Shown piece by piece: positions 1 through 64,000 of a DNA stretch of 64,000 bases. The position numbers were made by a program, and so were the translations under genes. Each line of letters begins with the position of its first letter. The first letter of the stretch is position 1. Location of the stretch: the NCBI GenBank assembly GCA_038207335.1, contig JBBQZX010000021.1:32001-96000 (forward strand), in the 5' to 3' direction. The notes under the pieces were generated by a model. That model ran no database searches. It had not been told where the DNA came from and worked only from the letters and a program-made list of their open reading frames with translations. The DNA is from Chthoniobacterales bacterium. Lineage in GTDB: Bacteria > Verrucomicrobiota > Verrucomicrobiia > Chthoniobacterales > Chthoniobacteraceae.

Positions 1-1669
1 CTTTCTCACGGGCGTCGATCAGCACGGCCAAAAGGTGCAGCAGTCGGCGGAGAAAATGGGCGTCGCGCCGCAGCAATTCGTCGATGACGTGACCGCGAAA
101 TTTCGCGCGCTCTGGGACAAGCTGAACGTCCGCTACGACGGCTGGGCCGCAACCACCGACACGCTTCACAAAGAGTGCGTGCGCGCTAATTTGCAGAAAC
201 TCTGGGACGACAAGGACCCCGCGACCGGCGAGAGCCGCTGGATTTACAAGAAGACGCAGCGCGGCTTTTATAGCGTGCGGCAGGAGCAGTTTCTCACCGA
301 CAAGGAGCGTGGTGCCGACGGGCAGTTTGGCCCGGAGTGGGGCGTCGTCGAGGAGCGCGATGAGGAAAATTTCTACTTCCGCCTCACCGCGCATCCATCG
401 CTTCCGCTCGACCCCGCCACCGGCCAACCTCTCGACCCTCGGCAGTGGCTCCTCAGCTTCATCAAAAAGCGCAGCGACGACGGGCGACCGTTCGTCATCC
501 CCGATTTCCGCGTCTCGGAGCTGGAGAATGCCGTCGAGAAGCTCGAGGGCGACCTGTGCATCTCGCGGCCCGCCGCGCGACTTCAGTGGGGCATCCCCTT
601 CCCCGAGAGCTTCGGCGCGGGGTTCGTTACATATGTCTGGTTCGACGCGCTGGTGAATTACATCAGCTTCGTCCCCGGCCACGACCCGAGCTACGGCGAG
701 CGCACCGCCGTGGAGCGCCCGCCCGGCACCCTCGGCTTTGCCGACTGGTGGCCCGCGCTCCACGTCATCGGAAAGGACATCATGATCCCCGCGCACGGCG
801 TCTATTGGCCGATCATGTTGAAAGCGCTCGGCTTTGCGGATGCCGAAATGCCCACGCTGCTCGTCCACGGCTGGTGGAACATCTCCGGCGCAAAGATGAG
901 CAAGAGCCTCGGCAACGTCATCGACCCCGACGCCCTCGCCGACAAATACGGCCCCGAAGCGCTCCGCTACTACCTGATGAGCGACATCGCGACGGGCAAA
1001 GACGCCGACTTCGACGAAGAGCGCCTCGTCATCCGCTACAACAGCGACCTCGCCAACAGCCTCGGCAACCTCCTCAACCGCACGCTGAGCATGGCGGCAA
1101 AGTATCGAGAGGGGCGAACCGCCTCGATCGACCACTCTACTCTTTTCGGCTCGCTTGAAGGGCCTCACCTCTTTCTTGAAAAATTCGACATCCGCAATGT
1201 TGACGATGAAACAATGCAGTCCGCCATTCGGCTTTGGATGGTTCGAGACGTTCCAAGGAAATGGAGCGAGTTGTACGGTGAATCATTCGAGCGTTTCGAG
1301 GTATCGTCCGCGTTGGAGCGAGCTTTCGACCTGGCGGCACAACTCAATCAGCTCATCCAAACCACAAGTCCGTGGAAGCTGGCCAAAGACCCCACCCGCG
1401 CTACAGATCTCGACGCCGTCCTTTACACTCTCGCCGAGTCCCTGCGCATCATCGCCATCTTAATTTCTCCGGTGTTGCCGCAGGCGGCGCATGGGATTTT
1501 CGATCAGTTGCGGTGGAAGATCGTGGAGGGTGGGCCGGAGGCTTGGAAAGATGTGAACAATCGGCGCTTTCTCCTCGCGGATGCCGTCTGGTGCGGGCTG
1601 CCGGATGGGCACTTGCTCGGAAAACCCGTCCCCCTTTTCCCGCGGATCGAGGCTGCGGCGGAGAAATAA
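1..1669 (+). CDS. metG: Methionine--tRNA ligase (5' end lies outside the window)
   Basis: FLTGVDQHGQKV at the window start, YVWFDALVNYIS, IGKDI, KMSKS, anticodon-domain LANSLGNLLNR and PWKLAK; no CxxC zinc knuckle; several insertions. Confidence 0.97.
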   Translation, partial: FLTGVDQHGQKVQQSAEKMGVAPQQFVDDVTAKFRALWDKLNVRYDGWAATTDTLHKECVRANLQKLWDDKDPATGESRWIYKKTQRGFYSVRQEQFLTDKERGADGQFGPEWGVVEERDEENFYFRLTAHPSLPLDPATGQPLDPRQWLLSFIKKRSDDGRPFVIPDFRVSELENAVEKLEGDLCISRPAARLQWGIPFPESFGAGFVTYVWFDALVNYISFVPGHDPSYGERTAVERPPGTLGFADWWPALHVIGKDIMIPAHGVYWPIMLKALGFADAEMPTLLVHGWWNISGAKMSKSLGNVIDPDALADKYGPEALRYYLMSDIATGKDADFDEERLVIRYNSDLANSLGNLLNRTLSMAAKYREGRTASIDHSTLFGSLEGPHLFLEKFDIRNVDDETMQSAIRLWMVRDVPRKWSELYGESFERFEVSSALERAFDLAAQLNQLIQTTSPWKLAKDPTRATDLDAVLYTLAESLRIIAILISPVLPQAAHGIFDQLRWKIVEGGPEAWKDVNNRRFLLADAVWCGLPDGHLLGKPVPLFPRIEAAAEK

Positions 1670-1795
1670 GAGCTTCACCGCGAAGGCGCGGAGACGCGAA
1701 GCAGGGAACAGGAATTTCTATCGCCTCGGCTTCGTGGGAAACGACTGAGCGGTGAAATCGTCATACGACTTCGACTGCCCTGAGACGGAGAGAAC

Positions 1796-3523
1796 TCAGC
1801 GGCGCGTGTACACTTCGTACCAATCCATGTAGGTGCCTTGGTAGTCGTAGTGATTCTGAATCCAAGTCTTTGTGCGGGTGGCCCAGACGCTGAAGCGGGA
1901 GGCTTCGGTGCCGTTGATGTCCCAGTCGCTGAGGATGATCACCGTCGGCTGGAACTGCTTCATCCGCGCGATCGCTTCGGCGTCCCAGTTTGCGGTACGC
2001 GTGGCGTTGTCGATGTACACGTCCTTCTCGTAGGTCGGGCGATCGGTGAGCAAATTGAACGCCGGATGATAGGGATAAGCGACGAGGTAGTCGCCGGGTT
2101 GTGAATGCTCGCGAACCAGCCTCTGCACTTGATTCAGCCCGTTGAACTCCTTCGTGTTCAGGAACACATCAACGCCGTTTTCGCCGTGGAAACGTTTGTT
2201 GCGATTCTTGCGCGCGGCGATCGTGCCGGTCCAGCGGTCGGGCAGCATTCGGTCGAGGTAGAGCGTCGCGTGGAGGGTGAGGACGATGAGCGCGAGATAG
2301 GTCCAGACGCGGCGAAAATCGAGCGCGCCGAGCAGCAGGACGGCGGTGAATGCGCCGGTCCAGTAGCCGGGTGAAAACTCGGAAAGATGCGGCGGGTCGG
2401 GACGGAAAAAGAAGAACTGCGGGAACGCGGTGAGCGCGCCGCCGAGCATGAGCAGCGCGGCGAGCGGACGGCGCGTGGCGTCGGGTTCGCGTGAAAATGT
2501 GGAGCGCGCGAGCGCGACCAGCGCCCACAGGACAAGCGGTGCGAGAATGAGGGATGGGATGAAAGTGAGCGCGACGAATTCGCGATGCTCCGCATCTTTT
2601 GCATCGACGAAATCGCGCCAAGCTGAGCGGTCGAGGAGGCCGCCGTTGGCGGGCGCGGCGGCGGCTGGCTTGTCGGTTTTCGGCGCGGGTTTGTCAGGGA
2701 GGCGCGCGACGGTTTGTTTAGCACCGCGATGGAGCGATGAGGTGAGCGAATGAACCCACGAAGCGTACTGCGCGAGGAATTCATGATCGAATCCGCGGCG
2801 CTTCGCGTCCGCATAAACCGGCGCGTGAATCAGCAAGACTGAGCCGGCGACGATCGCGACTCCGGCAAGCGCTGTGGCCGATCGCCGGGCGATCGGCAGT
2901 GCGCGGTCGAGCAGCCGCAGGAGATGGAATCCGAGCCACAGAGCGGTGAAGAAAATGCCGAGATCGATGCGGATGAGGAACGTGAGGCCGAGCACGATTC
3001 CGCCGGCGAATGATTTCCAAAACGACTCGCGCGAGCCGGGCGGCGCGAGCGCGCCGTGGAGCAGGCAGAAACTGTTCGCGACGGCGAGCAGCGGCATGTA
3101 GTTCTTGAAAGTCATGCCCGGCACGAGCAGCGGGAGTAGCGCGACGAGGAACGCGAGCCACGGTTTGCGGCTTACTTTTTCCACCGCCAAGAACGCGAGC
3201 GTGGCGGTGAGGGTGGAGAGGACGAAGCAGTAGGCGCGGAGCAGGACGAAGCTGACGCCGAAGATTTTGAAGAGCGCGACGACGGGGTAAAACCAGAGGA
3301 CGTTGTAGCCCAGCGAGACGTCGAGGAAGGGGCGCTGGCCTTCGAGGAGGCGCTTCGCATCGAGCGCGACGGTGCCGCCTTCGTCGCGGAAATTGATGCC
3401 GTGGCGGTAGTAGCTGCCGTAGTAGCAGAGCGCGATGGCGAGGAGCAAAAGCAGCCACGGCAGCCGCGTGCGTGCGACGGCCTGGCATCTGCGAAGGGCC
3501 GCTGTTGCTTGATCGCGAGTCAC
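1796..3523 (-). CDS. Polytopic membrane protein, GT-C/ArnT-like glycosyltransferase
   Basis: N-terminal TM followed by a DEG motif, many hydrophobic helices and a soluble C-terminal domain; GTG start overlaps the rfbA stop (GTGA). Confidence 0.6.
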   Translation of the reverse strand: MTRDQATAALRRCQAVARTRLPWLLLLLAIALCYYGSYYRHGINFRDEGGTVALDAKRLLEGQRPFLDVSLGYNVLWFYPVVALFKIFGVSFVLLRAYCFVLSTLTATLAFLAVEKVSRKPWLAFLVALLPLLVPGMTFKNYMPLLAVANSFCLLHGALAPPGSRESFWKSFAGGIVLGLTFLIRIDLGIFFTALWLGFHLLRLLDRALPIARRSATALAGVAIVAGSVLLIHAPVYADAKRRGFDHEFLAQYASWVHSLTSSLHRGAKQTVARLPDKPAPKTDKPAAAAPANGGLLDRSAWRDFVDAKDAEHREFVALTFIPSLILAPLVLWALVALARSTFSREPDATRRPLAALLMLGGALTAFPQFFFFRPDPPHLSEFSPGYWTGAFTAVLLLGALDFRRVWTYLALIVLTLHATLYLDRMLPDRWTGTIAARKNRNKRFHGENGVDVFLNTKEFNGLNQVQRLVREHSQPGDYLVAYPYHPAFNLLTDRPTYEKDVYIDNATRTANWDAEAIARMKQFQPTVIILSDWDINGTEASRFSVWATRTKTWIQNHYDYQGTYMDWYEVYTRR

Positions 3524-4410
3524 TGCGAGCCGGGTCCCGCGGGCGTTTCGTCGCAGACCATTTGGACGTATTCGCGGTATTCGGTCTTCGGCAAATCGGC
3601 GATGGCGCATTGCAATCCGGCGCGGTCGATGAAGCCCTGATTGAACGCGATTTCCTCGATGCACGCAATTTTCAACCCCTGCCGGTTTTCGATCGCGGCG
3701 ATGTAGTTGCTCGCCTCGAGCAGGCTCATTTGCGTGCCGGTGTCGAGCCACGCCATGCCGCGCCCGAGAAGGCGGACGTTGAGTTCGCCGCGCCGCAGAT
3801 ATTCGAGATTCACGTCGGTGATTTCGAGTTCGCCGCGCGGGCTCGGGGCGAGGTTGCGGCAGATTTCCACGACCTCGCGGTCATAGACGTAGAGCCCCGG
3901 GACTGCGAACTGGCTTTTCGGTTTCGCGGGCTTTTCCTCCAAGCTGACGGCTTTGCCCGACGCATCGAATTCGACGACGCCGTAGCGCTCGGGGTCGCTG
4001 ACCCGATATCCGAAAATGCACGCGCCCTTTCCCAGCGCAAGCGCCTCGCGGAGGAAGTCGAGTTTCCCATAGAAAATGTTGTCGCCGAGGATGAGCGCAA
4101 CGGGATCGCCGGAGATGAATTTTTCGCCGATCAAAAATGCTTGCGCGATGCCGGCGGGCTTCTCTTGCTCGGCATACTCGAAACGCATGCCGAGGCGCGC
4201 GCCGTCGCCGAGGAGATCACGGAATTGTGGGATGTCTTTCGGCGTCGAGATGATGAGGACCTCGCGGATGCCGCCGAGCATGAGCGTGGCAAGCGGGTAG
4301 TAGATCATCGGCTTGTCGTAAACCGGGAGGAGCTGCTTGCACGCGATGCGGGTGAGCGGGTAGAGGCGGGAGCCGGCGCCGCCGGCGAGGATGATGGCCT
4401 TGGTGGTCAT
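3520..4410 (-). CDS. rfbA: Glucose-1-phosphate thymidylyltransferase
   Basis: KAIILAGGAGSRLYPLT, KQLLPVYDKPMIYYPL, LILGDNIF, RGELEITD, WLDTGT. Confidence 0.97.
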   Translation of the reverse strand: MTTKAIILAGGAGSRLYPLTRIACKQLLPVYDKPMIYYPLATLMLGGIREVLIISTPKDIPQFRDLLGDGARLGMRFEYAEQEKPAGIAQAFLIGEKFISGDPVALILGDNIFYGKLDFLREALALGKGACIFGYRVSDPERYGVVEFDASGKAVSLEEKPAKPKSQFAVPGLYVYDREVVEICRNLAPSPRGELEITDVNLEYLRRGELNVRLLGRGMAWLDTGTQMSLLEASNYIAAIENRQGLKIACIEEIAFNQGFIDRAGLQCAIADLPKTEYREYVQMVCDETPAGPGSQ

Positions 4411-4441
4411 GGGTGAAAGGGTGTTCGGCGCTCCGGCCGTT

Positions 4442-6289
4442 TCATTTTGAAGATGCGCCCCATTTTTCCAGATGGGCGAGCCACTCTGGCTCGATGGTGC
4501 GGCCGTGTTTGTGTCGGATGATGGCTTGGGAGCGCGTGTCGAGTTCGGGGAAGGCATCGCCGAGGATGCGGATGCCGGTGCAGTCGGCGGCGAGTTTTAT
4601 TGCGACGGACTCGGGAAGGTGCGGGCTCTTTTCCTCGAGCGTGACGCTGAGAGTGACGCCGGTGAGTTTGCGCAGCATCCAGCCGCAGAGGAGCTCGCGC
4701 GACGACATTGCGTGGAGGTGGCGGATGGCGTCGCGCGCGATCCAGCGGCGGAGGAAGAGGGCGTATCGCGCGGCTTGCAGAAATGTCTCGGTGGAGAGTT
4801 TCTGGCCGAGTTCGACGCGCCAGGTTTCGATCTGGCGGGCGAGTTCGCGCTCTTGCAGCCACTCGCCTTCGAGCACCATCGCGTCGGGAAGAAAATCGAG
4901 GTGCGGGCGAGTCTGCGCGACGGATTCGGGCGGCGTAAGTGAGGTGGCGTGCGCGGCGTAAATTTGGAGCGCGGGCTGCGCTTGGATGATCTGGCGCAGC
5001 TCGGATTCGATCCGTTCGCCAGCGGGCCATTCGTGCAGGACACAGGCGAAACCGGCGGCAGCGCTTCGCGGCGCGGCGCTCGGTTTCACGAATTTCTCGA
5101 AGAGCGCCTTGAGCGGCAGGACGGTGCGATCGACGGCGAATTCCGTCTCGATGCGGAGCCGCGCGGCGTCTCCGAATTGGCGGCGCAACTCGGCGGACTG
5201 GACGAGTTTTGCGAGGGCATCGGCGAGCGCGCGCTCGTCGCCGGGCGCGACGAGGAGACCGGTGCGGCCGTCGTCAATTTGCTCCGGGACGCCGGCGATG
5301 CGCGTGGAGACGACGGGCTTCGCGGAGGCCATTGCCTCGAGGATGACGGTTGGAAAGACGTCGCTGGCGCCGTTGCGATCGGCGATGCAGGCGAGGGTGA
5401 AAATGTCGCAGCCGCGGAGCTTCGCGAAGACCTCCTCCTGCGGCAGCGAGCCGAGAAGGCGCACGCGATCGGCAACGCCGGATTTTTCGATCAACGACTG
5501 GAGATCCTGTCTCCACGGGCCTTCGCCGACGATTTCACACTCGAAAGCGAGGCAGCGCTTTTTCAAATCCGCGCACGCGGCGATGAGGTGGTGGAAGCCC
5601 TTAAACTCGATCAGCCGACCGGTGCTGACGATGCGCGGCACGGGGTTATTCGACTCGGGGATGGGGCCGCGAAAATTGGCGAGGTCCATGCCGTTGAAGA
5701 CGCGCAGCATTTTCGGCACGGAATCCGGGCAGCGCTCACTGACGAGCTTTTTGCTGAACTCGGTTTCGTTAGCGATGAACTCGGCGTCGCGGCAAATCGC
5801 GCGGAGCAAATCGTCGCTGCCGAGATCGACCATGAAGTCCTGTCCGTGAGTCGAGATGCTGAACGGGATGCCGCTGAGCGCCTTGATGAACATGGCGGTG
5901 TGCGCGGCGCGATTGGCGAAATGAACGTGGAAATGTGTGATGCCGCGCGCGGTGAAAAGGTCAGCAAAGTAGAGGGCGTTTCGGGCGCGGAGAGCGGATT
6001 TATATTCTCCCCCGAAACGCCGGTCGTGCTCAGCGATGAGGTCGGCGGGCCAGCGTCCGTTCCGCTTGGCAGCTTGTTCACCGAGCTTCAGCACCTGCGC
6101 GGGCGGGGCGTAGTGGAGCGGCGCTTTGATCAGCGCGGCGTGGCCGTGGCGGAAGGAAGTGGGCGGCGGATAAATCGAGTAGAGCTCGAGCTCCACGCCG
6201 AGCTTTTCGAGCGCGAGAATCTCGGTGTCGCAAAAAGTCTGCGACACGACCGGGTATCGTGAAAAAAGGTAGGCGAGCCGCAGTAGCAT
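4442..6289 (-). CDS. Glycosyltransferase family 4 (WcaL-like) with extra C-terminal domain
   Basis: SQTF..EI, HFHVHFA, GRLIEFKG, PTVILEAMASAKPVVSTRIAGVPE. Confidence 0.9.
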   Translation of the reverse strand: MLLRLAYLFSRYPVVSQTFCDTEILALEKLGVELELYSIYPPPTSFRHGHAALIKAPLHYAPPAQVLKLGEQAAKRNGRWPADLIAEHDRRFGGEYKSALRARNALYFADLFTARGITHFHVHFANRAAHTAMFIKALSGIPFSISTHGQDFMVDLGSDDLLRAICRDAEFIANETEFSKKLVSERCPDSVPKMLRVFNGMDLANFRGPIPESNNPVPRIVSTGRLIEFKGFHHLIAACADLKKRCLAFECEIVGEGPWRQDLQSLIEKSGVADRVRLLGSLPQEEVFAKLRGCDIFTLACIADRNGASDVFPTVILEAMASAKPVVSTRIAGVPEQIDDGRTGLLVAPGDERALADALAKLVQSAELRRQFGDAARLRIETEFAVDRTVLPLKALFEKFVKPSAAPRSAAAGFACVLHEWPAGERIESELRQIIQAQPALQIYAAHATSLTPPESVAQTRPHLDFLPDAMVLEGEWLQERELARQIETWRVELGQKLSTETFLQAARYALFLRRWIARDAIRHLHAMSSRELLCGWMLRKLTGVTLSVTLEEKSPHLPESVAIKLAADCTGIRILGDAFPELDTRSQAIIRHKHGRTIEPEWLAHLEKWGASSK

Positions 6290-6417
6290 CGAAGGATTTG
6301 TAGCGATGAGTGTCCACGAATGGCGGAAGATGTGGGCAGCGACAAATCTGAAATTGCGCACGGTGCGACCCTTCGTGATGGGCACGGGGGCCCGGATGAG
6401 TGAGATTTTACCTGCAA

Positions 6418-6885
6418 ATGGAAACGACCACCGCTCCCGAAACGCCGACAATTGAAACTGAAATGCAGGTGATGTTTTTCGACACGGATTGCGCCGGGGT
6501 CGTGCACAATATTTCGTATCTGCGCTTCGTGGAAATCGCGCGCACGCTGCTCGCGGAGAAGCTCGGGATGGGCCTCGCGGACATGGCGCGAACGGGGCTT
6601 TATCCGGTCGTGGCGCGAACGGAAATCGACTACAAAAAGCCGGCGATGCTCGGAGACCGGCTGGTGGTGCATGGGCGGCTCGAAAGCGTGGATCGGTCGC
6701 GGTTTTGGTGCGCCTTCGAGGTGCGGAGACCGGCGGATGCGACACTGATCGCGACGTCGCGGCAGATGCTGGCTCTGGTGCAAATGCCGGGGCCTCGGCT
6801 GATGCGGCTGCCGGCGGATTGGGCGACGCGATTCGCGCATCTCGTGCCGGTGCGGCGTCCGGTGCCGGTGGCGGAGAACCGGTGA
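6418..6885 (+). CDS. Acyl-CoA thioesterase (YbgC/4HBT hot-dog family)
   Basis: V.F.DTD.AGVVHN..YL.F.E.AR signature. Confidence 0.9.
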   Translation: METTTAPETPTIETEMQVMFFDTDCAGVVHNISYLRFVEIARTLLAEKLGMGLADMARTGLYPVVARTEIDYKKPAMLGDRLVVHGRLESVDRSRFWCAFEVRRPADATLIATSRQMLALVQMPGPRLMRLPADWATRFAHLVPVRRPVPVAENR

Positions 6886-6992
6886 CTTTTGAGCAGAGCG
6901 GAGCGGTGTTCAAATTATCAATTGCAAAAAGGTGAGTGCCGGTCGTACCGTCAGTCCTTCACCCTCCACGAAATTTTAAGAAGCAACGTGTC

Positions 6993-7256
6993 ATGATCGA
7001 ACTCGAGGTTTACGCCGCTGGTGTCCGCACTCTGGAGAAAATCCTGGAGTTGGATCACGAATTTGAGGCCGTTCCGGGTCTGCGCTACAAAGTCGATAGC
7101 AATCACGACATCGTCTATTTGGAGTTCGAGGAGCCCACGCTGACAGTCCAGGAGATTCGAAATATTTTCCGGCGCTTGTCGCTGGAGCCGCGGATCGTGG
7201 GGCCGACACCGTCGGAGCTCAATCCGAAGAGCAAGACGCAGCCGCTGCGGATCTGA
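6993..7256 (+). CDS. Small conserved hypothetical protein (possibly HMA-like fold, no CxxC)
   Basis: Clean 87-aa ORF with protein-like composition and a beta-alpha-beta-beta-alpha-beta pattern. Confidence 0.65.
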   Translation: MIELEVYAAGVRTLEKILELDHEFEAVPGLRYKVDSNHDIVYLEFEEPTLTVQEIRNIFRRLSLEPRIVGPTPSELNPKSKTQPLRI

Positions 7257-7365
7257 AGGAGGGAGAGGGGAGACGCGGGGGCGGAGCCGAGATCGGTGAT
7301 CTCGAAGGCAACCGCGAAATGAAGGCGGGAATTTCCGAGGTCGAGGAGGAAAAATTCGCATGGCG

Positions 7366-7394
7366 TGGACAAGCGCGGCGGGCGCACCTAGCGT
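7366..7394 (+). promoter_or_regulatory. Putative sigma70 promoter of the mla operon
   Basis: TGGACA-N17-TAGCGT, 13 nt before the ATG at 7408. Confidence 0.45.
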
Positions 7395-7407
7395 CCCGCG
7401 CCTCGCG

Positions 7408-8190
7408 ATGATTGCACTGCTCGGGCGCTCCGCGCTTTCCCTTTTTCAATACCTCGGCGAGGTGACGATGCTTTGCGTCGAGACGTGCATTTCGATCGTC
7501 GTCGCGCCGATTCGGTGGCGGCTTTTTTTGCAGCAAATCGTGGAGGTTGGCTTCCGTTCGCAGCTCGTCGTGATCGTCACAGGCGGGTTCACGGGCGCGG
7601 TTTTCGCGGCCCAGACTTATTTCCAATTTCATCGCATCGGGATGGAGTCGGCGGTCGGTGCGGTGGTTGCGGTGTCGATGTTTCGCGAACTCGGGCCGGT
7701 GCTCACGGGGCTCATGGTCGCGGGTCGAGTCGGCGCAGCGATCGCGGCGGAAATCGGGACGATGAAGGTGACCGAGCAGATTGATGCATTGCGCGCGCTC
7801 GCTGTGCATCCGATTGATTATCTCGTTGTGCCGCGTGTGCTGGCGCTTGTCGTCTCGATGCCGATCCTCGTGGCGGAATGTTGCGGTCTCGGAACGGTCG
7901 CGGGGTATCTCGTGGGGACGAAAGTGCTCGGAATTTCCGAGGCGTATTATCTCGACGCGATGATCCGGTTCACTGGGATGCGCGATATCAAAATGGCCCT
8001 GACGAAGGGGTTCTTTTTCGGCGTGCTCGTCGTCTTCATCAGTTGCCATCAGGGTTTGAACGCGAAAGAGGGCGCAGTCGGAGTCGGTCGCGCGCCAACG
8101 GAGGCGGTTGTGATCGGCTCGCTTGCGATTCTCGTCGTGAACTTCGTGCTCTCGTTTGCTCTGAACATTTTCTACCCCGGTGGCGTGTAG
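7408..8190 (+). CDS. mlaE: MlaE-family ABC permease
   Basis: RELGPVLTGLMVAGRVGAAIAAEIGTMKVTEQIDAL, GAVGVGRA. Confidence 0.93.
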   Translation: MIALLGRSALSLFQYLGEVTMLCVETCISIVVAPIRWRLFLQQIVEVGFRSQLVVIVTGGFTGAVFAAQTYFQFHRIGMESAVGAVVAVSMFRELGPVLTGLMVAGRVGAAIAAEIGTMKVTEQIDALRALAVHPIDYLVVPRVLALVVSMPILVAECCGLGTVAGYLVGTKVLGISEAYYLDAMIRFTGMRDIKMALTKGFFFGVLVVFISCHQGLNAKEGAVGVGRAPTEAVVIGSLAILVVNFVLSFALNIFYPGGV

Positions 8191-8208
8191 CCCGCGCTTT
8201 TTTCCGCC

Positions 8209-8946
8209 GTGATCACGATTCGCAATTTACACAAAACGCTCGGCAAACAGGAGGTGCTGCGCGGGATCGATCTGGAGGTTCGAAAAGGAGAAACGTGCGT
8301 CGTGATCGGGCGCTCCGGCGGCGGGAAAAGCGTGCTCTTGAAACACTTCGTCGGGCTGCTGCAGCCGACGAGCGGCGAGGTGCTCGTGGATGGGTCGGAC
8401 ATCGCAGGTCTGCCCGAGCGGAAGCTCGGTGCGATCCGCAGGAAGGTCGGCATTTTGTTTCAAAGCGGCGCGCTTTTCGACTCGATGAATGTGGAGGAAA
8501 ACATCGCTTTTCCGCTGCGCGAGGCGGGTCTGAAGAACAAAAAGGAAATCGACGAGCGAGTCTCAGAGGCGCTCGAAATGGTGGATCTCGCGGGGGAGCA
8601 AAAGAAAATGCCGGAGAATCTCAGCGGCGGAATGCGCAAACGAGTAGGCCTCGCACGGACGATTGTGAGCCGGCCCGAGTGCATCCTTTTCGATGAACCG
8701 ACGACTGGCCTCGACCCGATCGCGAGCGACTCGATCAATCACCTGATTCGTCGCTTGCAAAAGCGGCTCAGCGTGACTTCCGTGGTCGTCACGCACGACA
8801 TGAAGACCGCCTACCACACTGCCGATCGGATCGCTTATTTGCACGAGGGGCGCATCTATTTTCTCGGGACGAGCGAGGAGCTGCGCGCGTCGGTGGACCC
8901 GGTCATCCGCGACTTTGTCGAAGGCCGCTCGGGAGACACTGCGTAG
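8209..8946 (+). CDS. mlaF: MlaF-family ABC ATPase
   Basis: Walker A GRSGGGKS, LFQSGALFDS, LSGGMRKRVGLAR, DEPTTGLDP. Confidence 0.93.
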   Translation: MITIRNLHKTLGKQEVLRGIDLEVRKGETCVVIGRSGGGKSVLLKHFVGLLQPTSGEVLVDGSDIAGLPERKLGAIRRKVGILFQSGALFDSMNVEENIAFPLREAGLKNKKEIDERVSEALEMVDLAGEQKKMPENLSGGMRKRVGLARTIVSRPECILFDEPTTGLDPIASDSINHLIRRLQKRLSVTSVVVTHDMKTAYHTADRIAYLHEGRIYFLGTSEELRASVDPVIRDFVEGRSGDTA

Positions 8947-8949
8947 CCG

Positions 8950-9906
8950 ATGGCGACCGGGCGCAAGCATGTGGAGGTCTATGTCGGCCTCTTTGTCCTG
9001 ATCGGGTTCTGCTTCATCGCGGCGATGGTCGTGACGTTTGGGAAGATGGGGCAGAAGTTCTCGAAATATTACACGCTCACGGTGGAATTCCCGAACGCGG
9101 GCGGGTTGGTGAAAGACTCCGATGTGCTGCTCTCCGGCACGCGGATCGGATATGTCGCGCAGGTGCCGCGGCTGACCGGGCATTCGTATGCGGCGCTGGC
9201 GACGATCAACATCCGCGACGACGTGAAGATCCCGAAGAAATCGACCTTTCTCGTCGGTAGTTCGGGGCTCATGGGCGACCGGTATGTCGATGTGATTCCC
9301 CAGTCGAACTTCGATCCGGCGGACCTCGCGCAGCCGGGCGATGTGATTCTCGGCACGCGCGCTTCCGGGCTGGATGACGTAACGGCCAAAGGTGCGGTGG
9401 TGATGGATCAGCTCAACGCGGAGCTGCTTTCGATTCAAAAAATCACCGAGCGGCTGAACGAGAATTTGCTCGGCGAGAAGAACCTCAAGAATCTTGAGGA
9501 GACGTTCGCGAACTTGAAGACGACGAGCGCGAATTTCAGCGAGGGCTCGCAAAAGCTGACGCCGCTGCTCGCGGACGCGCAAGGCGTGGTGGAGGGGGCA
9601 AAAGGGACGATGAAAACGGTCGATGGGGCGGCGGGCGATTTGCGCGGGGCGATTGCGGAATTCAAGAAAACAGCGGAGACGGCGACGAAAACGATCGACT
9701 CGGCAAAGGGGCTCGTGGAGTCGGGCAAGGGGCTGCTTAAAAAAGCGGGCGAGGGCCAGGGAGCGCTTGGAACGCTGATGTCCGACCGCGAGACGGCCGA
9801 AAACCTGCGAGCGTTTTTGTTCAACCTGCGCCGCTCGGGGCCGATTTTTTACAAAGATCGGGCCGTGCCGACGCCGGTGCCGAGCGAGAGATCTTCGCGC
9901 CGGTAG
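8950..9906 (+). CDS. mlaD: MlaD/MCE family protein
   Basis: N-terminal TM (VGLFVLIG), MCE domain (GL..DSDV.LSG.RIG.V; GLMGDRYVDV), helical C-terminus. Confidence 0.9.
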   Translation: MATGRKHVEVYVGLFVLIGFCFIAAMVVTFGKMGQKFSKYYTLTVEFPNAGGLVKDSDVLLSGTRIGYVAQVPRLTGHSYAALATINIRDDVKIPKKSTFLVGSSGLMGDRYVDVIPQSNFDPADLAQPGDVILGTRASGLDDVTAKGAVVMDQLNAELLSIQKITERLNENLLGEKNLKNLEETFANLKTTSANFSEGSQKLTPLLADAQGVVEGAKGTMKTVDGAAGDLRGAIAEFKKTAETATKTIDSAKGLVESGKGLLKKAGEGQGALGTLMSDRETAENLRAFLFNLRRSGPIFYKDRAVPTPVPSERSSRR

Positions 9907-9954
9907 CGGATCGCGACGCGCGCGGCAGGCTCCGTGCTTGTGCTTGCAGGTGCC

Positions 9955-10950
9955 ATGCACGACTTGCTGACCATCAACCTTTTGCGCGTCCTCTTCGTGA
10001 CGTGCAGCGCGTGCGGTGGGTTCATGGTCGGTGACGCCACGTCTGGCTCGGCGTGGCTCGGTGGCGCTGCGGGGGCGGTATTCGGGCTCGCCGTGGTGCT
10101 TGCAGACCGGCTGATGCAGGGGGTGTCGCTGCGTCTGTTTTCCTCAGCGACTTTCGGTCTGTTGATCGGCTTCGTTTTCGCCCGGCTCCTCATCGCCGCG
10201 AACGTCCTGCGATACACCTCGGGCGGCACGCAGTGGATTGTGAGTTTGCTCGTCTATGCCACGTTTTCCTATCTCGGCATGATGCTGGCCGTGCGGAGTA
10301 ATCGCGACGAATTTGCGCTCATCATTCCGTATGTCCGCTTTCGCCGCGCGAAGGTGCAGGAGGAGCCGCTAATCGTGGATTCCAATGTGATCATCGACGG
10401 GCGGCTGCCGGAGCTGTGCGCGACCGGATTCATCAGCACGTCGCTCATCGTGCCTCGGTTTGTGCTCGAGGAGTTGCAGCATGTCGCCGATTCCGCCGAC
10501 CCGCTGAAGCGCGAGCGCGGACGCCGCGCGCTCGAACATTTGCAGCAGTTGCAGCGCAACTCGGCGCTCGCGGTCACGATCCACGAAACTGGTGCGGACC
10601 CCGACACGGCGGTCGATACGCGGCTCGCGCTGCTCGCGAAACTGCTCGATGCGCGGCTACTCACGAACGACGGAAATCTGTGCTCGATCGCCCGGCTGCA
10701 GGGCGTCGTCGCGCTGAACCTTAACGACGTTACGAAGGCGCTGCGGCCCATTCTGGCACCGGGGCAGGAGCTGGAGATCGCGCTCGTAAAAGACGGGCGC
10801 GAGCCACACCAGGCGGTCGGCTACATGCCGGATGGGACGATGATCGTGGTGAATCACGCGCGCGCCCGCCTCGGCGGCACGGCGACGGTCATCATCTCTG
10901 GAGCGCATCAGACCAGCGCCGGGCGGCTCTTTTTCGCGGAGCTAAAATGA
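9955..10950 (+). CDS. Membrane PIN/TRAM-domain protein (YacL-like)
   Basis: 4 N-terminal TMs; IVDSNVIIDGR, FVLEELQ, RGRRAL, LLTND, GYMPDGTMIVV, QTSAGRLFFA. Confidence 0.88.
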   Translation: MHDLLTINLLRVLFVTCSACGGFMVGDATSGSAWLGGAAGAVFGLAVVLADRLMQGVSLRLFSSATFGLLIGFVFARLLIAANVLRYTSGGTQWIVSLLVYATFSYLGMMLAVRSNRDEFALIIPYVRFRRAKVQEEPLIVDSNVIIDGRLPELCATGFISTSLIVPRFVLEELQHVADSADPLKRERGRRALEHLQQLQRNSALAVTIHETGADPDTAVDTRLALLAKLLDARLLTNDGNLCSIARLQGVVALNLNDVTKALRPILAPGQELEIALVKDGREPHQAVGYMPDGTMIVVNHARARLGGTATVIISGAHQTSAGRLFFAELK

Positions 10951-10970
10951 CGCGCCTCTGTATGCTCAAT

Positions 10971-10993
10971 GAGCGGCTTCGGAGAAGCGGCTC
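10971..10993. terminator. Hairpin between convergent genes
   Basis: gagcggcttc-gga-gaagcggctc imperfect inverted repeat. Confidence 0.35.
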
Positions 10994-11039
10994 ACCGGAG
11001 CTTGAATTGACTTTGTCAGCGAATCGCCGGCTGGATTTT

Positions 11040-11273
11040 TTAGAGTTTCCCCTCGAACTCCACCAGACGCTGTAGCGCCTCTAGGAAATCGCGAAATGCC
11101 TCCGCCGGAAGCATGATCGTGTCGCGGCGACCACCGACATCTTCGGTGATCTTCAAAAAACGACCTCTCTGATTCTCTTTGAGATCGAGAAAGAAAATCT
11201 TCCGCTCAATAGAGACTTTCTCCGACGCGATCGGATCGGAGCCCATTCGCTCCCCTGGATTTTGGTTCATCAT
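11040..11273 (-). CDS. PUR-family (PurA/DUF3276-like) ssDNA/RNA-binding protein
   Basis: SEKVSIERKIFFLDLKENQRGRFLKITE..GRRDTIMLP...DF..AL, a single PUR repeat. Confidence 0.82.
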   Translation of the reverse strand: MMNQNPGERMGSDPIASEKVSIERKIFFLDLKENQRGRFLKITEDVGGRRDTIMLPAEAFRDFLEALQRLVEFEGKL

Positions 11274-11413
11274 ATACAAGATAATACTGACTCTCGGCGA
11301 TTTGAGCCGACTAGGCCCGTGCGCTTGAGGGCATTTAAACTAGGCAGAAAAAGGGGACGTGCAATACCGAACGCGCAGATATTTTCATTTTTTCAGAACT
11401 GTAATAAACGTTC

Positions 11414-12385
11414 CTACTTCAACCCGACCGCCGCAGACACCCGCGCCATGGTCTTTTCCGCAATTGCGCCCGCCCGCTCCGCTCCCTGCGCGAGCACGCG
11501 ATCCACATACGTCGCGTCGCTGGCGAGCTGCGCCCGGCGCTCCCGCATCGGCCCGAAAAACTCCCAGATCGCACTGAAGAGCCGCTTCTTGAAATCGCCG
11601 TATCCGACCCCGCCCGCGCGGTAGTCCGCCTCCATCCGCGCGACATCCGGTGCCGTTGCAAATAGCCGATAGAGTGCCACGATCACCGAGCCCGCCGGGT
11701 CCTTCGACGCCTCCACCGGCGTCGAGTCGGTTACGATGCCCATGATCTTTTTCCTGAGCGCTTTTTCCTCCGGGAAAAGCTCGATCGTGTTGTCGTAGCT
11801 CTTGCTCATCTTCCGGCCGTCGAGCCCCGGGATCGTCTCCATCGCAGGCAGAATGCTGGCCTCAGGGATCGTCAAAATTGGGCCGTAGAGCGCGTTCATC
11901 TTTTTTGCGATGTCGCGCGTCACCTCCACGTGCTGCTGCTGGTCGCGTCCGACTGGCACTACGTTGCTGTCGTAGAGCAAAATATCCGCCGCCATGAGCA
12001 CCGGATACGCGAAGAGCCCGTGCGACGGCACCTTTTCCTTCGCGATGTGATCTTTATACGCGTGGCAGTTTTCCAGCATCGGCATCGGCGTCACGCAGCT
12101 TAGCAGCCACGTGAGCTCGGTCACCCGCGGCACGTCGCTCTGGTGGAAAAGCACGGCTTTCTCCGGATCCAGGCCGCACGCGAGAAAGTCCAGCGCCACG
12201 CCGCGCGAAAACTCCCGCAGTGCCGCAGGATCGCGCACCGTCGTCAGCGCGTGATAATCCGCGATGAAATAAAACGCCTCGCCGCGCTCCTGCCATTCGA
12301 TGGCCGGGCGCATCATGCCAAAGTAATTTCCGATGTGCGGCTTCCCGGTCGGTTTGATGCCGGAAAGGATGCGTGGCGTGGGCAT
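11414..12385 (-). CDS. trpS: Tryptophan--tRNA ligase
   Basis: SGIKPTGKPHIGNY, YPVLMAADIL, VPVGRDQ, KMSKS. Confidence 0.97.
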   Translation of the reverse strand: MPTPRILSGIKPTGKPHIGNYFGMMRPAIEWQERGEAFYFIADYHALTTVRDPAALREFSRGVALDFLACGLDPEKAVLFHQSDVPRVTELTWLLSCVTPMPMLENCHAYKDHIAKEKVPSHGLFAYPVLMAADILLYDSNVVPVGRDQQQHVEVTRDIAKKMNALYGPILTIPEASILPAMETIPGLDGRKMSKSYDNTIELFPEEKALRKKIMGIVTDSTPVEASKDPAGSVIVALYRLFATAPDVARMEADYRAGGVGYGDFKKRLFSAIWEFFGPMRERRAQLASDATYVDRVLAQGAERAGAIAEKTMARVSAAVGLK

Positions 12386-12478
12386 GTTTTTGTGAAAAGG
12401 GCGGGCAACTTCCGCGACCGCGCGCTGCGGTGTCAAGGTGCGCGGTGCGGCCTGGCATCTCGCACCGCACGGCTGAGT

Positions 12479-13527
12479 TTATTTTGCCGGCCGGCGCCAG
12501 ACCCAATCGAGCTGCCTTGTAGTCGAGTGAATCTTCGGGTCGTTGGCGGCGTGGCCGTCCTCGCGATTCATCGCTACAGACCACAGATCGAAGCCGCCCT
12601 CCGGCGTGCGCCGGTAGCGCATAGGTGCGTCGTCCATAAGGTCAGCCGGGATCGCGGCGATGAAGTCCGGCACGAGTTCGTCGAGCTTTTCGGGAAACGC
12701 ACCGCGAGCCCGGCGAAACAGCTCCAGCGCACAGGCAAGCTGCGCCTGCTTTGTGTGCGCTTCGGATTTGTAAAACCTTCCATCGCTGGCATCGAAGCCG
12801 CCCATGAGCATGGCGGCGAAAATTTGGTAGATCGACTCGAACATGTTCCCTCGTCCCAATTTGTGCCCCAGATTCTTGAGGAGAAGGATGACGCTTTGGT
12901 ACGTCTGCAGCCGGATCGATCCTCGCGAGTTCATCGTCGTAGAGTTGGTTCATCAAAACTTGGTTCTGAAACAGCCAGCCACGCGGAGAGGGGCGCAGCA
13001 AAATCTTTCTCCCACTTCACAGGAAAGTTTGCGTGTGGCCGGGTCGTCCCATCTCGGAGCTGTTGCAGGAGAGGTTCATAATGTCCGACTGCGCCCAGCA
13101 CGTCGGTCGCAGCAACCGGTCCCGGAGCGTCGAGCAGCTTGTTCTTCACGAAAAAATCGCGCCAAGCCGCAAGATCGATCCGTTCCGCTTTCGACGGTTC
13201 GCCCATCGTCGGCTGCGTGGCTTTGCTTTCGGGAAATTCGAGCCGCTTGGGTGGCGGCTCGTTTGCTTCGCTCGCGCGGAAGATTTCCTCGAAGATCGGA
13301 ATCGCTGCGAAATTCTCCGCGTCCGGGACGGGCGGAGGGAGGAAATCTTTGAGGTCGAGTTTCACGCCTCGGCGCTCGGCGTCGGTGCGGTAGGCGGCCC
13401 ATGCGCGCTGGCCGCGCCAGTTTTTCTCGGCGTAAAATGCGACGATCAGCGCGATGAAGAGGATGAGCGCGAGCGCAAGGCGCAGAGCCGCTTTGCGAGT
13501 GAAAATGCGGCGAGAAAAGCGGTTCAT
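12479..13527 (-). pseudogene. Disrupted paralog of 30845..32233 (membrane-anchored protein with GspG-like C-terminus)
   Basis: Homology is spread over three frames (12931..13527, 12642..13001, 12479..12934); the central part present in the paralog is missing at about 12990. Confidence 0.72.
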
Positions 13528-13749
13528 TGGGATACCGTGGGGAGATGAAATTTACCGCGAGGGATCGAGGGAACGAATGTGAGAATGTGCGAAGGAGAGT
13601 AACTGCCTTGGCGTCCGCGCTCGGTCGATGCGGACTTTGCGGCTCGCGGAATCCGCGTCCTGGGAGCGCGGAAGTCCTGACCACTGGCTCGCTCGTCGAT
13701 TTGATATAATCTACAGCTCTCGCGATTCCGTAAAATCACCGCTACACCG

Positions 13750-15222
13750 ATGATCCTGAGCACACACGAAATGCGAGAGCTGGAGGAGCGAGCTTTTGCC
13801 GATGGCGTGAGCGCGGAGTTACTGATGGATCAAGCGGGAGTGCGTATCGCGGAGGCGGTGCGGCAGTTTTTCCCAGAGCCGGGGCGGTGCGTCGCGCACT
13901 TTGGCAAAGGCCACAACGGCGGCGATGCGCTCGTTGCCGCGGGGCATCTAGCTGCGGCGGGCTGGCGAGTCGAATTAGCACCGGCGTTTCCCATCGGCGA
14001 CTGGAGCGCGCTGACTCGGAAGAGATTCGCGACGCTCGAAGATCGCGGCTCGGCGGCTGGCGGAGGCGCTCTCGTGGTGCTCGATGGGCTGCTCGGAATC
14101 GGAGCGAGTGGCGCGCTGCGAGAGCCGATCGCGGGTGCGGCGCGAGAGATCGCGCGGCTGCGGGCGGAAGAGGGCGCGCACGTTTTTGCGATCGATCTGC
14201 CGAGCGGCCTCGACGGCGATTCCGGCGATGCTGCGGACGGCGTGGTGCAGGCGGATTTCACGCTCGCGATCGGCTTTGCGAAACGCGGGCTCGTCGCCGA
14301 TGGCGCGGCGCATTTCACCGGCCGCATCGCCGTACTGCCGCTGCGAGAACTCACCGCGCGCGCCAACTTTTCCGAGGAAACCGCAACCGTCGCGACGCCT
14401 CACACGCTCGCCTCGCTGCTACCGCGGCGCAGCTTCGACATGCACAAGGGCGACTGCGGACGCGTGGCTATCGTTGCGGGTTCGCGTGGCCTCGTCGGCG
14501 CGGCGTCGATGTGCGCGGAAGCCTGTGTCCATGCGGGCGCGGGGCTCGTCACACTCCTCGTGACGGAAGACATTTACCCCATCGCCGCGGCGCTCGCTTC
14601 GCCCGAAGTCATGGTGAAGCCCGTGGCCTCTTATCTGGAATTGCTCGACCTGAAATGCGACGTCGTCGCGTTCGGTCCCGGCCTCGGGCACGCGCGGAGC
14701 GACGAACTTCTCGAGCTCATCCGGCGTGTCGAAGCGCCCATGGTCATCGACGCGGACGGCCTCAACGCTCTCGCCGCAAGCATCCAGACTCTCGATGCCT
14801 GCGCCGGCCCGCGACTGCTCACGCCGCACCCCGGCGAGATGGCGCGGCTTGCTCCTGCTTCGCGCAAAATGCTGCGCTGCAAGACGGTCGAGACATTCAC
14901 TCAGAAGTACGCGCACACCCTGCTGCTGAAAGGCGCGCGCACGCTCATCGGCGAGCGCGGACGCCCGCTCAGCTACAACTCCACCGGCTCGCCCGGCATG
15001 GCCACCGGCGGCATGGGCGACCTCCTCACCGGCGTCTGCGCCGCCCTCGCCGCGCAGCATCTCGCGCTCTTCGATGCCGCGCGCCTCGGAGCATGGCTCT
15101 GCGGGCGCGCCGCCGAACTCGCCATTTTCTCCGACTCCGAGTCTGAGGAATCGCTCAGCGCCACAAACCTCCTTCCGCACCTCGGCGCGGCATTTCGCGA
15201 ACTGCGCGCGCGCTCATACTGA
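13750..15222 (+). CDS. nnr: Bifunctional NAD(P)H-hydrate epimerase/dehydratase (YjeF)
   Basis: GKGHNGGDAL, IDLPSG, HKGDCG, GPGLG, IDADGL, LTPHPGE, MATGGMGD. Confidence 0.95.
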   Translation: MILSTHEMRELEERAFADGVSAELLMDQAGVRIAEAVRQFFPEPGRCVAHFGKGHNGGDALVAAGHLAAAGWRVELAPAFPIGDWSALTRKRFATLEDRGSAAGGGALVVLDGLLGIGASGALREPIAGAAREIARLRAEEGAHVFAIDLPSGLDGDSGDAADGVVQADFTLAIGFAKRGLVADGAAHFTGRIAVLPLRELTARANFSEETATVATPHTLASLLPRRSFDMHKGDCGRVAIVAGSRGLVGAASMCAEACVHAGAGLVTLLVTEDIYPIAAALASPEVMVKPVASYLELLDLKCDVVAFGPGLGHARSDELLELIRRVEAPMVIDADGLNALAASIQTLDACAGPRLLTPHPGEMARLAPASRKMLRCKTVETFTQKYAHTLLLKGARTLIGERGRPLSYNSTGSPGMATGGMGDLLTGVCAALAAQHLALFDAARLGAWLCGRAAELAIFSDSESEESLSATNLLPHLGAAFRELRARSY

Positions 15223-15340
15223 TCTCCTTAATCTCCTGCCCCTCGCGCGAAGCAACCGCGCGCCCGGCGATCCGCGAATCTGCATTGCCCTGACGAGCCC
15301 GCTTTGAGCGATGTGCAGGGAAATTCAAACAAACCAAAAT

Positions 15341-15796
15341 ATGAAATCACAACTCCACAAAATCACCGGCGCGATCCTCGCAGCCACCGCCCTCGCTTGC
15401 GTTTCCTCGTTTGCGCAGTCGGCGGTCACAACCACCAGCACCACCACCACGGCAGGCACCATTAGCGACTTCAGCCCGGACACCATCGTCGTCCGCACCG
15501 AGTCCAGCCCGGAGCCCATCCGCTACAGCTACTCGAAGACCACGACGTACGTCGATGACTCCGGAACTCCCGTGTCGCTCGAACTCGTGAAAAGCGGTCT
15601 GCCCGTCACGGTCAGCTACATCAAGGAAGGCGACCACATGGTGGCCAACCGCGTCATCGTCCACAAGAAGACGACCACGACCACGACGGATGGCGGCACC
15701 GCAGTAGTCGAGAAAAAGCGCACTACCATTACCGACGACGCGCCTGCAGTCATCGAGAAAAAGTCCACCACGACGACCACCTCGGAGACCAAGTAA
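15341..15796 (+). CDS. Secreted Thr-rich small protein
   Basis: Signal peptide (SFA-Q), small beta domain, KKTTTT tails. Confidence 0.8.
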   Translation: MKSQLHKITGAILAATALACVSSFAQSAVTTTSTTTTAGTISDFSPDTIVVRTESSPEPIRYSYSKTTTYVDDSGTPVSLELVKSGLPVTVSYIKEGDHMVANRVIVHKKTTTTTTDGGTAVVEKKRTTITDDAPAVIEKKSTTTTTSETK

Positions 15797-15824
15797 ATCT
15801 AGGCCCGTTTCAACCCCCAACCCT

Positions 15825-15859
15825 AAAAACCCGCGAAGTTTTTACTTCGCGGGTTTTTT
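15825..15859 (+). terminator. Intrinsic terminator
   Basis: aaaaacccgcgaagt-tttt-acttcgcgggtttttt: perfect stem plus U-tract. Confidence 0.88.
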
Positions 15860-15957
15860 GTGAAACGAAACAACAAATGCAAAAAAATTCCCGCCAGCAG
15901 AAACGCTCACCGCGCCCTCCGCGCGCGAACCAAACACAGCAACCCACACAAGCCGAC

Positions 15958-16212
15958 ATGGACACACAGAACTACCCGCAAAACTTCGATGAATTCCGTC
16001 ACCGCACGGAGGACTACGTGCGCGATGAACCGACCAAAGCCGTTGGCCTCGCCGTGCTCGCCGGAATCGTCCTCACCATCTTCCCGGTTTTCAGCATCAT
16101 CACCGGCATCCTTCGCCTCATCCTCACGCTCGCCCGTCCAGCGCTTCTCATCCTCGGCGGCATGAAGCTCTACGAGGAGATCGACAAACGCTGCTGCAAA
16201 AACGGCGAATAA
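15958..16212 (+). CDS. ElaB/YqjD(DUF883)-like small membrane protein
   Basis: EDYVRDEPTKAVGLAVLAG motif followed by a TM. Confidence 0.62.
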   Translation: MDTQNYPQNFDEFRHRTEDYVRDEPTKAVGLAVLAGIVLTIFPVFSIITGILRLILTLARPALLILGGMKLYEEIDKRCCKNGE

Positions 16213-16230
16213 TCCACTCCCCTCCCAGCC

Positions 16231-16575
16231 ATGAAAACTCACAACTACCCGGTGCATTCCGACCCGCCCGCGCGCGGCTTCGCGGAGCAGGCTGATCTCG
16301 CACTTCGCGAAAACCCCATTCCGGCCATCATCACCGCCGTCGCCCTCGGCTTCGGAATCGGGCTGCTCGTCCGGTTTCTCCAACCCGAGCCTCACCATCT
16401 CCGCGACTACGTGGATGAAAGTCGCGGCTATTTCCGTTCTGCGATCAAGCCGTGGAAAAAGAAAGTCCACCGCGCTTATGACACCTCGTCGAAAGCCATC
16501 CACAATGCCGCCGACGACCTCCGCGACATCGATCTCGACCCCGTCGCGAAATGGTGGAAGCGCCTCTGGGCGTGA
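16231..16575 (+). CDS. ElaB/YqjD-like small membrane protein
   Basis: LRENPIPAIITAVALGFGIGLL motif. Confidence 0.62.
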   Translation: MKTHNYPVHSDPPARGFAEQADLALRENPIPAIITAVALGFGIGLLVRFLQPEPHHLRDYVDESRGYFRSAIKPWKKKVHRAYDTSSKAIHNAADDLRDIDLDPVAKWWKRLWA

Positions 16576-16611
16576 GCGAGAGTCAGGTCAGTCTCGGATT
16601 CTAGCCGCGCG

Positions 16612-17196
16612 TCAAGGACGCACCCCGGCAGGCCTCGGCGGGAGACTTGAGCGGTTCTTCTTCGCTTCCTCTGCTTCCTTGATCTGGGCCAAAAGCGCGT
16701 CCTTCTCGCGAAAGTCGTAACCTTTCCAATCCGTCGCGCCGCGCTGCGGATACGTCTCCGTGGAGAGCTTGTGCGAATCCCCGAAGACCAGAATCGCCAT
16801 TCGCCACTTCCCTTCCTTGCTCGCCGTGTCGATCGGCACAAACACATCGATATTCGCGTGCGCTTTTAACAACGGCGGCAATCCATACGACCCGTCGGCA
16901 TGGTTTGCATTCGGGATGGTCGAGCAGTGCGAGAGTTCCTTCTTGTCGTTGTCGAAAAAGTAAGCGCGGCCGACGATCTCACTCCCCTTTACGTCACGGC
17001 TGGTTCGCAGGCTCACCTTGAGGCACGGCCATTTAATCCGAAAGACGCCGTCCGCCGCGATCCAGTTATCGAAAGTGAACTCCCGCACGCTGACGATCGT
17101 GACGACGGGCACGCTCGATGCCGGTGCTGGCGGCTCCGCGGAAAGTGGAAGCGCCGCGACCAAGCCCAAGACAAAGGAGACAGTAAGAGCATTCAT
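16612..17196 (-). CDS. Secreted hypothetical protein
   Basis: Signal peptide MNALTVSFVLGLVAALPLSA; lower GC than neighbours. Confidence 0.7.
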   Translation of the reverse strand: MNALTVSFVLGLVAALPLSAEPPAPASSVPVVTIVSVREFTFDNWIAADGVFRIKWPCLKVSLRTSRDVKGSEIVGRAYFFDNDKKELSHCSTIPNANHADGSYGLPPLLKAHANIDVFVPIDTASKEGKWRMAILVFGDSHKLSTETYPQRGATDWKGYDFREKDALLAQIKEAEEAKKNRSSLPPRPAGVRP

Positions 17197-17338
17197 GCGT
17201 GGGAGAATCTGGAGTGTGATCACATTTCGGATTGGTTCAAAAATTGCACCTGACTCCTGTCGGCAAATGGAGTCAAGGCATCCGCATCCTCCCGTATTTG
17301 CGCTCGACCGCCGCGGTTCCTTTCGCAAACGTCGCCTC

Positions 17339-18559
17339 GTGCGTTTCCCCTCGCTCGTCCTCCTCACGCTGCTTTGCGTCGTTGTGCTCGGTCGCGCGGA
17401 GGACTGGCCGCAATTTCGCGGCCCCACCGGTCTCGGCTACACGACGGAAAAGGCGCTCCCTACGACTTGGAACGCAGCCACCGGCGAGCACATCGCGTGG
17501 CGCGCGGCGTTGCCGAAAAGCGACGGCGCTTACTCGTCGCCCATTATCGTCGGCGACCGCGTCATCGTCACCTGCGCCTCGAATCAGCCCGTGACGCATC
17601 GCGTCCTTTGCTTTGCGAAAGCGGACGGCCGCGCGCTGTGGGACACGGCCATCGAGCCCGGGCCGTGGATTCTCACTGACCACCGCGGCGGCTACGGTGC
17701 GCCGACTCCGTGCAGCGACGGCAAGCAAATCTACGCCGTCTTTGGCTCCGCCGTCATCGCCGCGCTCAACCTCGATGGCCATCTCGTCTGGCGCCAACCC
17801 ATCGAGCCGCACGCCTTCGACGTCGCCCTCGGTAGCAGTCCGATTCTTTTCAGAGACACCGTCATCCTCGACTGCGACCAGACCGGCAAAACCTCCCACT
17901 TTCTCGCGCTCCAGACCCGCGACGGCGCCGTCCGCTGGAAAGCCGAACGCCCAGCGCAGAGCTTCGCCCACAGCACCCCCGTCATCGTCCAAATCGCCGG
18001 CAAACCCCAGATGCTCGTCAGCGCCTCCAACGCCCTCCAAGGCCTCGACCCCGCCGACGGCCACATCCTCTGGAGCTGCGCCGCGCAGGGCGACGCCGCC
18101 TCTCCGGCCTTCGCAGAAGGCCTCGTCTTCAGCGACAGCGGGCGCGGTGGCAAAGCCGTCTGTGTCGATCCCACCGGTAACGGCGACATCACCGCCACGC
18201 ACCTCCGCTGGACCATCCCGCAAATCCCCGAGGGCCTCTCCTCCGCCATCATCGTCGGCGGTCGCGTGTGGCGCACGCACAGTCCCTCCATCCTGAAGTG
18301 CTTCGACCTCGCCACCGGCAAAATCGTCTTCGCCGAGCGCATCTCCGGCCTCTCCCCGTGGCCCAGCCCCATCGCCACCGCCAATGGTCTCCTCTACTTT
18401 GCCTGCGCCGGGAAGACCGTCGTGGTGAAAGTGGCTGCCCCTCTTGAAATCGTCGCCACCAACGACCTCGGCGAAGAAGACCGCGCCAGCGCCGCGGTCA
18501 GCGACGGCCACCTCTTCATCCGTGGTGACAAAACCCTCTTCTGCATCGGCCCCAAATAA
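17339..18559 (+). CDS. PQQ-like beta-propeller repeat protein
   Basis: Signal peptide + DWPQFRGP, SSPI, PTP, ASPA repeats, C-terminal LFIRG..LFCIG; GTG start inferred. Confidence 0.88.
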   Translation: MRFPSLVLLTLLCVVVLGRAEDWPQFRGPTGLGYTTEKALPTTWNAATGEHIAWRAALPKSDGAYSSPIIVGDRVIVTCASNQPVTHRVLCFAKADGRALWDTAIEPGPWILTDHRGGYGAPTPCSDGKQIYAVFGSAVIAALNLDGHLVWRQPIEPHAFDVALGSSPILFRDTVILDCDQTGKTSHFLALQTRDGAVRWKAERPAQSFAHSTPVIVQIAGKPQMLVSASNALQGLDPADGHILWSCAAQGDAASPAFAEGLVFSDSGRGGKAVCVDPTGNGDITATHLRWTIPQIPEGLSSAIIVGGRVWRTHSPSILKCFDLATGKIVFAERISGLSPWPSPIATANGLLYFACAGKTVVVKVAAPLEIVATNDLGEEDRASAAVSDGHLFIRGDKTLFCIGPK

Positions 18560-19519
18560 ATGAAACTCCTCCCTCTCGCAGCACTCCTCCTCCTCGCCGT
18601 CGCCGCTTCCGCCGCCGACTGGGAAAACATCTCCGACGCCACCACCGCCCAAGTCAAACCCGGCTACGGTGGCCCCACCTCCGGAGTCGTCGCCGACCGC
18701 ACCAATGGCGACCTCTTCATGGTCATCAGCGACCAGGGCCTCTGGCGCAGCACCGACCACGGCGCCACTTTCACCCGCTGCGACGGCGGCGCGATTGGTG
18801 GCCGATGCGAGACCGGTTGGGCGCTCCAAGCCGACACCGCCGGCAGCCGCCTCGCCTGCTTCATGATCTACGGCAGCAGCGGCATGAGCACCGACCGCGG
18901 CGCGACTTGGACGAAATTCAAAACCACCCACCTCGACTTCGGCGCCGTCGATTGGGCCGACACCGCGCATCGCCTCCTCGCCATCCGACACGAGAGCGGC
19001 GGCATGCTCACCACCAGCCCTGACGCCGGCACCACTTGGACCGACCTCGGCAAAGACTACACCGGTTGCGGCGTCCTCGATTCCCACACCTTCCTCGCCA
19101 CCAAAACCGCCGAACCCGGCATCTTCCGCAGCACCGATGCCGGGGTCACGTGGACCCGTGTCTTCGAGCAAACCCCAGCTGCCCCCGTCCCCGTCCTCTT
19201 TGATAAAGTCGCCTACTGGCTTGCCGGCAAAACCCTCCTCGTCAGCCGCGACCTCGGTGCCACTTGGTCTGCGCTCCCAGGCGTGGTCGAGGCCAGTTAC
19301 GGTCCCTACTTCGCCGACGCCCAACACTTCACCGTCGTTGGACCCAAAGGCTTCCTCGAAACCAGCGACGCCGGCACCACTTGGACCCCCGCTGCTCCAC
19401 TGCCGTCCGGCTTCAAAATCCAGCGCGTCGGCCCGAACTTCGCCTGGGATCCCCGCGCCGACCTCTTCTACGCCTCCGCCATGACCCGACCCACCTTCCG
19501 GCTCACTCGAGGAAAGTAG
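18560..19519 (+). CDS. Secreted BNR/Asp-box beta-propeller protein
   Basis: Six Asp-boxes (RSTDHGATF, STDRGATW, SPDAGTTW, RSTDAGVTW, SRDLGATW, TSDAGTTW). Confidence 0.85.
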   Translation: MKLLPLAALLLLAVAASAADWENISDATTAQVKPGYGGPTSGVVADRTNGDLFMVISDQGLWRSTDHGATFTRCDGGAIGGRCETGWALQADTAGSRLACFMIYGSSGMSTDRGATWTKFKTTHLDFGAVDWADTAHRLLAIRHESGGMLTTSPDAGTTWTDLGKDYTGCGVLDSHTFLATKTAEPGIFRSTDAGVTWTRVFEQTPAAPVPVLFDKVAYWLAGKTLLVSRDLGATWSALPGVVEASYGPYFADAQHFTVVGPKGFLETSDAGTTWTPAAPLPSGFKIQRVGPNFAWDPRADLFYASAMTRPTFRLTRGK

Positions 19520-19600
19520 CACCTCTCGGAAAAATCCATTTGCGCCGTGCGTCAGATTCGCATTGCAGCGTTGGGCTTCGTCCCCGTTCCCCTCCTATCT

Positions 19601-20758
19601 ATGAAACATCGTCTTTACCTTGCATTCGCGGCCTTCCTCAGCGCGACGGGCGTCGCCGACCTCCGAGCGCAGACCCTCGCCGACCCGAGCTTCGAGTCGG
19701 TTCAGCAGGGGGGTGCAAATTTCTACTACCAGCCCACCGGCTTCCCATGGAGTTTCACCTCCACCTCCGGCGTCATCCAGCCCCCCAGCGCTTTTGCGGG
19801 TCCCACCACCGGCTTTAATGGCACCCAATACGCCTTTCTCCAGACCAACACCGGCAGTCCTAGCTCCAACGGTGCCGGCGGCCTCATCTCACAGACTGTC
19901 AATTTCCCGAGCGCGGGCAACTACCGGCTCTCCCTAATAAACGCTTACCGGGGAACTCAATCCGCCGCCCGCTACGCCGTCCAGATCGACGGCGTCACCG
20001 TCACCTCCTCCGTGGGCGCCTTCAATAGCGCCTTCACCGCGAATCAGATCAACTTCGCCGCCCCTGCCGGTTCTCACACCTTCTCCCTCATCTCCACCGG
20101 GCCCACCGACTCCACCACATTTGTGGACCAGCTCGCCCTCTCCGTCGCCAATGGCGGCTTCAGCATCGGCACCTTCACCGGCGACGCCGACTCCGGCGTC
20201 TCCACCTCGAAGACCTACACCCACGCCATCGATCTCGATGGCTCCGGTGGCAACGTCAATGGCGTCACCTTTTCCCCCGGAGGCACCGGCGCCCAAGCCA
20301 CCTACACCCTCTCTGGAGCCGGAACGCCCAACGCCAGCCTCACCACCAACACTCTCACCGGCACGATGCACTCCATCGCCACCGACTTCTTCTACGGCGG
20401 CAATCCGGCCACCCTCACCCTCTCCGGCCTCACCGTCGGCAAACAATACCTCACCACCTTCTACGCCGCCGGCTTTGGCGCCGCCGGGGGCCGTCTCCAG
20501 ACCGCCTCCGACAGTCTGGGCAACGTCATCTACTTCGATGAAGACGCCGCCGGCCAGAACAACGGCACCCTTTTGCGCGACGCCTTCACCGCCACCGCCA
20601 GCACCGTTACCTTCACCTTCACACCGACTGTAGCCGGCAATACCTACCACTTCTACGGTTTCAGCAACGAAGTCGTCCCCGAGCCCGGCACCCTCGGCCT
20701 CCTCGCCTGCGCCGCCACCGGCCTTCTCGCCCGCCGTCGCCGCAGCGCTGCGCAGTAA
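19601..20758 (+). CDS. PEP-CTERM surface protein
   Basis: Signal peptide, a jelly-roll-like N domain (DPSFE), C-terminal VPEP-TM-RRRR. Confidence 0.92.
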   Translation: MKHRLYLAFAAFLSATGVADLRAQTLADPSFESVQQGGANFYYQPTGFPWSFTSTSGVIQPPSAFAGPTTGFNGTQYAFLQTNTGSPSSNGAGGLISQTVNFPSAGNYRLSLINAYRGTQSAARYAVQIDGVTVTSSVGAFNSAFTANQINFAAPAGSHTFSLISTGPTDSTTFVDQLALSVANGGFSIGTFTGDADSGVSTSKTYTHAIDLDGSGGNVNGVTFSPGGTGAQATYTLSGAGTPNASLTTNTLTGTMHSIATDFFYGGNPATLTLSGLTVGKQYLTTFYAAGFGAAGGRLQTASDSLGNVIYFDEDAAGQNNGTLLRDAFTATASTVTFTFTPTVAGNTYHFYGFSNEVVPEPGTLGLLACAATGLLARRRRSAAQ

Positions 20759-20856
20759 TCACCGGCCAGTCCGCAGTGGGTCCGTTGCGCACAAAATTCT
20801 CTGCATCACGTTTGCAAAAACCCCGAGTTTGCTTCAATGCGACCCTCTTTTTCGCC

Positions 20857-21285
20857 ATGAAAAGCACACACGCCCGCTGCCTCCCCTTCCTCTGCCTTTT
20901 CCCGCCGCCGTGCCTGCGTGGGCTGGCACGTTGAAACGCGGTCGTTACAGTGGAACCTGCGTCTTTACTCAGACCCTTGCCGAGAGCGGTATCGTCGTGA
21001 AAAAGACGTTCGCCGTCACCGGCCGCATCCGCGATAATTTCACCTGCATCTTTCTTGGCGTCCCCCTCGGGGTCGCCACCAATCGCGTCGATAGGCGACT
21101 TTTCAGTGGCACCATCAATGTCGGTCTCAGTAAATTTAGCGGCCTCAGAGGCACCGATAACGACGGCAATACATTCAGTTGTCAGAACCGGCGGCACCCT
21201 GCGGCTCGCCTGGACCTTCCATCACGGCCAGACGTTCGGCGATACGGTCAACCGTCGCGCATCTCACGGCGATAGGGGGCGCTAG
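20857..21285 (+). pseudogene. Frameshifted secreted hypothetical protein
   Basis: ATG 20857 signal-like start shifts near 20900 into the 20829 frame (AAVPAWAGTLKRG) and apparently shifts again near 21185. Confidence 0.4.
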
Positions 21286-21291
21286 AGGCGG

Positions 21292-21669
21292 CTACTTCAT
21301 CGAGTGCAGGCCGATGAGATTGCCCTCCGTGTCGAGAACGAGCGCGATGAAGCCCCATTGCCCGATGGGAGACTTCTCCTTCTGGATGCGCCCGCCATTC
21401 TCGACCGCGCGCGCCGCCTCAATGGCGCAATCTTCGCACGAGAAATAGACGAGCGACCCTCCGACGCCGGAGTCCTTGCCGTCCATCTTCACGAGCGCGC
21501 CTGCACAGCCGCCGCCTTCGTGACTCATGGGGAAGGCGAACAGCTCCACGCCGGAAGCTTCGAGGCGCTCGAAGGTGGTCTGGAGGGTCTTTTGGTAGAA
21601 GGTCTTGGCGCGATCCATGTCCTGGACATAGATCTCGAACCAGCCGACGGGATTGCGTTCAGGATTCAT
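21292..21669 (-). CDS. VOC/glyoxalase family protein
   Basis: NPVGWFEIYVQDMDRAKTFY, GFIALVLDTEGNLIGLHS. Confidence 0.92.
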   Translation of the reverse strand: MNPERNPVGWFEIYVQDMDRAKTFYQKTLQTTFERLEASGVELFAFPMSHEGGGCAGALVKMDGKDSGVGGSLVYFSCEDCAIEAARAVENGGRIQKEKSPIGQWGFIALVLDTEGNLIGLHSMK

Positions 21670-21729
21670 AGTTGGGAGTTCGGTTAAACGTTCGAGATTA
21701 CTTCGCACCGCATCGGGCCGCCGGTCGCG

Positions 21730-22440
21730 CTACACCTCGCGGATCGTGAAATCCCCCGTCGTCGGAGAAAGCTCGATCGGCGCGTCGGGCGTCGCGGCGG
21801 TGGTGAGGTGCGCGGTGTAGCCGAGCGCTTTCACCTTGCCGATTTGCCCGGCGGTGAAGCCAAAGTGACGCCGCTCCCGGCGCTTCCGCTGATCGTCCCT
21901 TTGATCATGCTCGCGATCCGCGGGATGATTGCCGTCAGGAAGTTATTGATCATCGTGTTGCCCGTCGTGCCGAAGCCCGCCGCGCCGCCGTCATTGATCC
22001 CCGCGGTCACCGAGCTCGCGATCCAATCGCCCCCGACGGAGATCGCGCCGATTTGTGCGTTTCCATTGAAGCCGCTGGTATCCGTGTCGGAGGGCCGGAA
22101 GCCGCCCAGAATTTTCGCGAATTCCACACGGCCTCCCACCTTTACATTGCCGATCGCGAGGTCGGTCGTGGCGTCGGTGGGCAGGTGAAGGTGGCCGCTC
22201 CCCGTGATCAGGACGAAGCTCGACTGCCCGGCGATATCATTCCCGATAAGGCTGCCTTTCACCGTGACCGGCCCGAGGGCGTAGCAAGCGCGGATCGCCT
22301 CGCAATTCGTCAGCGTGCCGCTGCTGGCGTCGAGCCCGGCGATGATCGAATCCCCCACCGTCACACTCGCGATGTCCCCGCCGAAGCTGATGATCGACCC
22401 CACGCGGTCGAGCGAGACGGAGCCGGTGATGCTCCCTCCG
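21730..22440 (-). pseudogene. C-terminal remnant of a large Gly-rich beta-repeat surface protein
   Basis: IGxVxVGG repeats; a frameshift at about 21868 continues as HFGFTAGQIGKVKALG...GDFTIREV*; no N-terminus or signal peptide. Confidence 0.68.
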
Positions 22441-22733
22441 GGGATGCGCCTATCCAACCCGCCCCGTGAGGCGGGTCGAGCAAGAACCCCGGCGGGCAAT
22501 GAAAACGTGGGCGATCACGCCGCGCGGAGCTTCATTTGGTAGAGGAGGAGCAAAATGAGGATGCCGCCATCAATCACGAAAGCGGACTTGATTGGCTGCG
22601 CGATCTCTCCTGGCAGCTATGGACATCTCCTCGACGCAGCGAAACATCCACGTTTCTATCCGCTCTCGGAAGAGTGCAGCGTGGAATGAGCCAGACTCCT
22701 CATCGCCAAACAACGCGAACTCCTCCGTGCCGG

Positions 22734-23708
22734 ATGACTCTCACCCGATCCCGACTGCTCCCCATCACGCGAATCGTTGCTGCGGGCATGGCGATTAGCG
22801 GCTTTCTCGCAGTCGCGATTGGATTCTTCGGCGATGTTCATTGGTATGCCGATCTCTTCTCGCATCTGCGACCGCAGTATTGCGTCTGGCTTGGCCTTGC
22901 GATCATTGCCGCGACGCTTGCCAGACGGTGGATTGCCTTGGGCGTGGCGCTCGCCGCTTTGATCGCAAACTGCGTCGCTCTCGCCCCATACTCCGTCCCG
23001 TGGCATGACTCGCAGGCTGCGCAGCCGTGCGGGCGCCCGTGGACATTCGTCACGATCAACCTCCTCTACGGCAACCGGCAGCATTCGCTCGTCTCGGAGT
23101 ATCTGCGGCGCGAAAAGGCGGACGTGGTCGTCTTCGAGGAGGTTTCGGCCTACTGGCAGGCAGAGCTCGAGGAACTCAGCGATCTTTACCCCTACCGCTC
23201 CACGAAAGTCGCCAAGGACAGCTTTGGCATCGCGATTTTTTCCCGTCAGGAGCCGCTGAAGGTCGCCATTCGGCAAGTGGGAGAACGCGAAGGCGACGTG
23301 GCAGTCTTCGGGACTTGGGAGAGCGACGGGAAGCGCTTTGGCCTCGTCGGCGTCCACCCGGACAAGCCCGACGACGCGTGGAAGGTCCGCAACCGGCGCG
23401 TGTATCTCGGTAACGTCGCGCAGTGGTGCAACGATCAAACGAAGGCCGGCAGGCCGCTGCTTGCCATCGGCGACTTCAACGCCACCCCGTGGTCGGCGTC
23501 ACTCCGATCGTTCGTCCGTGACACGGATCTTCGCAACGCCAACCAAGGCACGATCTTCGGAGCCACATGGAATCTCTGGCAACCGCACCGCCTCTTGATC
23601 GACCACGTCTTTCTCTCCCCTCAGTGGACGCTACTCCACCGCGAGGTCGGGCCCGACATCGGCTCGGATCACCGTCCGCTCCTCATACGCGCCGCCCTGA
23701 AGCTCTGA
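22734..23708 (+). CDS. Membrane-anchored endonuclease/exonuclease/phosphatase (EEP) family protein
   Basis: 3 TMs; DVVVFEEV, GDFNATPWS, IDHV, GSDHRP. Confidence 0.9.
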   Translation: MTLTRSRLLPITRIVAAGMAISGFLAVAIGFFGDVHWYADLFSHLRPQYCVWLGLAIIAATLARRWIALGVALAALIANCVALAPYSVPWHDSQAAQPCGRPWTFVTINLLYGNRQHSLVSEYLRREKADVVVFEEVSAYWQAELEELSDLYPYRSTKVAKDSFGIAIFSRQEPLKVAIRQVGEREGDVAVFGTWESDGKRFGLVGVHPDKPDDAWKVRNRRVYLGNVAQWCNDQTKAGRPLLAIGDFNATPWSASLRSFVRDTDLRNANQGTIFGATWNLWQPHRLLIDHVFLSPQWTLLHREVGPDIGSDHRPLLIRAALKL

Positions 23709-23770
23709 AAGTCGCGATCGGGAGTTCAACCCAGAGCCCATCCGAGAGGGAAATGCTCGCGCCGCGACCA

Positions 23771-24373
23771 TTATTCCGGGCGGATCATCTCAAAGCGGTC
23801 GCTGGTCCGGCAGTACCAGTGCGGGCTTGCCATGCGGCCGATGACTTGGTAGCGCTCGCCGCGGATTCGGAGCGTCGCGGGGTCGATCAGTTCCTCCCGA
23901 ATGTGCGCGCGCTTCACCAACCCGATCACGAGGCGGTTCCCGCCGATCTGCAGAGTGCCCCACTCCACGCATTCGAGGCTCGCGGGCGCGGCGGCGATTC
24001 GCGGCACCTTTACCGCGGAGCCCGGCACAGTCGCCAACCCCGCCGCGACCACCTCGCTCTTGCCAAAAGGCAGCGTCGCCGCCGTCGCATTCATCGCCTC
24101 GGCGAGCGCTTCATCCACTAGATTCACCACGAACTCATGCCCCGCGCGGATATTCCTCGCCGTATCCTTCGGCGTCCCGTCGTCACGATCCCCGGGGCAA
24201 AATCCCACAATCGGCGGGTTCGCCCCGAGCACGTTGAAAAAGCTGAACGGCGCGGCATTCACCGCTCCATCCGGCCCCAGCGTCGTCACCCATGCGATGG
24301 GCCGCGGCGTCACCAGAGACGCTAGGATCGCATACGCGCGACCCGCATGTTCACCTTCGAGATCGAGTTCCAT
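23771..24373 (-). CDS. Flavin reductase-like protein
   Basis: PRPIAWVTT, NAAPFSFFN, KDTARNI, EFVVN. Confidence 0.92.
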   Translation of the reverse strand: MELDLEGEHAGRAYAILASLVTPRPIAWVTTLGPDGAVNAAPFSFFNVLGANPPIVGFCPGDRDDGTPKDTARNIRAGHEFVVNLVDEALAEAMNATAATLPFGKSEVVAAGLATVPGSAVKVPRIAAAPASLECVEWGTLQIGGNRLVIGLVKRAHIREELIDPATLRIRGERYQVIGRMASPHWYCRTSDRFEMIRPE

Positions 24374-24586
24374 GCGAGTGAAACGTCCCGCGCCCCGGCC
24401 CCGGCCTTGCGGCGAATTCAGTGCCACGGCATTTCGATAGCGCCCAGAGGGAAGACCGCGAAATCGTTTCGTGCGTGAATTTTTTTGCTTTCACGGGTGT
24501 GGTGCGCTTCATTCCGCGCGCTTGCAAGAAAGGCGGCTTGTCAAGGCAGTGCTCGGTGCCCGCCGGTCGGTCTCAAGTTCCCTTGC

Positions 24587-27500
24587 ATGAAAGCATTTGC
24601 CGCATTCCTTTTGCTCGTCTGCGCTCCGTTCGCGGACGCCGCTTCGTTGTTTCAAGATGGCTTCGAGACAGGTCCGCTCGGGAGCGCATGGACAGTGACA
24701 AGCAGTGGCGACGGGCGGGTGGCGATCCACGATGACTTTGGCCTGCGACGGGTGCGCGGCATTTGGTGCTGGATGATGCGGTGAGCGATGCGGCGAATTC
24801 CGTGGCGGAGGCGACGCTGACGCTGGACCTGGCGCACAAGAAGAATGTGGTGCTCTCTTTCAAGGCGAAGAGTCTCGGCAATGAGCCGAATCCGCCCCCG
24901 GCGAACAACTTCTCCAATACGCGCAACTACGACGGCGTGGCAGTGAGTGTCGATGGGGGGACCACTTGGAGGGCGGTGCAGTCGCTTGCGGGTGTGGGGA
25001 CGGATTGGGAGAGCTTTAATATCACGCTCGATAGCTCGGTGGCGTGGCTGGGGTCGTTTAGCGCGGGCTTTCGCATCCGCTTTTCGGAATATGACAACGC
25101 GAGGGTGCCGATCGATGGGATCGCGATCGACGATGTCGCGGTGACCGGCGACGACGACCTGAGCGCGGTGCTGGAGCTGCCCTCGTCGGTGCGCGAGGGA
25201 AGCGGGCCGTATATCGGCTACGTCCTGCTTTCTTTCTCGCAGCCACAGGCGGTGACGGTGGCGCTGGCGACTTCGCCCACGGGGCAGGTGCTGCTGCCGG
25301 CCTCCGTGGTGGTGCCTGCGGGGCAGTCGTACGCGAGCTTTGAGTTCACCGTGGCGGACGATGCGCTCGTGAATCTTACCCGGATCATCACGGTGACGCC
25401 CTTGGGGCCGGCCGGCTTCACGGGCGTCCCGAGCAGCATCGTGGTGCTGGACGACGAGGCTCTGCCCACCGCGACCTTGACCCTGCCCGCGCAATTGAAG
25501 GAGGGGGAGCTCCCAGGGGGTAATGCCTTCATCTCGCTGAAGTTTCCCGCCACCGCACCGATCGTTTTCGATATCACGACGAGTCCTGCGGGGGAGATTT
25601 CCGTTCCATCGACGGTCACCGTCCCCGCTGGCGCGACGCTGGCGGGCTTCACAGCTCAAGCGCTCAATGATACGCGGCTCGATGGGGACATTCTCGTGAC
25701 CGTGACGGCGACCGCGCCCCTACTCGCCCCGGCTGTGGCGCAGACGACCGCCGTGGACGACGAAATTCCCGCGCTCTCCCTGGTGCTGCCCGCGACTTTG
25801 ACCGAAGGTGCCGCCGGCACAGCCACGATCAACATGTCCGGCGCGCTGCCAGCGGCCCTGACCGTCAATCTCACCAGCTCGCTCACTGCCGCGCTCACGG
25901 TGCCCACGACGATCATGATCCCCGCGGGCCAGACGACCGCGACATTTCCCCTGACCACCGTGGACGACGGCCTGATCAATTTCGCCCGCTCCGCGACGAT
26001 CAGCGCCAGCGGAACCGGCGTGTCGAGCACTTCGGCCAGCCTCTCCGTGCTCGACGACGAAACGCCGCCGGTGCTCACGCTCACGCTGCCCGCCACCGTC
26101 ACCGAGGGCCTTTACCCCGCGTGGAATGCCACCGTCTCGCTCAGCACCGCCGCTGCCGCTCCGCTGACCGTCGTCTTCACTACCAACCCCGGCACCGAGC
26201 TGAGCCTCCCATTTTCCCTGATCATCCCCGCCGGCCAGACGCAGGTGGCGTTCACCGTCCAGGCGGCGAATGACACGCGCATCGACGGCGACGTCCTCGT
26301 CTCAGTCTCCGCGACCCCGTCCAGCGCATCCGGTGTCGCGCCCGCCACCGCGAGCATCACCACCATCGACAACGAAACCCGCGTGCTCACCCTCGCCCTC
26401 CCCGCCACGATCCTAGAGGGCGGCACCGGCTCCGGCACCGTCACGATGTCCGGCACTTTGACGACCCCGCTCGTGGTCAGTCTCACCAGCTCGAAAGTCA
26501 GCGCGCTCACGCTTCCAGCCACCGTCACGATCCCCGCCGGCGGCACCCAGGTCAGCTTCATCGCCACCGCTCCCGACAACGCCGCCACCGACGGCAGCCG
26601 CCCCGTCAATGGCACCGTTGCCGCCGCGACCTTCACCGGCGCATCGGCCGCCGTCGTCGTCCGCGACAACGAACTCGTCCGCTACAGCTTCAGCGGCCTG
26701 GCGAATATCGTGAACGTCTCCAAGCCGCAGACCATCACCGTCGGCGGGGCCGATGTGGAGGGGAACATCATCCCCGGCGTGCTCGGCACGGTGAATCTCA
26801 GTCTCGTCCGTCCGGACGGCACCACCCAGCCTTTGACGCCGCCCACCGCGGTGCTCTCCGGCTCGGCGGGTTGGACCGGGAGCGTCACACTTCCCGCCGT
26901 CACGGTGGGGCCGCTGAAGTTGCGCGCCACCGGCACGGGCGGCATCACCGGCGACTCGAGCTTCTTCGACCCGCTGAACGTCCTGAGCCTCACGACAGCC
27001 GACCTTTTGTGGGATGGAGTCCGCAAGCGCATCTTCGCGAGCGTGCCTGCCACGGCGGGCGGCGCTTATGCAAATCAGGTCGTCGCCATCGATCCCGCCA
27101 CCCTCCAGATCACTGGCAGCGTCACCACCGGCCAGGACCCCGGACAGATCGTCATGACTAGCGGCGGCGAATACCTCTACGTCGCGCTCAAGGCCAACGG
27201 CACCGTCGATCGCATCGAGCGCAGCCCCACCGCTGGCACCTTCATCGGCTACAACAACTACACCAGCGGCTTCGGCCTCACCCGCCTCCTCATCGCCTCC
27301 GACGGCGTCACCATCACCCAAACAAATTCCAGCGTCATCAGCGGCTACTACGTCGAAATCCGTAGCTCCGGCTCCCTCCTCGCCTCCTCCAGCGGCCTCA
27401 TCGTCGATGCCGCCAGCCTCACCCTTAAGTCCAACCTCGGCACCACCGGGCGCCCCTGCCTTGACACCCCCTACCAGCGCGCCTACATCGTCAATGGCGC

Positions 27501-28089
27501 CAGCCTCCGCGCCTTCGACACCACCACCGGCAGCGCCACCGGCTCCCTCACCCTTCCTACCACACTCACCGGCGACTGGGCCCTCAACTCCCTCCGCTGG
27601 GGCCTCGACGGCTTCGCCATCCTCGGCCCCGACAAAATCTACCTCGCCCGCTGGTCCGCCGCCATCCCCGCCGCCCTCGACTCGAACAACGACGGCACCT
27701 CCGACGCCTGGGCCGCCGCCTACTTCAGCACCTTCACCCTCGACCCCGCGGCCGACACCGACCGCGACGGCATCGCCGACTCCCTCGAATACCTCTTCGG
27801 AACCTCCCCCCTCACCGGCAACCGCAGCCCCATCGCCTTCAGCACCACGAAAGCCGCCGGCCGCACCATCCTTCACCTCACCTTCCCCCGGCGCGCCGAC
27901 CTCGCCCCTGGCTCCTACGGCTTCCTCGTCGGCACCGACCTCGCCACATGGCAGCCCGTCGCCAGCCTCACCGAGACCATCATCTCCACCCAGATCATCG
28001 GCGGAGTGAAAATCGACACCATCGACGCCGCCGTGCCCTCTCCTTCCGAGGAATGTGGATACCTCAGGTTAAAGTGGACCCATCCCTAA
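24587..28089 (+). CDS. Large surface protein with five Calx-beta/Ig-like repeats, a truncated propeller and a Verrucomicrobia-type C-terminal domain; frameshift at about 24742
   Basis: Signal peptide MKAFAAFLLL.. in the 24485 frame joins the 24763 frame if one C is added (DFG-PATGARHLVLDD); about 100-aa LxLPxxxxEG...PAG...DDE repeats; DxDxDG..LEYLFGT motif. Confidence 0.8.
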
Positions 28090-28106
28090 GCCCGCCAGCC
28101 CTGCCC

Positions 28107-28469
28107 ATGCACCGCGCCACCCTCACCCGCTGTGTGGAAATCCTCCCCATCGTCGTCCCCGTCGTCCTCATCATCGGAGCCATCAGCTTCCTTTCCCGAC
28201 CCTCCCCCCCGACTCCCCTCGACCCCGCCCGCCTGCACCCACCCGGAGAACCAGGCGTCTCCTATTGCACCCTCGACTCCGCCGGCCATCTCGCCAGCAC
28301 CCAGCACAAAGACGCCCGCGGCCTTTCCCCCCTTGAAATCCTCCACACCCCTACCGGCGACATCACCATCCAGCGCACCTTCGGCGACACCGGCACCCTC
28401 TTAAAAGAAGAAGCCTTCCGCGCCGGCCACCCCGTCCCCCTTCCCGCCCATAGAAAGGCCGAACAGTAG
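28107..28469 (+). CDS. Small membrane-anchored hypothetical protein
   Basis: One TM, Pro-rich linker; same C-ending codon bias as the upstream gene. Confidence 0.65.
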   Translation: MHRATLTRCVEILPIVVPVVLIIGAISFLSRPSPPTPLDPARLHPPGEPGVSYCTLDSAGHLASTQHKDARGLSPLEILHTPTGDITIQRTFGDTGTLLKEEAFRAGHPVPLPAHRKAEQ

Positions 28470-28593
28470 CTGCCGACTGCGGCGGCCCGGAGGGCAGAAG
28501 AAGCGAACGGGTGGCGCCATCTCACGGAGGAACGACCACAGCTACGGCAGGGGCGTCGGAAGCCCCAGCAGGAAGTGGAATCTCCAAAGACGG

Positions 28594-29891
28594 TCAGCGA
28601 CTTAGAACGCGATGTTTGCGGCGGGCCTTGCTTTTGGAAAGAGAGGGCAAGATCACGCCTTGCGCAGCGAGGGATTCCGGAGCAGCGGCTGGAGCGGCTT
28701 CCACCGGAAACGCGAGTCGGTAGAACCGCGACGTGAAAGCCGAGGCGGCAGCATCTTCAAAAAGAAAACCACCGTCGCCCGCGGCCCGCACGGTGCCGAT
28801 CGGCTGAAAAGGCGCGTCGAGTGTCTCCGTCGCGAGCACTGTGTGCGTGCCGTTAGGGACGGCGCGGCCGCGGAGGGACAGCTTCCCATCGGTGCCGCGC
28901 TGGATGCTGCTGAATTGGAGTTCCCCCGCGACTCGCACGATGGTGCCGTGCGAGAGGAAGCCGGGCGTGCTGTCCTGAATCACATTGACGAGCGGCGCCG
29001 CGGTGGCGAGGTCATCGTAGGAGTCAGTGTAGGCGAGACGCCCGGCATTGCCGGGCTGAGAATTCGACACGTAGATGCGCCAGTGGCCGTTGCCGAGCGG
29101 GAGAAAGTTCACGCCTTCACTGCCGTCGTGCTGCCAGTATCCGGGGCCGGGATCGCCGCTATCGATCCTGGTGTATTCGGATAAAGGCCCGACGACGCTT
29201 TTCCACAGTTCCTGCCGCGCGGTCCCGGAGTTGTGGATCGTCATGTACCACGCGCCATCGTGCTCCAAGATGAACTGCTCGAGGAACACCGGCGGCAGCC
29301 CCGACCCCGATGCGCCAGTGATAAAGCCCTGCGCGGTCCAGTTCGTCCCTGTGGAATCCGTGCGCCGGAACACGTATTCGTGCGCCACCCCCGTGTCGTA
29401 GTCGATGCCGGGGCAGGTAATGTAAGCGTCGCCATTGGCAGCGATGTAAAACTCCGGTCCCCAGCACTGCACATGATGCCCCTGCGTCACGACGGGGATA
29501 TTCGCGACAAAGCTCCAGTGAATAAGGTCCGTGGACCTCGCCAGCCCGAAATACCATTCGTCATGTCCAAAGTAAGGACTGCGAGGCGGCGACCCGATCA
29601 CCCCGAAATCGCCCGACGTATAGCACACGAACCACGTCTCGCCGATCCGCGCGATGGAGGGATCGCGGAGATCATCCCCATTGGGCGGCCGGAACAAATC
29701 AAAGGAGCCGCTCTCATTCTGCAACATCCGCCAAGTAATCCCGTCGTCGCTCAACCCGATCCGCAGCGCCTGCACTTCGTTGTTCAAGTTCGACATCACA
29801 TACCGCGCGCCCGGGATGATCGACCCGGTATCCGCGCGGGCCACCCCGCCGGCACGAGCGCGCACACGATCGCGAGGAAAAGGCAGTTCAT
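28594..29891 (-). CDS. Secreted five-bladed-propeller glycoside hydrolase-like protein (GH43/32/62-like clan); frameshift at about 29845
   Basis: LRDPSI, RSTDLIHW, WGPEF, SEG, SHGTIV; signal peptide MNCLFLAIVCALVPAG joins VARADTG if one G is added. Confidence 0.72.
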
Positions 29892-29958
29892 TCTGGTAAA
29901 CATCACGTGGCGGGAAGCAGCGAGGAGGCAACAGCTTCGACCCTTTTCAAGCGCCCCG

Positions 29959-30144
29959 CTACTCGCCTTCCTTGGAATCGGCCGGCAGGTCCAGATCCGG
30001 CCTCATCCGCATGAGGTGGAGAGCGAGTCCGCGTTCGCGTGGGCGAAACCACACCTCATCCAGCCAGAGGCGGCCGCTCAGATTGTAATCCCGAGCCAGG
30101 GGGTGGAGCTCGTCGAAATACGCCGGCGGGTCCGGCTCCTTCAA
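29959..30144 (-). CDS. Possible small protein
   Basis: TTG start overlaps the upstream stop (TTGA); protein-like composition. Confidence 0.3.
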   Translation of the reverse strand: MKEPDPPAYFDELHPLARDYNLSGRLWLDEVWFRPRERGLALHLMRMRPDLDLPADSKEGE

Positions 30145-30674
30145 TAGTCCACCGGGGGCGGGGGAACCGGGACTTGAGTATCATGAAACGCCAACAGCTT
30201 CTCCGATAACCGCCGCGCAAAAACCAAGCAAAGCCCGCCCAAGACGACATTCACAAAAGCCCGCCCGATCTCACCAAATGCCGTCTGAATCTGTGGAACG
30301 GTCGAATCCGAAGCGGCCGCGAGGGAGACTTCATAAAAACCCCAGGCCGCCACAGTGCCAGCCGAAGTCAGCATAAAGCGGAGCCCGAGGAACACAAAGG
30401 CGAGGCAATACAAGTCTTTCAGTGTAATCCCCCCTAGCGCGACTTCCCGATCTGGCTCTGGCGTCACCTTCACCGCGAGACGTCCGGCATAGCGCCACAT
30501 GCACACCGCTGCGAGGCCGAAGAAGAGGGGGCTGAGATATTCCACAAACGTCTTCGAAGCCCGGAAAGTCATGGAATGCTGCACTGCCTCCCCCACAAAA
30601 ATCGAAATGGCCTCCACCCCCCACAGTACCGCGAAGACTCGGAGGACGATGGTGACGATGGCGCTGAGGGGCAT
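30141..30674 (-). CDS. Four-TM hypothetical membrane protein
   Basis: Four hydrophobic segments. Confidence 0.75.
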   Translation of the reverse strand: MPLSAIVTIVLRVFAVLWGVEAISIFVGEAVQHSMTFRASKTFVEYLSPLFFGLAAVCMWRYAGRLAVKVTPEPDREVALGGITLKDLYCLAFVFLGLRFMLTSAGTVAAWGFYEVSLAAASDSTVPQIQTAFGEIGRAFVNVVLGGLCLVFARRLSEKLLAFHDTQVPVPPPPVDY

Positions 30675-30844
30675 GGGTATGAGGGTTACTCCGACACCAT
30701 CAGGCCAAATGAGCCAAAACCAAGCTTCCGCAAAGGATGCGCCGGGGAGCCATGCCGCGACCTTTACAGGAGAGGAAAAGGAGGAGGCAAGAGATATCTT
30801 TTACTTTCCACCGGATGGGGTAGGGCTGCGGCGGGGGGAGGGGT

Positions 30845-32233
30845 CTAGCGGGTGGGCTCGGGCCAGAGCCAGTCGCGGGCTTTGTAGCGGGAGGGGGTGG
30901 TGGCGTCGGTGAGGGTGGAGCCTTCGTCGTCGCGGGCATTCGCGCCGATGGAGTAGAGGAGGAAGGTGGCGGGGGTGGTGCGGCGGTAGCGCATGGGGGC
31001 TCCATTGATGATGTCGGCGGGGATGGCGGGGAGGAGCGCGGGGACCAATTCGGAGAGGCTCTCGGGGTAGCTGCCATGCTGGATGCGGAAGCGCTCGAGG
31101 GCGCAGGCGATGCGGGTCTGGCGGCGGGTATTTTCGAGAGTGATGTAGCGGAGGAGGATGGCGTCCGTGTTCGATCCGAAGGCAAACGGCGTGGATATCG
31201 GTGGCGTAGCAAAGAGATCGGCACTGCGGTCGAACCCGGTTTCCAACTTTTTCAGGGAGCTGTCGGTGTCTTGGTTCTCGCGCACCTGCTTTCGCCAATG
31301 GTGCCCGGAGACGAACTCGACCCAGAGTCTCCACTCGGGCGTGAAGGCACCAAAGGTTCCGCCGATCGTCCTCCATTCTGTGAATGACATGCCGCGGCAG
31401 GCTTCCTCGGCGTCATTGATGAATCCGCGCTCGGAGGAAAACGTGAACCGGCCATCGGCGGCGAGGTCGATTGTGTCGAGCTCGGAAGCGATGCGGGTGA
31501 GGTCTTCGTCGCGCCAGAGGTGGGCGGCGATGCCGGAATCCACGGCACGGATCATCGCCGTGAAGTTCGTGACGCGCATCATCCCGCTGACCATCGAGCG
31601 CTCGGGGAGGGTAGCGCGATACAGCCGGGTGAGGTCGAGGAAGTCCTCGAGCGCCTCTGCAGGCTGCCCGGTGGCAAGATGCGCCTGCATTTTCATGCAG
31701 AGGATGGAGCCGATGTGCCAGGCTAGGACGATGGCACCTGAATCGAAGTCCGGCAGAGGCTTCGTGCTCTGCGGGAAGCGACTGCCGGGGCGGGAACGGG
31801 CGGCGCGGAGGTCGGCGAGGTCTTTTTGGTAACGCTCCAGTCCGAGGAGAACGGCGGCACCGGGGTCGGCAGGGGCGGTTTCCTTTGTGAGCCACTTCTC
31901 ATCCAGCATGGCTGTGCGCTGGGCTTCGAGCCGCTCGGCGAGAGTGGTCTGCGGGACGTTCAGCTTTGGCCTTGGCAGTGGGAACTTCCCCGACGACTCG
32001 CCCGTGGGCAGGTGCTCGAAGACGGTGCCGGTGATGTAGTTGTCCTCGGCGGGGATCTCCGGCGAGAGGAAGTCGTCGAAGTGCAGCAGGACACCGCGGG
32101 CGACGGCGGCGGTGCGATATTTCTCCCACTGCCGCCGGCCGTGGCTGCGGTCAAAGGCCACCCACGCGCACACGAGTAGCGAGAGGGCGGCGAGGCCGAT
32201 GAAGGGCCAGGTCAGCCACAGCAGGCGCTTCAT
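30845..32233 (-). CDS. Membrane-anchored protein with GspG-like C-terminal domain
   Basis: N-terminal TM; RIACALERFR...GSYPESL.ELVP..P.D..G..MRY...FLLYSIG.N..DD.G. Confidence 0.8.
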   Translation of the reverse strand: MKRLLWLTWPFIGLAALSLLVCAWVAFDRSHGRRQWEKYRTAAVARGVLLHFDDFLSPEIPAEDNYITGTVFEHLPTGESSGKFPLPRPKLNVPQTTLAERLEAQRTAMLDEKWLTKETAPADPGAAVLLGLERYQKDLADLRAARSRPGSRFPQSTKPLPDFDSGAIVLAWHIGSILCMKMQAHLATGQPAEALEDFLDLTRLYRATLPERSMVSGMMRVTNFTAMIRAVDSGIAAHLWRDEDLTRIASELDTIDLAADGRFTFSSERGFINDAEEACRGMSFTEWRTIGGTFGAFTPEWRLWVEFVSGHHWRKQVRENQDTDSSLKKLETGFDRSADLFATPPISTPFAFGSNTDAILLRYITLENTRRQTRIACALERFRIQHGSYPESLSELVPALLPAIPADIINGAPMRYRRTTPATFLLYSIGANARDDEGSTLTDATTPSRYKARDWLWPEPTR

Positions 32234-32249
32234 GGCGCGGGGGGCCGGG

Positions 32250-34271
32250 CTAGGCGCGGCGGTCGCGGATGGAGGCCAGGATGTCGGCGATGACTTCGGC
32301 GCGGGGGCGGGCGCCCTGAGGGCCTTTGCCGTGGATGCGGACGCTGACGACGCCGGTTTCGAGGTCGCGCGGGCCGAGGATAAGCATGTGGTGGACTTTC
32401 TGCATCTCGGCGTTGGCGATCTTGGCTTTAATCGGGTCACGGGTCTCGTCGATCTCGGCGCGGACGCCGTGGCTGCGGAGTTCCTTGACGTAGTCCTTTG
32501 CGAAAAAGACCGAGGCCTCGTCGTCGCCTAAGGTGAGGACGCGGACCTGCAGGGGGGCGAGCCAGAGGGGGAAATTCCCCGCGTAGTGCTCGATGAGGAA
32601 GCCGATGAAGCGCTCGTGGGTGCCGAGGGGGGCGCGGTGGATGCAGAGGGGGGTGGCGTCGGTATTCTCGCGGGTCTTGTAGTGGAGGCCGAAGCGGGCG
32701 GGGACGGCGAAATCGACCTGGTTGGTGGCGAGAGTGAACTCTTTGCCGATGACGTTCCAAATCTGGATGTCGATCTTCGGCCCGTAGAAGGCGGCTTCGT
32801 TGGGCACTTCGATGAAGGGCGCGCCGCTGGCGATGAGGACGTCGCGGACCATCTTCTCGGTCTTGAGCCAGAGGTCGGACTGATCGACGTATTTCTTGCC
32901 GAGCTCCTCGGGGCTGTGGGTGCTGAAGCGGAACTGGTAGCGATCGACGCCGAAGATGGCGAAGTATTTGAGGTACATCTGGTTGACGGCCTCGAACTCG
33001 GCGGCGAACTGCTCCTCGGTGCAGTAGATGTGGGCGTCGTTCATCTGCATGGCGCGCACGCGCATGAGCCCGAAGAGTTCGCCCGACTGCTCGTAGCGGT
33101 AGCACGTCCCATATTCCGCCAGCCGCAAAGGCAGGTCGCGATAGCTGCGCGGCACCGCCCCGAAGAGCTTGTGGTGGTGCGGGCAGTTCATGGCTTTGAG
33201 GTAGTAGCGGTCGCCTCGCACCAAGCGTTGGAACGCCGCGTTGTGGGTTTGGTATTCCGCCCACGTTGCCGCTATCTCAGGAGGAAAAGTCCCGGCTTGC
33301 TCGGCTCTTGATACGACTTCATCGACGGGGCCTTCTTCCCCAGCGGGAATCCAATCCCTTACTTTCACAAACGCGGCCCGTGCTTTGTGACTGAGTTCAT
33401 CGGACTGCGCCGCGTTCTCATTTAACATCATCGGCGGAAACATGCTGTCCGCGTAGTAAGGCAGGTGCCCGCTGGTGAGATACATGTTCTCCCGCGCGAG
33501 GTGCGGGGTGCGGACGCGGTCGTAGCCGGCGGCGAACTCCGTCTCTTTGGCGAGCTTTTCCAACTCCTCGATGAGGACGGTGCCGCGCGGGAGCCAGAGC
33601 GGGAGGCCGGGGCCGACATCATCGTCGAAGCAGAAGAGCTCCATCTCGCGGCCGAGCTTGCGGTGGTCGCGCTTTTTCGCCTCCTCGAGCATGGTGAAAT
33701 ACTCGTCGAGCAGGGTCTTGTTCTTGAAGGCGGTACCGTAGATGCGCTGGAGCTGGGGGTTCTTTTCGTCGCCCTTGTAGTAGGCGCTGGCGACGTGCGT
33801 GAGCCGGAAGGCGCCGATATTTCCCGTGCGCATGACGTGGGGCCCGGCGCAGAGGTCGGTGAAGTCGCCGTTGCGGAAGATGGAGATTTCCTCGCCCTCG
33901 GGGATGCCCTGGATGATGTCGAGCTTGAAAGTGGAGGGGGTGCCGCGCGTGGCGAGGGCGGCGAGCTCGCCGCGATAGGCCATGGCGAGGGCATCGGCGC
34001 GGCTGAGGGTCTGCTTTTCAAAGGTGTGGTTGGCCTTGATCTCCTTTTTCATCTCGGCCTCGATGGCGGGGAAGTCCTCGGGGGTGATGCGGTGGGAGGG
34101 GAGGTCGAGGTCGTAGTAGAAGCCGGCCTCGACGGGGGGGCCGGCGGCGAATTGGGCATCCGGCCAGATGCGGAGGATGGCGGTGGCGAGGACGTGGGCG
34201 GCGCTGTGGCGGAGCCGCTCGAGGTCGGTCATCTGCGCGCGTTGTTCGAGGGTTTTGCGTTCGTCGGACAT
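32250..34271 (-). CDS. thrS: Threonine--tRNA ligase with a large insertion
   Basis: LRHSAAH, DLCAGPH, KRDHRKLG, MNCPHH, GLMRVR, AFYGPKID, IHRAPLGTHERF. Confidence 0.97.
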   Translation of the reverse strand: MSDERKTLEQRAQMTDLERLRHSAAHVLATAILRIWPDAQFAAGPPVEAGFYYDLDLPSHRITPEDFPAIEAEMKKEIKANHTFEKQTLSRADALAMAYRGELAALATRGTPSTFKLDIIQGIPEGEEISIFRNGDFTDLCAGPHVMRTGNIGAFRLTHVASAYYKGDEKNPQLQRIYGTAFKNKTLLDEYFTMLEEAKKRDHRKLGREMELFCFDDDVGPGLPLWLPRGTVLIEELEKLAKETEFAAGYDRVRTPHLARENMYLTSGHLPYYADSMFPPMMLNENAAQSDELSHKARAAFVKVRDWIPAGEEGPVDEVVSRAEQAGTFPPEIAATWAEYQTHNAAFQRLVRGDRYYLKAMNCPHHHKLFGAVPRSYRDLPLRLAEYGTCYRYEQSGELFGLMRVRAMQMNDAHIYCTEEQFAAEFEAVNQMYLKYFAIFGVDRYQFRFSTHSPEELGKKYVDQSDLWLKTEKMVRDVLIASGAPFIEVPNEAAFYGPKIDIQIWNVIGKEFTLATNQVDFAVPARFGLHYKTRENTDATPLCIHRAPLGTHERFIGFLIEHYAGNFPLWLAPLQVRVLTLGDDEASVFFAKDYVKELRSHGVRAEIDETRDPIKAKIANAEMQKVHHMLILGPRDLETGVVSVRIHGKGPQGARPRAEVIADILASIRDRRA

Positions 34272-34287
34272 AGGGAAAAAGGCGGAC

Positions 34288-34316
34288 AAGCTAGGGCGCG
34301 CGGGGTCCGGGTGCAA
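34288..34316 (-). promoter_or_regulatory. Putative sigma70 promoter of thrS
   Basis: TTGCAC-N17-TAGCTT, 16 nt before the ATG. Confidence 0.55.
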
Positions 34317-34452
34317 TGCCGGAGGGGAGGTGAACGTCGGAGGCTCGGGATTCGCGAGGCAATCCTCGCGGATGGTGGGTTTCAGCGAGACTCGGGCGTT
34401 GCCGCGCGGCTGGAAGTGCTCAACCTCCACGACTACCCGCGCAGCTTCCATC

Positions 34453-34580
34453 ATGGCATTCCTCCACTCGGACACGTTCCACATTTTCTCCCAAGTCTTG
34501 CTCGGCGGGGTCTGGGTCTTTCACGGCGTTTACAGCAAGATCATGGATGGCATCCCGCGGCATCGCTTGATCGTCGGGAG
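34453..34580 (+). pseudogene. N-terminal fragment of a DoxX-like membrane protein
   Basis: GVWVFHGVYSKIMDGIPRHRLIVGR, then runs into the antisense strand of the methyltransferase. Confidence 0.55.
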
Positions 34581-35211
34581 GGCCGAAGGCGAAGAAGTTT
34601 GCGAGGTCGCGGAGATGCTCCACGAGCACGACCCGGCCACCGGGCGAGAGGCATCGGCGCGCCTCGGAAAACCACGCGCTACGCTCCCGCTCGCTCCTCA
34701 GTTCATGGATCGCGAGCAGGCCGAAGATGGCGTCGGACGTTTCCTCCGGCACGGGCCACCGGTCATAAGGCGCTGCGAGCGTGCCGGGCGTGGGCGGGAA
34801 TATCCTTCGCGCCCGCCGGATCGACGCTTCGGTCATGCGGGTCGCGTCGAAGTGATCGAGGAGGAGCCATTCGCACCGGTCGAAGCGGAGGCGAAGGGCG
34901 TCGGAGGCTTCGTCGAAACCGGAATGGCAGAAGATCGCGCGACGGAGGAATGCCCCGCGCAGGGCACGATCCAGCCAGCGCCAGCGATACAAATCCGAGC
35001 GGTCGTAGATGACATGGGAGACGCCGAGCGATCCGACCAAAAAGTAAGCCGCGCCTGTCAGCCCGGCGGCGCAGAGCAGCTTCAGTGGGAGCGCATTGAA
35101 GAAACAAAGCCCGGCAAGCGAAGCCAGCAGAGCAGCCATTGCGGCGGCGTAAAACGGCCAGTTGAAACGCGCGATGGCCAGCATTCCCTGCCAATGCGAA
35201 CGCTGCTTCAA
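34579..35211 (-). pseudogene. Class I SAM methyltransferase, C-terminally truncated
   Basis: HSGFDE, AIHELR, LSPGGRVVLVEHLRDLANFFAFGP, then antisense DoxX sequence; TTG start overlaps the DUF2071 stop. Confidence 0.65.
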
Positions 35212-35969
35212 GCCGCACCTCCCGCGCGCACGATCCGCCCGCGTTCCCACCGATAGGCGACGCGGCGCACCGCGAATGCGTTCGCGAGGATCGGCGTCGT
35301 CCCGCGAAAAGGCGCTTCGTCGAAAAGGCCGACCCGCCACTCCCGCACCGCGGCGGGACGCGGCGTCCAGTCCTGACGGCTCCCTTCGATCACCACAAAT
35401 GTCCCATCTTCCTGCACGCTGAAAGTGAATGGCATCGGCCCGGCAAAGCGACGCGCCGCGTGCCAGTCGGCGAACGGCGAGCCTGCCGGCAGCGGAGCCG
35501 TTTCGTCCGCAGAGGCGAACGTGAGATCGAGCGTTGGCGTTCCATCGGGGAGCGAAGTCTCGACGCGCACCTGCTCGTGGGCTTCCTCGATCCGCGCATT
35601 CACGTAGCGGTAGCGGTAGTGCGTCATCAGGTTTCCCAACCAAACCATTCGGTGCCGGTCGGTTTCGCTGCGCAAAATCTGGAGGCCGCGCAGGCGCCGA
35701 GTGCCGTCTTGAAGCCGGGTGAAGATGCGGTATCCCGCGAGGAGGAAATCCTGCCCGAAGAAGGAGGGGAAACCCGCGGGACGCAGGCCTTTCGTCCAGA
35801 CAATGGCGACTGTCACGAAACCGAGACCGGCAAACGTATCGATCTCCAAACCCTTCGGCACCAGCGGTCGGAGAATCTCTTCTGGAAACGCGAATGAGAC
35901 CGCCACTACCTGATCGAACCAAGCGACGACCGGAAAGGGCCTGCGGAGAAGATTCGCGAGTTTTGCCAT
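35208..35969 (-). CDS. DUF2071 (YqjF-like) protein
   Basis: PFPVVAWF, GLRPAGFP.FFG..F.LAGYRIF, RGL.ILRSETD, Y.WERG. Confidence 0.78.
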   Translation of the reverse strand: MAKLANLLRRPFPVVAWFDQVVAVSFAFPEEILRPLVPKGLEIDTFAGLGFVTVAIVWTKGLRPAGFPSFFGQDFLLAGYRIFTRLQDGTRRLRGLQILRSETDRHRMVWLGNLMTHYRYRYVNARIEEAHEQVRVETSLPDGTPTLDLTFASADETAPLPAGSPFADWHAARRFAGPMPFTFSVQEDGTFVVIEGSRQDWTPRPAAVREWRVGLFDEAPFRGTTPILANAFAVRRVAYRWERGRIVRAGGAA

Positions 35970-36051
35970 GCTTCTCGGACTAATCGCGAGTGATGTCGGA
36001 TGCACGCGTCGAGAGCGAAATGGCGTGCTCTCTCTAGGGTTTTGGCGGGGG

Positions 36052-36067
36052 TGTTTCATTTTGTGCA
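36052..36067. promoter_or_regulatory. Putative NtrC-type enhancer site
   Basis: Reverse strand reads TGCACAAAATGAAACA, resembling TGCACCAAAATGGTGCA; about 90 bp upstream of the sigma54 site. Confidence 0.5.
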
Positions 36068-36152
36068 GAGAATGAACGACTGTGGATATTTGACCTGCCT
36101 CGAACAGCGCAGCACAGCCGCTTTTCTCTGTAAAATCACGCAAAACGGGCGC

Positions 36153-36169
36153 TGGCACGACCGCTGCTA
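36153..36169 (+). promoter_or_regulatory. Sigma54 -24/-12 promoter of the amt-PII locus
   Basis: TGGCAC-GACCG-CTGCTA with correct GG-N10-GC spacing, upstream of amt. Confidence 0.7.
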
Positions 36170-36374
36170 GGGGCGCCGCCGTGATTTCAAGTCTATCGCA
36201 CAGCCCTTTCCGCGCTGCGACCATCCTTTTGCCCCAGCCATGTGCGCATTTCGCGCCTATCGCCGCGCGGCGCTCACTTTCGTCCCTGCACCATGTCGTG
36301 TCGCCTATGGCGCGCGCTGCCGTGCGGTGACGGATGCAACACAACCAAAACCGAAAACCACACCACACGAAACT

Positions 36375-37949
36375 ATGCAGAAATCATTGAAACGCACTTT
36401 GCTCCCGGCCCTCGCGGCGGCGATGTGTTGGCTCACCCTCGGGGATGCCCCGCTCCACGCGCAGGATGCCGCCGCTCCGGCAGCGCCCGTCGCCGCGGAG
36501 CCGACAGTCGCCGCACCGGATGCCGCACCTGCCGCAGTCGCTCCGGCGGAAGCCGCGCCTGCTGCGCCGACGGACCCGATCACCGACATCAAGAACGCCT
36601 CCAGTGCGATGCGCACCGGCCTCGACACCGTCTGGGTGCTCGTCACCGCGATGCTTGTCTTCTGGATGAACGCCGGCTTCGCCCTCGTCGAGAGCGGCTT
36701 GTGCCAATCCAAAAACTGCGTCAACATCCTGTTCAAGAACTTCATCGTCTTCGCCTGTTCGACGGTGTCGTTCTGGGTCATCGGATGGGGCATCATGTTT
36801 GGCGATGGGACGCCATTCATGGGCACATCGGGGCTCTGGTTCGTCGGGGGTGCCGATAATTCGCCCGCGCTCGGCCACGACTACATGTCGATGAATCCGT
36901 TCTCCGGCGAGGAATACAAAGGCGTCTATGGCGCGATCAACTGGACCCCGGTTCCGCTGTGGGCGAAGTTTTTCTTCCAGCTCGTCTTCGCCGGCACCGC
37001 CGCAACGATCGTCTCCGGTGCAGTCGCCGAGCGTATCAAGTTCCACAGCTTCATGGTCTTCAGCTTCATCCTGGTCGCGGTGTTCTACCCGATCACCGGT
37101 CACTGGATCTGGGGCGGCGGTCTCCTCGGCGCGAATAACTTCCGCGACTTCGCAGGTTCGACTGTCGTGCATTCCGTCGGCGGCTGGGCAGCGCTCGCAG
37201 GCGTCATCGTCCTCGGGCCACGGCGCGGGAAATTCCGCGATGGGAAAGTGCATCCGATCCCCGGTCACAACATGACCTCCGCCGCTCTCGGCGTGCTCAT
37301 CCTGTGGCTCGGCTGGTTCGGCTTCAACCCCGGCTCCACGATGTCCGCAGGCGACGGTAAGGCGATCGCCCACGTCCTCGTGAACACGAACATTGCAGCC
37401 GCCACCGGCGCGCTCTTCGCGCTCATCACCGCCTGGACTTTGCTGAAAAAGCCGGATTTCTCGATGGTTCTCAATGGCTGTCTCGCGGGCCTCGTCGCCA
37501 TCACGGCGCCGTGCGCTTTCACCACGATCACCTCGGGTGCGATCATCGGCGCCATTGCCGGCGTCGTCGTCGTCGTGGCGGTCATCTTCTTCGATAAGAT
37601 CAAGCTCGACGACCCGGTGGGCGCCCTCTCGGTCCATCTCGTCTGTGGCGTGTGGGGCACCCTCGCGCTCGGGCTTTTCTACGACAAGGACGTCACCGCC
37701 AACATCGCCGCGCTCCCGCCAAATGCGGCCGACGCAGCGGGCTGGACGGCAATGAGCCAGACGATGGTGCAGCTCAAGGGGATCCTCTACTGCGGTGGAT
37801 TCACCTTCATCGCGTCGCTCATCGTTTGGTTCATCATCAAGGCCGTCTTCGGTCTGCGTGTGAGCGCTGAGGAAGAGATCGAAGGTCTCGACATCGGCGA
37901 GCACGGCAACGAAGCGTACCCGAACTTCCAACCCGCGAGCCGCGGCTAA
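36375..37949 (+). CDS. amtB: Ammonium transporter 1
   Basis: MNAGFALVESG, FFFQLVFAGT, SGAVAER, DFAGSTVVH, WFGFN, DDPVGALSVH, GLDIGEHG. Confidence 0.95.
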   Translation: MQKSLKRTLLPALAAAMCWLTLGDAPLHAQDAAAPAAPVAAEPTVAAPDAAPAAVAPAEAAPAAPTDPITDIKNASSAMRTGLDTVWVLVTAMLVFWMNAGFALVESGLCQSKNCVNILFKNFIVFACSTVSFWVIGWGIMFGDGTPFMGTSGLWFVGGADNSPALGHDYMSMNPFSGEEYKGVYGAINWTPVPLWAKFFFQLVFAGTAATIVSGAVAERIKFHSFMVFSFILVAVFYPITGHWIWGGGLLGANNFRDFAGSTVVHSVGGWAALAGVIVLGPRRGKFRDGKVHPIPGHNMTSAALGVLILWLGWFGFNPGSTMSAGDGKAIAHVLVNTNIAAATGALFALITAWTLLKKPDFSMVLNGCLAGLVAITAPCAFTTITSGAIIGAIAGVVVVVAVIFFDKIKLDDPVGALSVHLVCGVWGTLALGLFYDKDVTANIAALPPNAADAAGWTAMSQTMVQLKGILYCGGFTFIASLIVWFIIKAVFGLRVSAEEEIEGLDIGEHGNEAYPNFQPASRG

Positions 37950-37960
37950 GAAACGGCATC

Positions 37961-37997
37961 GCCCGGTCCCGGCTGCCATCGCGCAGCCGGGCCGGGT
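37961..37997 (+). other. GC-rich intercistronic hairpin
   Basis: cccggtcccggctgc/gcagccgggccggg. Confidence 0.55.
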
Positions 37998-38006
37998 ATT
38001 TCCTAA

Positions 38007-38354
<348 letters not shown>

Positions 38355-38368
38355 AACGCAGAACTGTC

Positions 38369-38407
38369 CGCGCGGGCAGCAGCGCTTCGGCGTTCGCTGC
38401 CCGTGCG
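38369..38407 (+). other. Intercistronic hairpin with cUUCGg loop
   Basis: cgcgcgggcagc agcgc-ttcg-gcgtt cgctgcccgtgcg. Confidence 0.55.
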
Positions 38408-38456
38408 TGGCGTTCCGCACTTTTCCCCGAATCCATAACTCCCTTACTTCCCTAAA

Positions 38457-38783
38457 ATGAACCCACTCCTTATCCTTCTTGTCTTCGCCTCCGTCGCCGT
38501 CTTTGCCGGCATGGGCGCGCATCTTCAAAAAGCTCGCACGGCGAAAATCTTTCACATCGTCGGCGGTGCCCTGGGCATGACCGCCTCCATCGCTTTCGCC
38601 CTCACGCAGCACAAGCTCTCGTGGGCATTCATCGTCCCGTTCGTATTCGCGATGATCTTCGCCGGACGCGCGCTCGGTGACTGGGCGCGCGGCCGCGTCA
38701 GCTTCCAGCCCCCCGCGCAGCTCTTCTTTCTCGCCGGGACCCTTTCGCTTCTCGGAGCACTGAGCACGTTGCTCGTCCGCTGA
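38457..38783 (+). CDS. Small four-TM membrane protein
   Basis: Four hydrophobic segments. Confidence 0.7.
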   Translation: MNPLLILLVFASVAVFAGMGAHLQKARTAKIFHIVGGALGMTASIAFALTQHKLSWAFIVPFVFAMIFAGRALGDWARGRVSFQPPAQLFFLAGTLSLLGALSTLLVR

Positions 38784-38794
38784 ATCTTCCAGGC

Positions 38795-40069
38795 GTGATT
38801 GCTTCCATCGTCGCGGACCCAAATCCGCTGATGATCCTCCCATTCGGCGCGATGCTCCTGTGCATCGCGATCATGCCGCTTTTCGCGCCGAAATTCTGGG
38901 AGCACAACCTCCAGAAAGTCTCCATCGGCCTCGGCGCGATCAGCGTCATCTATTACCTCGCCGTCCTGCACGATGGCTGGCGCATGGCCGAAGTCGCGCA
39001 CGACTACGCAAGCTTCATCCTTTTTATCGGCGCGCTTTTCGTCATCGCCGGCGGCATCCACATCGGGGTGAAAGGCGAAGCGCAGCCGGGCCACAACACG
39101 TCGTTCCTGCTGATCGGCGCGGTGCTCGCGAATCTTGTCGGCACCACCGGCGCATCGATGCTCCTCATCCGTCCGTGGATTCGCATGAACCGCTACCGCT
39201 TCACGCATTTCCACACAGTATTTTTCATCTTCGCAGTCAGCAACGTCGGCGGCTGCCTCACTCCCGTCGGCGATCCGCCGCTCTTTCTTGGCTATTTGAG
39301 GGGCGTGCCTTTCTGGTGGATCACGGAGAAAACCTGGCCCGCGTGGCTCTTCGCCGTCGGCGCGCTGCTCGCGATTTTCTACATCGTCGATCGGCGGAAT
39401 TTTCACAAAGTCCCCAAGCCGATTCGTGACGCCGAGCCGCACGAGAAATTCAAAATCACCGGAATCAAAAATGTCGGCTGGCTCGCACTCGCGCTCGGTG
39501 CGGTCTTCATCAAGAGCCCGCAGGGATTGCGTGAAGTCATCATGGCCGGCACAGCGATCGGCTCCTACTTCACCACGTCGAAAGCCGTCCACGAGTCGAA
39601 CCATTTCAACTTTGCTCCGATCAAGGAAGTCGCGTGGCTCTTCCTCGGAATCTTCGCCACGATGGTGCCCGCGCTCGACTATCTCGAGCTCCACGCCACC
39701 ACGCTCGGCATCGCGCATCCGGGCCAATTCTACTGGCTCAGCGGCGCCCTCTCCGGCGTGCTCGATAACGCGCCGACCTACCTGACATTCCTCGCCGCCG
39801 CATTCGGCATCAAAGGTCTGAATCTCAACGACGCCGCGCACATGACGAAGTTCCTCGCCGAGCACGGCATTTACGTGGTCGCCATCTCGCTCGGCTCCGT
39901 GTTCTTCGGCGCGATGACCTACATCGGCAACGGCCCAAACTTCATGGTGAAATCCATCTGCGACCACGCCGGCGTCCACACGCCCAGCTTCTTCAACTAC
40001 ATTATCCGCTACTCCGTGCCCGTGCTGCTCCCCATCTTCGCGGCAGTCGCGTGGCTGATGTTGCGGTAA
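38795..40069 (+). CDS. Putative Na+/H+ antiporter (ion-transporter superfamily)
   Basis: GTTGASMLLIRP, SNVGGCLTPVGDPPLFLG, LDNAPTY, TYIGNGPNFMVK. Confidence 0.85.
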   Translation: MIASIVADPNPLMILPFGAMLLCIAIMPLFAPKFWEHNLQKVSIGLGAISVIYYLAVLHDGWRMAEVAHDYASFILFIGALFVIAGGIHIGVKGEAQPGHNTSFLLIGAVLANLVGTTGASMLLIRPWIRMNRYRFTHFHTVFFIFAVSNVGGCLTPVGDPPLFLGYLRGVPFWWITEKTWPAWLFAVGALLAIFYIVDRRNFHKVPKPIRDAEPHEKFKITGIKNVGWLALALGAVFIKSPQGLREVIMAGTAIGSYFTTSKAVHESNHFNFAPIKEVAWLFLGIFATMVPALDYLELHATTLGIAHPGQFYWLSGALSGVLDNAPTYLTFLAAAFGIKGLNLNDAAHMTKFLAEHGIYVVAISLGSVFFGAMTYIGNGPNFMVKSICDHAGVHTPSFFNYIIRYSVPVLLPIFAAVAWLMLR

Positions 40070-40121
40070 CGCAAGCCGCCGTCTCGCGACAGGACAGGCT
40101 CAAGCCGGAGGCTTGCGCTAC
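40066..40121. repeat. GTAG-type REP-like palindromic doublet (degenerate left arm)
   Basis: gtaacgcaagccgccgtctcg ... caagccggaggcttgcgctac. Confidence 0.6.
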
Positions 40122-40166
40122 GGCGATCTCCCCGCTAACCCTCCCGCTCGACATCCCCACATCCTC

Positions 40167-42078
<1,912 letters not shown>

Positions 42079-42110
42079 GCGCTGTCCGGTAGGCGCGCTC
42101 CCGGCTACAG

Positions 42111-45100
42111 CTATTTCCCTCTCACCGACTCGAGGTAGGCGAGGAGGGAGGCCAGTTCTTCGGGCGTGAAGGGCGCGAGCAGGCCTTCGGGCATGATCGA
42201 CACCTCGCGCTTTCCCTGCGCCTTGATGTCGCCTTTCTCCAGCGTCACGGATTGGCCCGTGATGTTCCGCACGTCCAGCGAGTCGCCGCCGTCGCGCGTC
42301 ACGAAGCCCTCGATGTGCTCACCCTTCTTTGTGTCGAACCACACGCTCTCGAACCCCTGCGCAATCTTCGCACTCGGTTTCAGGATCGACTCTGTGAGCT
42401 CCGGTCGCCCGTAGATTTTCGCCACCGCGGACAGGATCGGCCCCTTCGGCGGTTCATCGGGCGTGATCGTGTGGCACGCGATGCATCCGGCGCGCAGGAA
42501 CATCTCCTTGCCCTTCACCGGGTCGCCGCCCTTCTGCACCGCCGCAAAAACCTCCTCATATTTCATCGTCCCGATCGTCATCGACTGCGAGCCCGTGTCC
42601 TTCAGTCCGAGGCTCTGGTAGGCGAAGAGCGCGGCTTCAGCCACCGCGTTGTTCGGGTCTTTCAGGTGCGCCGTCACCTGCGGGGCGAAAGCTGCGGCCC
42701 TTGTGTGCGCGATCACTCCGAGCAGTGCGGCGGCGGTTTCCGGCTTTGCCCACAGGCCGTCGAGCGCCTTCTGCGCGGCGGCGAGATCCTTCTTATCCGT
42801 CACCTTGCTACCCGCGAGATTCACCAGTACCGTCAGGCCGAGGTGCTGCTTTCCGGCGTCCTTCTCCGTCGCCAGTTTCGCGAAATCCCAGACGTGCTTT
42901 GCATTCCGCCCGTCGTGTGTGAATTCCTCCCACACCTGCGCCAGCGGCCCCGCGGGCGGCGACGTCGACGCCAGCGTCGCGAACGCATCCGCGCCCGCCT
43001 CGAACATCTCCTTGTTCTCCATCGACTTCTGGAAATCCCGCAGCGCACGCGAACGCAGTTCCGGCGTCTCCTTGGCGTTCGACGCGATCCCCGACAACGC
43101 CTTCAGCGCGTCCGCCGGTAGCGACTTGTCCCCGCGTACCAGCGCCTCGATCGCGCCCAGCTTCGCCGCCGTGTCGGTGCCCGCCTTCGCGAGCATGAGG
43201 TCCGTCAGCCCTGGAAAATCCACCTTTGTCTTCACGAGCGTCGCCACCAGCCACTTCGCTTCCTCCGCGTCGGTTTTGGAAAGTTCCGCCTTCATCGCCG
43301 CCTCGATCTTCTCAGAACCCGCCCACTTCTCGCCCTTGTAAACCGGCCCCGTCGTATCCGGCCGCGTCGTCCACCACTTCCCGTATTCGTAAGCTGTCTC
43401 CTTCTGATCCAGCCGGCACAGCGCGTTCAGGATGCCGCGCCGCAGCGCCGGCTCCTTCGCTGAGGAAAGTCGCGCCAGCAGGCCATCGACCACCTTCACG
43501 TCGTAAATCCCGTAGAGCGCGCGCAGCACGCCGGGCGCGGCCTTTTCGTCGGACGAACTCAGCGCCGCCAGGCACGCATCCGCCGCATTCATCGCCGACA
43601 GATACCGCACCGCCACATGCGCGATCACCGGGTCCGTATCCCCCGTCAGCGGAATCATCGACCCCGCGGCCTCAATCTTCCCCAGCCGTCCGAGTGCCGT
43701 CACCGCCTGCAGGCGGACGTGCTCATTCTTATCCGAAAGCGCTGCCACCAGCGGTGCTGTCGGCACCTTCCCGGCCAGCCGCACATCGTCGCCCATCGCC
43801 TTCAGCGCGAATTCCCGCATCTCGTCGTCCTTCAGCAGCGCCGTCTCCAGCCCCAGAGTCTTCTCTCCGAACATCTGCGTCAGCGTGAAGAGCGCGGCGA
43901 CGCGCACATTGACCGGCGCGTGCATCTTTGCGATCTCTGCCAAGCCTTCCGACACTCCCGGGCGCGGCCCGCGTCGGAGCAATTCCCGTTGCGCCGTCTG
44001 GCGTAAAGTCGCGCTCTCCGACCCCACCAGCCGCACCAGCGCGAGATCATCCAGCTTCCCGAAATCCGGCACCGGCGCCGGCTTCGCGCCCTCTTTCACC
44101 AGTTCGATCAAATATCCCGCATTCGGCCCTTCGTATTTAAACGTCGCCCCCTCCCAGCTCGAAACGTAGAGCCGCTGCGAGCCGTCCACATCCATGTCCG
44201 TCGGGCGCGTCATGGGCAGCCACTTCTCTTGCGGTGCCTTTTCATAGCCTGCGCCCAGCCGTTTCAGGTCGTGGTAGAAGATGCCGCCGGATCCCCATTC
44301 CACCGTGTACAGCCCCTTCCGCAGCCCCGGCTCATCCAGCCAGAGCGACCCGCACGGAGAACCGCCGCCGAAATCCGTCAATGCCGGCACGATATCCTCC
44401 GGGAAATTCACAAACAAATTCGGATACCCCATGTGCGCTCCCATCGGGATAAAGCTCAGCCGGTCGTTCCAGCCGCCTCCGTCGTTCGTATTATCGCGGG
44501 TAAAGACCTCCAGCGTCGGGCTCACCGCCACGTCGTAGATATTCCGCTGCCCGCGCGACACGTATTCCAGCCCTGTGCCGTCCGTCCGCACCCGCACCAC
44601 GCCGCCGCCCTTCATGTGTAGCGTATTGCCGTCCTTGCCCTTGGCCTCCAGCGCCCCGTAGTCGCCCACCGCGATGTAGATCCACCCATCGATCGCCAGC
44701 CGGCAGCCATTCGTCGTATGATCCGCCCCGCGGAATTTCAGATCGAAGCCCAGCCCCTTGACCAAGTCCTCCTCCTTATCCGCCACCCCGTCTCCATCCG
44801 AGTCCGTATAAACCGTCAGGTTTGGCGGATGCATCACGTACATACGCCCCGGCCCGGTCCCCGTAGCCCCGTCCCAAATCACCCCGCGCGGACTATCCAT
44901 CTTGGCGAATACCTTGAATTCATCCGCCACCCCATCCCCATCCTTATCGATACAGCGCAGCACCTTACCGCGATCCGGCTTTGCATCCAGCGAACCATTC
45001 TCATCGATCGCGACAAAAAGCGTTCCATCCGCCGCCGCGCTCACGGAAGTCGGATACCCCACCTCCGGCGGTTTCGCAAAAAGCGTCCCCTTGAAGCCCT

Positions 45101-45227
45101 CGGGGATCTTCACACTCTTCGGCAGGTCCGCCCCCAGCGCGGCAGTCGAGAGCAGGAGCGCAGGCAGCACAGCGGGCAGCAGGAGCGCTTGGAGGGAGAG
45201 CATGGGGAGTTTCGGACGGCGGTTCAT
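42111..45227 (-). CDS. PVC-type membrane-bound dehydrogenase / HEAT-repeat / heme-binding CxxCH protein
   Basis: DxDGDGxAD, DHTTNG, DNTNDGGGW propeller, HEAT repeats, GKEMF..AGCIACH, ESILKPS..IAQGF, SIMPEGL. Confidence 0.9.
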   Translation of the reverse strand: MNRRPKLPMLSLQALLLPAVLPALLLSTAALGADLPKSVKIPEGFKGTLFAKPPEVGYPTSVSAAADGTLFVAIDENGSLDAKPDRGKVLRCIDKDGDGVADEFKVFAKMDSPRGVIWDGATGTGPGRMYVMHPPNLTVYTDSDGDGVADKEEDLVKGLGFDLKFRGADHTTNGCRLAIDGWIYIAVGDYGALEAKGKDGNTLHMKGGGVVRVRTDGTGLEYVSRGQRNIYDVAVSPTLEVFTRDNTNDGGGWNDRLSFIPMGAHMGYPNLFVNFPEDIVPALTDFGGGSPCGSLWLDEPGLRKGLYTVEWGSGGIFYHDLKRLGAGYEKAPQEKWLPMTRPTDMDVDGSQRLYVSSWEGATFKYEGPNAGYLIELVKEGAKPAPVPDFGKLDDLALVRLVGSESATLRQTAQRELLRRGPRPGVSEGLAEIAKMHAPVNVRVAALFTLTQMFGEKTLGLETALLKDDEMREFALKAMGDDVRLAGKVPTAPLVAALSDKNEHVRLQAVTALGRLGKIEAAGSMIPLTGDTDPVIAHVAVRYLSAMNAADACLAALSSSDEKAAPGVLRALYGIYDVKVVDGLLARLSSAKEPALRRGILNALCRLDQKETAYEYGKWWTTRPDTTGPVYKGEKWAGSEKIEAAMKAELSKTDAEEAKWLVATLVKTKVDFPGLTDLMLAKAGTDTAAKLGAIEALVRGDKSLPADALKALSGIASNAKETPELRSRALRDFQKSMENKEMFEAGADAFATLASTSPPAGPLAQVWEEFTHDGRNAKHVWDFAKLATEKDAGKQHLGLTVLVNLAGSKVTDKKDLAAAQKALDGLWAKPETAAALLGVIAHTRAAAFAPQVTAHLKDPNNAVAEAALFAYQSLGLKDTGSQSMTIGTMKYEEVFAAVQKGGDPVKGKEMFLRAGCIACHTITPDEPPKGPILSAVAKIYGRPELTESILKPSAKIAQGFESVWFDTKKGEHIEGFVTRDGGDSLDVRNITGQSVTLEKGDIKAQGKREVSIMPEGLLAPFTPEELASLLAYLESVRGK

Positions 45228-45446
45228 ATCGGTGTGAAAGTCGGAGTTTGAGCCCCGCACAATCCCATGGCGAGCCCCGAGCTTAGTCCTCGCGGAAAAA
45301 AGGCAGCGGGCCGACTTTTGCCGGAGCTCCACCTCCCGCCAGGCAAGCGTGGCCTGTCAGAGCTCCGAAATGAGGCGTGAGGAAGTGTAATTACTCTGGA
45401 AATCGGCTTGCTGACGGCGTCAAAAAACGGAGAGCCCGAAGTGACG

Positions 45447-45587
45447 ACCGGACACCAGTTTGCCTCGACTGGATCCAGTCTGGCCTGAGCAGAAGACACG
45501 GAATGGAGAGCGGACGCCAGTCTGGTTATGCCGGACGCCAGTTTTCCTGCAAAGGACGGTAGTTTGTTCCAAAGGAGCGCCCTTTTG
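45447..45587. repeat. Degenerate 20-21 bp periodic direct-repeat array (GGACRCCAGT core)
   Basis: CCAGT-type cores at 45455, 45475, 45517, 45538, 45559. Confidence 0.6.
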
Positions 45588-45850
45588 TCGCGCCTACCGT
45601 CCCCGAGCGGGAGATTGGGGACGAGGGACGCTGGGCGGACGGAAAGCCGTCCCATCCAGCGCACCCCGCGCGGTCCGGTTACGATTCCGCGGGGATCATC
45701 GATCCCGGCTAGAGGCGTTTCGTGGGAATTCGCGGTTGACGTGGTGCAGGGGCGCGCTTAGCAAGAAAGGTGTCTTTTTTCTCTCCCCAGAGAACGATCC
45801 AGCGTTCCAGCGATACTCTGTCCCGCTCGCTCGTGTTCCCGATTCGTCCT

Positions 45851-48800
45851 ATGAAAAAATCTCTCGGCAACTTCACCCCGGCGATGGTCGGGAAGCGCTC
45901 ACTTTCACTGGCGGCGGCGGTGGCCGCGATGCTGGGAGGCGTGCGGGACTCGCGGGGGCAGACGAGTGGGACTTTTACCTTCTCGGGAAATCTAGGGGCG
46001 GGGGACTCTGATGCGCTGGTGGGGCTGGATACGAGTAAGACGTATCTGGATGCGTATAACTTCGGGATCGGGGCGGGGAATGTGACGGTGAATGGGGTGA
46101 CTTTCACGGGGGTGGCTGGGACGAATCCCGCGGTGGGCGGGATTTTCTCGACGACGGGGCTGGGGAATCAGAACGCCGGGGTGGGAGCGGTGCCGGGGGG
46201 GCAGCTCGGACTGGTGACGACGGGCTTCGTGTATGGGGCGACGACGGTACCGGAGGTTTTCACGCTGAGCAATCTGACGGTGGGGCAGTCGTATGTCGTG
46301 AGCTTTTACAACAAGGTGTGGGACGCTGCGGCACGGACGCAAAACTTGTCGGCGGGCGGGGCCTCGACGGCGTCGGGGGCGGCTTACGATGAGAATACAT
46401 CGGGGGTGGTGGGGAATCTGAATATCCTGCGTTACACATTCCTGGCGTCGGCTCCGACGCAGACGGTGTCGTTTGCGGCGCAGGTGTCGAATACGACGAA
46501 TCACCAGTACGGGTTCACGCTGGAGCAGACTTTCAACAATATCTGGGTGAGCGGGAATACGTGGACGACGTCGGTGTGGGGCGGCGGGGCGGCGACGGCG
46601 CCGAATTCGGCGGGGTCGAATGGGTATTTCGGACCGCAGGGAACGCCGACGACGATCGATCTGGATGCGGACCGGACGGTGGGGCATTTGCAGTTCGAGG
46701 GGACGAATGCGTGGACGGTGAGCAGTGTGGGGGGGAAGACGCTGACACTGCAGGCGGATGTGGGCGGTGCCTCGACGCTGAGCGCGCTGTCGGGCTCGCA
46801 TACGATCGCGCCGAATATCACGCTTTTATCTCCGACGCTGCTGAAGGTGGGCGACGGAAAGCTGACGCTGAGCGGGAATATCGCGGGCGGGACGAACGGG
46901 GTGACGGTGGGCGGGGGAACGCTGGCGCTGACGGGGGTGAATGATTACCGCGGGGAGACGATCATCGGGAGCGGGACGCTGGAGGTGACGACGGTGTCGG
47001 ACTACGGAGTTGCGAGTGGGATCGGGAGCCGGGCGCTGGCGGACGAGAATACGACGCTGACTGGCGTGGGGCTGCATTTCATGGGGGGGACGCTGCGGTT
47101 TGTGGGGACGACGCCGCAGAGCACGAACCGGAATATCCGGGTGCTGAACGGGCCGAACGGTGGGACGATCGATGCGTCGGGGACGAATCCGGCGGCGACG
47201 CTGAGCTTCACGAAGACGGGGGCGAATATTAACCTCTTCGACACTGGCGGGACACGGACTTTAACGCTGACGGGAAGCAACAAGGGGGATAATGGGTTTT
47301 CGATCCCGCTGATCAATCAGGCGGCTTTTGCGACGAGCCTGACGAAGTCCGGGGCGGGGACGTGGGTGCTGAACGGGCCGGATGTGAACAGCGCGACGGG
47401 GACAACGCTGGTGACAGGCGGGCTCTTGAAGCTGGCGAAGACGGCGGTGTCGGCGGTGAGCGGGCCGCTGAGCATCGGCGACGGGACGGCACCGGCGGCG
47501 GTGGAGCTGGGAGGGACGGGGGGCAATCAGGTCGCTGATGGATCGCTGGTGACACTCGCGGGGAGCGGAGTGAATGCGGGAGCCCTGAGGGTGAAGGATA
47601 CAGCAGAGACGCTGGGCGGGCTGAGCAGTGTGGGCGGGGCGGGAATCGTAGAAAATGAAGGGACGGCGACGGGGACGCTGACGCTCAATGTGGCGGCGAC
47701 GCAGGCATTCAGCGGGGTGCTGCGCGACGGCGACGGCGTGGGCTCGGACGGTGTGCTGGCTTTGGCAAAAACCGGCGTGGGGACGCAGACGCTGTCGGGC
47801 AACAACACCTATTCGGGCCTGACGACGGTGTCGGCGGGCGTGTTGGATTTGCAAAGCGGGAACGCGCTGGGCTCGACGGTTGCCGGGACGACGGTGGCGA
47901 CGAATGTGGCGCTGCAGCTCAGCGGCGGAATCGCGGTGGGGGCGGAGACGCTGTCGATTGTGGGCGGCGGCATTGTGAATACCGGTGCGATCCGCAATCT
48001 TTCGGGGAACAATTCGTGGGCGGGGACGATCACGCTGACGGGTCAGACGCGGTTTGTGTCGGATGCGGGGTCGCTGACGCTGGGCGGAGTGACTGGGGCG
48101 CAGAATTTGATCTTGAGCGGAGCGGGGGACGTCGTGCTCGGCGGGCCGATCACGCTGGGGATCGGATTTATTTCAAAGGATAACCTCGTCGGTGGTGGGA
48201 CCGGTGCGCTGACACTGAGCGGCGCGAATACCTACAGCGGAGCGACAATGGTGACGGCTGGGACACTGCGGCTGGATTACACGACGCAGGATAATTCCAA
48301 GCTGTCGGACACCGCGGCGCTGGTGCTAGGCGGGGTGCCGGTCGTGCTGACCGGCGGATCGCACGCGGAGGTAGTCGGCTCGACGACGCTGAACGCTGGA
48401 ACGGCAAGTTCGCTGAGCAGGTCGAGTGGGACCGCGGTGCTGCAACTCGGCACGGTGACTGTGGGAGCCGGAGCGAGGCTGAATGTCAGCGCGGATAACA
48501 TCGCGACGACGAACAACCTGAACTCCGATGGCCTGCTGCTCGGATTCCGCGTGGGGAATTCATTCGCGGTGAACGGGACGAACTCGCCGGGTGGAGCGAT
48601 CGTGGCTTTTACCGGATACACGAACGTGAACCGAATGGGCGGCACGATCCCGAACGGCGCAGGGACGGTCGCGCGAATCGTGGAAGGTGGTGCGGGTGGA
48701 AATGTGACGCTCGGAGCACCGTCGACTTTGATCGATGCGCTGCAAGTGGACGCAACCGGAGCGACGACGATCGCGCCGACGAGCCCCGGAGACATCTTGT

Positions 48801-51289
48801 CGATCGGAGGAGAAACTAGCGGTGTCATATGGCATCAGGCGACAGCGGGGGGATTGACGATCGGGGCGACTCCGAATGACGGGGTGCTGACCACGGGTGC
48901 CACAGATAATGGCGGGACCCCTGTCTTGAGCATCTCCAACGACAGCGTGACCAAGGCGGTGACGATCAACTCCGTGATCGCGAACAACGGGTCTGAAATA
49001 ATCGGTGTGACGAAAACCGACGCAGGGACGGCAGTGCTGACTGCGAACAACACGTTCGGCGGAATCCTGTCGGCATCCGGTGGCACGCTCATTCTGACAG
49101 GAAACAACGCCGCGCGGCCGACGGGACTGAGCGGGGCGACGACCGTGACCTCTGGCGGAACGCTGCAATTGCAGGCGAACGCGGGGAACACGGCGGCGGG
49201 AATCTCGACGGTGCTCGGTAGCGAGCAGACGGCCAACCAGCCGTTCGTATTGAGCTCCGGCGGCACGCTCCAGCTCCGGAGCGACAGCGCGGTGACCTTC
49301 GCCGGCGGCAATAACTTCGGCGGTCTCGGCAGTGCGACGGTGACCATCGACGTGAATCAACTCACTGGTCCTAGCACGGGCAATACGCTCACGTTCGCGC
49401 CGGGCGGACTCGCAGTGAACACGACGACCCTCAACATCACAGGCGGGAACGGATACAAACTCAGCATCGGCGCAATCGGCAATGGCTTAGCCAACGCCAC
49501 GCTCACGCTCAACCCGACCACCGCGGGATTGATCGTCGCGGGCTACACGCCGACCGTTGCCACGACTCTCGCCCTCACCGGCACGGCTGCGGGCAATATG
49601 ATCACGGGCGCGGTCACCAATGCGACCACCATCACAAAGACCGGCAGCAGCACGTGGGAACTCGCCGGTGCCAATACGAGCACCGGAGCGATCACTGTCT
49701 CAGGCGGCACGCTGACCCTCTCGGGCGCAAAAACCGGCGCTTCGGGCGCGATTACGGTCGCCAATGTTGCCGGAACGGATGCCACGCTGAATATTTCGAA
49801 CGGGGCGTATGCGCTGGGCGCGGCGAATTTTTTCGTAGCTAGCGCCGCGACGACTCCGGCGATGGGCACGGTGACCCAAAGCGGTGGTTCCGTTTCGTTT
49901 ACGAGTGGAAACGGGCTGCTCATCGGAAATGGCGGCATTGCGAACACAGGCACATACAACCTCACGGGCGGAAGCGTTACCACGTTCGCCAGCGGCACAC
50001 GGGGCGTAATGCTCGGCGTGAACGTCAATGCCATCGCGAACTTCAACCTCGGCGGCACCGGCTTTCTGAATATGACTGCTGCATCGGGAGGCGGCGGGGA
50101 TGCTCTTCTTCAGATTGGCCGGTCGGACTCAACGACGAACGCCACGACGAATACTTTCACCCAGACCGGCGGCACGGCGAACGTGGGAATCCTCACCCTC
50201 GGCGGCAGCGCGGGCGGCAGCTCTACGGTAGTTTCCGCGTTGACGCTGAATGGTGGCATTTTTGCGGCGAATCAATTTACGAAGCTGGCTGCCGGCAACA
50301 CCAACACCGCTGTCATCAACATCGGCGGCACGGCTGACGTCACGCTCCCCTTCTTCCCGACAGCGCGCGGCACCGGTTCCACCGTCACGCTTAATTTCGA
50401 TGGAGGCACCCTCCGCCCGCTCGCGGCGAGCACCAGCTACATCGGCGGACTGACGAATGCGTTCATCGCGGCGGGCGGCGCGACTTTCGACGTGCCGACG
50501 GGGAGGGACATCACGATCACGCAGAACCTCCTGACAAGCACAACATCGAGCGGAGGAGGGTTGACGAAGTCCGGCGTGGGCGCACTGACGCTCACCGGGA
50601 CCGAGACATACACGGGACCGACGCGAGTCACGGGCGGTTCGCTCGTGCTGACGGGCTCCATCGCGGCGTCTTCGGGCGTGGCGATTTCCGGGGGCGCGAA
50701 CTTCGATGTGAATGGACTCGGCGGGGGCTTCACGCTCGCCAGTGGGCGCACGCTCTCGGGCGGCACGGGTGCGAGCACCGGAACGGTGGCGGGTACGGTG
50801 AACGCAGCCGCGGGCGCGACCGTGGCTCCCGGACTCGGCGCGGGCGCGACTGGAAGGCTGTCGGTCTCAAACGGCTTCTCCCTCGCCTCGACGGCGCACC
50901 TTTCCCTCGATCTGAACGGCGCGGCGGCGGGGACGGGCTACGATCAACTCGCTGTGAACGCAGGAAATATCAGCCTCGCGGGCGACCTCGCGGGCTCGAC
51001 GCTCACGTTTGTCCCGGCGTTCACGGACGTATTTTTCATCATCCTGAACAATGGCATCGGCACGACCGCGGGCACGCTGAACGGCGTGGCAGAAGGCGGT
51101 ACGGTGACGATCGGCGCGCAGAACTTCAAGATCACTTACGCGGCCGATTCCGTGGCGACGAATGCCGGGAACTTTGGCGGCGCGTTGGGCAACGACGTGG
51201 CGCTGCTGGCAGTGCCTGAGCCGGGAGTGATCGTCTCGCTGCTCGGCGGAATGGGACTGCTCCTAGGCCTCCGGCGTCGGCGGGCGTGA
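45851..51289 (+). CDS. Giant PEP-CTERM protein with autotransporter-associated beta-strand repeats
   Basis: Repeated LTKxGxGxxxLxGxNTYxGxTxVxxGxL; ends VPEP-TM-RRRR. Confidence 0.93.
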   Translation: MKKSLGNFTPAMVGKRSLSLAAAVAAMLGGVRDSRGQTSGTFTFSGNLGAGDSDALVGLDTSKTYLDAYNFGIGAGNVTVNGVTFTGVAGTNPAVGGIFSTTGLGNQNAGVGAVPGGQLGLVTTGFVYGATTVPEVFTLSNLTVGQSYVVSFYNKVWDAAARTQNLSAGGASTASGAAYDENTSGVVGNLNILRYTFLASAPTQTVSFAAQVSNTTNHQYGFTLEQTFNNIWVSGNTWTTSVWGGGAATAPNSAGSNGYFGPQGTPTTIDLDADRTVGHLQFEGTNAWTVSSVGGKTLTLQADVGGASTLSALSGSHTIAPNITLLSPTLLKVGDGKLTLSGNIAGGTNGVTVGGGTLALTGVNDYRGETIIGSGTLEVTTVSDYGVASGIGSRALADENTTLTGVGLHFMGGTLRFVGTTPQSTNRNIRVLNGPNGGTIDASGTNPAATLSFTKTGANINLFDTGGTRTLTLTGSNKGDNGFSIPLINQAAFATSLTKSGAGTWVLNGPDVNSATGTTLVTGGLLKLAKTAVSAVSGPLSIGDGTAPAAVELGGTGGNQVADGSLVTLAGSGVNAGALRVKDTAETLGGLSSVGGAGIVENEGTATGTLTLNVAATQAFSGVLRDGDGVGSDGVLALAKTGVGTQTLSGNNTYSGLTTVSAGVLDLQSGNALGSTVAGTTVATNVALQLSGGIAVGAETLSIVGGGIVNTGAIRNLSGNNSWAGTITLTGQTRFVSDAGSLTLGGVTGAQNLILSGAGDVVLGGPITLGIGFISKDNLVGGGTGALTLSGANTYSGATMVTAGTLRLDYTTQDNSKLSDTAALVLGGVPVVLTGGSHAEVVGSTTLNAGTASSLSRSSGTAVLQLGTVTVGAGARLNVSADNIATTNNLNSDGLLLGFRVGNSFAVNGTNSPGGAIVAFTGYTNVNRMGGTIPNGAGTVARIVEGGAGGNVTLGAPSTLIDALQVDATGATTIAPTSPGDILSIGGETSGVIWHQATAGGLTIGATPNDGVLTTGATDNGGTPVLSISNDSVTKAVTINSVIANNGSEIIGVTKTDAGTAVLTANNTFGGILSASGGTLILTGNNAARPTGLSGATTVTSGGTLQLQANAGNTAAGISTVLGSEQTANQPFVLSSGGTLQLRSDSAVTFAGGNNFGGLGSATVTIDVNQLTGPSTGNTLTFAPGGLAVNTTTLNITGGNGYKLSIGAIGNGLANATLTLNPTTAGLIVAGYTPTVATTLALTGTAAGNMITGAVTNATTITKTGSSTWELAGANTSTGAITVSGGTLTLSGAKTGASGAITVANVAGTDATLNISNGAYALGAANFFVASAATTPAMGTVTQSGGSVSFTSGNGLLIGNGGIANTGTYNLTGGSVTTFASGTRGVMLGVNVNAIANFNLGGTGFLNMTAASGGGGDALLQIGRSDSTTNATTNTFTQTGGTANVGILTLGGSAGGSSTVVSALTLNGGIFAANQFTKLAAGNTNTAVINIGGTADVTLPFFPTARGTGSTVTLNFDGGTLRPLAASTSYIGGLTNAFIAAGGATFDVPTGRDITITQNLLTSTTSSGGGLTKSGVGALTLTGTETYTGPTRVTGGSLVLTGSIAASSGVAISGGANFDVNGLGGGFTLASGRTLSGGTGASTGTVAGTVNAAAGATVAPGLGAGATGRLSVSNGFSLASTAHLSLDLNGAAAGTGYDQLAVNAGNISLAGDLAGSTLTFVPAFTDVFFIILNNGIGTTAGTLNGVAEGGTVTIGAQNFKITYAADSVATNAGNFGGALGNDVALLAVPEPGVIVSLLGGMGLLLGLRRRRA

Positions 51290-51337
51290 CACGGCGATGA
51301 GCGGTCGGCAAATCTGAAAATCCCGTGCGCGCGGGGC

Positions 51338-51367
51338 TTGAAATGCGCCTGCGGAAATGGGTAGGCT
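51338..51367 (+). promoter_or_regulatory. Putative sigma70 promoter, probably giving a leaderless mRNA
   Basis: TTGAAA-N18-TAGGCT, 7 nt before ATG 51375. Confidence 0.55.
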
Positions 51368-51374
51368 TCCGGGC

Positions 51375-52544
51375 ATGTCCACAGAAACTGCTCCTGCTCC
51401 GACGGCGCCCGTTTACTCAAACAAAAATCCCTTTCCGGCGCGGCACCCGGTCAATGTGAAGCTCACGGGCGGCGGGTCGGAGAAAGACACGCGGCATCAT
51501 GAAATCTCGCTGGAAGGGTCGGGACTTAAGTATCTGGCGGGCGACGCGCTGGGCCTGCAGGTGACGAATTGCCCGGCGCTCGTGGAGGAGGTGATCGCGG
51601 CGCTCGGAGCCTCGGGCGATGAGCTGGTCCCGGGACGCGATGGGGCGCCGAAGCCCCTGCGGGCTGCGCTGTTTTCGGATTACGCGATCACGTTCACGGA
51701 GAAGAAATTCCTTGAGCTGGCGTCGGAGAAAGGCGCGCCTGAACTCAAGGCTCTATTGGCGGTGGAGAAGGCGGAGGATTTAAAAAAATACCTGACGGGG
51801 AAAGGGACGTGCCACGATTACGTGGATATTTTGAAGGAGTTTCCGGGGCTGAAAGTGACGCCGGAGGAGTTCGTGAAAGTGCTGCGGAAGCTGCCGCCGC
51901 GGCTTTACTCGATCGCGTCGAGCCTGATGGCGCATCCGGAGAGCGTGCATCTGACGGTGGCGACCGTGCGTTACGACTCGAATGGGCGCGGGCGCAAAGG
52001 CGTGGCGTCCACTTTTCTCGCGGAACGATGGGAGGGAGAGACGACGGCAGGAGTGTTTTTGCAGTCGCAGCAGAAGCACTTTTTCCTGCCGCCGGATGGG
52101 CAGACGCCGATCATCATGGTCGGTCCAGGGACAGGTGTTGCGCCGTTTCGCGCTTTTCTCGAAGAGCGTGAGGCGATGGGGCACAAAGGGCGCAATTGGC
52201 TGTTCTTCGGCGAGCAGCGGCGCGGGGAGGATTTCTTTTACGAGGACCAGTTCACAAAGTGGATGCAGGACGGGTTTCTGCGGATGGATACGGCATTTTC
52301 GCGGGATCAGACGGAGAAGATTTATGTGCAGCATCGCGTCGAGCAGAACGGCACGGACCTCTGGAAATGGCTGGAGGAAGGTGCGGATTTTTTCGTCTGC
52401 GGCGACAAGACGCGGATGGCCACGGACGTGGACAACGCGCTGCATCGCGTGATCGAAAAGAAAGGCGGCAAGACGCCGGAGCAGGCGAAGGAATACGTGG
52501 AGGCGATGAAGAAGGCCAAACGCTACAAGCGGGACGTTTATTGA
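51375..52544 (+). CDS. CysJ-like FAD/NADPH reductase lacking the flavodoxin domain
   Basis: KDTRH.EISL, RLYSIASS, GVAST, GPGTGVAPFR, AFSRD, KIYVQ, RYKRDVY. Confidence 0.88.
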   Translation: MSTETAPAPTAPVYSNKNPFPARHPVNVKLTGGGSEKDTRHHEISLEGSGLKYLAGDALGLQVTNCPALVEEVIAALGASGDELVPGRDGAPKPLRAALFSDYAITFTEKKFLELASEKGAPELKALLAVEKAEDLKKYLTGKGTCHDYVDILKEFPGLKVTPEEFVKVLRKLPPRLYSIASSLMAHPESVHLTVATVRYDSNGRGRKGVASTFLAERWEGETTAGVFLQSQQKHFFLPPDGQTPIIMVGPGTGVAPFRAFLEEREAMGHKGRNWLFFGEQRRGEDFFYEDQFTKWMQDGFLRMDTAFSRDQTEKIYVQHRVEQNGTDLWKWLEEGADFFVCGDKTRMATDVDNALHRVIEKKGGKTPEQAKEYVEAMKKAKRYKRDVY

Positions 52545-52568
52545 GTCACCATGCGCTCGATTTTACCG

Positions 52569-53363
52569 ATGAAAACGATACTGAAACTCGTGCTGCCGAT
52601 GCTCTCGGCGATGCTGCTGCTGCCGGCTGCCGCGCTGGCGGAAATCAAGACGGAGACCGTCGAATACAAGGAGGGGGAGACGGCACTGGAGGGCTTCGTG
52701 GCGTATGACGATGCGGTAAAAGGCGCGCGCCCGGGGGTGCTCGTGGTGCATGACTGGATGGGGCTGAAAGATCACACGAAGGGCGTGTGCGAGGATTTGG
52801 CGAAGCTGGGATACGTGGCGTTCGCGGCGGATATTTATGGGAAAGGCGTGCGCCCGGCGGACCGTGGCGAGGCAGGGAAGCTGGCGGGCAAATACAAGGC
52901 GGACCGCGCGCTGCTGCGCGAACGCGTGAAGGCGGGGCTCGCGCAACTCACCGGCAACAAGCTCGTGGAGCCCGGCAAGGTCGCGGCGATCGGGTTCTGC
53001 TTCGGCGGGACGACGGCGATCGAGCTGGGACGCAGCGGCGCGGACATCGCCGGGGTGGTGACTTTTCACGGCGGGCTCGACTTGCCGACGCCAGCGGATG
53101 GGAAGAATATCAAGGCGAAGATGCTGATCCTGCACGGCGCGGACGATCCTTTCGTGAAGCCGGAGGACATCGCGGCTTTCCGTGACGAATTGGACAAGGC
53201 CGGAGTCGATTGGCAGATGATCTACTACAGCGACGCGGTCCACGCCTTCACCGAGAAATACGTGGGCACCGACAAGGCAAGCGGAGCCGCCTACAACGAG
53301 AAAGCCGCACGCCGCTCCTGGCAGGCGATGAAGGATTTCTTCGGGGAGATTTTCGGGAAATAA
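52569..53363 (+). CDS. Secreted dienelactone hydrolase family protein
   Basis: GFCFGG nucleophile, HGADD, HAFT. Confidence 0.92.
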   Translation: MKTILKLVLPMLSAMLLLPAAALAEIKTETVEYKEGETALEGFVAYDDAVKGARPGVLVVHDWMGLKDHTKGVCEDLAKLGYVAFAADIYGKGVRPADRGEAGKLAGKYKADRALLRERVKAGLAQLTGNKLVEPGKVAAIGFCFGGTTAIELGRSGADIAGVVTFHGGLDLPTPADGKNIKAKMLILHGADDPFVKPEDIAAFRDELDKAGVDWQMIYYSDAVHAFTEKYVGTDKASGAAYNEKAARRSWQAMKDFFGEIFGK

Positions 53364-53462
53364 AGCGATCTAGCTGGTGAGAAGAGGGCGCGTGGATTGC
53401 CTCGCGCCAAAGTTTCTGAGTGCATGTGTCTCACGCACTCTCCCCGCTGCGACTCTCCAAAC

Positions 53463-54737
53463 ATGAACGCCCGCCTTTTTCTTCTCACGTTCGCAATAGC
53501 CTCGATGGCACTGGCTGCCGACTGGCCGCAATGGCGCGGCCCTGATCGAACGGGTTATGTGTCGGCTGGCGAAGCCGTCCCGACCGCACTCGGAGCGGAG
53601 TTGCCGGTGGTCTGGCATGTGCCGGTTGGGGATGGATTCGCTTCGCCGGTGGTCGCGGGCGGGCGCGTGTTTTATCTCGATCAAAAGGATGGAAATGAAA
53701 TCGCGCATGCCGCGGACGCCGCGACGGGAAAAGAACTGTGGCACGCGATGCTTTTCTCAGCGCATCGCGATGGATTTGGCATCGGTCCACGCTGCACTCC
53801 TGTGGCGGACTCAGCGGAGGGGCGCGTCTATTTTCAATCGGCCAAGGGCGAGTTGCAGTGTCTTGCCGCGAGCGATGGAAAGCAGATATGGCGGGTGAAT
53901 TACGTCACGGATCTCGGGGCGATCTACATCGGAGAAAAAGGAAAAGCGGCGGGCGCGAGTCGGCACGGAGCGGCAGGCTCGCCGATTATCGATGGGGAAA
54001 ACCTGATCGCACAGGTGGGCAGCGCAAGTGGCGCGAGCATCGTGGCTTTCGATAAAAAGACAGGCGCGGTGGTCTGGAAATCGCAGAGCGACCAGACGGC
54101 ATATGCGGCACCCCTCATCTCGGAAGTTGCCGGCGTGCGGCAGTTTATTTCATTCACCGCGGAGGCGCTCCTCGGGCTCGATCCGCGCGACGGAAGGCTG
54201 CTGTGGCGGCGTCCGCTCCAGACCGCGCTCGGGCGGCATGTGACGACTCCGGTGGTCGTCGGTGATCTCGTGATCGTGGCGTCGCACCAGATCGGGCTCG
54301 TGGCGACGCGCATCGCACGGGGAGGTGAGGGGCTCGTCGCGAGCGAAGCGTGGGTGAACAAAAACGCGGCGATGAATTTCACGAGTCCGGTGATCGTGGA
54401 CGGTTTTCTCTACGGCATCGGTCCCGCGAAAAATCTCGTCTGTGTGAACTGCAACACTGGCGAGATCGCATGGGAGAAGACCGGGCTGATTCAGACCAGC
54501 GGAGACAAAGCGGAGGCGGGTTTTCTCGTGATGGGGAAAAACATCGGGATGCTGACGGACACCGGAGTCTTCGTGCTCTTCGACGCCGATCCTCATGGAT
54601 ACAAGGAAAGCGGGCAGGCGCAGGTGTGCGGATTGACTTGGTGCAATCCGGCTTACGCTGCTGGGAAGCTGTATTTGCGCGATCAGCGCGAGTTGCGTTG
54701 CGTGAGTTTGCTGCCTGGCGCCGCGAACACTCATTGA
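53463..54737 (+). CDS. PQQ-like beta-propeller repeat protein
   Basis: ADWPQWRGPDR, GPRCTP, GSP, LYLRD. Confidence 0.88.
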   Translation: MNARLFLLTFAIASMALAADWPQWRGPDRTGYVSAGEAVPTALGAELPVVWHVPVGDGFASPVVAGGRVFYLDQKDGNEIAHAADAATGKELWHAMLFSAHRDGFGIGPRCTPVADSAEGRVYFQSAKGELQCLAASDGKQIWRVNYVTDLGAIYIGEKGKAAGASRHGAAGSPIIDGENLIAQVGSASGASIVAFDKKTGAVVWKSQSDQTAYAAPLISEVAGVRQFISFTAEALLGLDPRDGRLLWRRPLQTALGRHVTTPVVVGDLVIVASHQIGLVATRIARGGEGLVASEAWVNKNAAMNFTSPVIVDGFLYGIGPAKNLVCVNCNTGEIAWEKTGLIQTSGDKAEAGFLVMGKNIGMLTDTGVFVLFDADPHGYKESGQAQVCGLTWCNPAYAAGKLYLRDQRELRCVSLLPGAANTH

Positions 54738-54746
54738 ATTTCTACA

Positions 54747-55643
54747 ATGCCGCTCGCCGCTTTTCCAAAGTGCTATCTCGACGATCTCGTCGTGCACAAG
54801 ACGATGTCTGTCGAGCAGTGGATCGAGCGGGCGGCGGCGGAGCTGGATGTGGACGGGCTGGAGTTTTATTGGGGCTTCACGCCGGCGGAGGATGGCGCGG
54901 AGATGGACCGGCTGCGCGCGCTGGCTGAGGCGCGCGGGCTGGCGATTCCGATGATGTGTTATTCGCCGGATTTCACGCAGCCGGATGCGGCGACTCGTGC
55001 GCGCGAGGTTGCGCAGGAGCAGCGCGCGATCGAAGCGACGGCGCGACTTGGAGGAAAATTCTGCCGCGTGTTGAGCGGGCAGCGGCGGCCGGAAATCTCG
55101 ATCGCCGATGGCGTGAAAATGGCCGCGGATTGCATCTCGGCGTGCCTGCCAAAGGCGGAGGAGTGCGGAGTCACGCTCATCCTGGAGAATCACTACAAAG
55201 ACGGTTACTGGGAGTTCCCCGAGTTTGCGCAGAAGCGTGAAGTTTTCCGCCAACTCCTCGACGCGATCCCGCGGAGCCCGTGGTTCGGTGTGAATTACGA
55301 TCCGTCGAACGCCGTGATCGCCGGCGAAGACCCGCTCGTGCTGCTGGACGCGGTGAAAGATCGCGTCGTGACGATGCACGCGAGTGACCGTTTTTTCGAG
55401 GGCGGCGACGCCCACGACCTGCACCGCCTCGGCGCGCACAAAGGCTACGCGTCGATCCTGCGCCACGGCGTGATCGGGCGTGGCCTGAACGACTACGACG
55501 CTATTTTCTCCACGCTCAAATCGGCCGGATTCCAAGGCTGGATCAGCATCGAGGACGGCGACGATCCCGCCGTCGGGATGGAGCATCTCCGGCTCTCCGC
55601 CGAGTTTTTGCGCAAGAAAATGGCGCAGCACGGATTGCCCTGA
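54747..55643 (+). CDS. Sugar phosphate isomerase/epimerase (TIM barrel)
   Basis: LENHYKD, NYDPSN, MHASD, WISIED. Confidence 0.88.
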   Translation: MPLAAFPKCYLDDLVVHKTMSVEQWIERAAAELDVDGLEFYWGFTPAEDGAEMDRLRALAEARGLAIPMMCYSPDFTQPDAATRAREVAQEQRAIEATARLGGKFCRVLSGQRRPEISIADGVKMAADCISACLPKAEECGVTLILENHYKDGYWEFPEFAQKREVFRQLLDAIPRSPWFGVNYDPSNAVIAGEDPLVLLDAVKDRVVTMHASDRFFEGGDAHDLHRLGAHKGYASILRHGVIGRGLNDYDAIFSTLKSAGFQGWISIEDGDDPAVGMEHLRLSAEFLRKKMAQHGLP

Positions 55644-55673
55644 AAGCCCGCGAAACCTTCACCCAGACCCACC

Positions 55674-56708
55674 ATGATCGGCCTCGTCAATTACTCCTCC
55701 GAACCGCACTCCGTCGAACTCCGCGACCTTCCCAAGCCCGAGATCGGCGAGGACGACGTGCTGCTCTCCGTCGAGGCGGTGGGCGTGTGCGGCAGCGACC
55801 TGCACCAGTATTCCGGCAAGCAGAGCTGGAAGGTGAATTACCCAGTCGTGCTCGGGCATGAATTCGGCGGCGTGATCGCGCAGACGGGCAAGCGCGTGCG
55901 GAATTTCCGCGAGGGCGACCGCGTCGTGAGCGAGACGGCAGCGGTGCTCGACCTCGATTCACCGTTCACGCGCGCCGGGCAATACAATCTCGACCCAAAT
56001 CGCCTCGGCTTCGGATACGGCGTGAATGGCGCGATGACGAAATTCGTGCGCGTCCCCGAGCGCTGCCTTCATCGCGTGCCGGATGGCCTCGCTTTTGAAA
56101 AAGCCGCGCTCACCGAGCCCTGCTGCGTGGCCTACAACGCGGTCTGCATGAACGCCCACATCCGCCCCGGCGACAGCGTCGTGATCATCGGTCCCGGCCC
56201 GATCGGCCTGCTCTGCGCGCTCATGGCGCGGCTCTCCGGCGCGTCGCCGCTCATCGTGGTCGGAGTGAAGGCGGACGCCAAACGGCTGGCGGTCGCGCGC
56301 GAAATCGGGGCCACACACACGTTCGGCGAGAAGGGTGAAAATGTGAGCGAAGCCGTGCGCGCGCTCGGCGATGGACACGGCGCGGATGTGGTGATCGACG
56401 CCGCTGGAGTCAGCGCGACATTGAAGCTCGCGCTCGATCTCGTGCGCCCTGGCGGGCAGGTGAGCAAAGTCGGCTGGGGTCGCGAGCCGCTCGATTTTTC
56501 GCTCGATCCGCTCGTGGGAAAAGGGATCACGCTGCGCGGCAGTTTTTCGCACAACTGGCCGATGTGGGAAAAAGTGCTCGGGATGCTCGCGAGCGGGCAG
56601 ATTGACCTCGATCGCATCCTGAACCGCGTCGCGCCGCTCGAAGAATGGAAGAGCTGTTTCGACGAAATGCACTCCGGCGACCTTGTGAAAGCCGTGCTGA
56701 AACCGTGA
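55674..56708 (+). CDS. Zn-dependent (MDR) dehydrogenase
   Basis: GVCGSD, GHEFGG, GPGPIG; no structural-Zn Cys cluster. Confidence 0.92.
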   Translation: MIGLVNYSSEPHSVELRDLPKPEIGEDDVLLSVEAVGVCGSDLHQYSGKQSWKVNYPVVLGHEFGGVIAQTGKRVRNFREGDRVVSETAAVLDLDSPFTRAGQYNLDPNRLGFGYGVNGAMTKFVRVPERCLHRVPDGLAFEKAALTEPCCVAYNAVCMNAHIRPGDSVVIIGPGPIGLLCALMARLSGASPLIVVGVKADAKRLAVAREIGATHTFGEKGENVSEAVRALGDGHGADVVIDAAGVSATLKLALDLVRPGGQVSKVGWGREPLDFSLDPLVGKGITLRGSFSHNWPMWEKVLGMLASGQIDLDRILNRVAPLEEWKSCFDEMHSGDLVKAVLKP

Positions 56709-57511
56709 CGCGCCCACTGACCGGAAAAGTCGCTCTAGTGACTGGCTCGGCCTCCGGCATCGGCGAGGCGATCGCGCGGCGGCTCGCCGCCGATGGCGCG
56801 AATGTCGTCGTCCATGGGCAGCTCGCGCAGCAGGCTGCGGCGGAAAAGGTCGCCGGTGAGATTCGTGACGCGCACGGCGTCGAGGCCGAGGTGCGGCTCG
56901 CGCAGCTCGATGAGCCGGCATCATGCGCGGCGCTCGTCGAGGCGACGGTCGCGTGTTTTGGAAAGATCGACCTGCTCGTGAACAACGCGGGCATCTCGCC
57001 GCGCACCGATCTCGAAGGCACCGACTCCGCGTTTTTCGACCGCGTCATCGCAATCAATCTCCGCGCGCCGCTGCTGCTCATCCGCGCTGCGGTTCCGCAT
57101 TTCAAAAAGGAGGGCGGCGGACGCATTTTGAACATCGGCTCGATCAACGCCTACTGCGGCGAAGCCTGTCTGCTGGCTTATTCGATGAGCAAAGGCGGCC
57201 TCACGACCATGACGCGCAACCTCGCCGACGCGCTCGGCCGCGACGGCATCCGCGTGAATCAAATCAACCCCGGCTGGGTGCTCACCGACAACGAATACGC
57301 GACCAAGGTGGCTGAAGGCCTGGCAGCCGACTGGCCGCAAAATATCCCCCGCGAGCACGCCCCCGGCGGTCGCATTTTCACTCCCGCCGAGATCGCGGAT
57401 TTCGCGGCGCTTTTCCTCAGCGACACTGCCGAGCTCATGAGCGGCTCGATCATCGACATCGAGCAATTCCCCCTCGTCGGGCGAAACCCGGTGAAGGCGC
57501 AGGGGTTCTAA
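56705..57511 (+). CDS. Short-chain dehydrogenase/reductase
   Basis: TGSASGIG, NNAG, YSMSK; GTGA overlap with the upstream gene. Confidence 0.92.
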   Translation: MTRPLTGKVALVTGSASGIGEAIARRLAADGANVVVHGQLAQQAAAEKVAGEIRDAHGVEAEVRLAQLDEPASCAALVEATVACFGKIDLLVNNAGISPRTDLEGTDSAFFDRVIAINLRAPLLLIRAAVPHFKKEGGGRILNIGSINAYCGEACLLAYSMSKGGLTTMTRNLADALGRDGIRVNQINPGWVLTDNEYATKVAEGLAADWPQNIPREHAPGGRIFTPAEIADFAALFLSDTAELMSGSIIDIEQFPLVGRNPVKAQGF

Positions 57512-57529
57512 ATCCCGAGCGCGCGCGGC

Positions 57530-58207
57530 CTACTTCGTCGTCGGGAAATTGAACGCCGGGGTCGGTGCTTCCTTGTAGTCGCCGGGGATCGTGAAGAGCG
57601 CGGGATCGACGTTTTCCTCAGTCACCGTGACGAGCGTCGTCGTCACCTTTTGCCCGGCGATCGTGAGCTCGGTTTTCACTGGCATACCGGGGAAGTCGGA
57701 CGGCTTCGGAGTCATCGAACGCGCGAGCTGGGCGAGTCCGGCGTTCTGGATTTTCTCCATCGCCGCGAGAATGTCGGGATACTTGGGGTAGCCCTTCGCG
57801 ATCCAGTAGGTCGCGCTCACGCCCTCCGCGTCCCACTTGAAAATCTCGCAGTCGTAGGCTCCGACCTTCTCCTTCTTTCCGGTCGGCACGAGCATCGGCG
57901 CGGGGGCGGCGGCAGCGCCCGGGGCCTGTTTCTTTTGCATCTGCTCCATGAGGGCGCGCGTCCGGTCGGCCGGGATTTTCATGAAGGTCTTCTGCGAGTG
58001 CATGAGCGTGACCACGTCGCCGGTCGCGCCATCCGTGATCGTGCTCAGCGGCGGCGCGATGTCCGCGCGAGACTTGTCGCCCTTGATCTTCACCACCATC
58101 GTCCCCGTCTGCATGGCCCCCTCGACCTGCTGCGTGATGACGAAGTCCGCCCGCACGAAGCTCAGAAAGCCGAACAAGGTGACCGCGGCGAGGAAGCCAG
58201 TTTTCAT
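57530..58207 (-). CDS. Secreted DUF4412-like protein
   Basis: Signal peptide; TGKKEKVGAYDCE, YW, GMP, F.IP.DY. Confidence 0.75.
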   Translation of the reverse strand: MKTGFLAAVTLFGFLSFVRADFVITQQVEGAMQTGTMVVKIKGDKSRADIAPPLSTITDGATGDVVTLMHSQKTFMKIPADRTRALMEQMQKKQAPGAAAAPAPMLVPTGKKEKVGAYDCEIFKWDAEGVSATYWIAKGYPKYPDILAAMEKIQNAGLAQLARSMTPKPSDFPGMPVKTELTIAGQKVTTTLVTVTEENVDPALFTIPGDYKEAPTPAFNFPTTK

Positions 58208-58258
58208 ACGCAGGAACCTGTGCGAGACATCGCGGCAGCGAAAGCGGAAACCGGCCGA

Positions 58259-59233
58259 TCAGCGCGTCACCCGGGCTGGGACAGGAGCGGGGCCTACCTC
58301 CCTGTCGGGCCGGGCGTATTTCATCTGCACGAAAGGATTGTTGTTGCCCCACTTCGACCACGGACCTGTCGGTATGTCGCGGAACTCGACAAATCGCCAC
58401 TCCGTCACATCGACGTCTGCGAGTCCGAGGAAATCGCGAACCGCTGGCGAGACGCTCAACCCCGCACCTTTGATCGCGTTTGCCTTCGGGCGCTCGGAGC
58501 CGAAGACATATTGAAAGTGATCGGTGCGAGCCGGTCCGCAGTCGCTCCACTGCGCGTAGCAGCTTTTACCGTGTCCATTGCGGACCTCGACCCAGCGATC
58601 TTGACAGACGCTCTCCCCCTCGCGCTCGAAGGTCTGGCTGAACCACGGGATCACCACCCGCGCCTCCGGTTTCGTCGTGCCGCCCGTCACGTCGTTGTAT
58701 GGCAGCGCGATGTAAAACGGATTTTGCTGGGGTTGAAATTTGACCGAGATGGAGTTCCGCCGCGCGGTCGGGTCTGGATCATCGTAGCCTCCGAAATCCA
58801 TCTCCCAATTCGGATTCCACGCGCTCGCCTGACGCGCGGCCTTTCCTTTTCCGGGCAGCTTTTCGCCGATGGCGAAGACGTTCGTCACGATGGCCTTCCT
58901 CCACGGATACCGACCGGCCGACGGCGGACGTGCATCGATTGGACGGAGGACCGTAGGCTCCAGATGCAGCAAAGCCTCTTCGCGCAACTTCGCTGCGTTG
59001 CTGGCGAAATCCTCGCTGCTGCGAAAAGGCGTAGTCTGTCGGTCGCGGCGCTGGTCGGACGCTGTTGAGGCAGGCGTCGATGTTTTGGGAAGATCGGCGC
59101 TTTTTGGAGTCGCGAGCTCACGCTTGGCTTCTTCGGCTCCCGGACGAGGAGCTTTTTGGCAACCAGCGAACGCCGCGAGCATTGCGCAAACCGCGGCGGC
59201 GACGGCCCTCTGTTTGCGGAAATGCTTCTTCAT
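58259..59233 (-). CDS. Lipoprotein with putative DPBB (RlpA/barwin-like) domain
   Basis: Lipobox FAGC; NPFYIALPYND, YAQWSDCGP, GLSVSPAVRD. Confidence 0.65.
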   Translation of the reverse strand: MKKHFRKQRAVAAAVCAMLAAFAGCQKAPRPGAEEAKRELATPKSADLPKTSTPASTASDQRRDRQTTPFRSSEDFASNAAKLREEALLHLEPTVLRPIDARPPSAGRYPWRKAIVTNVFAIGEKLPGKGKAARQASAWNPNWEMDFGGYDDPDPTARRNSISVKFQPQQNPFYIALPYNDVTGGTTKPEARVVIPWFSQTFEREGESVCQDRWVEVRNGHGKSCYAQWSDCGPARTDHFQYVFGSERPKANAIKGAGLSVSPAVRDFLGLADVDVTEWRFVEFRDIPTGPWSKWGNNNPFVQMKYARPDREVGPAPVPARVTR

Positions 59234-59257
59234 CTTCACGGCTTCCGCCGAGACGGT

Positions 59258-60403
59258 CTAGGCCACTTTCGCGTGGGTGTTGGCGAGGTCGCGGGCGGGG
59301 TCGATGTGCCAGCGGGTGGCGGCTTGGGCGAGGTCGGAGGTGACGGGCCAGCGGTCGGCGAGGGGGTCGCCGGTGTTGATGGGGTTGGCGCCTTTGAGGT
59401 CCATGCAGCCGGTGTTGTCTCCGATGCGGCGGAGCTCTTCCATCTCGTCGGCGGTGAAGGTGATCTCGGGGAGATTCGCGAGGTCGCTGATCTTGTCCTC
59501 GATCGCTTTTGCGCCGGGGCTGGACTCTTGGATCATGGTGGGGATGACGCTGCGGACGGCGGGGTGCGAGAGATTCCAGATGCAGGAGAGCTGGAGCGGC
59601 GAGAGGCCGTGGCGCTCGGCGATGGGGAGCATCCGGTCGAGCTTGGCGCTGCCGACATCGACCCAGCCGGCGGGGCGAAAGGTGCGGTGATCGTATTTGG
59701 GGAATTCGTGCCCGGGCTTCACGTCGCCGTGGAAGAGGCCGCCGTAATCGACGACGCGCGTGATGATCTTGATGTCGTGCTTTTCCGCCGCGGGCAGGCA
59801 GAGGGAGCCGGGCCAGGGCTCGAGTGGATTGAGGATGATCATGGACCAGTCGAGCAGCGCGCCGAAGCGCTCGAAGCTGAGGATGACATCGAGAGTGAAG
59901 CCATTGGCCGGCCCCGGCGCGATGCCGATTTGCTCGCAGAGCCCCTCCTCGCGCATCCGGTCCATCGCGGTCCAGACGGCGTCGCTGGTGAAGCCGGTGC
60001 TGTCGGGATTGTGCAGCATGAGGCAGTCGAAGTGGTCGGTCTTGCAGCGCTCGAGCGACTTCTCGGTGGCCATGCGGATGTAGTCGAGAAAGTCGCGCGG
60101 CTGGCGGAGGCGGGAGTCGGTGAAGCGCGGGTAGCCTTTGGAGCCTTCGCGTTCGCCGTTGTAAAAGTCGTGGCCGATCATGCCGACGATGGCGTAGGTG
60201 TCGCGCGGGAGGCCGGCGAGGGCGCGGGCGAGCATTTCGTCGGCGGCGCCGTTGCCATAGACATCGGCGGTCATGAAGGTGCGAATGCCGGAGTCGTAGG
60301 CGTGGCGGATGACGGCGAGGAAGCGCTCGTCGTCGAGCGGTTCGCCAAAGTGCATGAAGCGTCCGCCGCTCCAAGTGCCGTATGCAGTGCGTGTGAGGTC
60401 CAT
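59258..60403 (-). CDS. Aldo/keto reductase
   Basis: TADVYGNG, SLERC..DHFD.LMLHNPD, QLS..W.L. Confidence 0.9.
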   Translation of the reverse strand: MDLTRTAYGTWSGGRFMHFGEPLDDERFLAVIRHAYDSGIRTFMTADVYGNGAADEMLARALAGLPRDTYAIVGMIGHDFYNGEREGSKGYPRFTDSRLRQPRDFLDYIRMATEKSLERCKTDHFDCLMLHNPDSTGFTSDAVWTAMDRMREEGLCEQIGIAPGPANGFTLDVILSFERFGALLDWSMIILNPLEPWPGSLCLPAAEKHDIKIITRVVDYGGLFHGDVKPGHEFPKYDHRTFRPAGWVDVGSAKLDRMLPIAERHGLSPLQLSCIWNLSHPAVRSVIPTMIQESSPGAKAIEDKISDLANLPEITFTADEMEELRRIGDNTGCMDLKGANPINTGDPLADRWPVTSDLAQAATRWHIDPARDLANTHAKVA

Positions 60404-60471
60404 AAAAAGAGGGCGGAATTTACGGGCGCGCGCGCCGCGAGGGAATGCGGATTTTACGAAATGCCGAGCGC

Positions 60472-62619
60472 CTATTGAGTGGGCGGTTGCTCGGGATTGG
60501 GCGGGAACCAGCGGATCGCGATGGCGGCTCTTCCGAGTTCGGTGTTTGCGCAGCGGCTTTCGATCGCGTTGTAAAAGCGCTCCGCGGAGTCGTGGTAGCG
60601 ATCTTTCAGCCAGCGGCCAGCCGTGTTCAAAACGATCGCCGTTTCTTCGCTGTTGTCGGGCATCAGCTTCGCGGCACGCCATGCGATGTCGGCGGCGATG
60701 AAGCGGTAATGGAAGCGTTCGTTCGGCTCGACAGGAGTGGCTTTCAATCGCGCGCGCTCCGAAGTCGTGAGCGGGACGACGAGCGGACGCACGGTGATCC
60801 GCTTGGTGTATCCGTCTGGGACATTCACCCATTTATGCTCGGTCCATTTGCCCGCAAGTCGCTCGGTTCTGATATTAGCGACTTCATAATTCCCGTCCCA
60901 GATGAAGCCGTCCGGCTCCACTTCGGTGCCGAGCAATTCCATTCCATCGGAACGCGCAATTTGCGCTGCCGCCCACAGCGCAGCAGCCCGCTTGGAGCGT
61001 GGCAATTTCGCGTCCTGCCCGCGCTTCAGACCGGCGGTGTATTCGTCGAGTTTCAAGCGGAGCGGCGCGGGGAAAAAGGGCCGCGCCTCTGCAAAGCGCC
61101 CGAGCCTTGCAAGCCGCCGGGCAAGCAACCACCGAACTTTCAAGGTGCCTCGGATTTCTCCCGGCATGAAGAATTGCCCGGAGCCCGCGACGCAGCGCTC
61201 CAACCATTCCGCATGCGTCTCTTTCGGTTGATTAGAGCCCTCGCGGACTTCGTCGCGCGCGACTTTAGCGTCCTGCTCCGCGCTCCAGGGATAGGTTTTG
61301 CGGACGATCGCGAGCAGTTCGCCAGTCGTCAGGACGCGCTCCGCGAGAAAGGCAGCGTCCTGCCAGACCCCGCCTTTCGCGAGCGTGAGAAAGGCCGCGG
61401 AAAATTCGTTTCGCGCGAGTTGCATCAGCCCGAGATCCGCCGTCGCGCTCTCGATTGGCATGGTTTCCCACGGTTCGGCGTCGCGCTGATCGAGTCCGTG
61501 AATCTGCGGAATTTGCGGAAGCGCTTTTGCCATCGCCGCCGTCGCATCAGCGAGTTTTCCGGCGCGAAAATCGAGCTTCGACTTGAGCCAAAGAGCGAGG
61601 CCGGAATTTGGGTCGGCGCGTTTCAGCCAGCGTTCGGCTTCGTCAAAATGGCCCGCCGTGTAAGCGGTCCAGCCGAGTCGCGCCGCGTCGCCGATGTTGG
61701 CTTGGTCCGAATTTTCCATCGCTGCCAGCCAGGCGGTTGACAAATCTCCGGGACCGTTCTCGCCTGCCTCACCGAGTGAAGATGTGACCATTCGCGAGAG
61801 GATGAATCGTGTGGCGACTGGCTCCAAAACAGCGTTTGCAGCGATTTTTTGAAGATCGGTGTCTGTGGTGACCAGTTGTTTTGCGACGCTCAAGAGCGAG
61901 TCCACGGCGGTGCGGTCGCCGGTGGCGAGTTGCTCGAGGTAGAGGCGGGCGGCGGGCTCGAGGGCGTTGTCGTTGAGTTCGGCGCGGGCCTCCCAGCCGA
62001 GGCTCGCGGCGGCGAGGCCGAGGGTGTCGGCAAAGCCCGCCTTTGCCTGCTCACGGACGGTGGTAAACCACTTTTTGGCGTCGGGACTTTTTTCCGCCAG
62101 GTCCAGCTTTCCGAGCATGAATGCCGCCCAGGTCGAGCGGTAGTGGCGCTGCGCTGCGGGGAGGGCGAGGAGTTCGGTCCACGCGGTGCGGGCGGCGGGC
62201 TTGTCGCCGCTGTGGAAGGCGCGTGCGCCGCGGTGGTAGATCGCGAATTCACTCGGGAATTCCTCCCCAGCGGCGGGTCCCCCGATGGCTTGCCTCGCCG
62301 CGAGATGCTGTGCTGTGGCTGCTTCCGCGTCGGGTGGGGCGATTGCGCGGGCCGCGAGCGCGTCGGCAAAATCGGCGGTATCGGCGTCCGCGCTTTCTTG
62401 CGATGGTGCGTCGTCTTTGCTCTGGGCAGGCTTCGCTTTGAATGGCCCGGCGAACGATTTCGCGAGGTCTTTCATCTCGATTTCAAAGTAGAACTCCGGT
62501 GCTGCGAGTACGGCCGAGCCGCCATTTTCCAAGTAACGATTTGGCAGCCACGGGCCACATGCGTGCGCGGTGGCGAGGAGCGCGAAAAGCGCGCCGCTAG
62601 TGAGGGTGAGTCGTGACAT
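60472..62619 (-). CDS. Secreted helical (TPR-like) protein, partner of DUF3142
   Basis: Signal + CGP; RHYRSTWAAFMLGK, GFAD.LGLAAASLGWEAR, DAAFLAERVLT, RFHYR. Confidence 0.78.
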   Translation of the reverse strand: MSRLTLTSGALFALLATAHACGPWLPNRYLENGGSAVLAAPEFYFEIEMKDLAKSFAGPFKAKPAQSKDDAPSQESADADTADFADALAARAIAPPDAEAATAQHLAARQAIGGPAAGEEFPSEFAIYHRGARAFHSGDKPAARTAWTELLALPAAQRHYRSTWAAFMLGKLDLAEKSPDAKKWFTTVREQAKAGFADTLGLAAASLGWEARAELNDNALEPAARLYLEQLATGDRTAVDSLLSVAKQLVTTDTDLQKIAANAVLEPVATRFILSRMVTSSLGEAGENGPGDLSTAWLAAMENSDQANIGDAARLGWTAYTAGHFDEAERWLKRADPNSGLALWLKSKLDFRAGKLADATAAMAKALPQIPQIHGLDQRDAEPWETMPIESATADLGLMQLARNEFSAAFLTLAKGGVWQDAAFLAERVLTTGELLAIVRKTYPWSAEQDAKVARDEVREGSNQPKETHAEWLERCVAGSGQFFMPGEIRGTLKVRWLLARRLARLGRFAEARPFFPAPLRLKLDEYTAGLKRGQDAKLPRSKRAAALWAAAQIARSDGMELLGTEVEPDGFIWDGNYEVANIRTERLAGKWTEHKWVNVPDGYTKRITVRPLVVPLTTSERARLKATPVEPNERFHYRFIAADIAWRAAKLMPDNSEETAIVLNTAGRWLKDRYHDSAERFYNAIESRCANTELGRAAIAIRWFPPNPEQPPTQ

Positions 62620-63853
62620 GAATCCGCTGCGGAGGATCGAGCCGCAGCCAACCGATAGCGCGATTTTCACCCGGCGACAAACGCGCGGAATCGAGTTCGG
62701 CTGAGAGACGGAAAGTGGCGCTATTTTCACCCGGATCGAGCGTGAAGCCGGGGAGCGCGTCGCTCGAAACGAGGCGCGCGCTTTTCCACTCGGCGACGAC
62801 TGTGGGCGGGATGGGCTCGTCGAGTTCGCCGTCGTTGATGAGCGCGATGTCGGTGGGATTTGCGTCGGTGGCCTCGACGCGGAGGGCGCTGTGCGGGGTG
62901 CGTCCGGCGATGATCGCGGCGAGGGTGGGCCAGCGCCAATTCATCGTGTCGGAGCGGAGCGGGAGGCGATACCAGAGGATGCCGGTGAGGTTTGCGGGTC
63001 GCTCGCGCGTCCATGCCTGCACGAGCACCGAGAGTTGGCGCGCGTCGGCGCGGATGATGCGCGCAGGGGTGTCGCGCGGCCACGCGAGGCCGGGTCCCTC
63101 GGCGGAGAGGCCGGCGAGATTTCCGGCGCGGTCGAATGCGGCGCGGACGCTGTAGGTCGGCAGGGCGACGCGAAATGGGACGCCGATTTTTGCGGCGCAC
63201 CGCATCCATGCGTCGGCTTTTGCGGGGTCGCAGAGGGTGGGCGTGGGGTCTGCGACGCGGGGCTTTTCGACGGAGTGGACTTGCAAGACGAAGCTGCCGG
63301 CTTCGCGCGCGACGGTGGAAAAATCGCGCTGGGCGAGCCAAATCGGCAGCGCGGTGATGCTGATGGGGACAGGCGCGGCGGCAAGTTTGATGGCGGCGAC
63401 CCAGGTGCCGTATCCGGCGAGGCGCGAGTCGGCACAGTCGAAGTCGATTTGCAGTTCGCTCGCTGGGATGCCAGCGGCGGCGGCTTCGGCCAGGATGTCG
63501 CGGGCGAGTTTGCAGAGCGTGTCGATGGCTGGGCCGGAGCTTTGAAATGGGCCGGAAAACGCGCCGATGCGGAGGGCGAGGCCGAGCGGGCGGCCGGTGG
63601 ATTTGAGAGCGGCGAAATCGATTTTTGGGCGGACGATTTCGGGGGCGCTGGCTTTCCACAAGACCTCGGCGGCGAGTGGGACGAATCCGGCGGCTAGGGG
63701 CCGGGCGCGCGTGAGAGCATCGGTGACGGCGGGCGTCCAGATGCGCTGCCAGACGTAGATTTCGTGCGGGAGCGGGCCGGAGGCTTGTGGCGCCTGGCTG
63801 CACGAGGAGGCGAGCGCGGCGGTGGCAAGGAGCGTGAGGAGCCGGCGAGTCAC
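62597..63853 (-). CDS. DUF3142 lipoprotein (GH18-like TIM barrel)
   Basis: Lipobox ASSC; YVWQR, LQIDFDC, ITALP.WL, VLQVH, VALPTY, WYRLP. Confidence 0.8.
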   Translation of the reverse strand: MTRRLLTLLATAALASSCSQAPQASGPLPHEIYVWQRIWTPAVTDALTRARPLAAGFVPLAAEVLWKASAPEIVRPKIDFAALKSTGRPLGLALRIGAFSGPFQSSGPAIDTLCKLARDILAEAAAAGIPASELQIDFDCADSRLAGYGTWVAAIKLAAAPVPISITALPIWLAQRDFSTVAREAGSFVLQVHSVEKPRVADPTPTLCDPAKADAWMRCAAKIGVPFRVALPTYSVRAAFDRAGNLAGLSAEGPGLAWPRDTPARIIRADARQLSVLVQAWTRERPANLTGILWYRLPLRSDTMNWRWPTLAAIIAGRTPHSALRVEATDANPTDIALINDGELDEPIPPTVVAEWKSARLVSSDALPGFTLDPGENSATFRLSAELDSARLSPGENRAIGWLRLDPPQRIHVTTHPH

Positions 63854-64000
63854 ATGAGCGTGGCGAGGACGGCGTTCAGGTCGGAGAGGTCTTCGAAGAT
63901 GAGGTCAGGGGTGTGCTCGGCGAGTTGGGCGCGAGTGAAGTTGCCTGTGGCGATGGCGACGGCCTTTGCGCCGATTTCTCGGGCGCAGGTGATGTCGTGC
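63850..64000 (-). CDS. HAD-family hydrolase, C-terminal part (continues beyond the window)
   Basis: HDITCAREIGAKAVAIATG...PDLIFEDL. Confidence 0.75.
   Translation of the reverse strand, partial: HDITCAREIGAKAVAIATGNFTRAQLAEHTPDLIFEDLSDLNAVLATLM

Follow-up and report, generated by a model that had tools for sequence, protein, structure and literature searches.

The iteron arrays of plasmids (P1, pSC101, RK2 and R6K) consist of phased repeats, spaced by about two turns of the helix, next to a small gene. The mutation hotspots found at breaks in E. coli were reportedly measured with frameshift reporters at engineered cuts. Mutation at double-strand breaks reaches its maxima within 2 kb, independently of which way replication or transcription runs, through resection and gap filling (Shee, Gibson and Rosenberg, 2012, PMC3607216). 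Bidirectional strand asymmetry, analysed over flanks of up to 1 Mb, was described at human CpG islands and replication origins and attributed to origins (Polak and Arndt, 2009, PMC2817419). Multiple polarity changes were described in bacterial skew plots, and multiple origins or transferred DNA were proposed as causes (Xia, 2012, PMC3269012). In Caulobacter, imuB/imuC are needed for G:C-to-C:G and A:T-to-C:G changes (review PMC3901139).

Bacterial GC skew is taken to map a single origin and a single terminus, and the synonymous choice between G and C to reflect translation or genome-wide mutation. Here, a sediment Chthoniobacterales MAG of 5.2 Mb (labelled G000) was analysed, together with one 64-kb stretch of it (the window, whose positions are used below). 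Near discrete sites of this genome, position alone sets the silent choice of G or C, with an effect several times that of replication. The literature search was restricted to open-licence papers (subscription papers and supplements were outside its scope); neither kb-scale one-directional skew switches in bacteria nor 21-bp arrays with an FN3 gene were described there.

Results

The initial annotation, placed at 13500..48500 of the window, had described a plus strand flipping abruptly from C-rich to G-rich at several places. Its six G:C counts of 60-nt lines (14:28, 25:16, 14:28, 27:13, 9:26 and 29:11) were exact. Steps at gene boundaries were found at all the places listed, two of them weak (12.9–13.7 kb, z 4.2; 1.7 kb, z 3.4). 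The strongest switch lies in the divergent intergenic gap 45204..45850 (45.2–45.85 kb; residual −0.32 on the left and +0.44 on the right; z 16.6). Its left footprint covers the minus-strand gene 42111..45203 (DUF7133/HEAT/cytochrome c by Pfam), with coding G4:C4 of 96:35, 102:30, 115:25 and 79:47, the plus strand being C-rich and the coding strand G-rich. Its right footprint covers the plus-strand PATR-repeat gene 45851..51289 (Pfam PF12951), with a G-rich start fading to parity (244:26, 213:58, 142:99 and 138:127). The other switches were located in the convergent gap 28470..28593 (28.5 kb; left residual −0.43; z 8.0), the tandem gap 30675..30844 between minus-strand genes (30.7 kb; z 7.6), the one-sided convergent gap 20759..21291 (20.8–21.3 kb; left −0.36, right near neutral at −0.03; z 6.8), the divergent gap 24374..24765 (24.4–24.8 kb; z 6.4) and, beyond the range annotated initially, the right-sided gap 58889..59257 (58.9–59.3 kb; z 6.0). 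A left footprint at 17339..20758 (plus strand) spans three genes, with G4:C4 as low as 1:43 and 4:57; the last protein ends in what we take to be a PEP-CTERM-like tail. The right footprint of the 30.7-kb switch (30845..34271, minus strand; Pfam, G4:C4) includes thrS, with a coding G4:C4 of 59:255, i.e. a G fraction of 0.19. In thrS orthologues (n = 47, loci with GC of at least 58%), this fraction was 0.08–0.68, with a mean of 0.40.

The gradients claimed within single genes (24587–28089 and nnr) were recovered in coding-strand fourfold G:C by gene quarter. The plus-strand gene 24766..28089 extends across two footprints, its 5′ quarter being G-rich and its 3′ quarter nearly pure C (111:42, 73:112, 44:124 and 7:153). 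Next to the weak switch (12935..15222; z 4.2), nnr (YjeF_N and Carb_kinase by Pfam) runs from 35:22 at its start to 20:51 in its end quarter. The codon contrast between two homologous domains (36% over 192 aa, E 4e-13, blastp) was also reproduced: codons end in C at 20.2–20.7 kb (ACC/ACG 25/2, GGC/GGG 19/1, GTC/GTG 6/0) and in G at 46.0–46.5 kb (0/19, 3/20 and 1/17, respectively). The placing of switch points in lower-GC DNA was not borne out. Switch gaps had a GC of 0.60–0.61, versus 0.59–0.60 in other gaps <1.5 kb, and were lower in GC than genes only.

At fourfold sites, the sawtooth was present throughout the MAG. Strong G/C steps at gene boundaries were up (C-rich to G-rich) in 91 cases and down in 11, among 3,396. 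The 1-kb step statistic had a genome-wide sd of 2.31 (0.98 when shuffled), with 63 up and 19 down peaks at |z|>8. At |z|>12, up-steps numbered 27 and down-steps 0. Switch sites correspond to about 150 intergenic gaps, and about 23% of the genome lies <4 kb from a site.

Centred on arrays (see below), the residual per 500-bp step was 0.22, 0.24, 0.24, 0.20, 0.13, 0.09, 0.05, 0.02 and 0.01. The footprint (Gaussian sigma 1.85 kb) stays level for about 1.5 kb and has vanished at about 4 kb. The decay was the same for switch spacings from <8 to >32 kb, with zero reached by 4–6 kb in each of the four spacing classes. The two sides of a site are affected symmetrically, and fork direction had no influence on the effect (0.214 vs 0.214; 29 arrays). 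Within the first 600 bp, it was 0.244 in genes pointing toward the site and 0.253 in those pointing away, and it continues across flips of gene strand. Switches arise regardless of gene strand. Gene orientation or a transcription-unit gradient was rejected as sole cause. The maximum lies within about 2 kb, on both sides and independently of fork and gene direction, as in a break or gap hotspot. The effect was visible in intergenic DNA as well (G 0.326, C 0.273), where the skew is far weaker than at fourfold sites (log C/G 0.13). The core of the initial annotation, a local, strand-asymmetric process centred on discrete sites, was upheld. Fixed decay, fork independence and a differing base spectrum also support its statement that replication skew from one origin cannot explain the pattern.

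Discrete sites had thus been foreseen; what had been missed is that non-coding period-21/42 arrays mark many of the strong ones. Using a stricter finder, 40 arrays were chosen in G000 without reference to skew. Thirty-four were scorable, and 26 of these lie on a switch. The array step was 0.383, versus 0.091 +/- 0.033 in matched gaps, and was never equalled in 5,000 matched draws; 8/34 arrays had no step >0.25, two of the steps being negative. Arrays account for only about a quarter of the strong switches (gaps with an array: 26/195 at z>5, 21/85 at z>8 and 9/26 at z>12). Array identity was 0.49 at lag 21 and 0.54 at lag 42 (background 0.27), the arrays having been selected on these lags. Each array has its own degenerate core, palindromic or inverted, and no skew was seen within the arrays (0.007 and 0.064). 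They were rejected as heptad-coding ORFs, the signal at lags 3, 6 and 9 being absent.

In the window, the gap 45204..45850 contains an element-end motif and a decayed period-21/42 array (lag-21/42 score 0.54). The motif TTACTCTG (45391..45398, plus strand) is aimed into the array, and further arrays have it at their distal end. The short degenerate array itself (45445..45570; CCAGT-type core, 20/42/21/21-bp steps) passed the gap lag test and is outside the 40 arrays of the stricter finder. The lag score was 0.49 in the gap 28470..28593 and 0.38 in the gap 24374..24765, where no array was detected. Genome-wide, the mean residual downstream of TTACTCTG was +0.226 for 22 intergenic copies and +0.009 for 16 genic copies; a looser form is found beside 7/40 arrays. 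Most arrays have no adjacent gene. Intact copies are located upstream of an unnamed helical-hairpin/FN3 gene, and for arrays with an intact gene (n = 3) the step was weak or negative in two. The encoded protein, helical in its N-terminal part, had no Pfam match and structural matches to FN3 folds only; its family comprises 6,583 clusters at 50% identity.

No motif common to all switch sites emerged from k-mer scans, whose hits were for the most part C/G runs, TTACTCTG, the motif CAACGCCGCACCC and the REP-like word TGTAGGGC. Little or no excess beyond gap length was seen for REP-like hairpins (rep8 +0.04 +/- 0.03, rep2 +0.01), tRNA genes (+0.03) or 7-bp tandem repeats (step 0.005), and hairpin stem strength was not predictive of the step in 330 sampled gaps. 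A footprint of HIP1-type palindromes was rejected (GCGATCGC occurred 421 times where 626 were expected, with step z values of 0.3 and −0.1), and neither HIP1 nor other palindromes were found as centres of down-steps.

On either side of a site, C is gained by the strand running toward it, at the cost of all three other bases (A, G and T), and G by the leaving strand. At arrays, the spectrum of toward versus far DNA was C/G +1.29, C/T +1.20, C/A +1.17, G/A −0.08 and T/A −0.11. Near arrays, A+T falls from about 0.15 to 0.10 and local GC goes up. The C/G shift was 1.9–2.2 whatever the neighbouring base. The best codon fit was an additive transient X-to-C flux, similar in size for the three source bases (0.85/0.67/0.78 from A/G/T), with a deviance of 1345 versus 1655 for a steady fixation bias and 23110 for the null; owing to overdispersion of the fits, with a deviance near 18 for each degree of freedom, this lead is modest. 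First-position synonymous pairs showed no shift (CTG/TTG −0.03 +/- 0.07), so the flux must be non-steady state.

In other genomes, away genes were G-richer than toward genes at 9/9 array-gene loci with both gene orientations, the raw skew step was positive at 10/17 loci only and 5/12 fourfold steps were <=0.07. The stretches covered of G099 (342 kb) and G100 (113 kb), both sawtooth, yielded no arrays; G012 has four arrays in 120 kb yet is nearly flat. Values for relatives are rough because coding density was 0.54–0.9 even under an adapted gene model. The congener G004 has a uniform skew of the same size as the footprints of G000. Among repair genes, G000 carries a DinB-like and an ImuB-like one (two of the IMS family), two DnaE, MutS, MutL and a 1221-aa frame of the UvrD family; error-prone polymerases and an end-processing helicase, as expected for a break or gap hotspot, are present. 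PF12705 had no match in G000, and sbcD was below the cut-off in G000, G006, G099 and G100. The second DnaE is also found in G004 and G006, and G099 shows one DnaE only. Homologues of ImuABC/DnaE2 are also present in flat relatives. Loss of recG, rnhA, mutS, mutL or comEC was rejected as the cause, all being present in G000. None of the repair genes tested distinguishes sawtooth genomes from flat ones.

Discussion

The sawtooth is a sum of footprints of about 4 kb. The account that we favour, tentatively and from composition only, is that each footprint may be the scar of recurrent, site-anchored repair of single-strand gaps or resected breaks with base-biased refill or conversion. Among the causes initially proposed, break or gap repair and protein-loading sites stay candidates; cytosine deamination in ssDNA or R-loops is not supported. 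A polymerase block, nick or break would occur at the element. For 1–4 kb, the toward strand would be left single-stranded or invading and the away strand would be newly made. Error-prone refill could then insert G into the new strand or, alternatively, mismatch repair in the heteroduplex could spare C on the invading strand. C-containing mismatches are poorly repaired, a point for which no usable source was found in the open-licence literature. Refill and conversion are not separated by sequence alone. The weakest parts of the account are that the helical-hairpin/FN3 protein might bind its own array and create the block, and that array-less sites might be decayed copies or other inserted repeats. 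A reading of arrays as barriers, with frequent sources cancelling except beside them, is disfavoured because GC rises near arrays.

More speculatively, and in our view rather doubtfully, the 21-bp array and the helical-hairpin/FN3 gene could form an undescribed widespread element, whose protein would assemble on the array and trigger local, strand-polar resynthesis or conversion, by which some 4 kb to either side would become richer in C on the incoming strand. If true, bacterial core genes would carry the footprint of a targeted mutator that raises GC.

Selection on the DNA itself is unlikely. In this reading, a translocase, helicase or spreading binder with strand polarity would load at the array and favour C on the incoming strand over about 2 kb, silent sites being selected instead of mutated. 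A two-parameter fixation bias accounts for most (about 96%) of the codon difference between toward and away DNA (deviance 782, against 19931), and the effect is context-free and strand-symmetric. However, single-base content only is involved and no motif, the first-position synonymous pairs do not follow as they should at steady state and the arrays are unskewed. We know of no strand-polar protein with such a preference.

Nor do we consider it likely that the arrays are iteron-like docking sites firing short bidirectional synthesis, i.e. abortive extra origins, each with an origin-type skew. The switches have the sign of an origin (C-rich to G-rich), both sides of the site are affected symmetrically and the phasing of about 21 bp, with palindromic or inverted cores, resembles iterons, whose spacing is similar. 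However, the decay length is fixed and does not scale with the distance to the next site. The local spectrum (dlog G/C 1.77, T/A −0.11) is unlike the replication skew of G004 (2.67 and +1.17) and the skew of G000 far from sites (0.36 and +0.20). There is one dnaA, and a weak replichore-scale skew persists. No Rep or DnaA gene is adjacent, the linked protein matching FN3 folds only, and the switch gaps are not AT-rich.

Selection on RNA is improbable. Rho prefers C-rich, G-poor RNA, and transcripts nearing insertion hotspots would be kept C-rich for Rho termination and leaving ones G-rich. Two Rho paralogues are present in G000 (508 and 454 bits, slightly below the TIGR00767 cut-off) and in nearly all of 40 relatives, a bias at the third position only fits better than one at all positions (430 vs 782) and long convergent gaps have about twice the mean effect. 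Against this, amplitude and decay are equal on sense and antisense strands, C enrichment extends kilobases into reading frames, both Rho genes also occur in flat relatives and most transcript ends are without effect (step −0.07 at convergent gene pairs with gaps <20 bp, n = 176; 3–8% of divergent gaps of 60–350 bp are switches).

Outward transcription or R-loops exposing the away strand to cytosine deamination are very improbable, and largely refuted as sole cause. The sign is correct, twofold C/T is lower on the away strand (−0.41 to −0.47) and TACTCT resembles a −10 box. However, RNase HI is present, and most of the change consists of C or G being gained, with local GC rising. Deamination is not supported because T>A is absent and a transitions-only model is far worse (deviance 10657 vs 643–782).

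A mosaic artefact, arising from a chimeric bin, from donor DNA or from inversions of a chromosome that once had a strong skew, is most improbable, and chimerism does not explain the pattern: G004 does have a uniform skew of the same size, long gaps break flank-to-flank autocorrelation (r 0.11 vs 0.67) and many sites are one-sided, but inversions or donors should give equal up and down steps (27 vs 0 at |z|>12), gradients are smooth within single genes, contamination is 0.63% and a 14-kb contig of the probable source run, which is not independent, crosses the 45.5-kb switch unchanged.

Since the footprint raises GC, it offers a localized test case for bacterial GC drive (biased conversion, error-prone polymerases or selection). 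It is also a first measurable phenotype for the unnamed FN3 protein family and its arrays. Skew-based origin calls and chimera checks may mislead in such lineages.

The arrays share with plasmid iterons the phasing of repeats at about two turns of the helix and a small gene next to them. They differ by a degenerate core of its own in each array, a helical hairpin and FN3 fold instead of a Rep initiator, the absence of an AT-rich stretch and the lack of a gene at most arrays. The base changes resemble those of Caulobacter ImuABC/DnaE2, homologues of which are found in G000, but that mutagenesis is not reported there as site-anchored or strand-polar (PMC3901139). As at E. coli break hotspots (PMC3607216), the effect is site-centred, strongest within 2 kb and direction-independent; unlike there, where a tail to about 60 kb is described, the footprint, known here as a compositional trace, is a fixed feature of the genome, specific in base, polar in strand and over by 4 kb. 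Many discrete sites, a two-sided origin-like asymmetry and raised GC at the site are shared with human CpG islands and origins (PMC2817419), but the footprint here is of 4 kb, C/G-specific and in a bacterium with one dnaA. Repeated skew switches in one bacterial chromosome were likewise described by Xia (2012, PMC3269012); these are few, large-scale and linked to no element, whereas here about 150 kb-scale switches run in one direction, with a non-replicative spectrum.

Source genome and scoring

The source genome (G000, a Chthoniobacterales MAG of 5.17 Mb in 53 contigs; 62% GC, completeness 94.7%, contamination 0.63%) was present in one sequencing run, a sediment metagenome. The window corresponds to C21:32001-96000 of this genome. 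Relatives of its thrS are chiefly MAGs of Chthoniobacterales and other Verrucomicrobiota. Genes (3,856) were called using a self-trained dicodon model that could not tell G from C at fourfold sites. Skew was then measured on the plus strand, site by site, as the residual of each fourfold G or C from its codon-box mean. Of the two strands, 'toward' is the one whose 5'-to-3' direction leads to the nearest site, and 'away' is its complement; a footprint is the skewed DNA flanking one site. Two Rho paralogues (C1:66302-67531 and C18:44465-45553; open frames of 462 and 683 aa) were found in G000, as in nearly all of 40 relatives of the order. A UvrD-family frame of 1221 aa was also present, and PF12705 (AddAB/RecB-type nuclease) had no match in this 94.7%-complete genome.

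Reality and extent of the switches

The sawtooth described in the initial annotation, with abrupt plus-strand flips from C-rich to G-rich followed by decay, was confirmed. The G:C counts, the contrast between paralogous domains and the gradients within genes were all exact on recount. Boundary z values lay between 6.0 and 16.6 for six of the named window switches; the two near 13.5 kb and 1.5 kb were present and weak (z 4.2 and 3.4). The claim that switch points often fall in lower-GC DNA was not borne out, switch gaps being no richer in AT than other gaps. Scored genome-wide, the fourfold-skew pattern spanned the whole of G000. The 1-kb step statistic had an sd of 2.31 (0.98 after shuffling). 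Among 3,396 gene boundaries, 91 had z > 8 and 11 had z < -8; at an |z| cut-off of 12, these numbers were 27 up and 0 down. Gaps of at least 100 bp lay within 150 bp of 89% of the 63 strongest up-peaks and of 19% of random points. Within genes, the trend fell (mean step -0.045, n = 1,088). After removal of redundancy, 154 switches were retained (82 tandem, 44 convergent, 28 divergent), at a median distance of 16.6 kb.

Two other features of the window were recorded. At 36375-42078, two tandem pairs consist of a gene of ~510-525 aa followed by a 113-aa P-II-like gene; from their N-termini, we take them to be amtB-glnK-like. A ~190-aa extracellular domain, for which Pfam gave no match, is common to a PEP-CTERM-like protein and a PATR-repeat protein, with 36% identity (window 19601-20758 and 45851-46530).

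Geometry of the footprint

The footprint is a property of DNA position, not of the gene. Amplitudes in toward/away genes were 0.244/0.253, 0.219/0.237, 0.151/0.162 and 0.088/0.082 by rising distance bin. The skew continued unaltered into second genes and over strand flips, and adjoining intergenic DNA was weakly skewed in the same direction. Decay was alike whether the next switch was <8 kb or >32 kb away. Many sites were lopsided (left versus right residual correlation of only 0.11 over 623 long gaps). Among thrS orthologues, fourfold G fraction spanned 0.08 to 0.68 over the 47 of 79 loci retained (GC 58% or more, >350 aligned residues). A transcript-end rule was rejected: convergent pairs with gaps <20 bp gave a negative step and short divergent gaps seldom switched.

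Weak ordinary replichore skew remains in G000, with T/A z reaching 6.5 on single contigs. On both sides of the single dnaA (C8:137786-139120), residuals far from sites were negative for G/C as well as for T/A; since polarity does not change there, oriC may lie elsewhere.

Period-21 arrays at the sites

Dispersed repeats were over-represented in switch gaps, with periodicity as the sharp marker: a lag-21 signal was found in 39% of 64 gaps at z > 8 versus 4% of 347 neutral gaps. A search for arrays that took no account of skew yielded 40 intergenic ones of period 21/42 in G000, with mean flanks of -0.185 and +0.230 and steps >0.25 in 26 of the 34 scorable. The array step was 0.383, versus 0.091 +/- 0.033 in gap-length-matched gaps (5,000 draws peaked at 0.214). 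The array-centred profile had a plateau of ~0.23 over 1.5 kb and reached zero at ~4 kb; the footprint came to 0.214 ahead of and 0.214 behind the inferred fork (29 arrays). Three of 11 arrays in called genes were at or near in-gene switches or had similar steps. The arrays themselves were unskewed and had no codon periodicity; their core word was degenerate, array-specific and frequently palindromic or inverted. TTACTCTG was frequently located at one end, and occurred with a short decayed array at the 45.5-kb switch of the window, the other window switches having no clear array. Of the strongest sites, between a quarter and a third carried an array.

Two further repeats were noted. TTCAACGCCGCACCC, oriented and at times adjoining TTACTCTG, has 23 intergenic copies (e.g. 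C2:303150-303197), bordered by C-rich DNA on the 5' side (-0.20) and by neutral DNA on the 3' side; it is possibly an element end or an insertion target. Repeats with CCTAAC...GTTAGG ends (C1:1427-1615 and 39 related copies), which resemble integron attC sites, stood at up-steps in 7 of 9 scorable copies.

Array-linked gene

At three G000 arrays, a linked gene (204-222 aa) begins 80-140 bp downstream. A Pfam search of the protein gave no match. The AlphaFold model (pLDDT 93, pTM 0.52) combines a helical hairpin (10-31, 35-88) with a beta-sandwich resembling FN3 domains (best E 1.6e-4; a viral library gave likewise). At 50% identity the family falls into 6,583 clusters, and look-alikes occur in Bacteroidota and Planctomycetota. 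The gene was detected in 9 of 30 chosen genomes and, with few candidates scored per genome, in 12 of 301 genomes of the class. Arrays lay upstream of it at 12/12 genome loci (two with the array known beforehand) and at 10 of the 15 metagenome loci examined (4 of 19 were left out, the gene start being at an edge); array and gene are therefore one conserved cassette. Most G000 arrays had no such gene adjoining. Two of the three intact G000 cassettes had a weak footprint, which suits recent insertion and does not prove it. C-terminal fragments only, at G099 C1:227348-227626, G100 C13:10220-10501 (both relatives) and G000 C16:81897-82061, suggest cassette decay in sawtooth genomes.

Other genomes

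DNA of 21 relatives was sampled (20-342 kb each); for reference, 140-kb G000 samples gave sd 1.7-2.6. G099 (sd 2.17, skewness 0.49) and G100 (2.64, 0.72) were sawtooth, G101 and G028 partly so, G004 (a congener) and G007 had uniform replication skew, and G006, G022, G030, G011 and G037 were flat. In G099 and G100, switches were at short gaps too, the linked gene had partial matches only and no arrays were detected in the sampled DNA. G004 and G007 had no match to the gene; G006 carries it, yet its sampled DNA was flat. Among scorable arrays in these samples, 6/7 steps were positive (mean 0.16). Twelve of 19 gene-plus-array loci were scorable, all positive without coding-strand-baseline correction (seven at least 0.14, five at most 0.07). 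At all 9 loci with genes in both orientations, G was commoner in the away than in the toward genes, and raw skew stepped up at only 10 of 17 loci. The array-skew link was thus partially replicated outside G000. Arrays mark sites and are neither necessary nor sufficient.

Two G100 switches (L190:9064-9613 and L159:5621-5839) had no 21-bp arrays; they contained inverted repeats of short period, together with a small ORF that is inserted there and resembles a four-helix-bundle gene. Fourfold replication skew was unusually strong in G004 (L166-L170, L181-L189) and flat in others of the genus, where skew strength is very labile.

Base spectrum

All eight fourfold boxes and every neighbour context moved alike (C/G 1.9-2.2), and twofold sites shifted as well. 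On the toward strand near arrays, C rose over G by +1.29, over T by +1.20 and over A by +1.17, with almost no change in G/A and T/A, and A+T dropped from ~0.15 to 0.10. In the local G000 footprint, dlog G/C was 1.77 and T/A -0.11 (0.36 and +0.20 far from switches); the G004 skew, uniform over most of 240 kb sampled, gave 2.67 and +1.17. The same measure was noisy and mixed in other patchy genomes (G100 +0.65, G005 +0.02, G099 -0.55). A transitions-only model left a deviance of 10657; richer models brought it to 643-782, and a bias confined to third positions to 430. First-position synonymous pairs had no matching shift (CTG/TTG -0.03 +/- 0.07, CGG/AGG -0.23 +/- 0.14), and the best fit was an additive X-to-C flux of recent date, 0.85 from A, 0.67 from G and 0.78 from T (deviance 1345 versus 1655 and 1592). 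Because the fits were overdispersed, the preference for this flux is modest.

Mechanism

The pattern is symmetric, of fixed length and independent of gene and fork: around discrete insertion-prone gaps, the toward strand has gained C. Tentatively, and at somewhat under even chances, we ascribe the footprints to site-anchored repair of resected breaks or post-replicative gaps with a base bias. Such a lesion would leave the toward strand single and the away strand would be resynthesised outward from the site, hence the polarity observed; the 1-4 kb footprint would match such repair tracts. The bias could come from G-prone refilling of the gap, or from heteroduplex repair sparing C on the invading strand, for which a mismatch hierarchy is the basis. 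G000 has DinB-like, ImuB-like and second DnaE genes, as well as MutS and MutL. The array element could be the cause of the footprint or a mere inserter at such sites. At E. coli break hotspots, the mutation maximum is placed within 2 kb whatever the direction (PMC3607216), and ImuBC-dependent transversions to C:G are described in Caulobacter (PMC3901139). PMC7198004 gives no support, because spontaneous mutation rates of dinB and imuC mutants were comparable.

Selection at the DNA level is an unlikely source of the footprints. Abortive local origins are similarly improbable, the pattern being unlike that of an origin or iteron replicon, and Rho-type selection is also unlikely, since the pattern was not that of rut zones. 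The interpretation in the initial annotation was partly supported: a local, strand-asymmetric process at discrete sites stood, and cytosine deamination of ssDNA or R-loops was not supported. Deamination itself is very unlikely, given a negative deamination-skew test and the poor transitions-only fit. A mosaic artefact is scarcely credible. A small share of the probability goes to none of these readings.

Comparison with known systems

In the open-access literature, nothing was found on this skew pattern or cassette. The test for a HIP1-type footprint was negative. In Xia (2012; PMC3269012), the polarity changes discussed are large-scale only, whereas the G000 switches are kb-scale. The G000 footprints are like human CpG islands in their bidirectional asymmetry (PMC2817419) and behave like E. 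coli break hotspots (PMC3607216).

Follow-up and report, generated by a model that had tools for sequence, protein, structure and literature searches.

What is a segment of 74 foreign-looking codons doing inside an essential enzyme of translation? The core enzymes of translation pass for markers that change slowly and are inherited vertically, and the segment in question lies in the threonyl-tRNA synthetase gene (thrS) of a bacterium of the Chthoniobacteraceae, within the 64,000-nucleotide stretch of DNA that was analyzed here as a whole (the window). From a comparison of this site among relatives we favor, on balance, the view that the segment is one version of a swappable acidic appendage of ThrRS, predicted to have three helices, exchanged by recombination and possibly acting as a variable surface shield. 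No account of swappable synthetase cassettes, or of RAYT transposases in frame within synthetases, was found in the literature covered (full-text searches, judged from titles and the starts of abstracts, with few subscription journals); insertion modules, mosaic genes and intragenic mobile DNA are known kinds, and it is the pattern of cassette turnover that is undescribed.

The insert in thrS and its predicted fold

The gene is the only one for a threonyl-tRNA synthetase in this 5.17-Mb genome (one tblastn match), which is labeled G000 among the compared relatives. The first-pass annotation of the locus had reported an in-frame segment of atypical composition between the MFPPM and YYLKAMNC motifs, and this is borne out (Table 1), the GC and GC3 of the insert being 0.577 and 0.58 and those of the remaining thrS 0.646 and 0.90. 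The normal loop had been put at 6–8 residues, which proved too short: the empty loop in the relatives has about 11–21 residues, and the net gain is thus around 60 amino acids. When the whole genome was scanned for codon-foreign segments inside genes, the insert came 8th of 179, in between segments of AlaRS and LeuRS, which occupy ranks 7 and 9; the gene names are assigned from sequence motifs, to which a PF00133 match is added in the case of LeuRS. The insert is present as a single copy in the genome. The codon at 33183–33185, inside the downstream flank, is presumably that of the zinc-binding cysteine.

Table 1. Position of the thrS insert, its flanks and predicted helices, and of the metG segment, in window coordinates.
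Feature	Position	Strand	Remarks
thrS	32250..34271	-	673 aa, start codon inferred; Pfam tRNA-synt_2b, HGTP_anticodon, tRNA_SAD
Variable cassette	33207..33428	-	74 codons; net charge -4; GC3 0.58; relatives differ at the site
Predicted helix 1	33351..33413	-	AlphaFold2, H12-32 with the insert alone; H86-109 in the catalytic-domain model
Predicted short middle helix, strongly amphipathic	33294..33326	-	AlphaFold2, insert alone
Predicted helix 3, returning to the strand that precedes the MNCP motif	33213..33281	-	AlphaFold2
Conserved downstream flank, likely recombination arm	33145..33206	-	62 nt identical to G038 thrS
Upstream flank, also conserved, in the ordering-loop region; likely arm of recombination	33429..33473	-	adjoining divergence patches in different-cassette pairs
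metG second hypervariable codon-foreign segment	1103..1318	+	72 aa; 40-76 aa over 30 loci

An assembly chimera had been named as one outcome that would undo this description, and none was seen: three mismatch-free contigs of run X1 tile positions 33023–33207, 33178–33516 and 33487–33560+, and the one that holds the insert has a depth of 23.6 and zero variants listed within it. The left junction is bridged by 88 letters and the right one by only 29, in one X1 contig, the rule of the tool being 31; as X1 may be the source sample itself, these contigs are not independent support. A second allele in the likely source run, suspected from the contig end at 33207, was set aside as none could be read. 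No RNA holder was listed for the locus.

Inteins begin with Cys or Ser and end in His-Asn, followed by Cys, Ser or Thr. As had been stated, the insert has no such termini, its first residues being Met-Leu-Asn, its last Gly-Asp-Arg and the next one Tyr; it was further rejected as an intein on the basis that no intein family in Pfam was matched at E 1 and that its model is all-helical. Inteins do resemble the insert in interrupting an essential gene in frame, next to a conserved catalytic motif, and in varying in presence among relatives, whereas the insert lacks splicing termini and an endonuclease, is too short and is predicted to stay in the mature protein.

The insert had been thought to form a helical hairpin; the AlphaFold2 model has three helices and not a plain hairpin. 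Within a catalytic-domain model, built from an alignment devoid of insert homologues and poor in its core (mean pLDDT 62), the insert has pLDDT values of 83–93, and when modeled alone with 16 family members in the alignment the value is 86. A sequence-profile search of solved structures with the insert gave nothing below E 0.077, and the whole catalytic model, compared by fold, matched nothing but ThrRS and other class II folds. In the alignment with the S. aureus ThrRS (1NYQ), the slot corresponds to a short variable loop before the MNCP motif.

The small-interface beta-hairpin of class II synthetases is described, in the available text of PMC10810186, as a dimer interface in which three fixed insertions are nested. 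We infer that the slot is the tip of this hairpin, so that the catalytic core would be left intact; the name of the hairpin is that used in PMC10810186. The modules of PheRS-A, of SepRS and of SerRS-A treated there are helical, have 28–77 aa and, by alignment, would occupy the same structural site. However, those modules are conserved and family-defining, a fixed module being, in the text available, one that is conserved in over half of the family members and inherited with the enzyme (PMC10810186), whereas the ThrRS slot varies among near-identical genes and its contents include a transposase.

Content of the slot among relatives and its exchange

The search covered 81 relatives and then all 151 genomes of the family, from which 130 stretches were fetched (some twice) and 115 loops were typed. 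Helical-type inserts of 45–135 aa, all of them acidic, fill 58 of these loops; 33 are empty, with 12–22 aa, 16 carry RAYT cassettes of 212–297 aa, seven are short or hold REP remnants and one is broken. The term helical-type refers to composition in the other cassettes, the insert of the window being the one that was folded. Seven ThrRS that belong to another type and differ in the flank (G050, G054, G057, G058, G068, G071 and G076) and five incomplete or interrupted loci (G009, G016, G037, G111 and G151) were left out, and since fetching favored carriers these counts are not frequencies, except for genus g22, all of whose 25 matches were fetched and in which the 24 typed loops are all filled. 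Some of the relatives' proteins are named Chthoniobacteraceae in their sources.

Within the genus of G000, five loops are empty, two hold helical inserts, one holds a RAYT and one is broken, and in the thrS backbone tree the sister of G000 is G005, a RAYT carrier. Indeed, among 15 pairs of genes within 6% backbone divergence, the loops are at most 25% identical in 12; in the pair formed by G172 (RAYT) and G165 (87 aa) the backbones are 1.3% apart. Different loops in near-identical backbones indicate that the insert is not a lineage signature, and the fixed, vertically inherited signature that had been named as the other refuting outcome is thus ruled out. A fixed class II insertion module was likewise rejected, as the 58 helical-type cassettes form 21 sequence groups and 12 of the 15 close pairs differ. 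The five typed loops of genus g15 are all empty, and the existence of whole empty genera shows that the cassette is dispensable. The GC3 of the cassette is under that of its flanks in 55 of the 58 cases (medians of 0.57 and 0.82). Net acidity is seen in all 58 cassettes, compared to 57% of 3107 background windows, and equally in each of the 34 loops that do not exceed 22 aa; acidity being common to the empty loops, it reflects a constraint of the site and not a function of the cassette.

Three further observations concern ThrRS genes of relatives. Short loops in thrS of G112, G116, G127 and G035 resemble single REP arms or REP doublets, as after transposase loss. The ThrRS of another type found in other families of the order (L022, L065–L070) have in the same loop a conserved insert of their own, with a Cys-x-Cys pair. 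In G151 (L097:1292–2398) the C-terminal half of ThrRS starts with what is apparently the last cassette helix and has unrelated genes upstream; this half gene may be either a split enzyme or a truncated copy.

Homology among cassettes was assessed by global alignment, in which the insert scores z 6.7 with the G120 cassette and z 4.6 with that of G038 (0 of 300 shuffles), while none of 500 reversed controls reached z 4. Single linkage at z of at least 5 joins 18 of the 58 cassettes into one family, and a 14-member profile gave 18 matches, all in ThrRS. Profiles built from other members without G120 or G038 give the insert 1.7 bits, against 4.2–4.5 for decoys, so that its place in the family is a remote one, supported by pairwise scores under single linkage. 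As judged from these scores, the insert belongs, at some distance, to a rapidly evolving family that was met with in ThrRS only. A search for homologues of the insert alone returned only itself among 154 candidates, and a repetitive 684-aa protein with E 1e-4 to the insert was taken as a chance match. The ESM Atlas gave no usable match, and three other searches were negative, each of them weak evidence: for a stand-alone form of the family among 450 candidates of 37–160 aa, for relatives of the insert in metagenome contigs and phage genomes, and for matches of the family in PHROGs (0 of 14 members). A donor of the cassette was not found.

Close cassette copies are under purifying selection. 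In seven close g22 copies dN/dS is 0.09, equal to that of the backbone, some of whose values are inflated by truncated loci; two other cassette groups have 0.22–0.24, and the cassettes of G000 and G120 give 0.44, with dS near saturation.

How the slot comes to be exchanged is suggested by its flanks. In the 12 pairs with different cassettes, the mismatch is 8.5% in the 20 upstream codons versus 3.3% far away, and in the three pairs sharing a loop it is 2.2% versus 4.9%; the pattern fits donor flanks having been brought in with the cassette. On the other side, thrS of G000 shares a run of 62 identical bases, counted from the right junction, with that of G038, which is of another genus, the overall identity being 88%. 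Identical runs of at least 40 nt from the right junction are found for 35 of the 693 pairs of carriers from different genera, for 1 of the 260 pairs of a carrier with an empty gene and for 0 of 25 empty-empty pairs; neither here nor in the close-pair comparisons are the genome pairs independent. As long identical runs also occur elsewhere in thrS, the junction cannot be taken as the sole point of crossover, and carriers appear to exchange longer tracts of thrS too. In 27-genome trees, recG keeps four genera monophyletic whereas thrS breaks them and places G000 and G005 among other genera, although an AU test on thrS did not reject monophyly of genus g1 (p 0.095). An exact search with 50 nt of flank retrieved three metagenome contigs with two other cassettes; such a search selects for identity, and it is thus not counted as evidence of recombination. 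Altogether, the slot is probably exchanged by homologous recombination without a dedicated recombinase. Flagellin hypervariable domains and mosaic genes also have a variable central module that is exchanged via conserved flanks; ThrRS, unlike these, is an essential cytoplasmic enzyme.

The RAYT allele and the slots of other genes

Each of the 16 RAYT cassettes of thrS retains its HUH and Tyr motifs, and two of the three scanned pass the PF01797 cut-off. Inverted arms of 43–56 nt were found in the three examined, and GTAG lies in the left arm of 13 of the 16. The RAYT allele of the relatives thus has the motifs and REP arms of a REPtron, with a putative cleavage activity. The subfamily is present in 23 of 61 searched genomes, and 29 of the 30 RAYT loci that were read are in frame in host genes: 7 in ThrRS, 10 in AlaRS, 11 in RecG and one in a PriA-like gene, names which we assign from sequence motifs plus matches to G000 genes. 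Members of the subfamily with REP arms (L139–L162, in genomes within G005–G170) occupy one fixed site per host gene. In the RAYT tree, copies group according to the host gene (8 changes, versus 18.7 when shuffled), suggesting that the subfamily has passed from allele to allele, with a small number of jumps from one site to another. G000 itself has no match to the subfamily at E 1e-30 and has related REP doublets; one of these, an inverted doublet at C5:197925–198069, is in frame in a 1055-codon ORF and resembles the arms of the relatives' RAYT cassettes.

The insert had also been proposed as a possible residue of a selfish element. A selfish element, the RAYT with its REPs, does fill the same slot in 16 of the 115 loops; as for the insert itself, the proposal is not sustained, as it has no REP-like arms and no above-threshold family match, and its relatives in close copies are under purifying selection. 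Its identification as a REPtron was rejected both for the domain, there being no HUH-Y1, i.e. no PF01797 match at that place of the genome, and for the arms, there being just two imperfect inverted pairs of 11–14 nt and one 10-nt direct pair. A palindromic element of the Rickettsia type or an intragenic MITE was rejected as well, since the insert is single copy and has no long inverted repeat. REPtrons with GTAG REPs (PF01797), as presented in the available text of PMC8266576 and PMC6006769, have their likeness in the HUH-Y1 domain that 16 relatives carry at the slot; unlike them, the slot RAYTs are translated in frame within essential genes, and the window insert is no REPtron. A survey of Y1 transposases, in the text available, set aside proteins of unexpected length, which it took for fusions or errors, and its supplements may list such fusions (PMC6006769). 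Intragenic REPs and Rickettsia palindromic elements also put foreign DNA in frame into housekeeping genes, tRNA synthetases included, REPs of this kind being frequent in the verrucomicrobium Opitutus terrae (PMC3733652, available text). Those elements are, however, short multi-copy palindromes that code for 20–30 aa, while the insert is a single copy without repeat arms, and a selected domain that is predicted to fold.

A recurrent cassette process in synthetases had been postulated, and the varied contents of the ThrRS loop agree with it, as does the variation of the AlaRS and MetRS sites in the family. The metG cassette that had been cited in this connection could be upheld in part: the segment, presumably in the anticodon-binding region, has 72 aa versus 40 in the shortest relatives, with a GC3 of 0.58 versus 0.91 upstream. 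We have compared AlaRS and RecG in 30 hand-picked genomes, a set in which thrS carriers are over-represented. At the site that the RAYT uses in AlaRS there is a non-RAYT segment of at least 44 aa in 14 of 25 typed loci (91 aa in G000), whereas the RecG slot has a foreign domain in none of 25, its longest non-RAYT filler being a low-complexity one of 50 aa. The RAYT is found in both genes and domains are not found in RecG, so that access of the RAYT is insufficient for foreign filling; this favors a pressure on the slots that would be specific to synthetases, as judged against the thin background of a single control gene. No convincing homology was found between AlaRS and ThrRS cassettes (best z 5.5 in 754 local comparisons, with 25 shuffles each and no reversed control).

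Other synthetase genes of G000 also have unusual internal segments. In alaS (C3:60997–64653, minus strand) there are two inserts, one long and of low complexity and the other, of 91 aa and codon-foreign, at the RAYT slot, which in relatives is empty or filled with a RAYT or with other domains. LeuRS (C7:7677–10802), GlyRS (C13, near 100735–100986) and ValRS (C2:155562–158564) likewise contain internal segments that are codon-foreign or of low complexity.

Candidate functions of the cassette

The function that we consider likeliest, and put forward tentatively, is that of a variable surface shield under frequency-dependent selection. According to this reading, the window segment would be one allele among many of an in-frame ThrRS slot; cassettes would be swapped between related bacteria by homologous recombination through the conserved flanks, and each allele would be kept folded while rare alleles are favored. 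Phage proteins or toxins that attach to the synthetase or its tRNA might then be blocked or decoyed by the appendage, a role of which the evasion of phages or toxins proposed in the first-pass annotation would be one form. A shield is suggested by the fact that each allele is conserved within itself, that alleles replace one another between near-identical hosts, and that they are rarely lost in carrier clades and are confined to synthetases. Some toxins are known to phosphorylate synthetases (PMC7029023), and tRNA-Thr-directed toxins appear to be described; neither case informs on the ThrRS slot.

Close behind ranks the reading in which the cassette is a tolerated passenger, itself a somewhat doubtful one. 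The tip of the hairpin would accept any insert that is in frame, foldable and acidic, alleles would turn over by recombination and drift, and purifying selection would only guard an essential enzyme from misfolding. The stability of empty alleles in several genera agrees with this, as do the REP remnants and low-complexity fillers found in the same slot; also, in-frame REPs in genes, those of tRNA synthetases included, are regarded as possibly neutral in the available text of PMC3733652. However, a mere passenger accounts poorly for a cassette dN/dS equal to that of the catalytic backbone in one group, for the lack of a single empty allele in the 24 typed g22 loops despite frequent swaps, and for a RecG slot which takes RAYTs and REP remnants and yet holds no foreign domain in 25 loci.

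A turnover driven by the RAYT is improbable. The transposase would nick single-stranded DNA at REPs and so elicit gene conversion or the capture of foreign DNA at the slot, the helical cassettes being either captured pieces or replacement alleles immune to cutting. TnpA-REP does cleave and strand-transfer single-stranded REP DNA in vitro (PMC8266576, available text), and the in-frame position of 29 of 30 loci, the retention of HUH and Tyr motifs by 16 thrS copies out of 16 and the clustering of the tree by host gene speak for it. Against it, the window insert is devoid of REP-like arms in a genome lacking a subfamily match at E 1e-30, RecG slots with a RAYT history hold no captured domains, and the cassettes form ThrRS-only families instead of being random genomic fragments. 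Still less probable is a structural or self-recognition module, in which two appendages would pack across the dimer axis and stabilize the homodimer or prevent mixed dimers with an incoming ThrRS. The strongly amphipathic middle helix would suit it, and an archaeal-type SerRS insertion at the dimer-interface hairpin is listed with a dimerization role in the available text of PMC10810186; a fixed role nevertheless predicts otherwise than near-identical enzymes with different cassettes, a 200-aa transposase or nothing, and the cassettes are all acidic. That the insert is a fixed lineage signature, an assembly artefact or an intein is hardly credible, as the exact sequence being known solely from this assembly and the 29-letter bridge at the right junction are countered by distant homologues at the same site in other genera, by sister genomes that differ, by mismatch-free contigs tiling the region and by the lack of intein termini or family matches.

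Returning to the variable shield, a wider version of it is possible, and we regard it as speculative: the synthetase slots of the Chthoniobacteraceae (ThrRS, AlaRS, MetRS and probably others) would be dedicated variable sites that carry interchangeable armor against translation-directed effectors of phages or toxins, drawn from a pool of fast-evolving domains shared across genera, with a RAYT lineage specialized for in-frame life within essential genes hitch-hiking on the exchange or helping to drive it. In either version, a surface loop of ThrRS that turns over faster than the surrounding silent sites, with alleles under purifying selection, has the pattern of a conflict system placed inside an essential cytoplasmic enzyme. 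If antagonists drive the turnover, the cassettes point to unknown effectors that target synthetases and provide matched natural alleles. The intact RAYTs translated within ThrRS, AlaRS and RecG offer a new handle on RAYT persistence, and neither thrS nor alaS can safely serve as a phylogenetic marker for this family.

Elsewhere in the window, positions 36240–41696 hold two gene pairs, in each of which a PII-like gene follows the first member; from the translations, we take the first members to be ammonium-transporter-like and the second PII-like.
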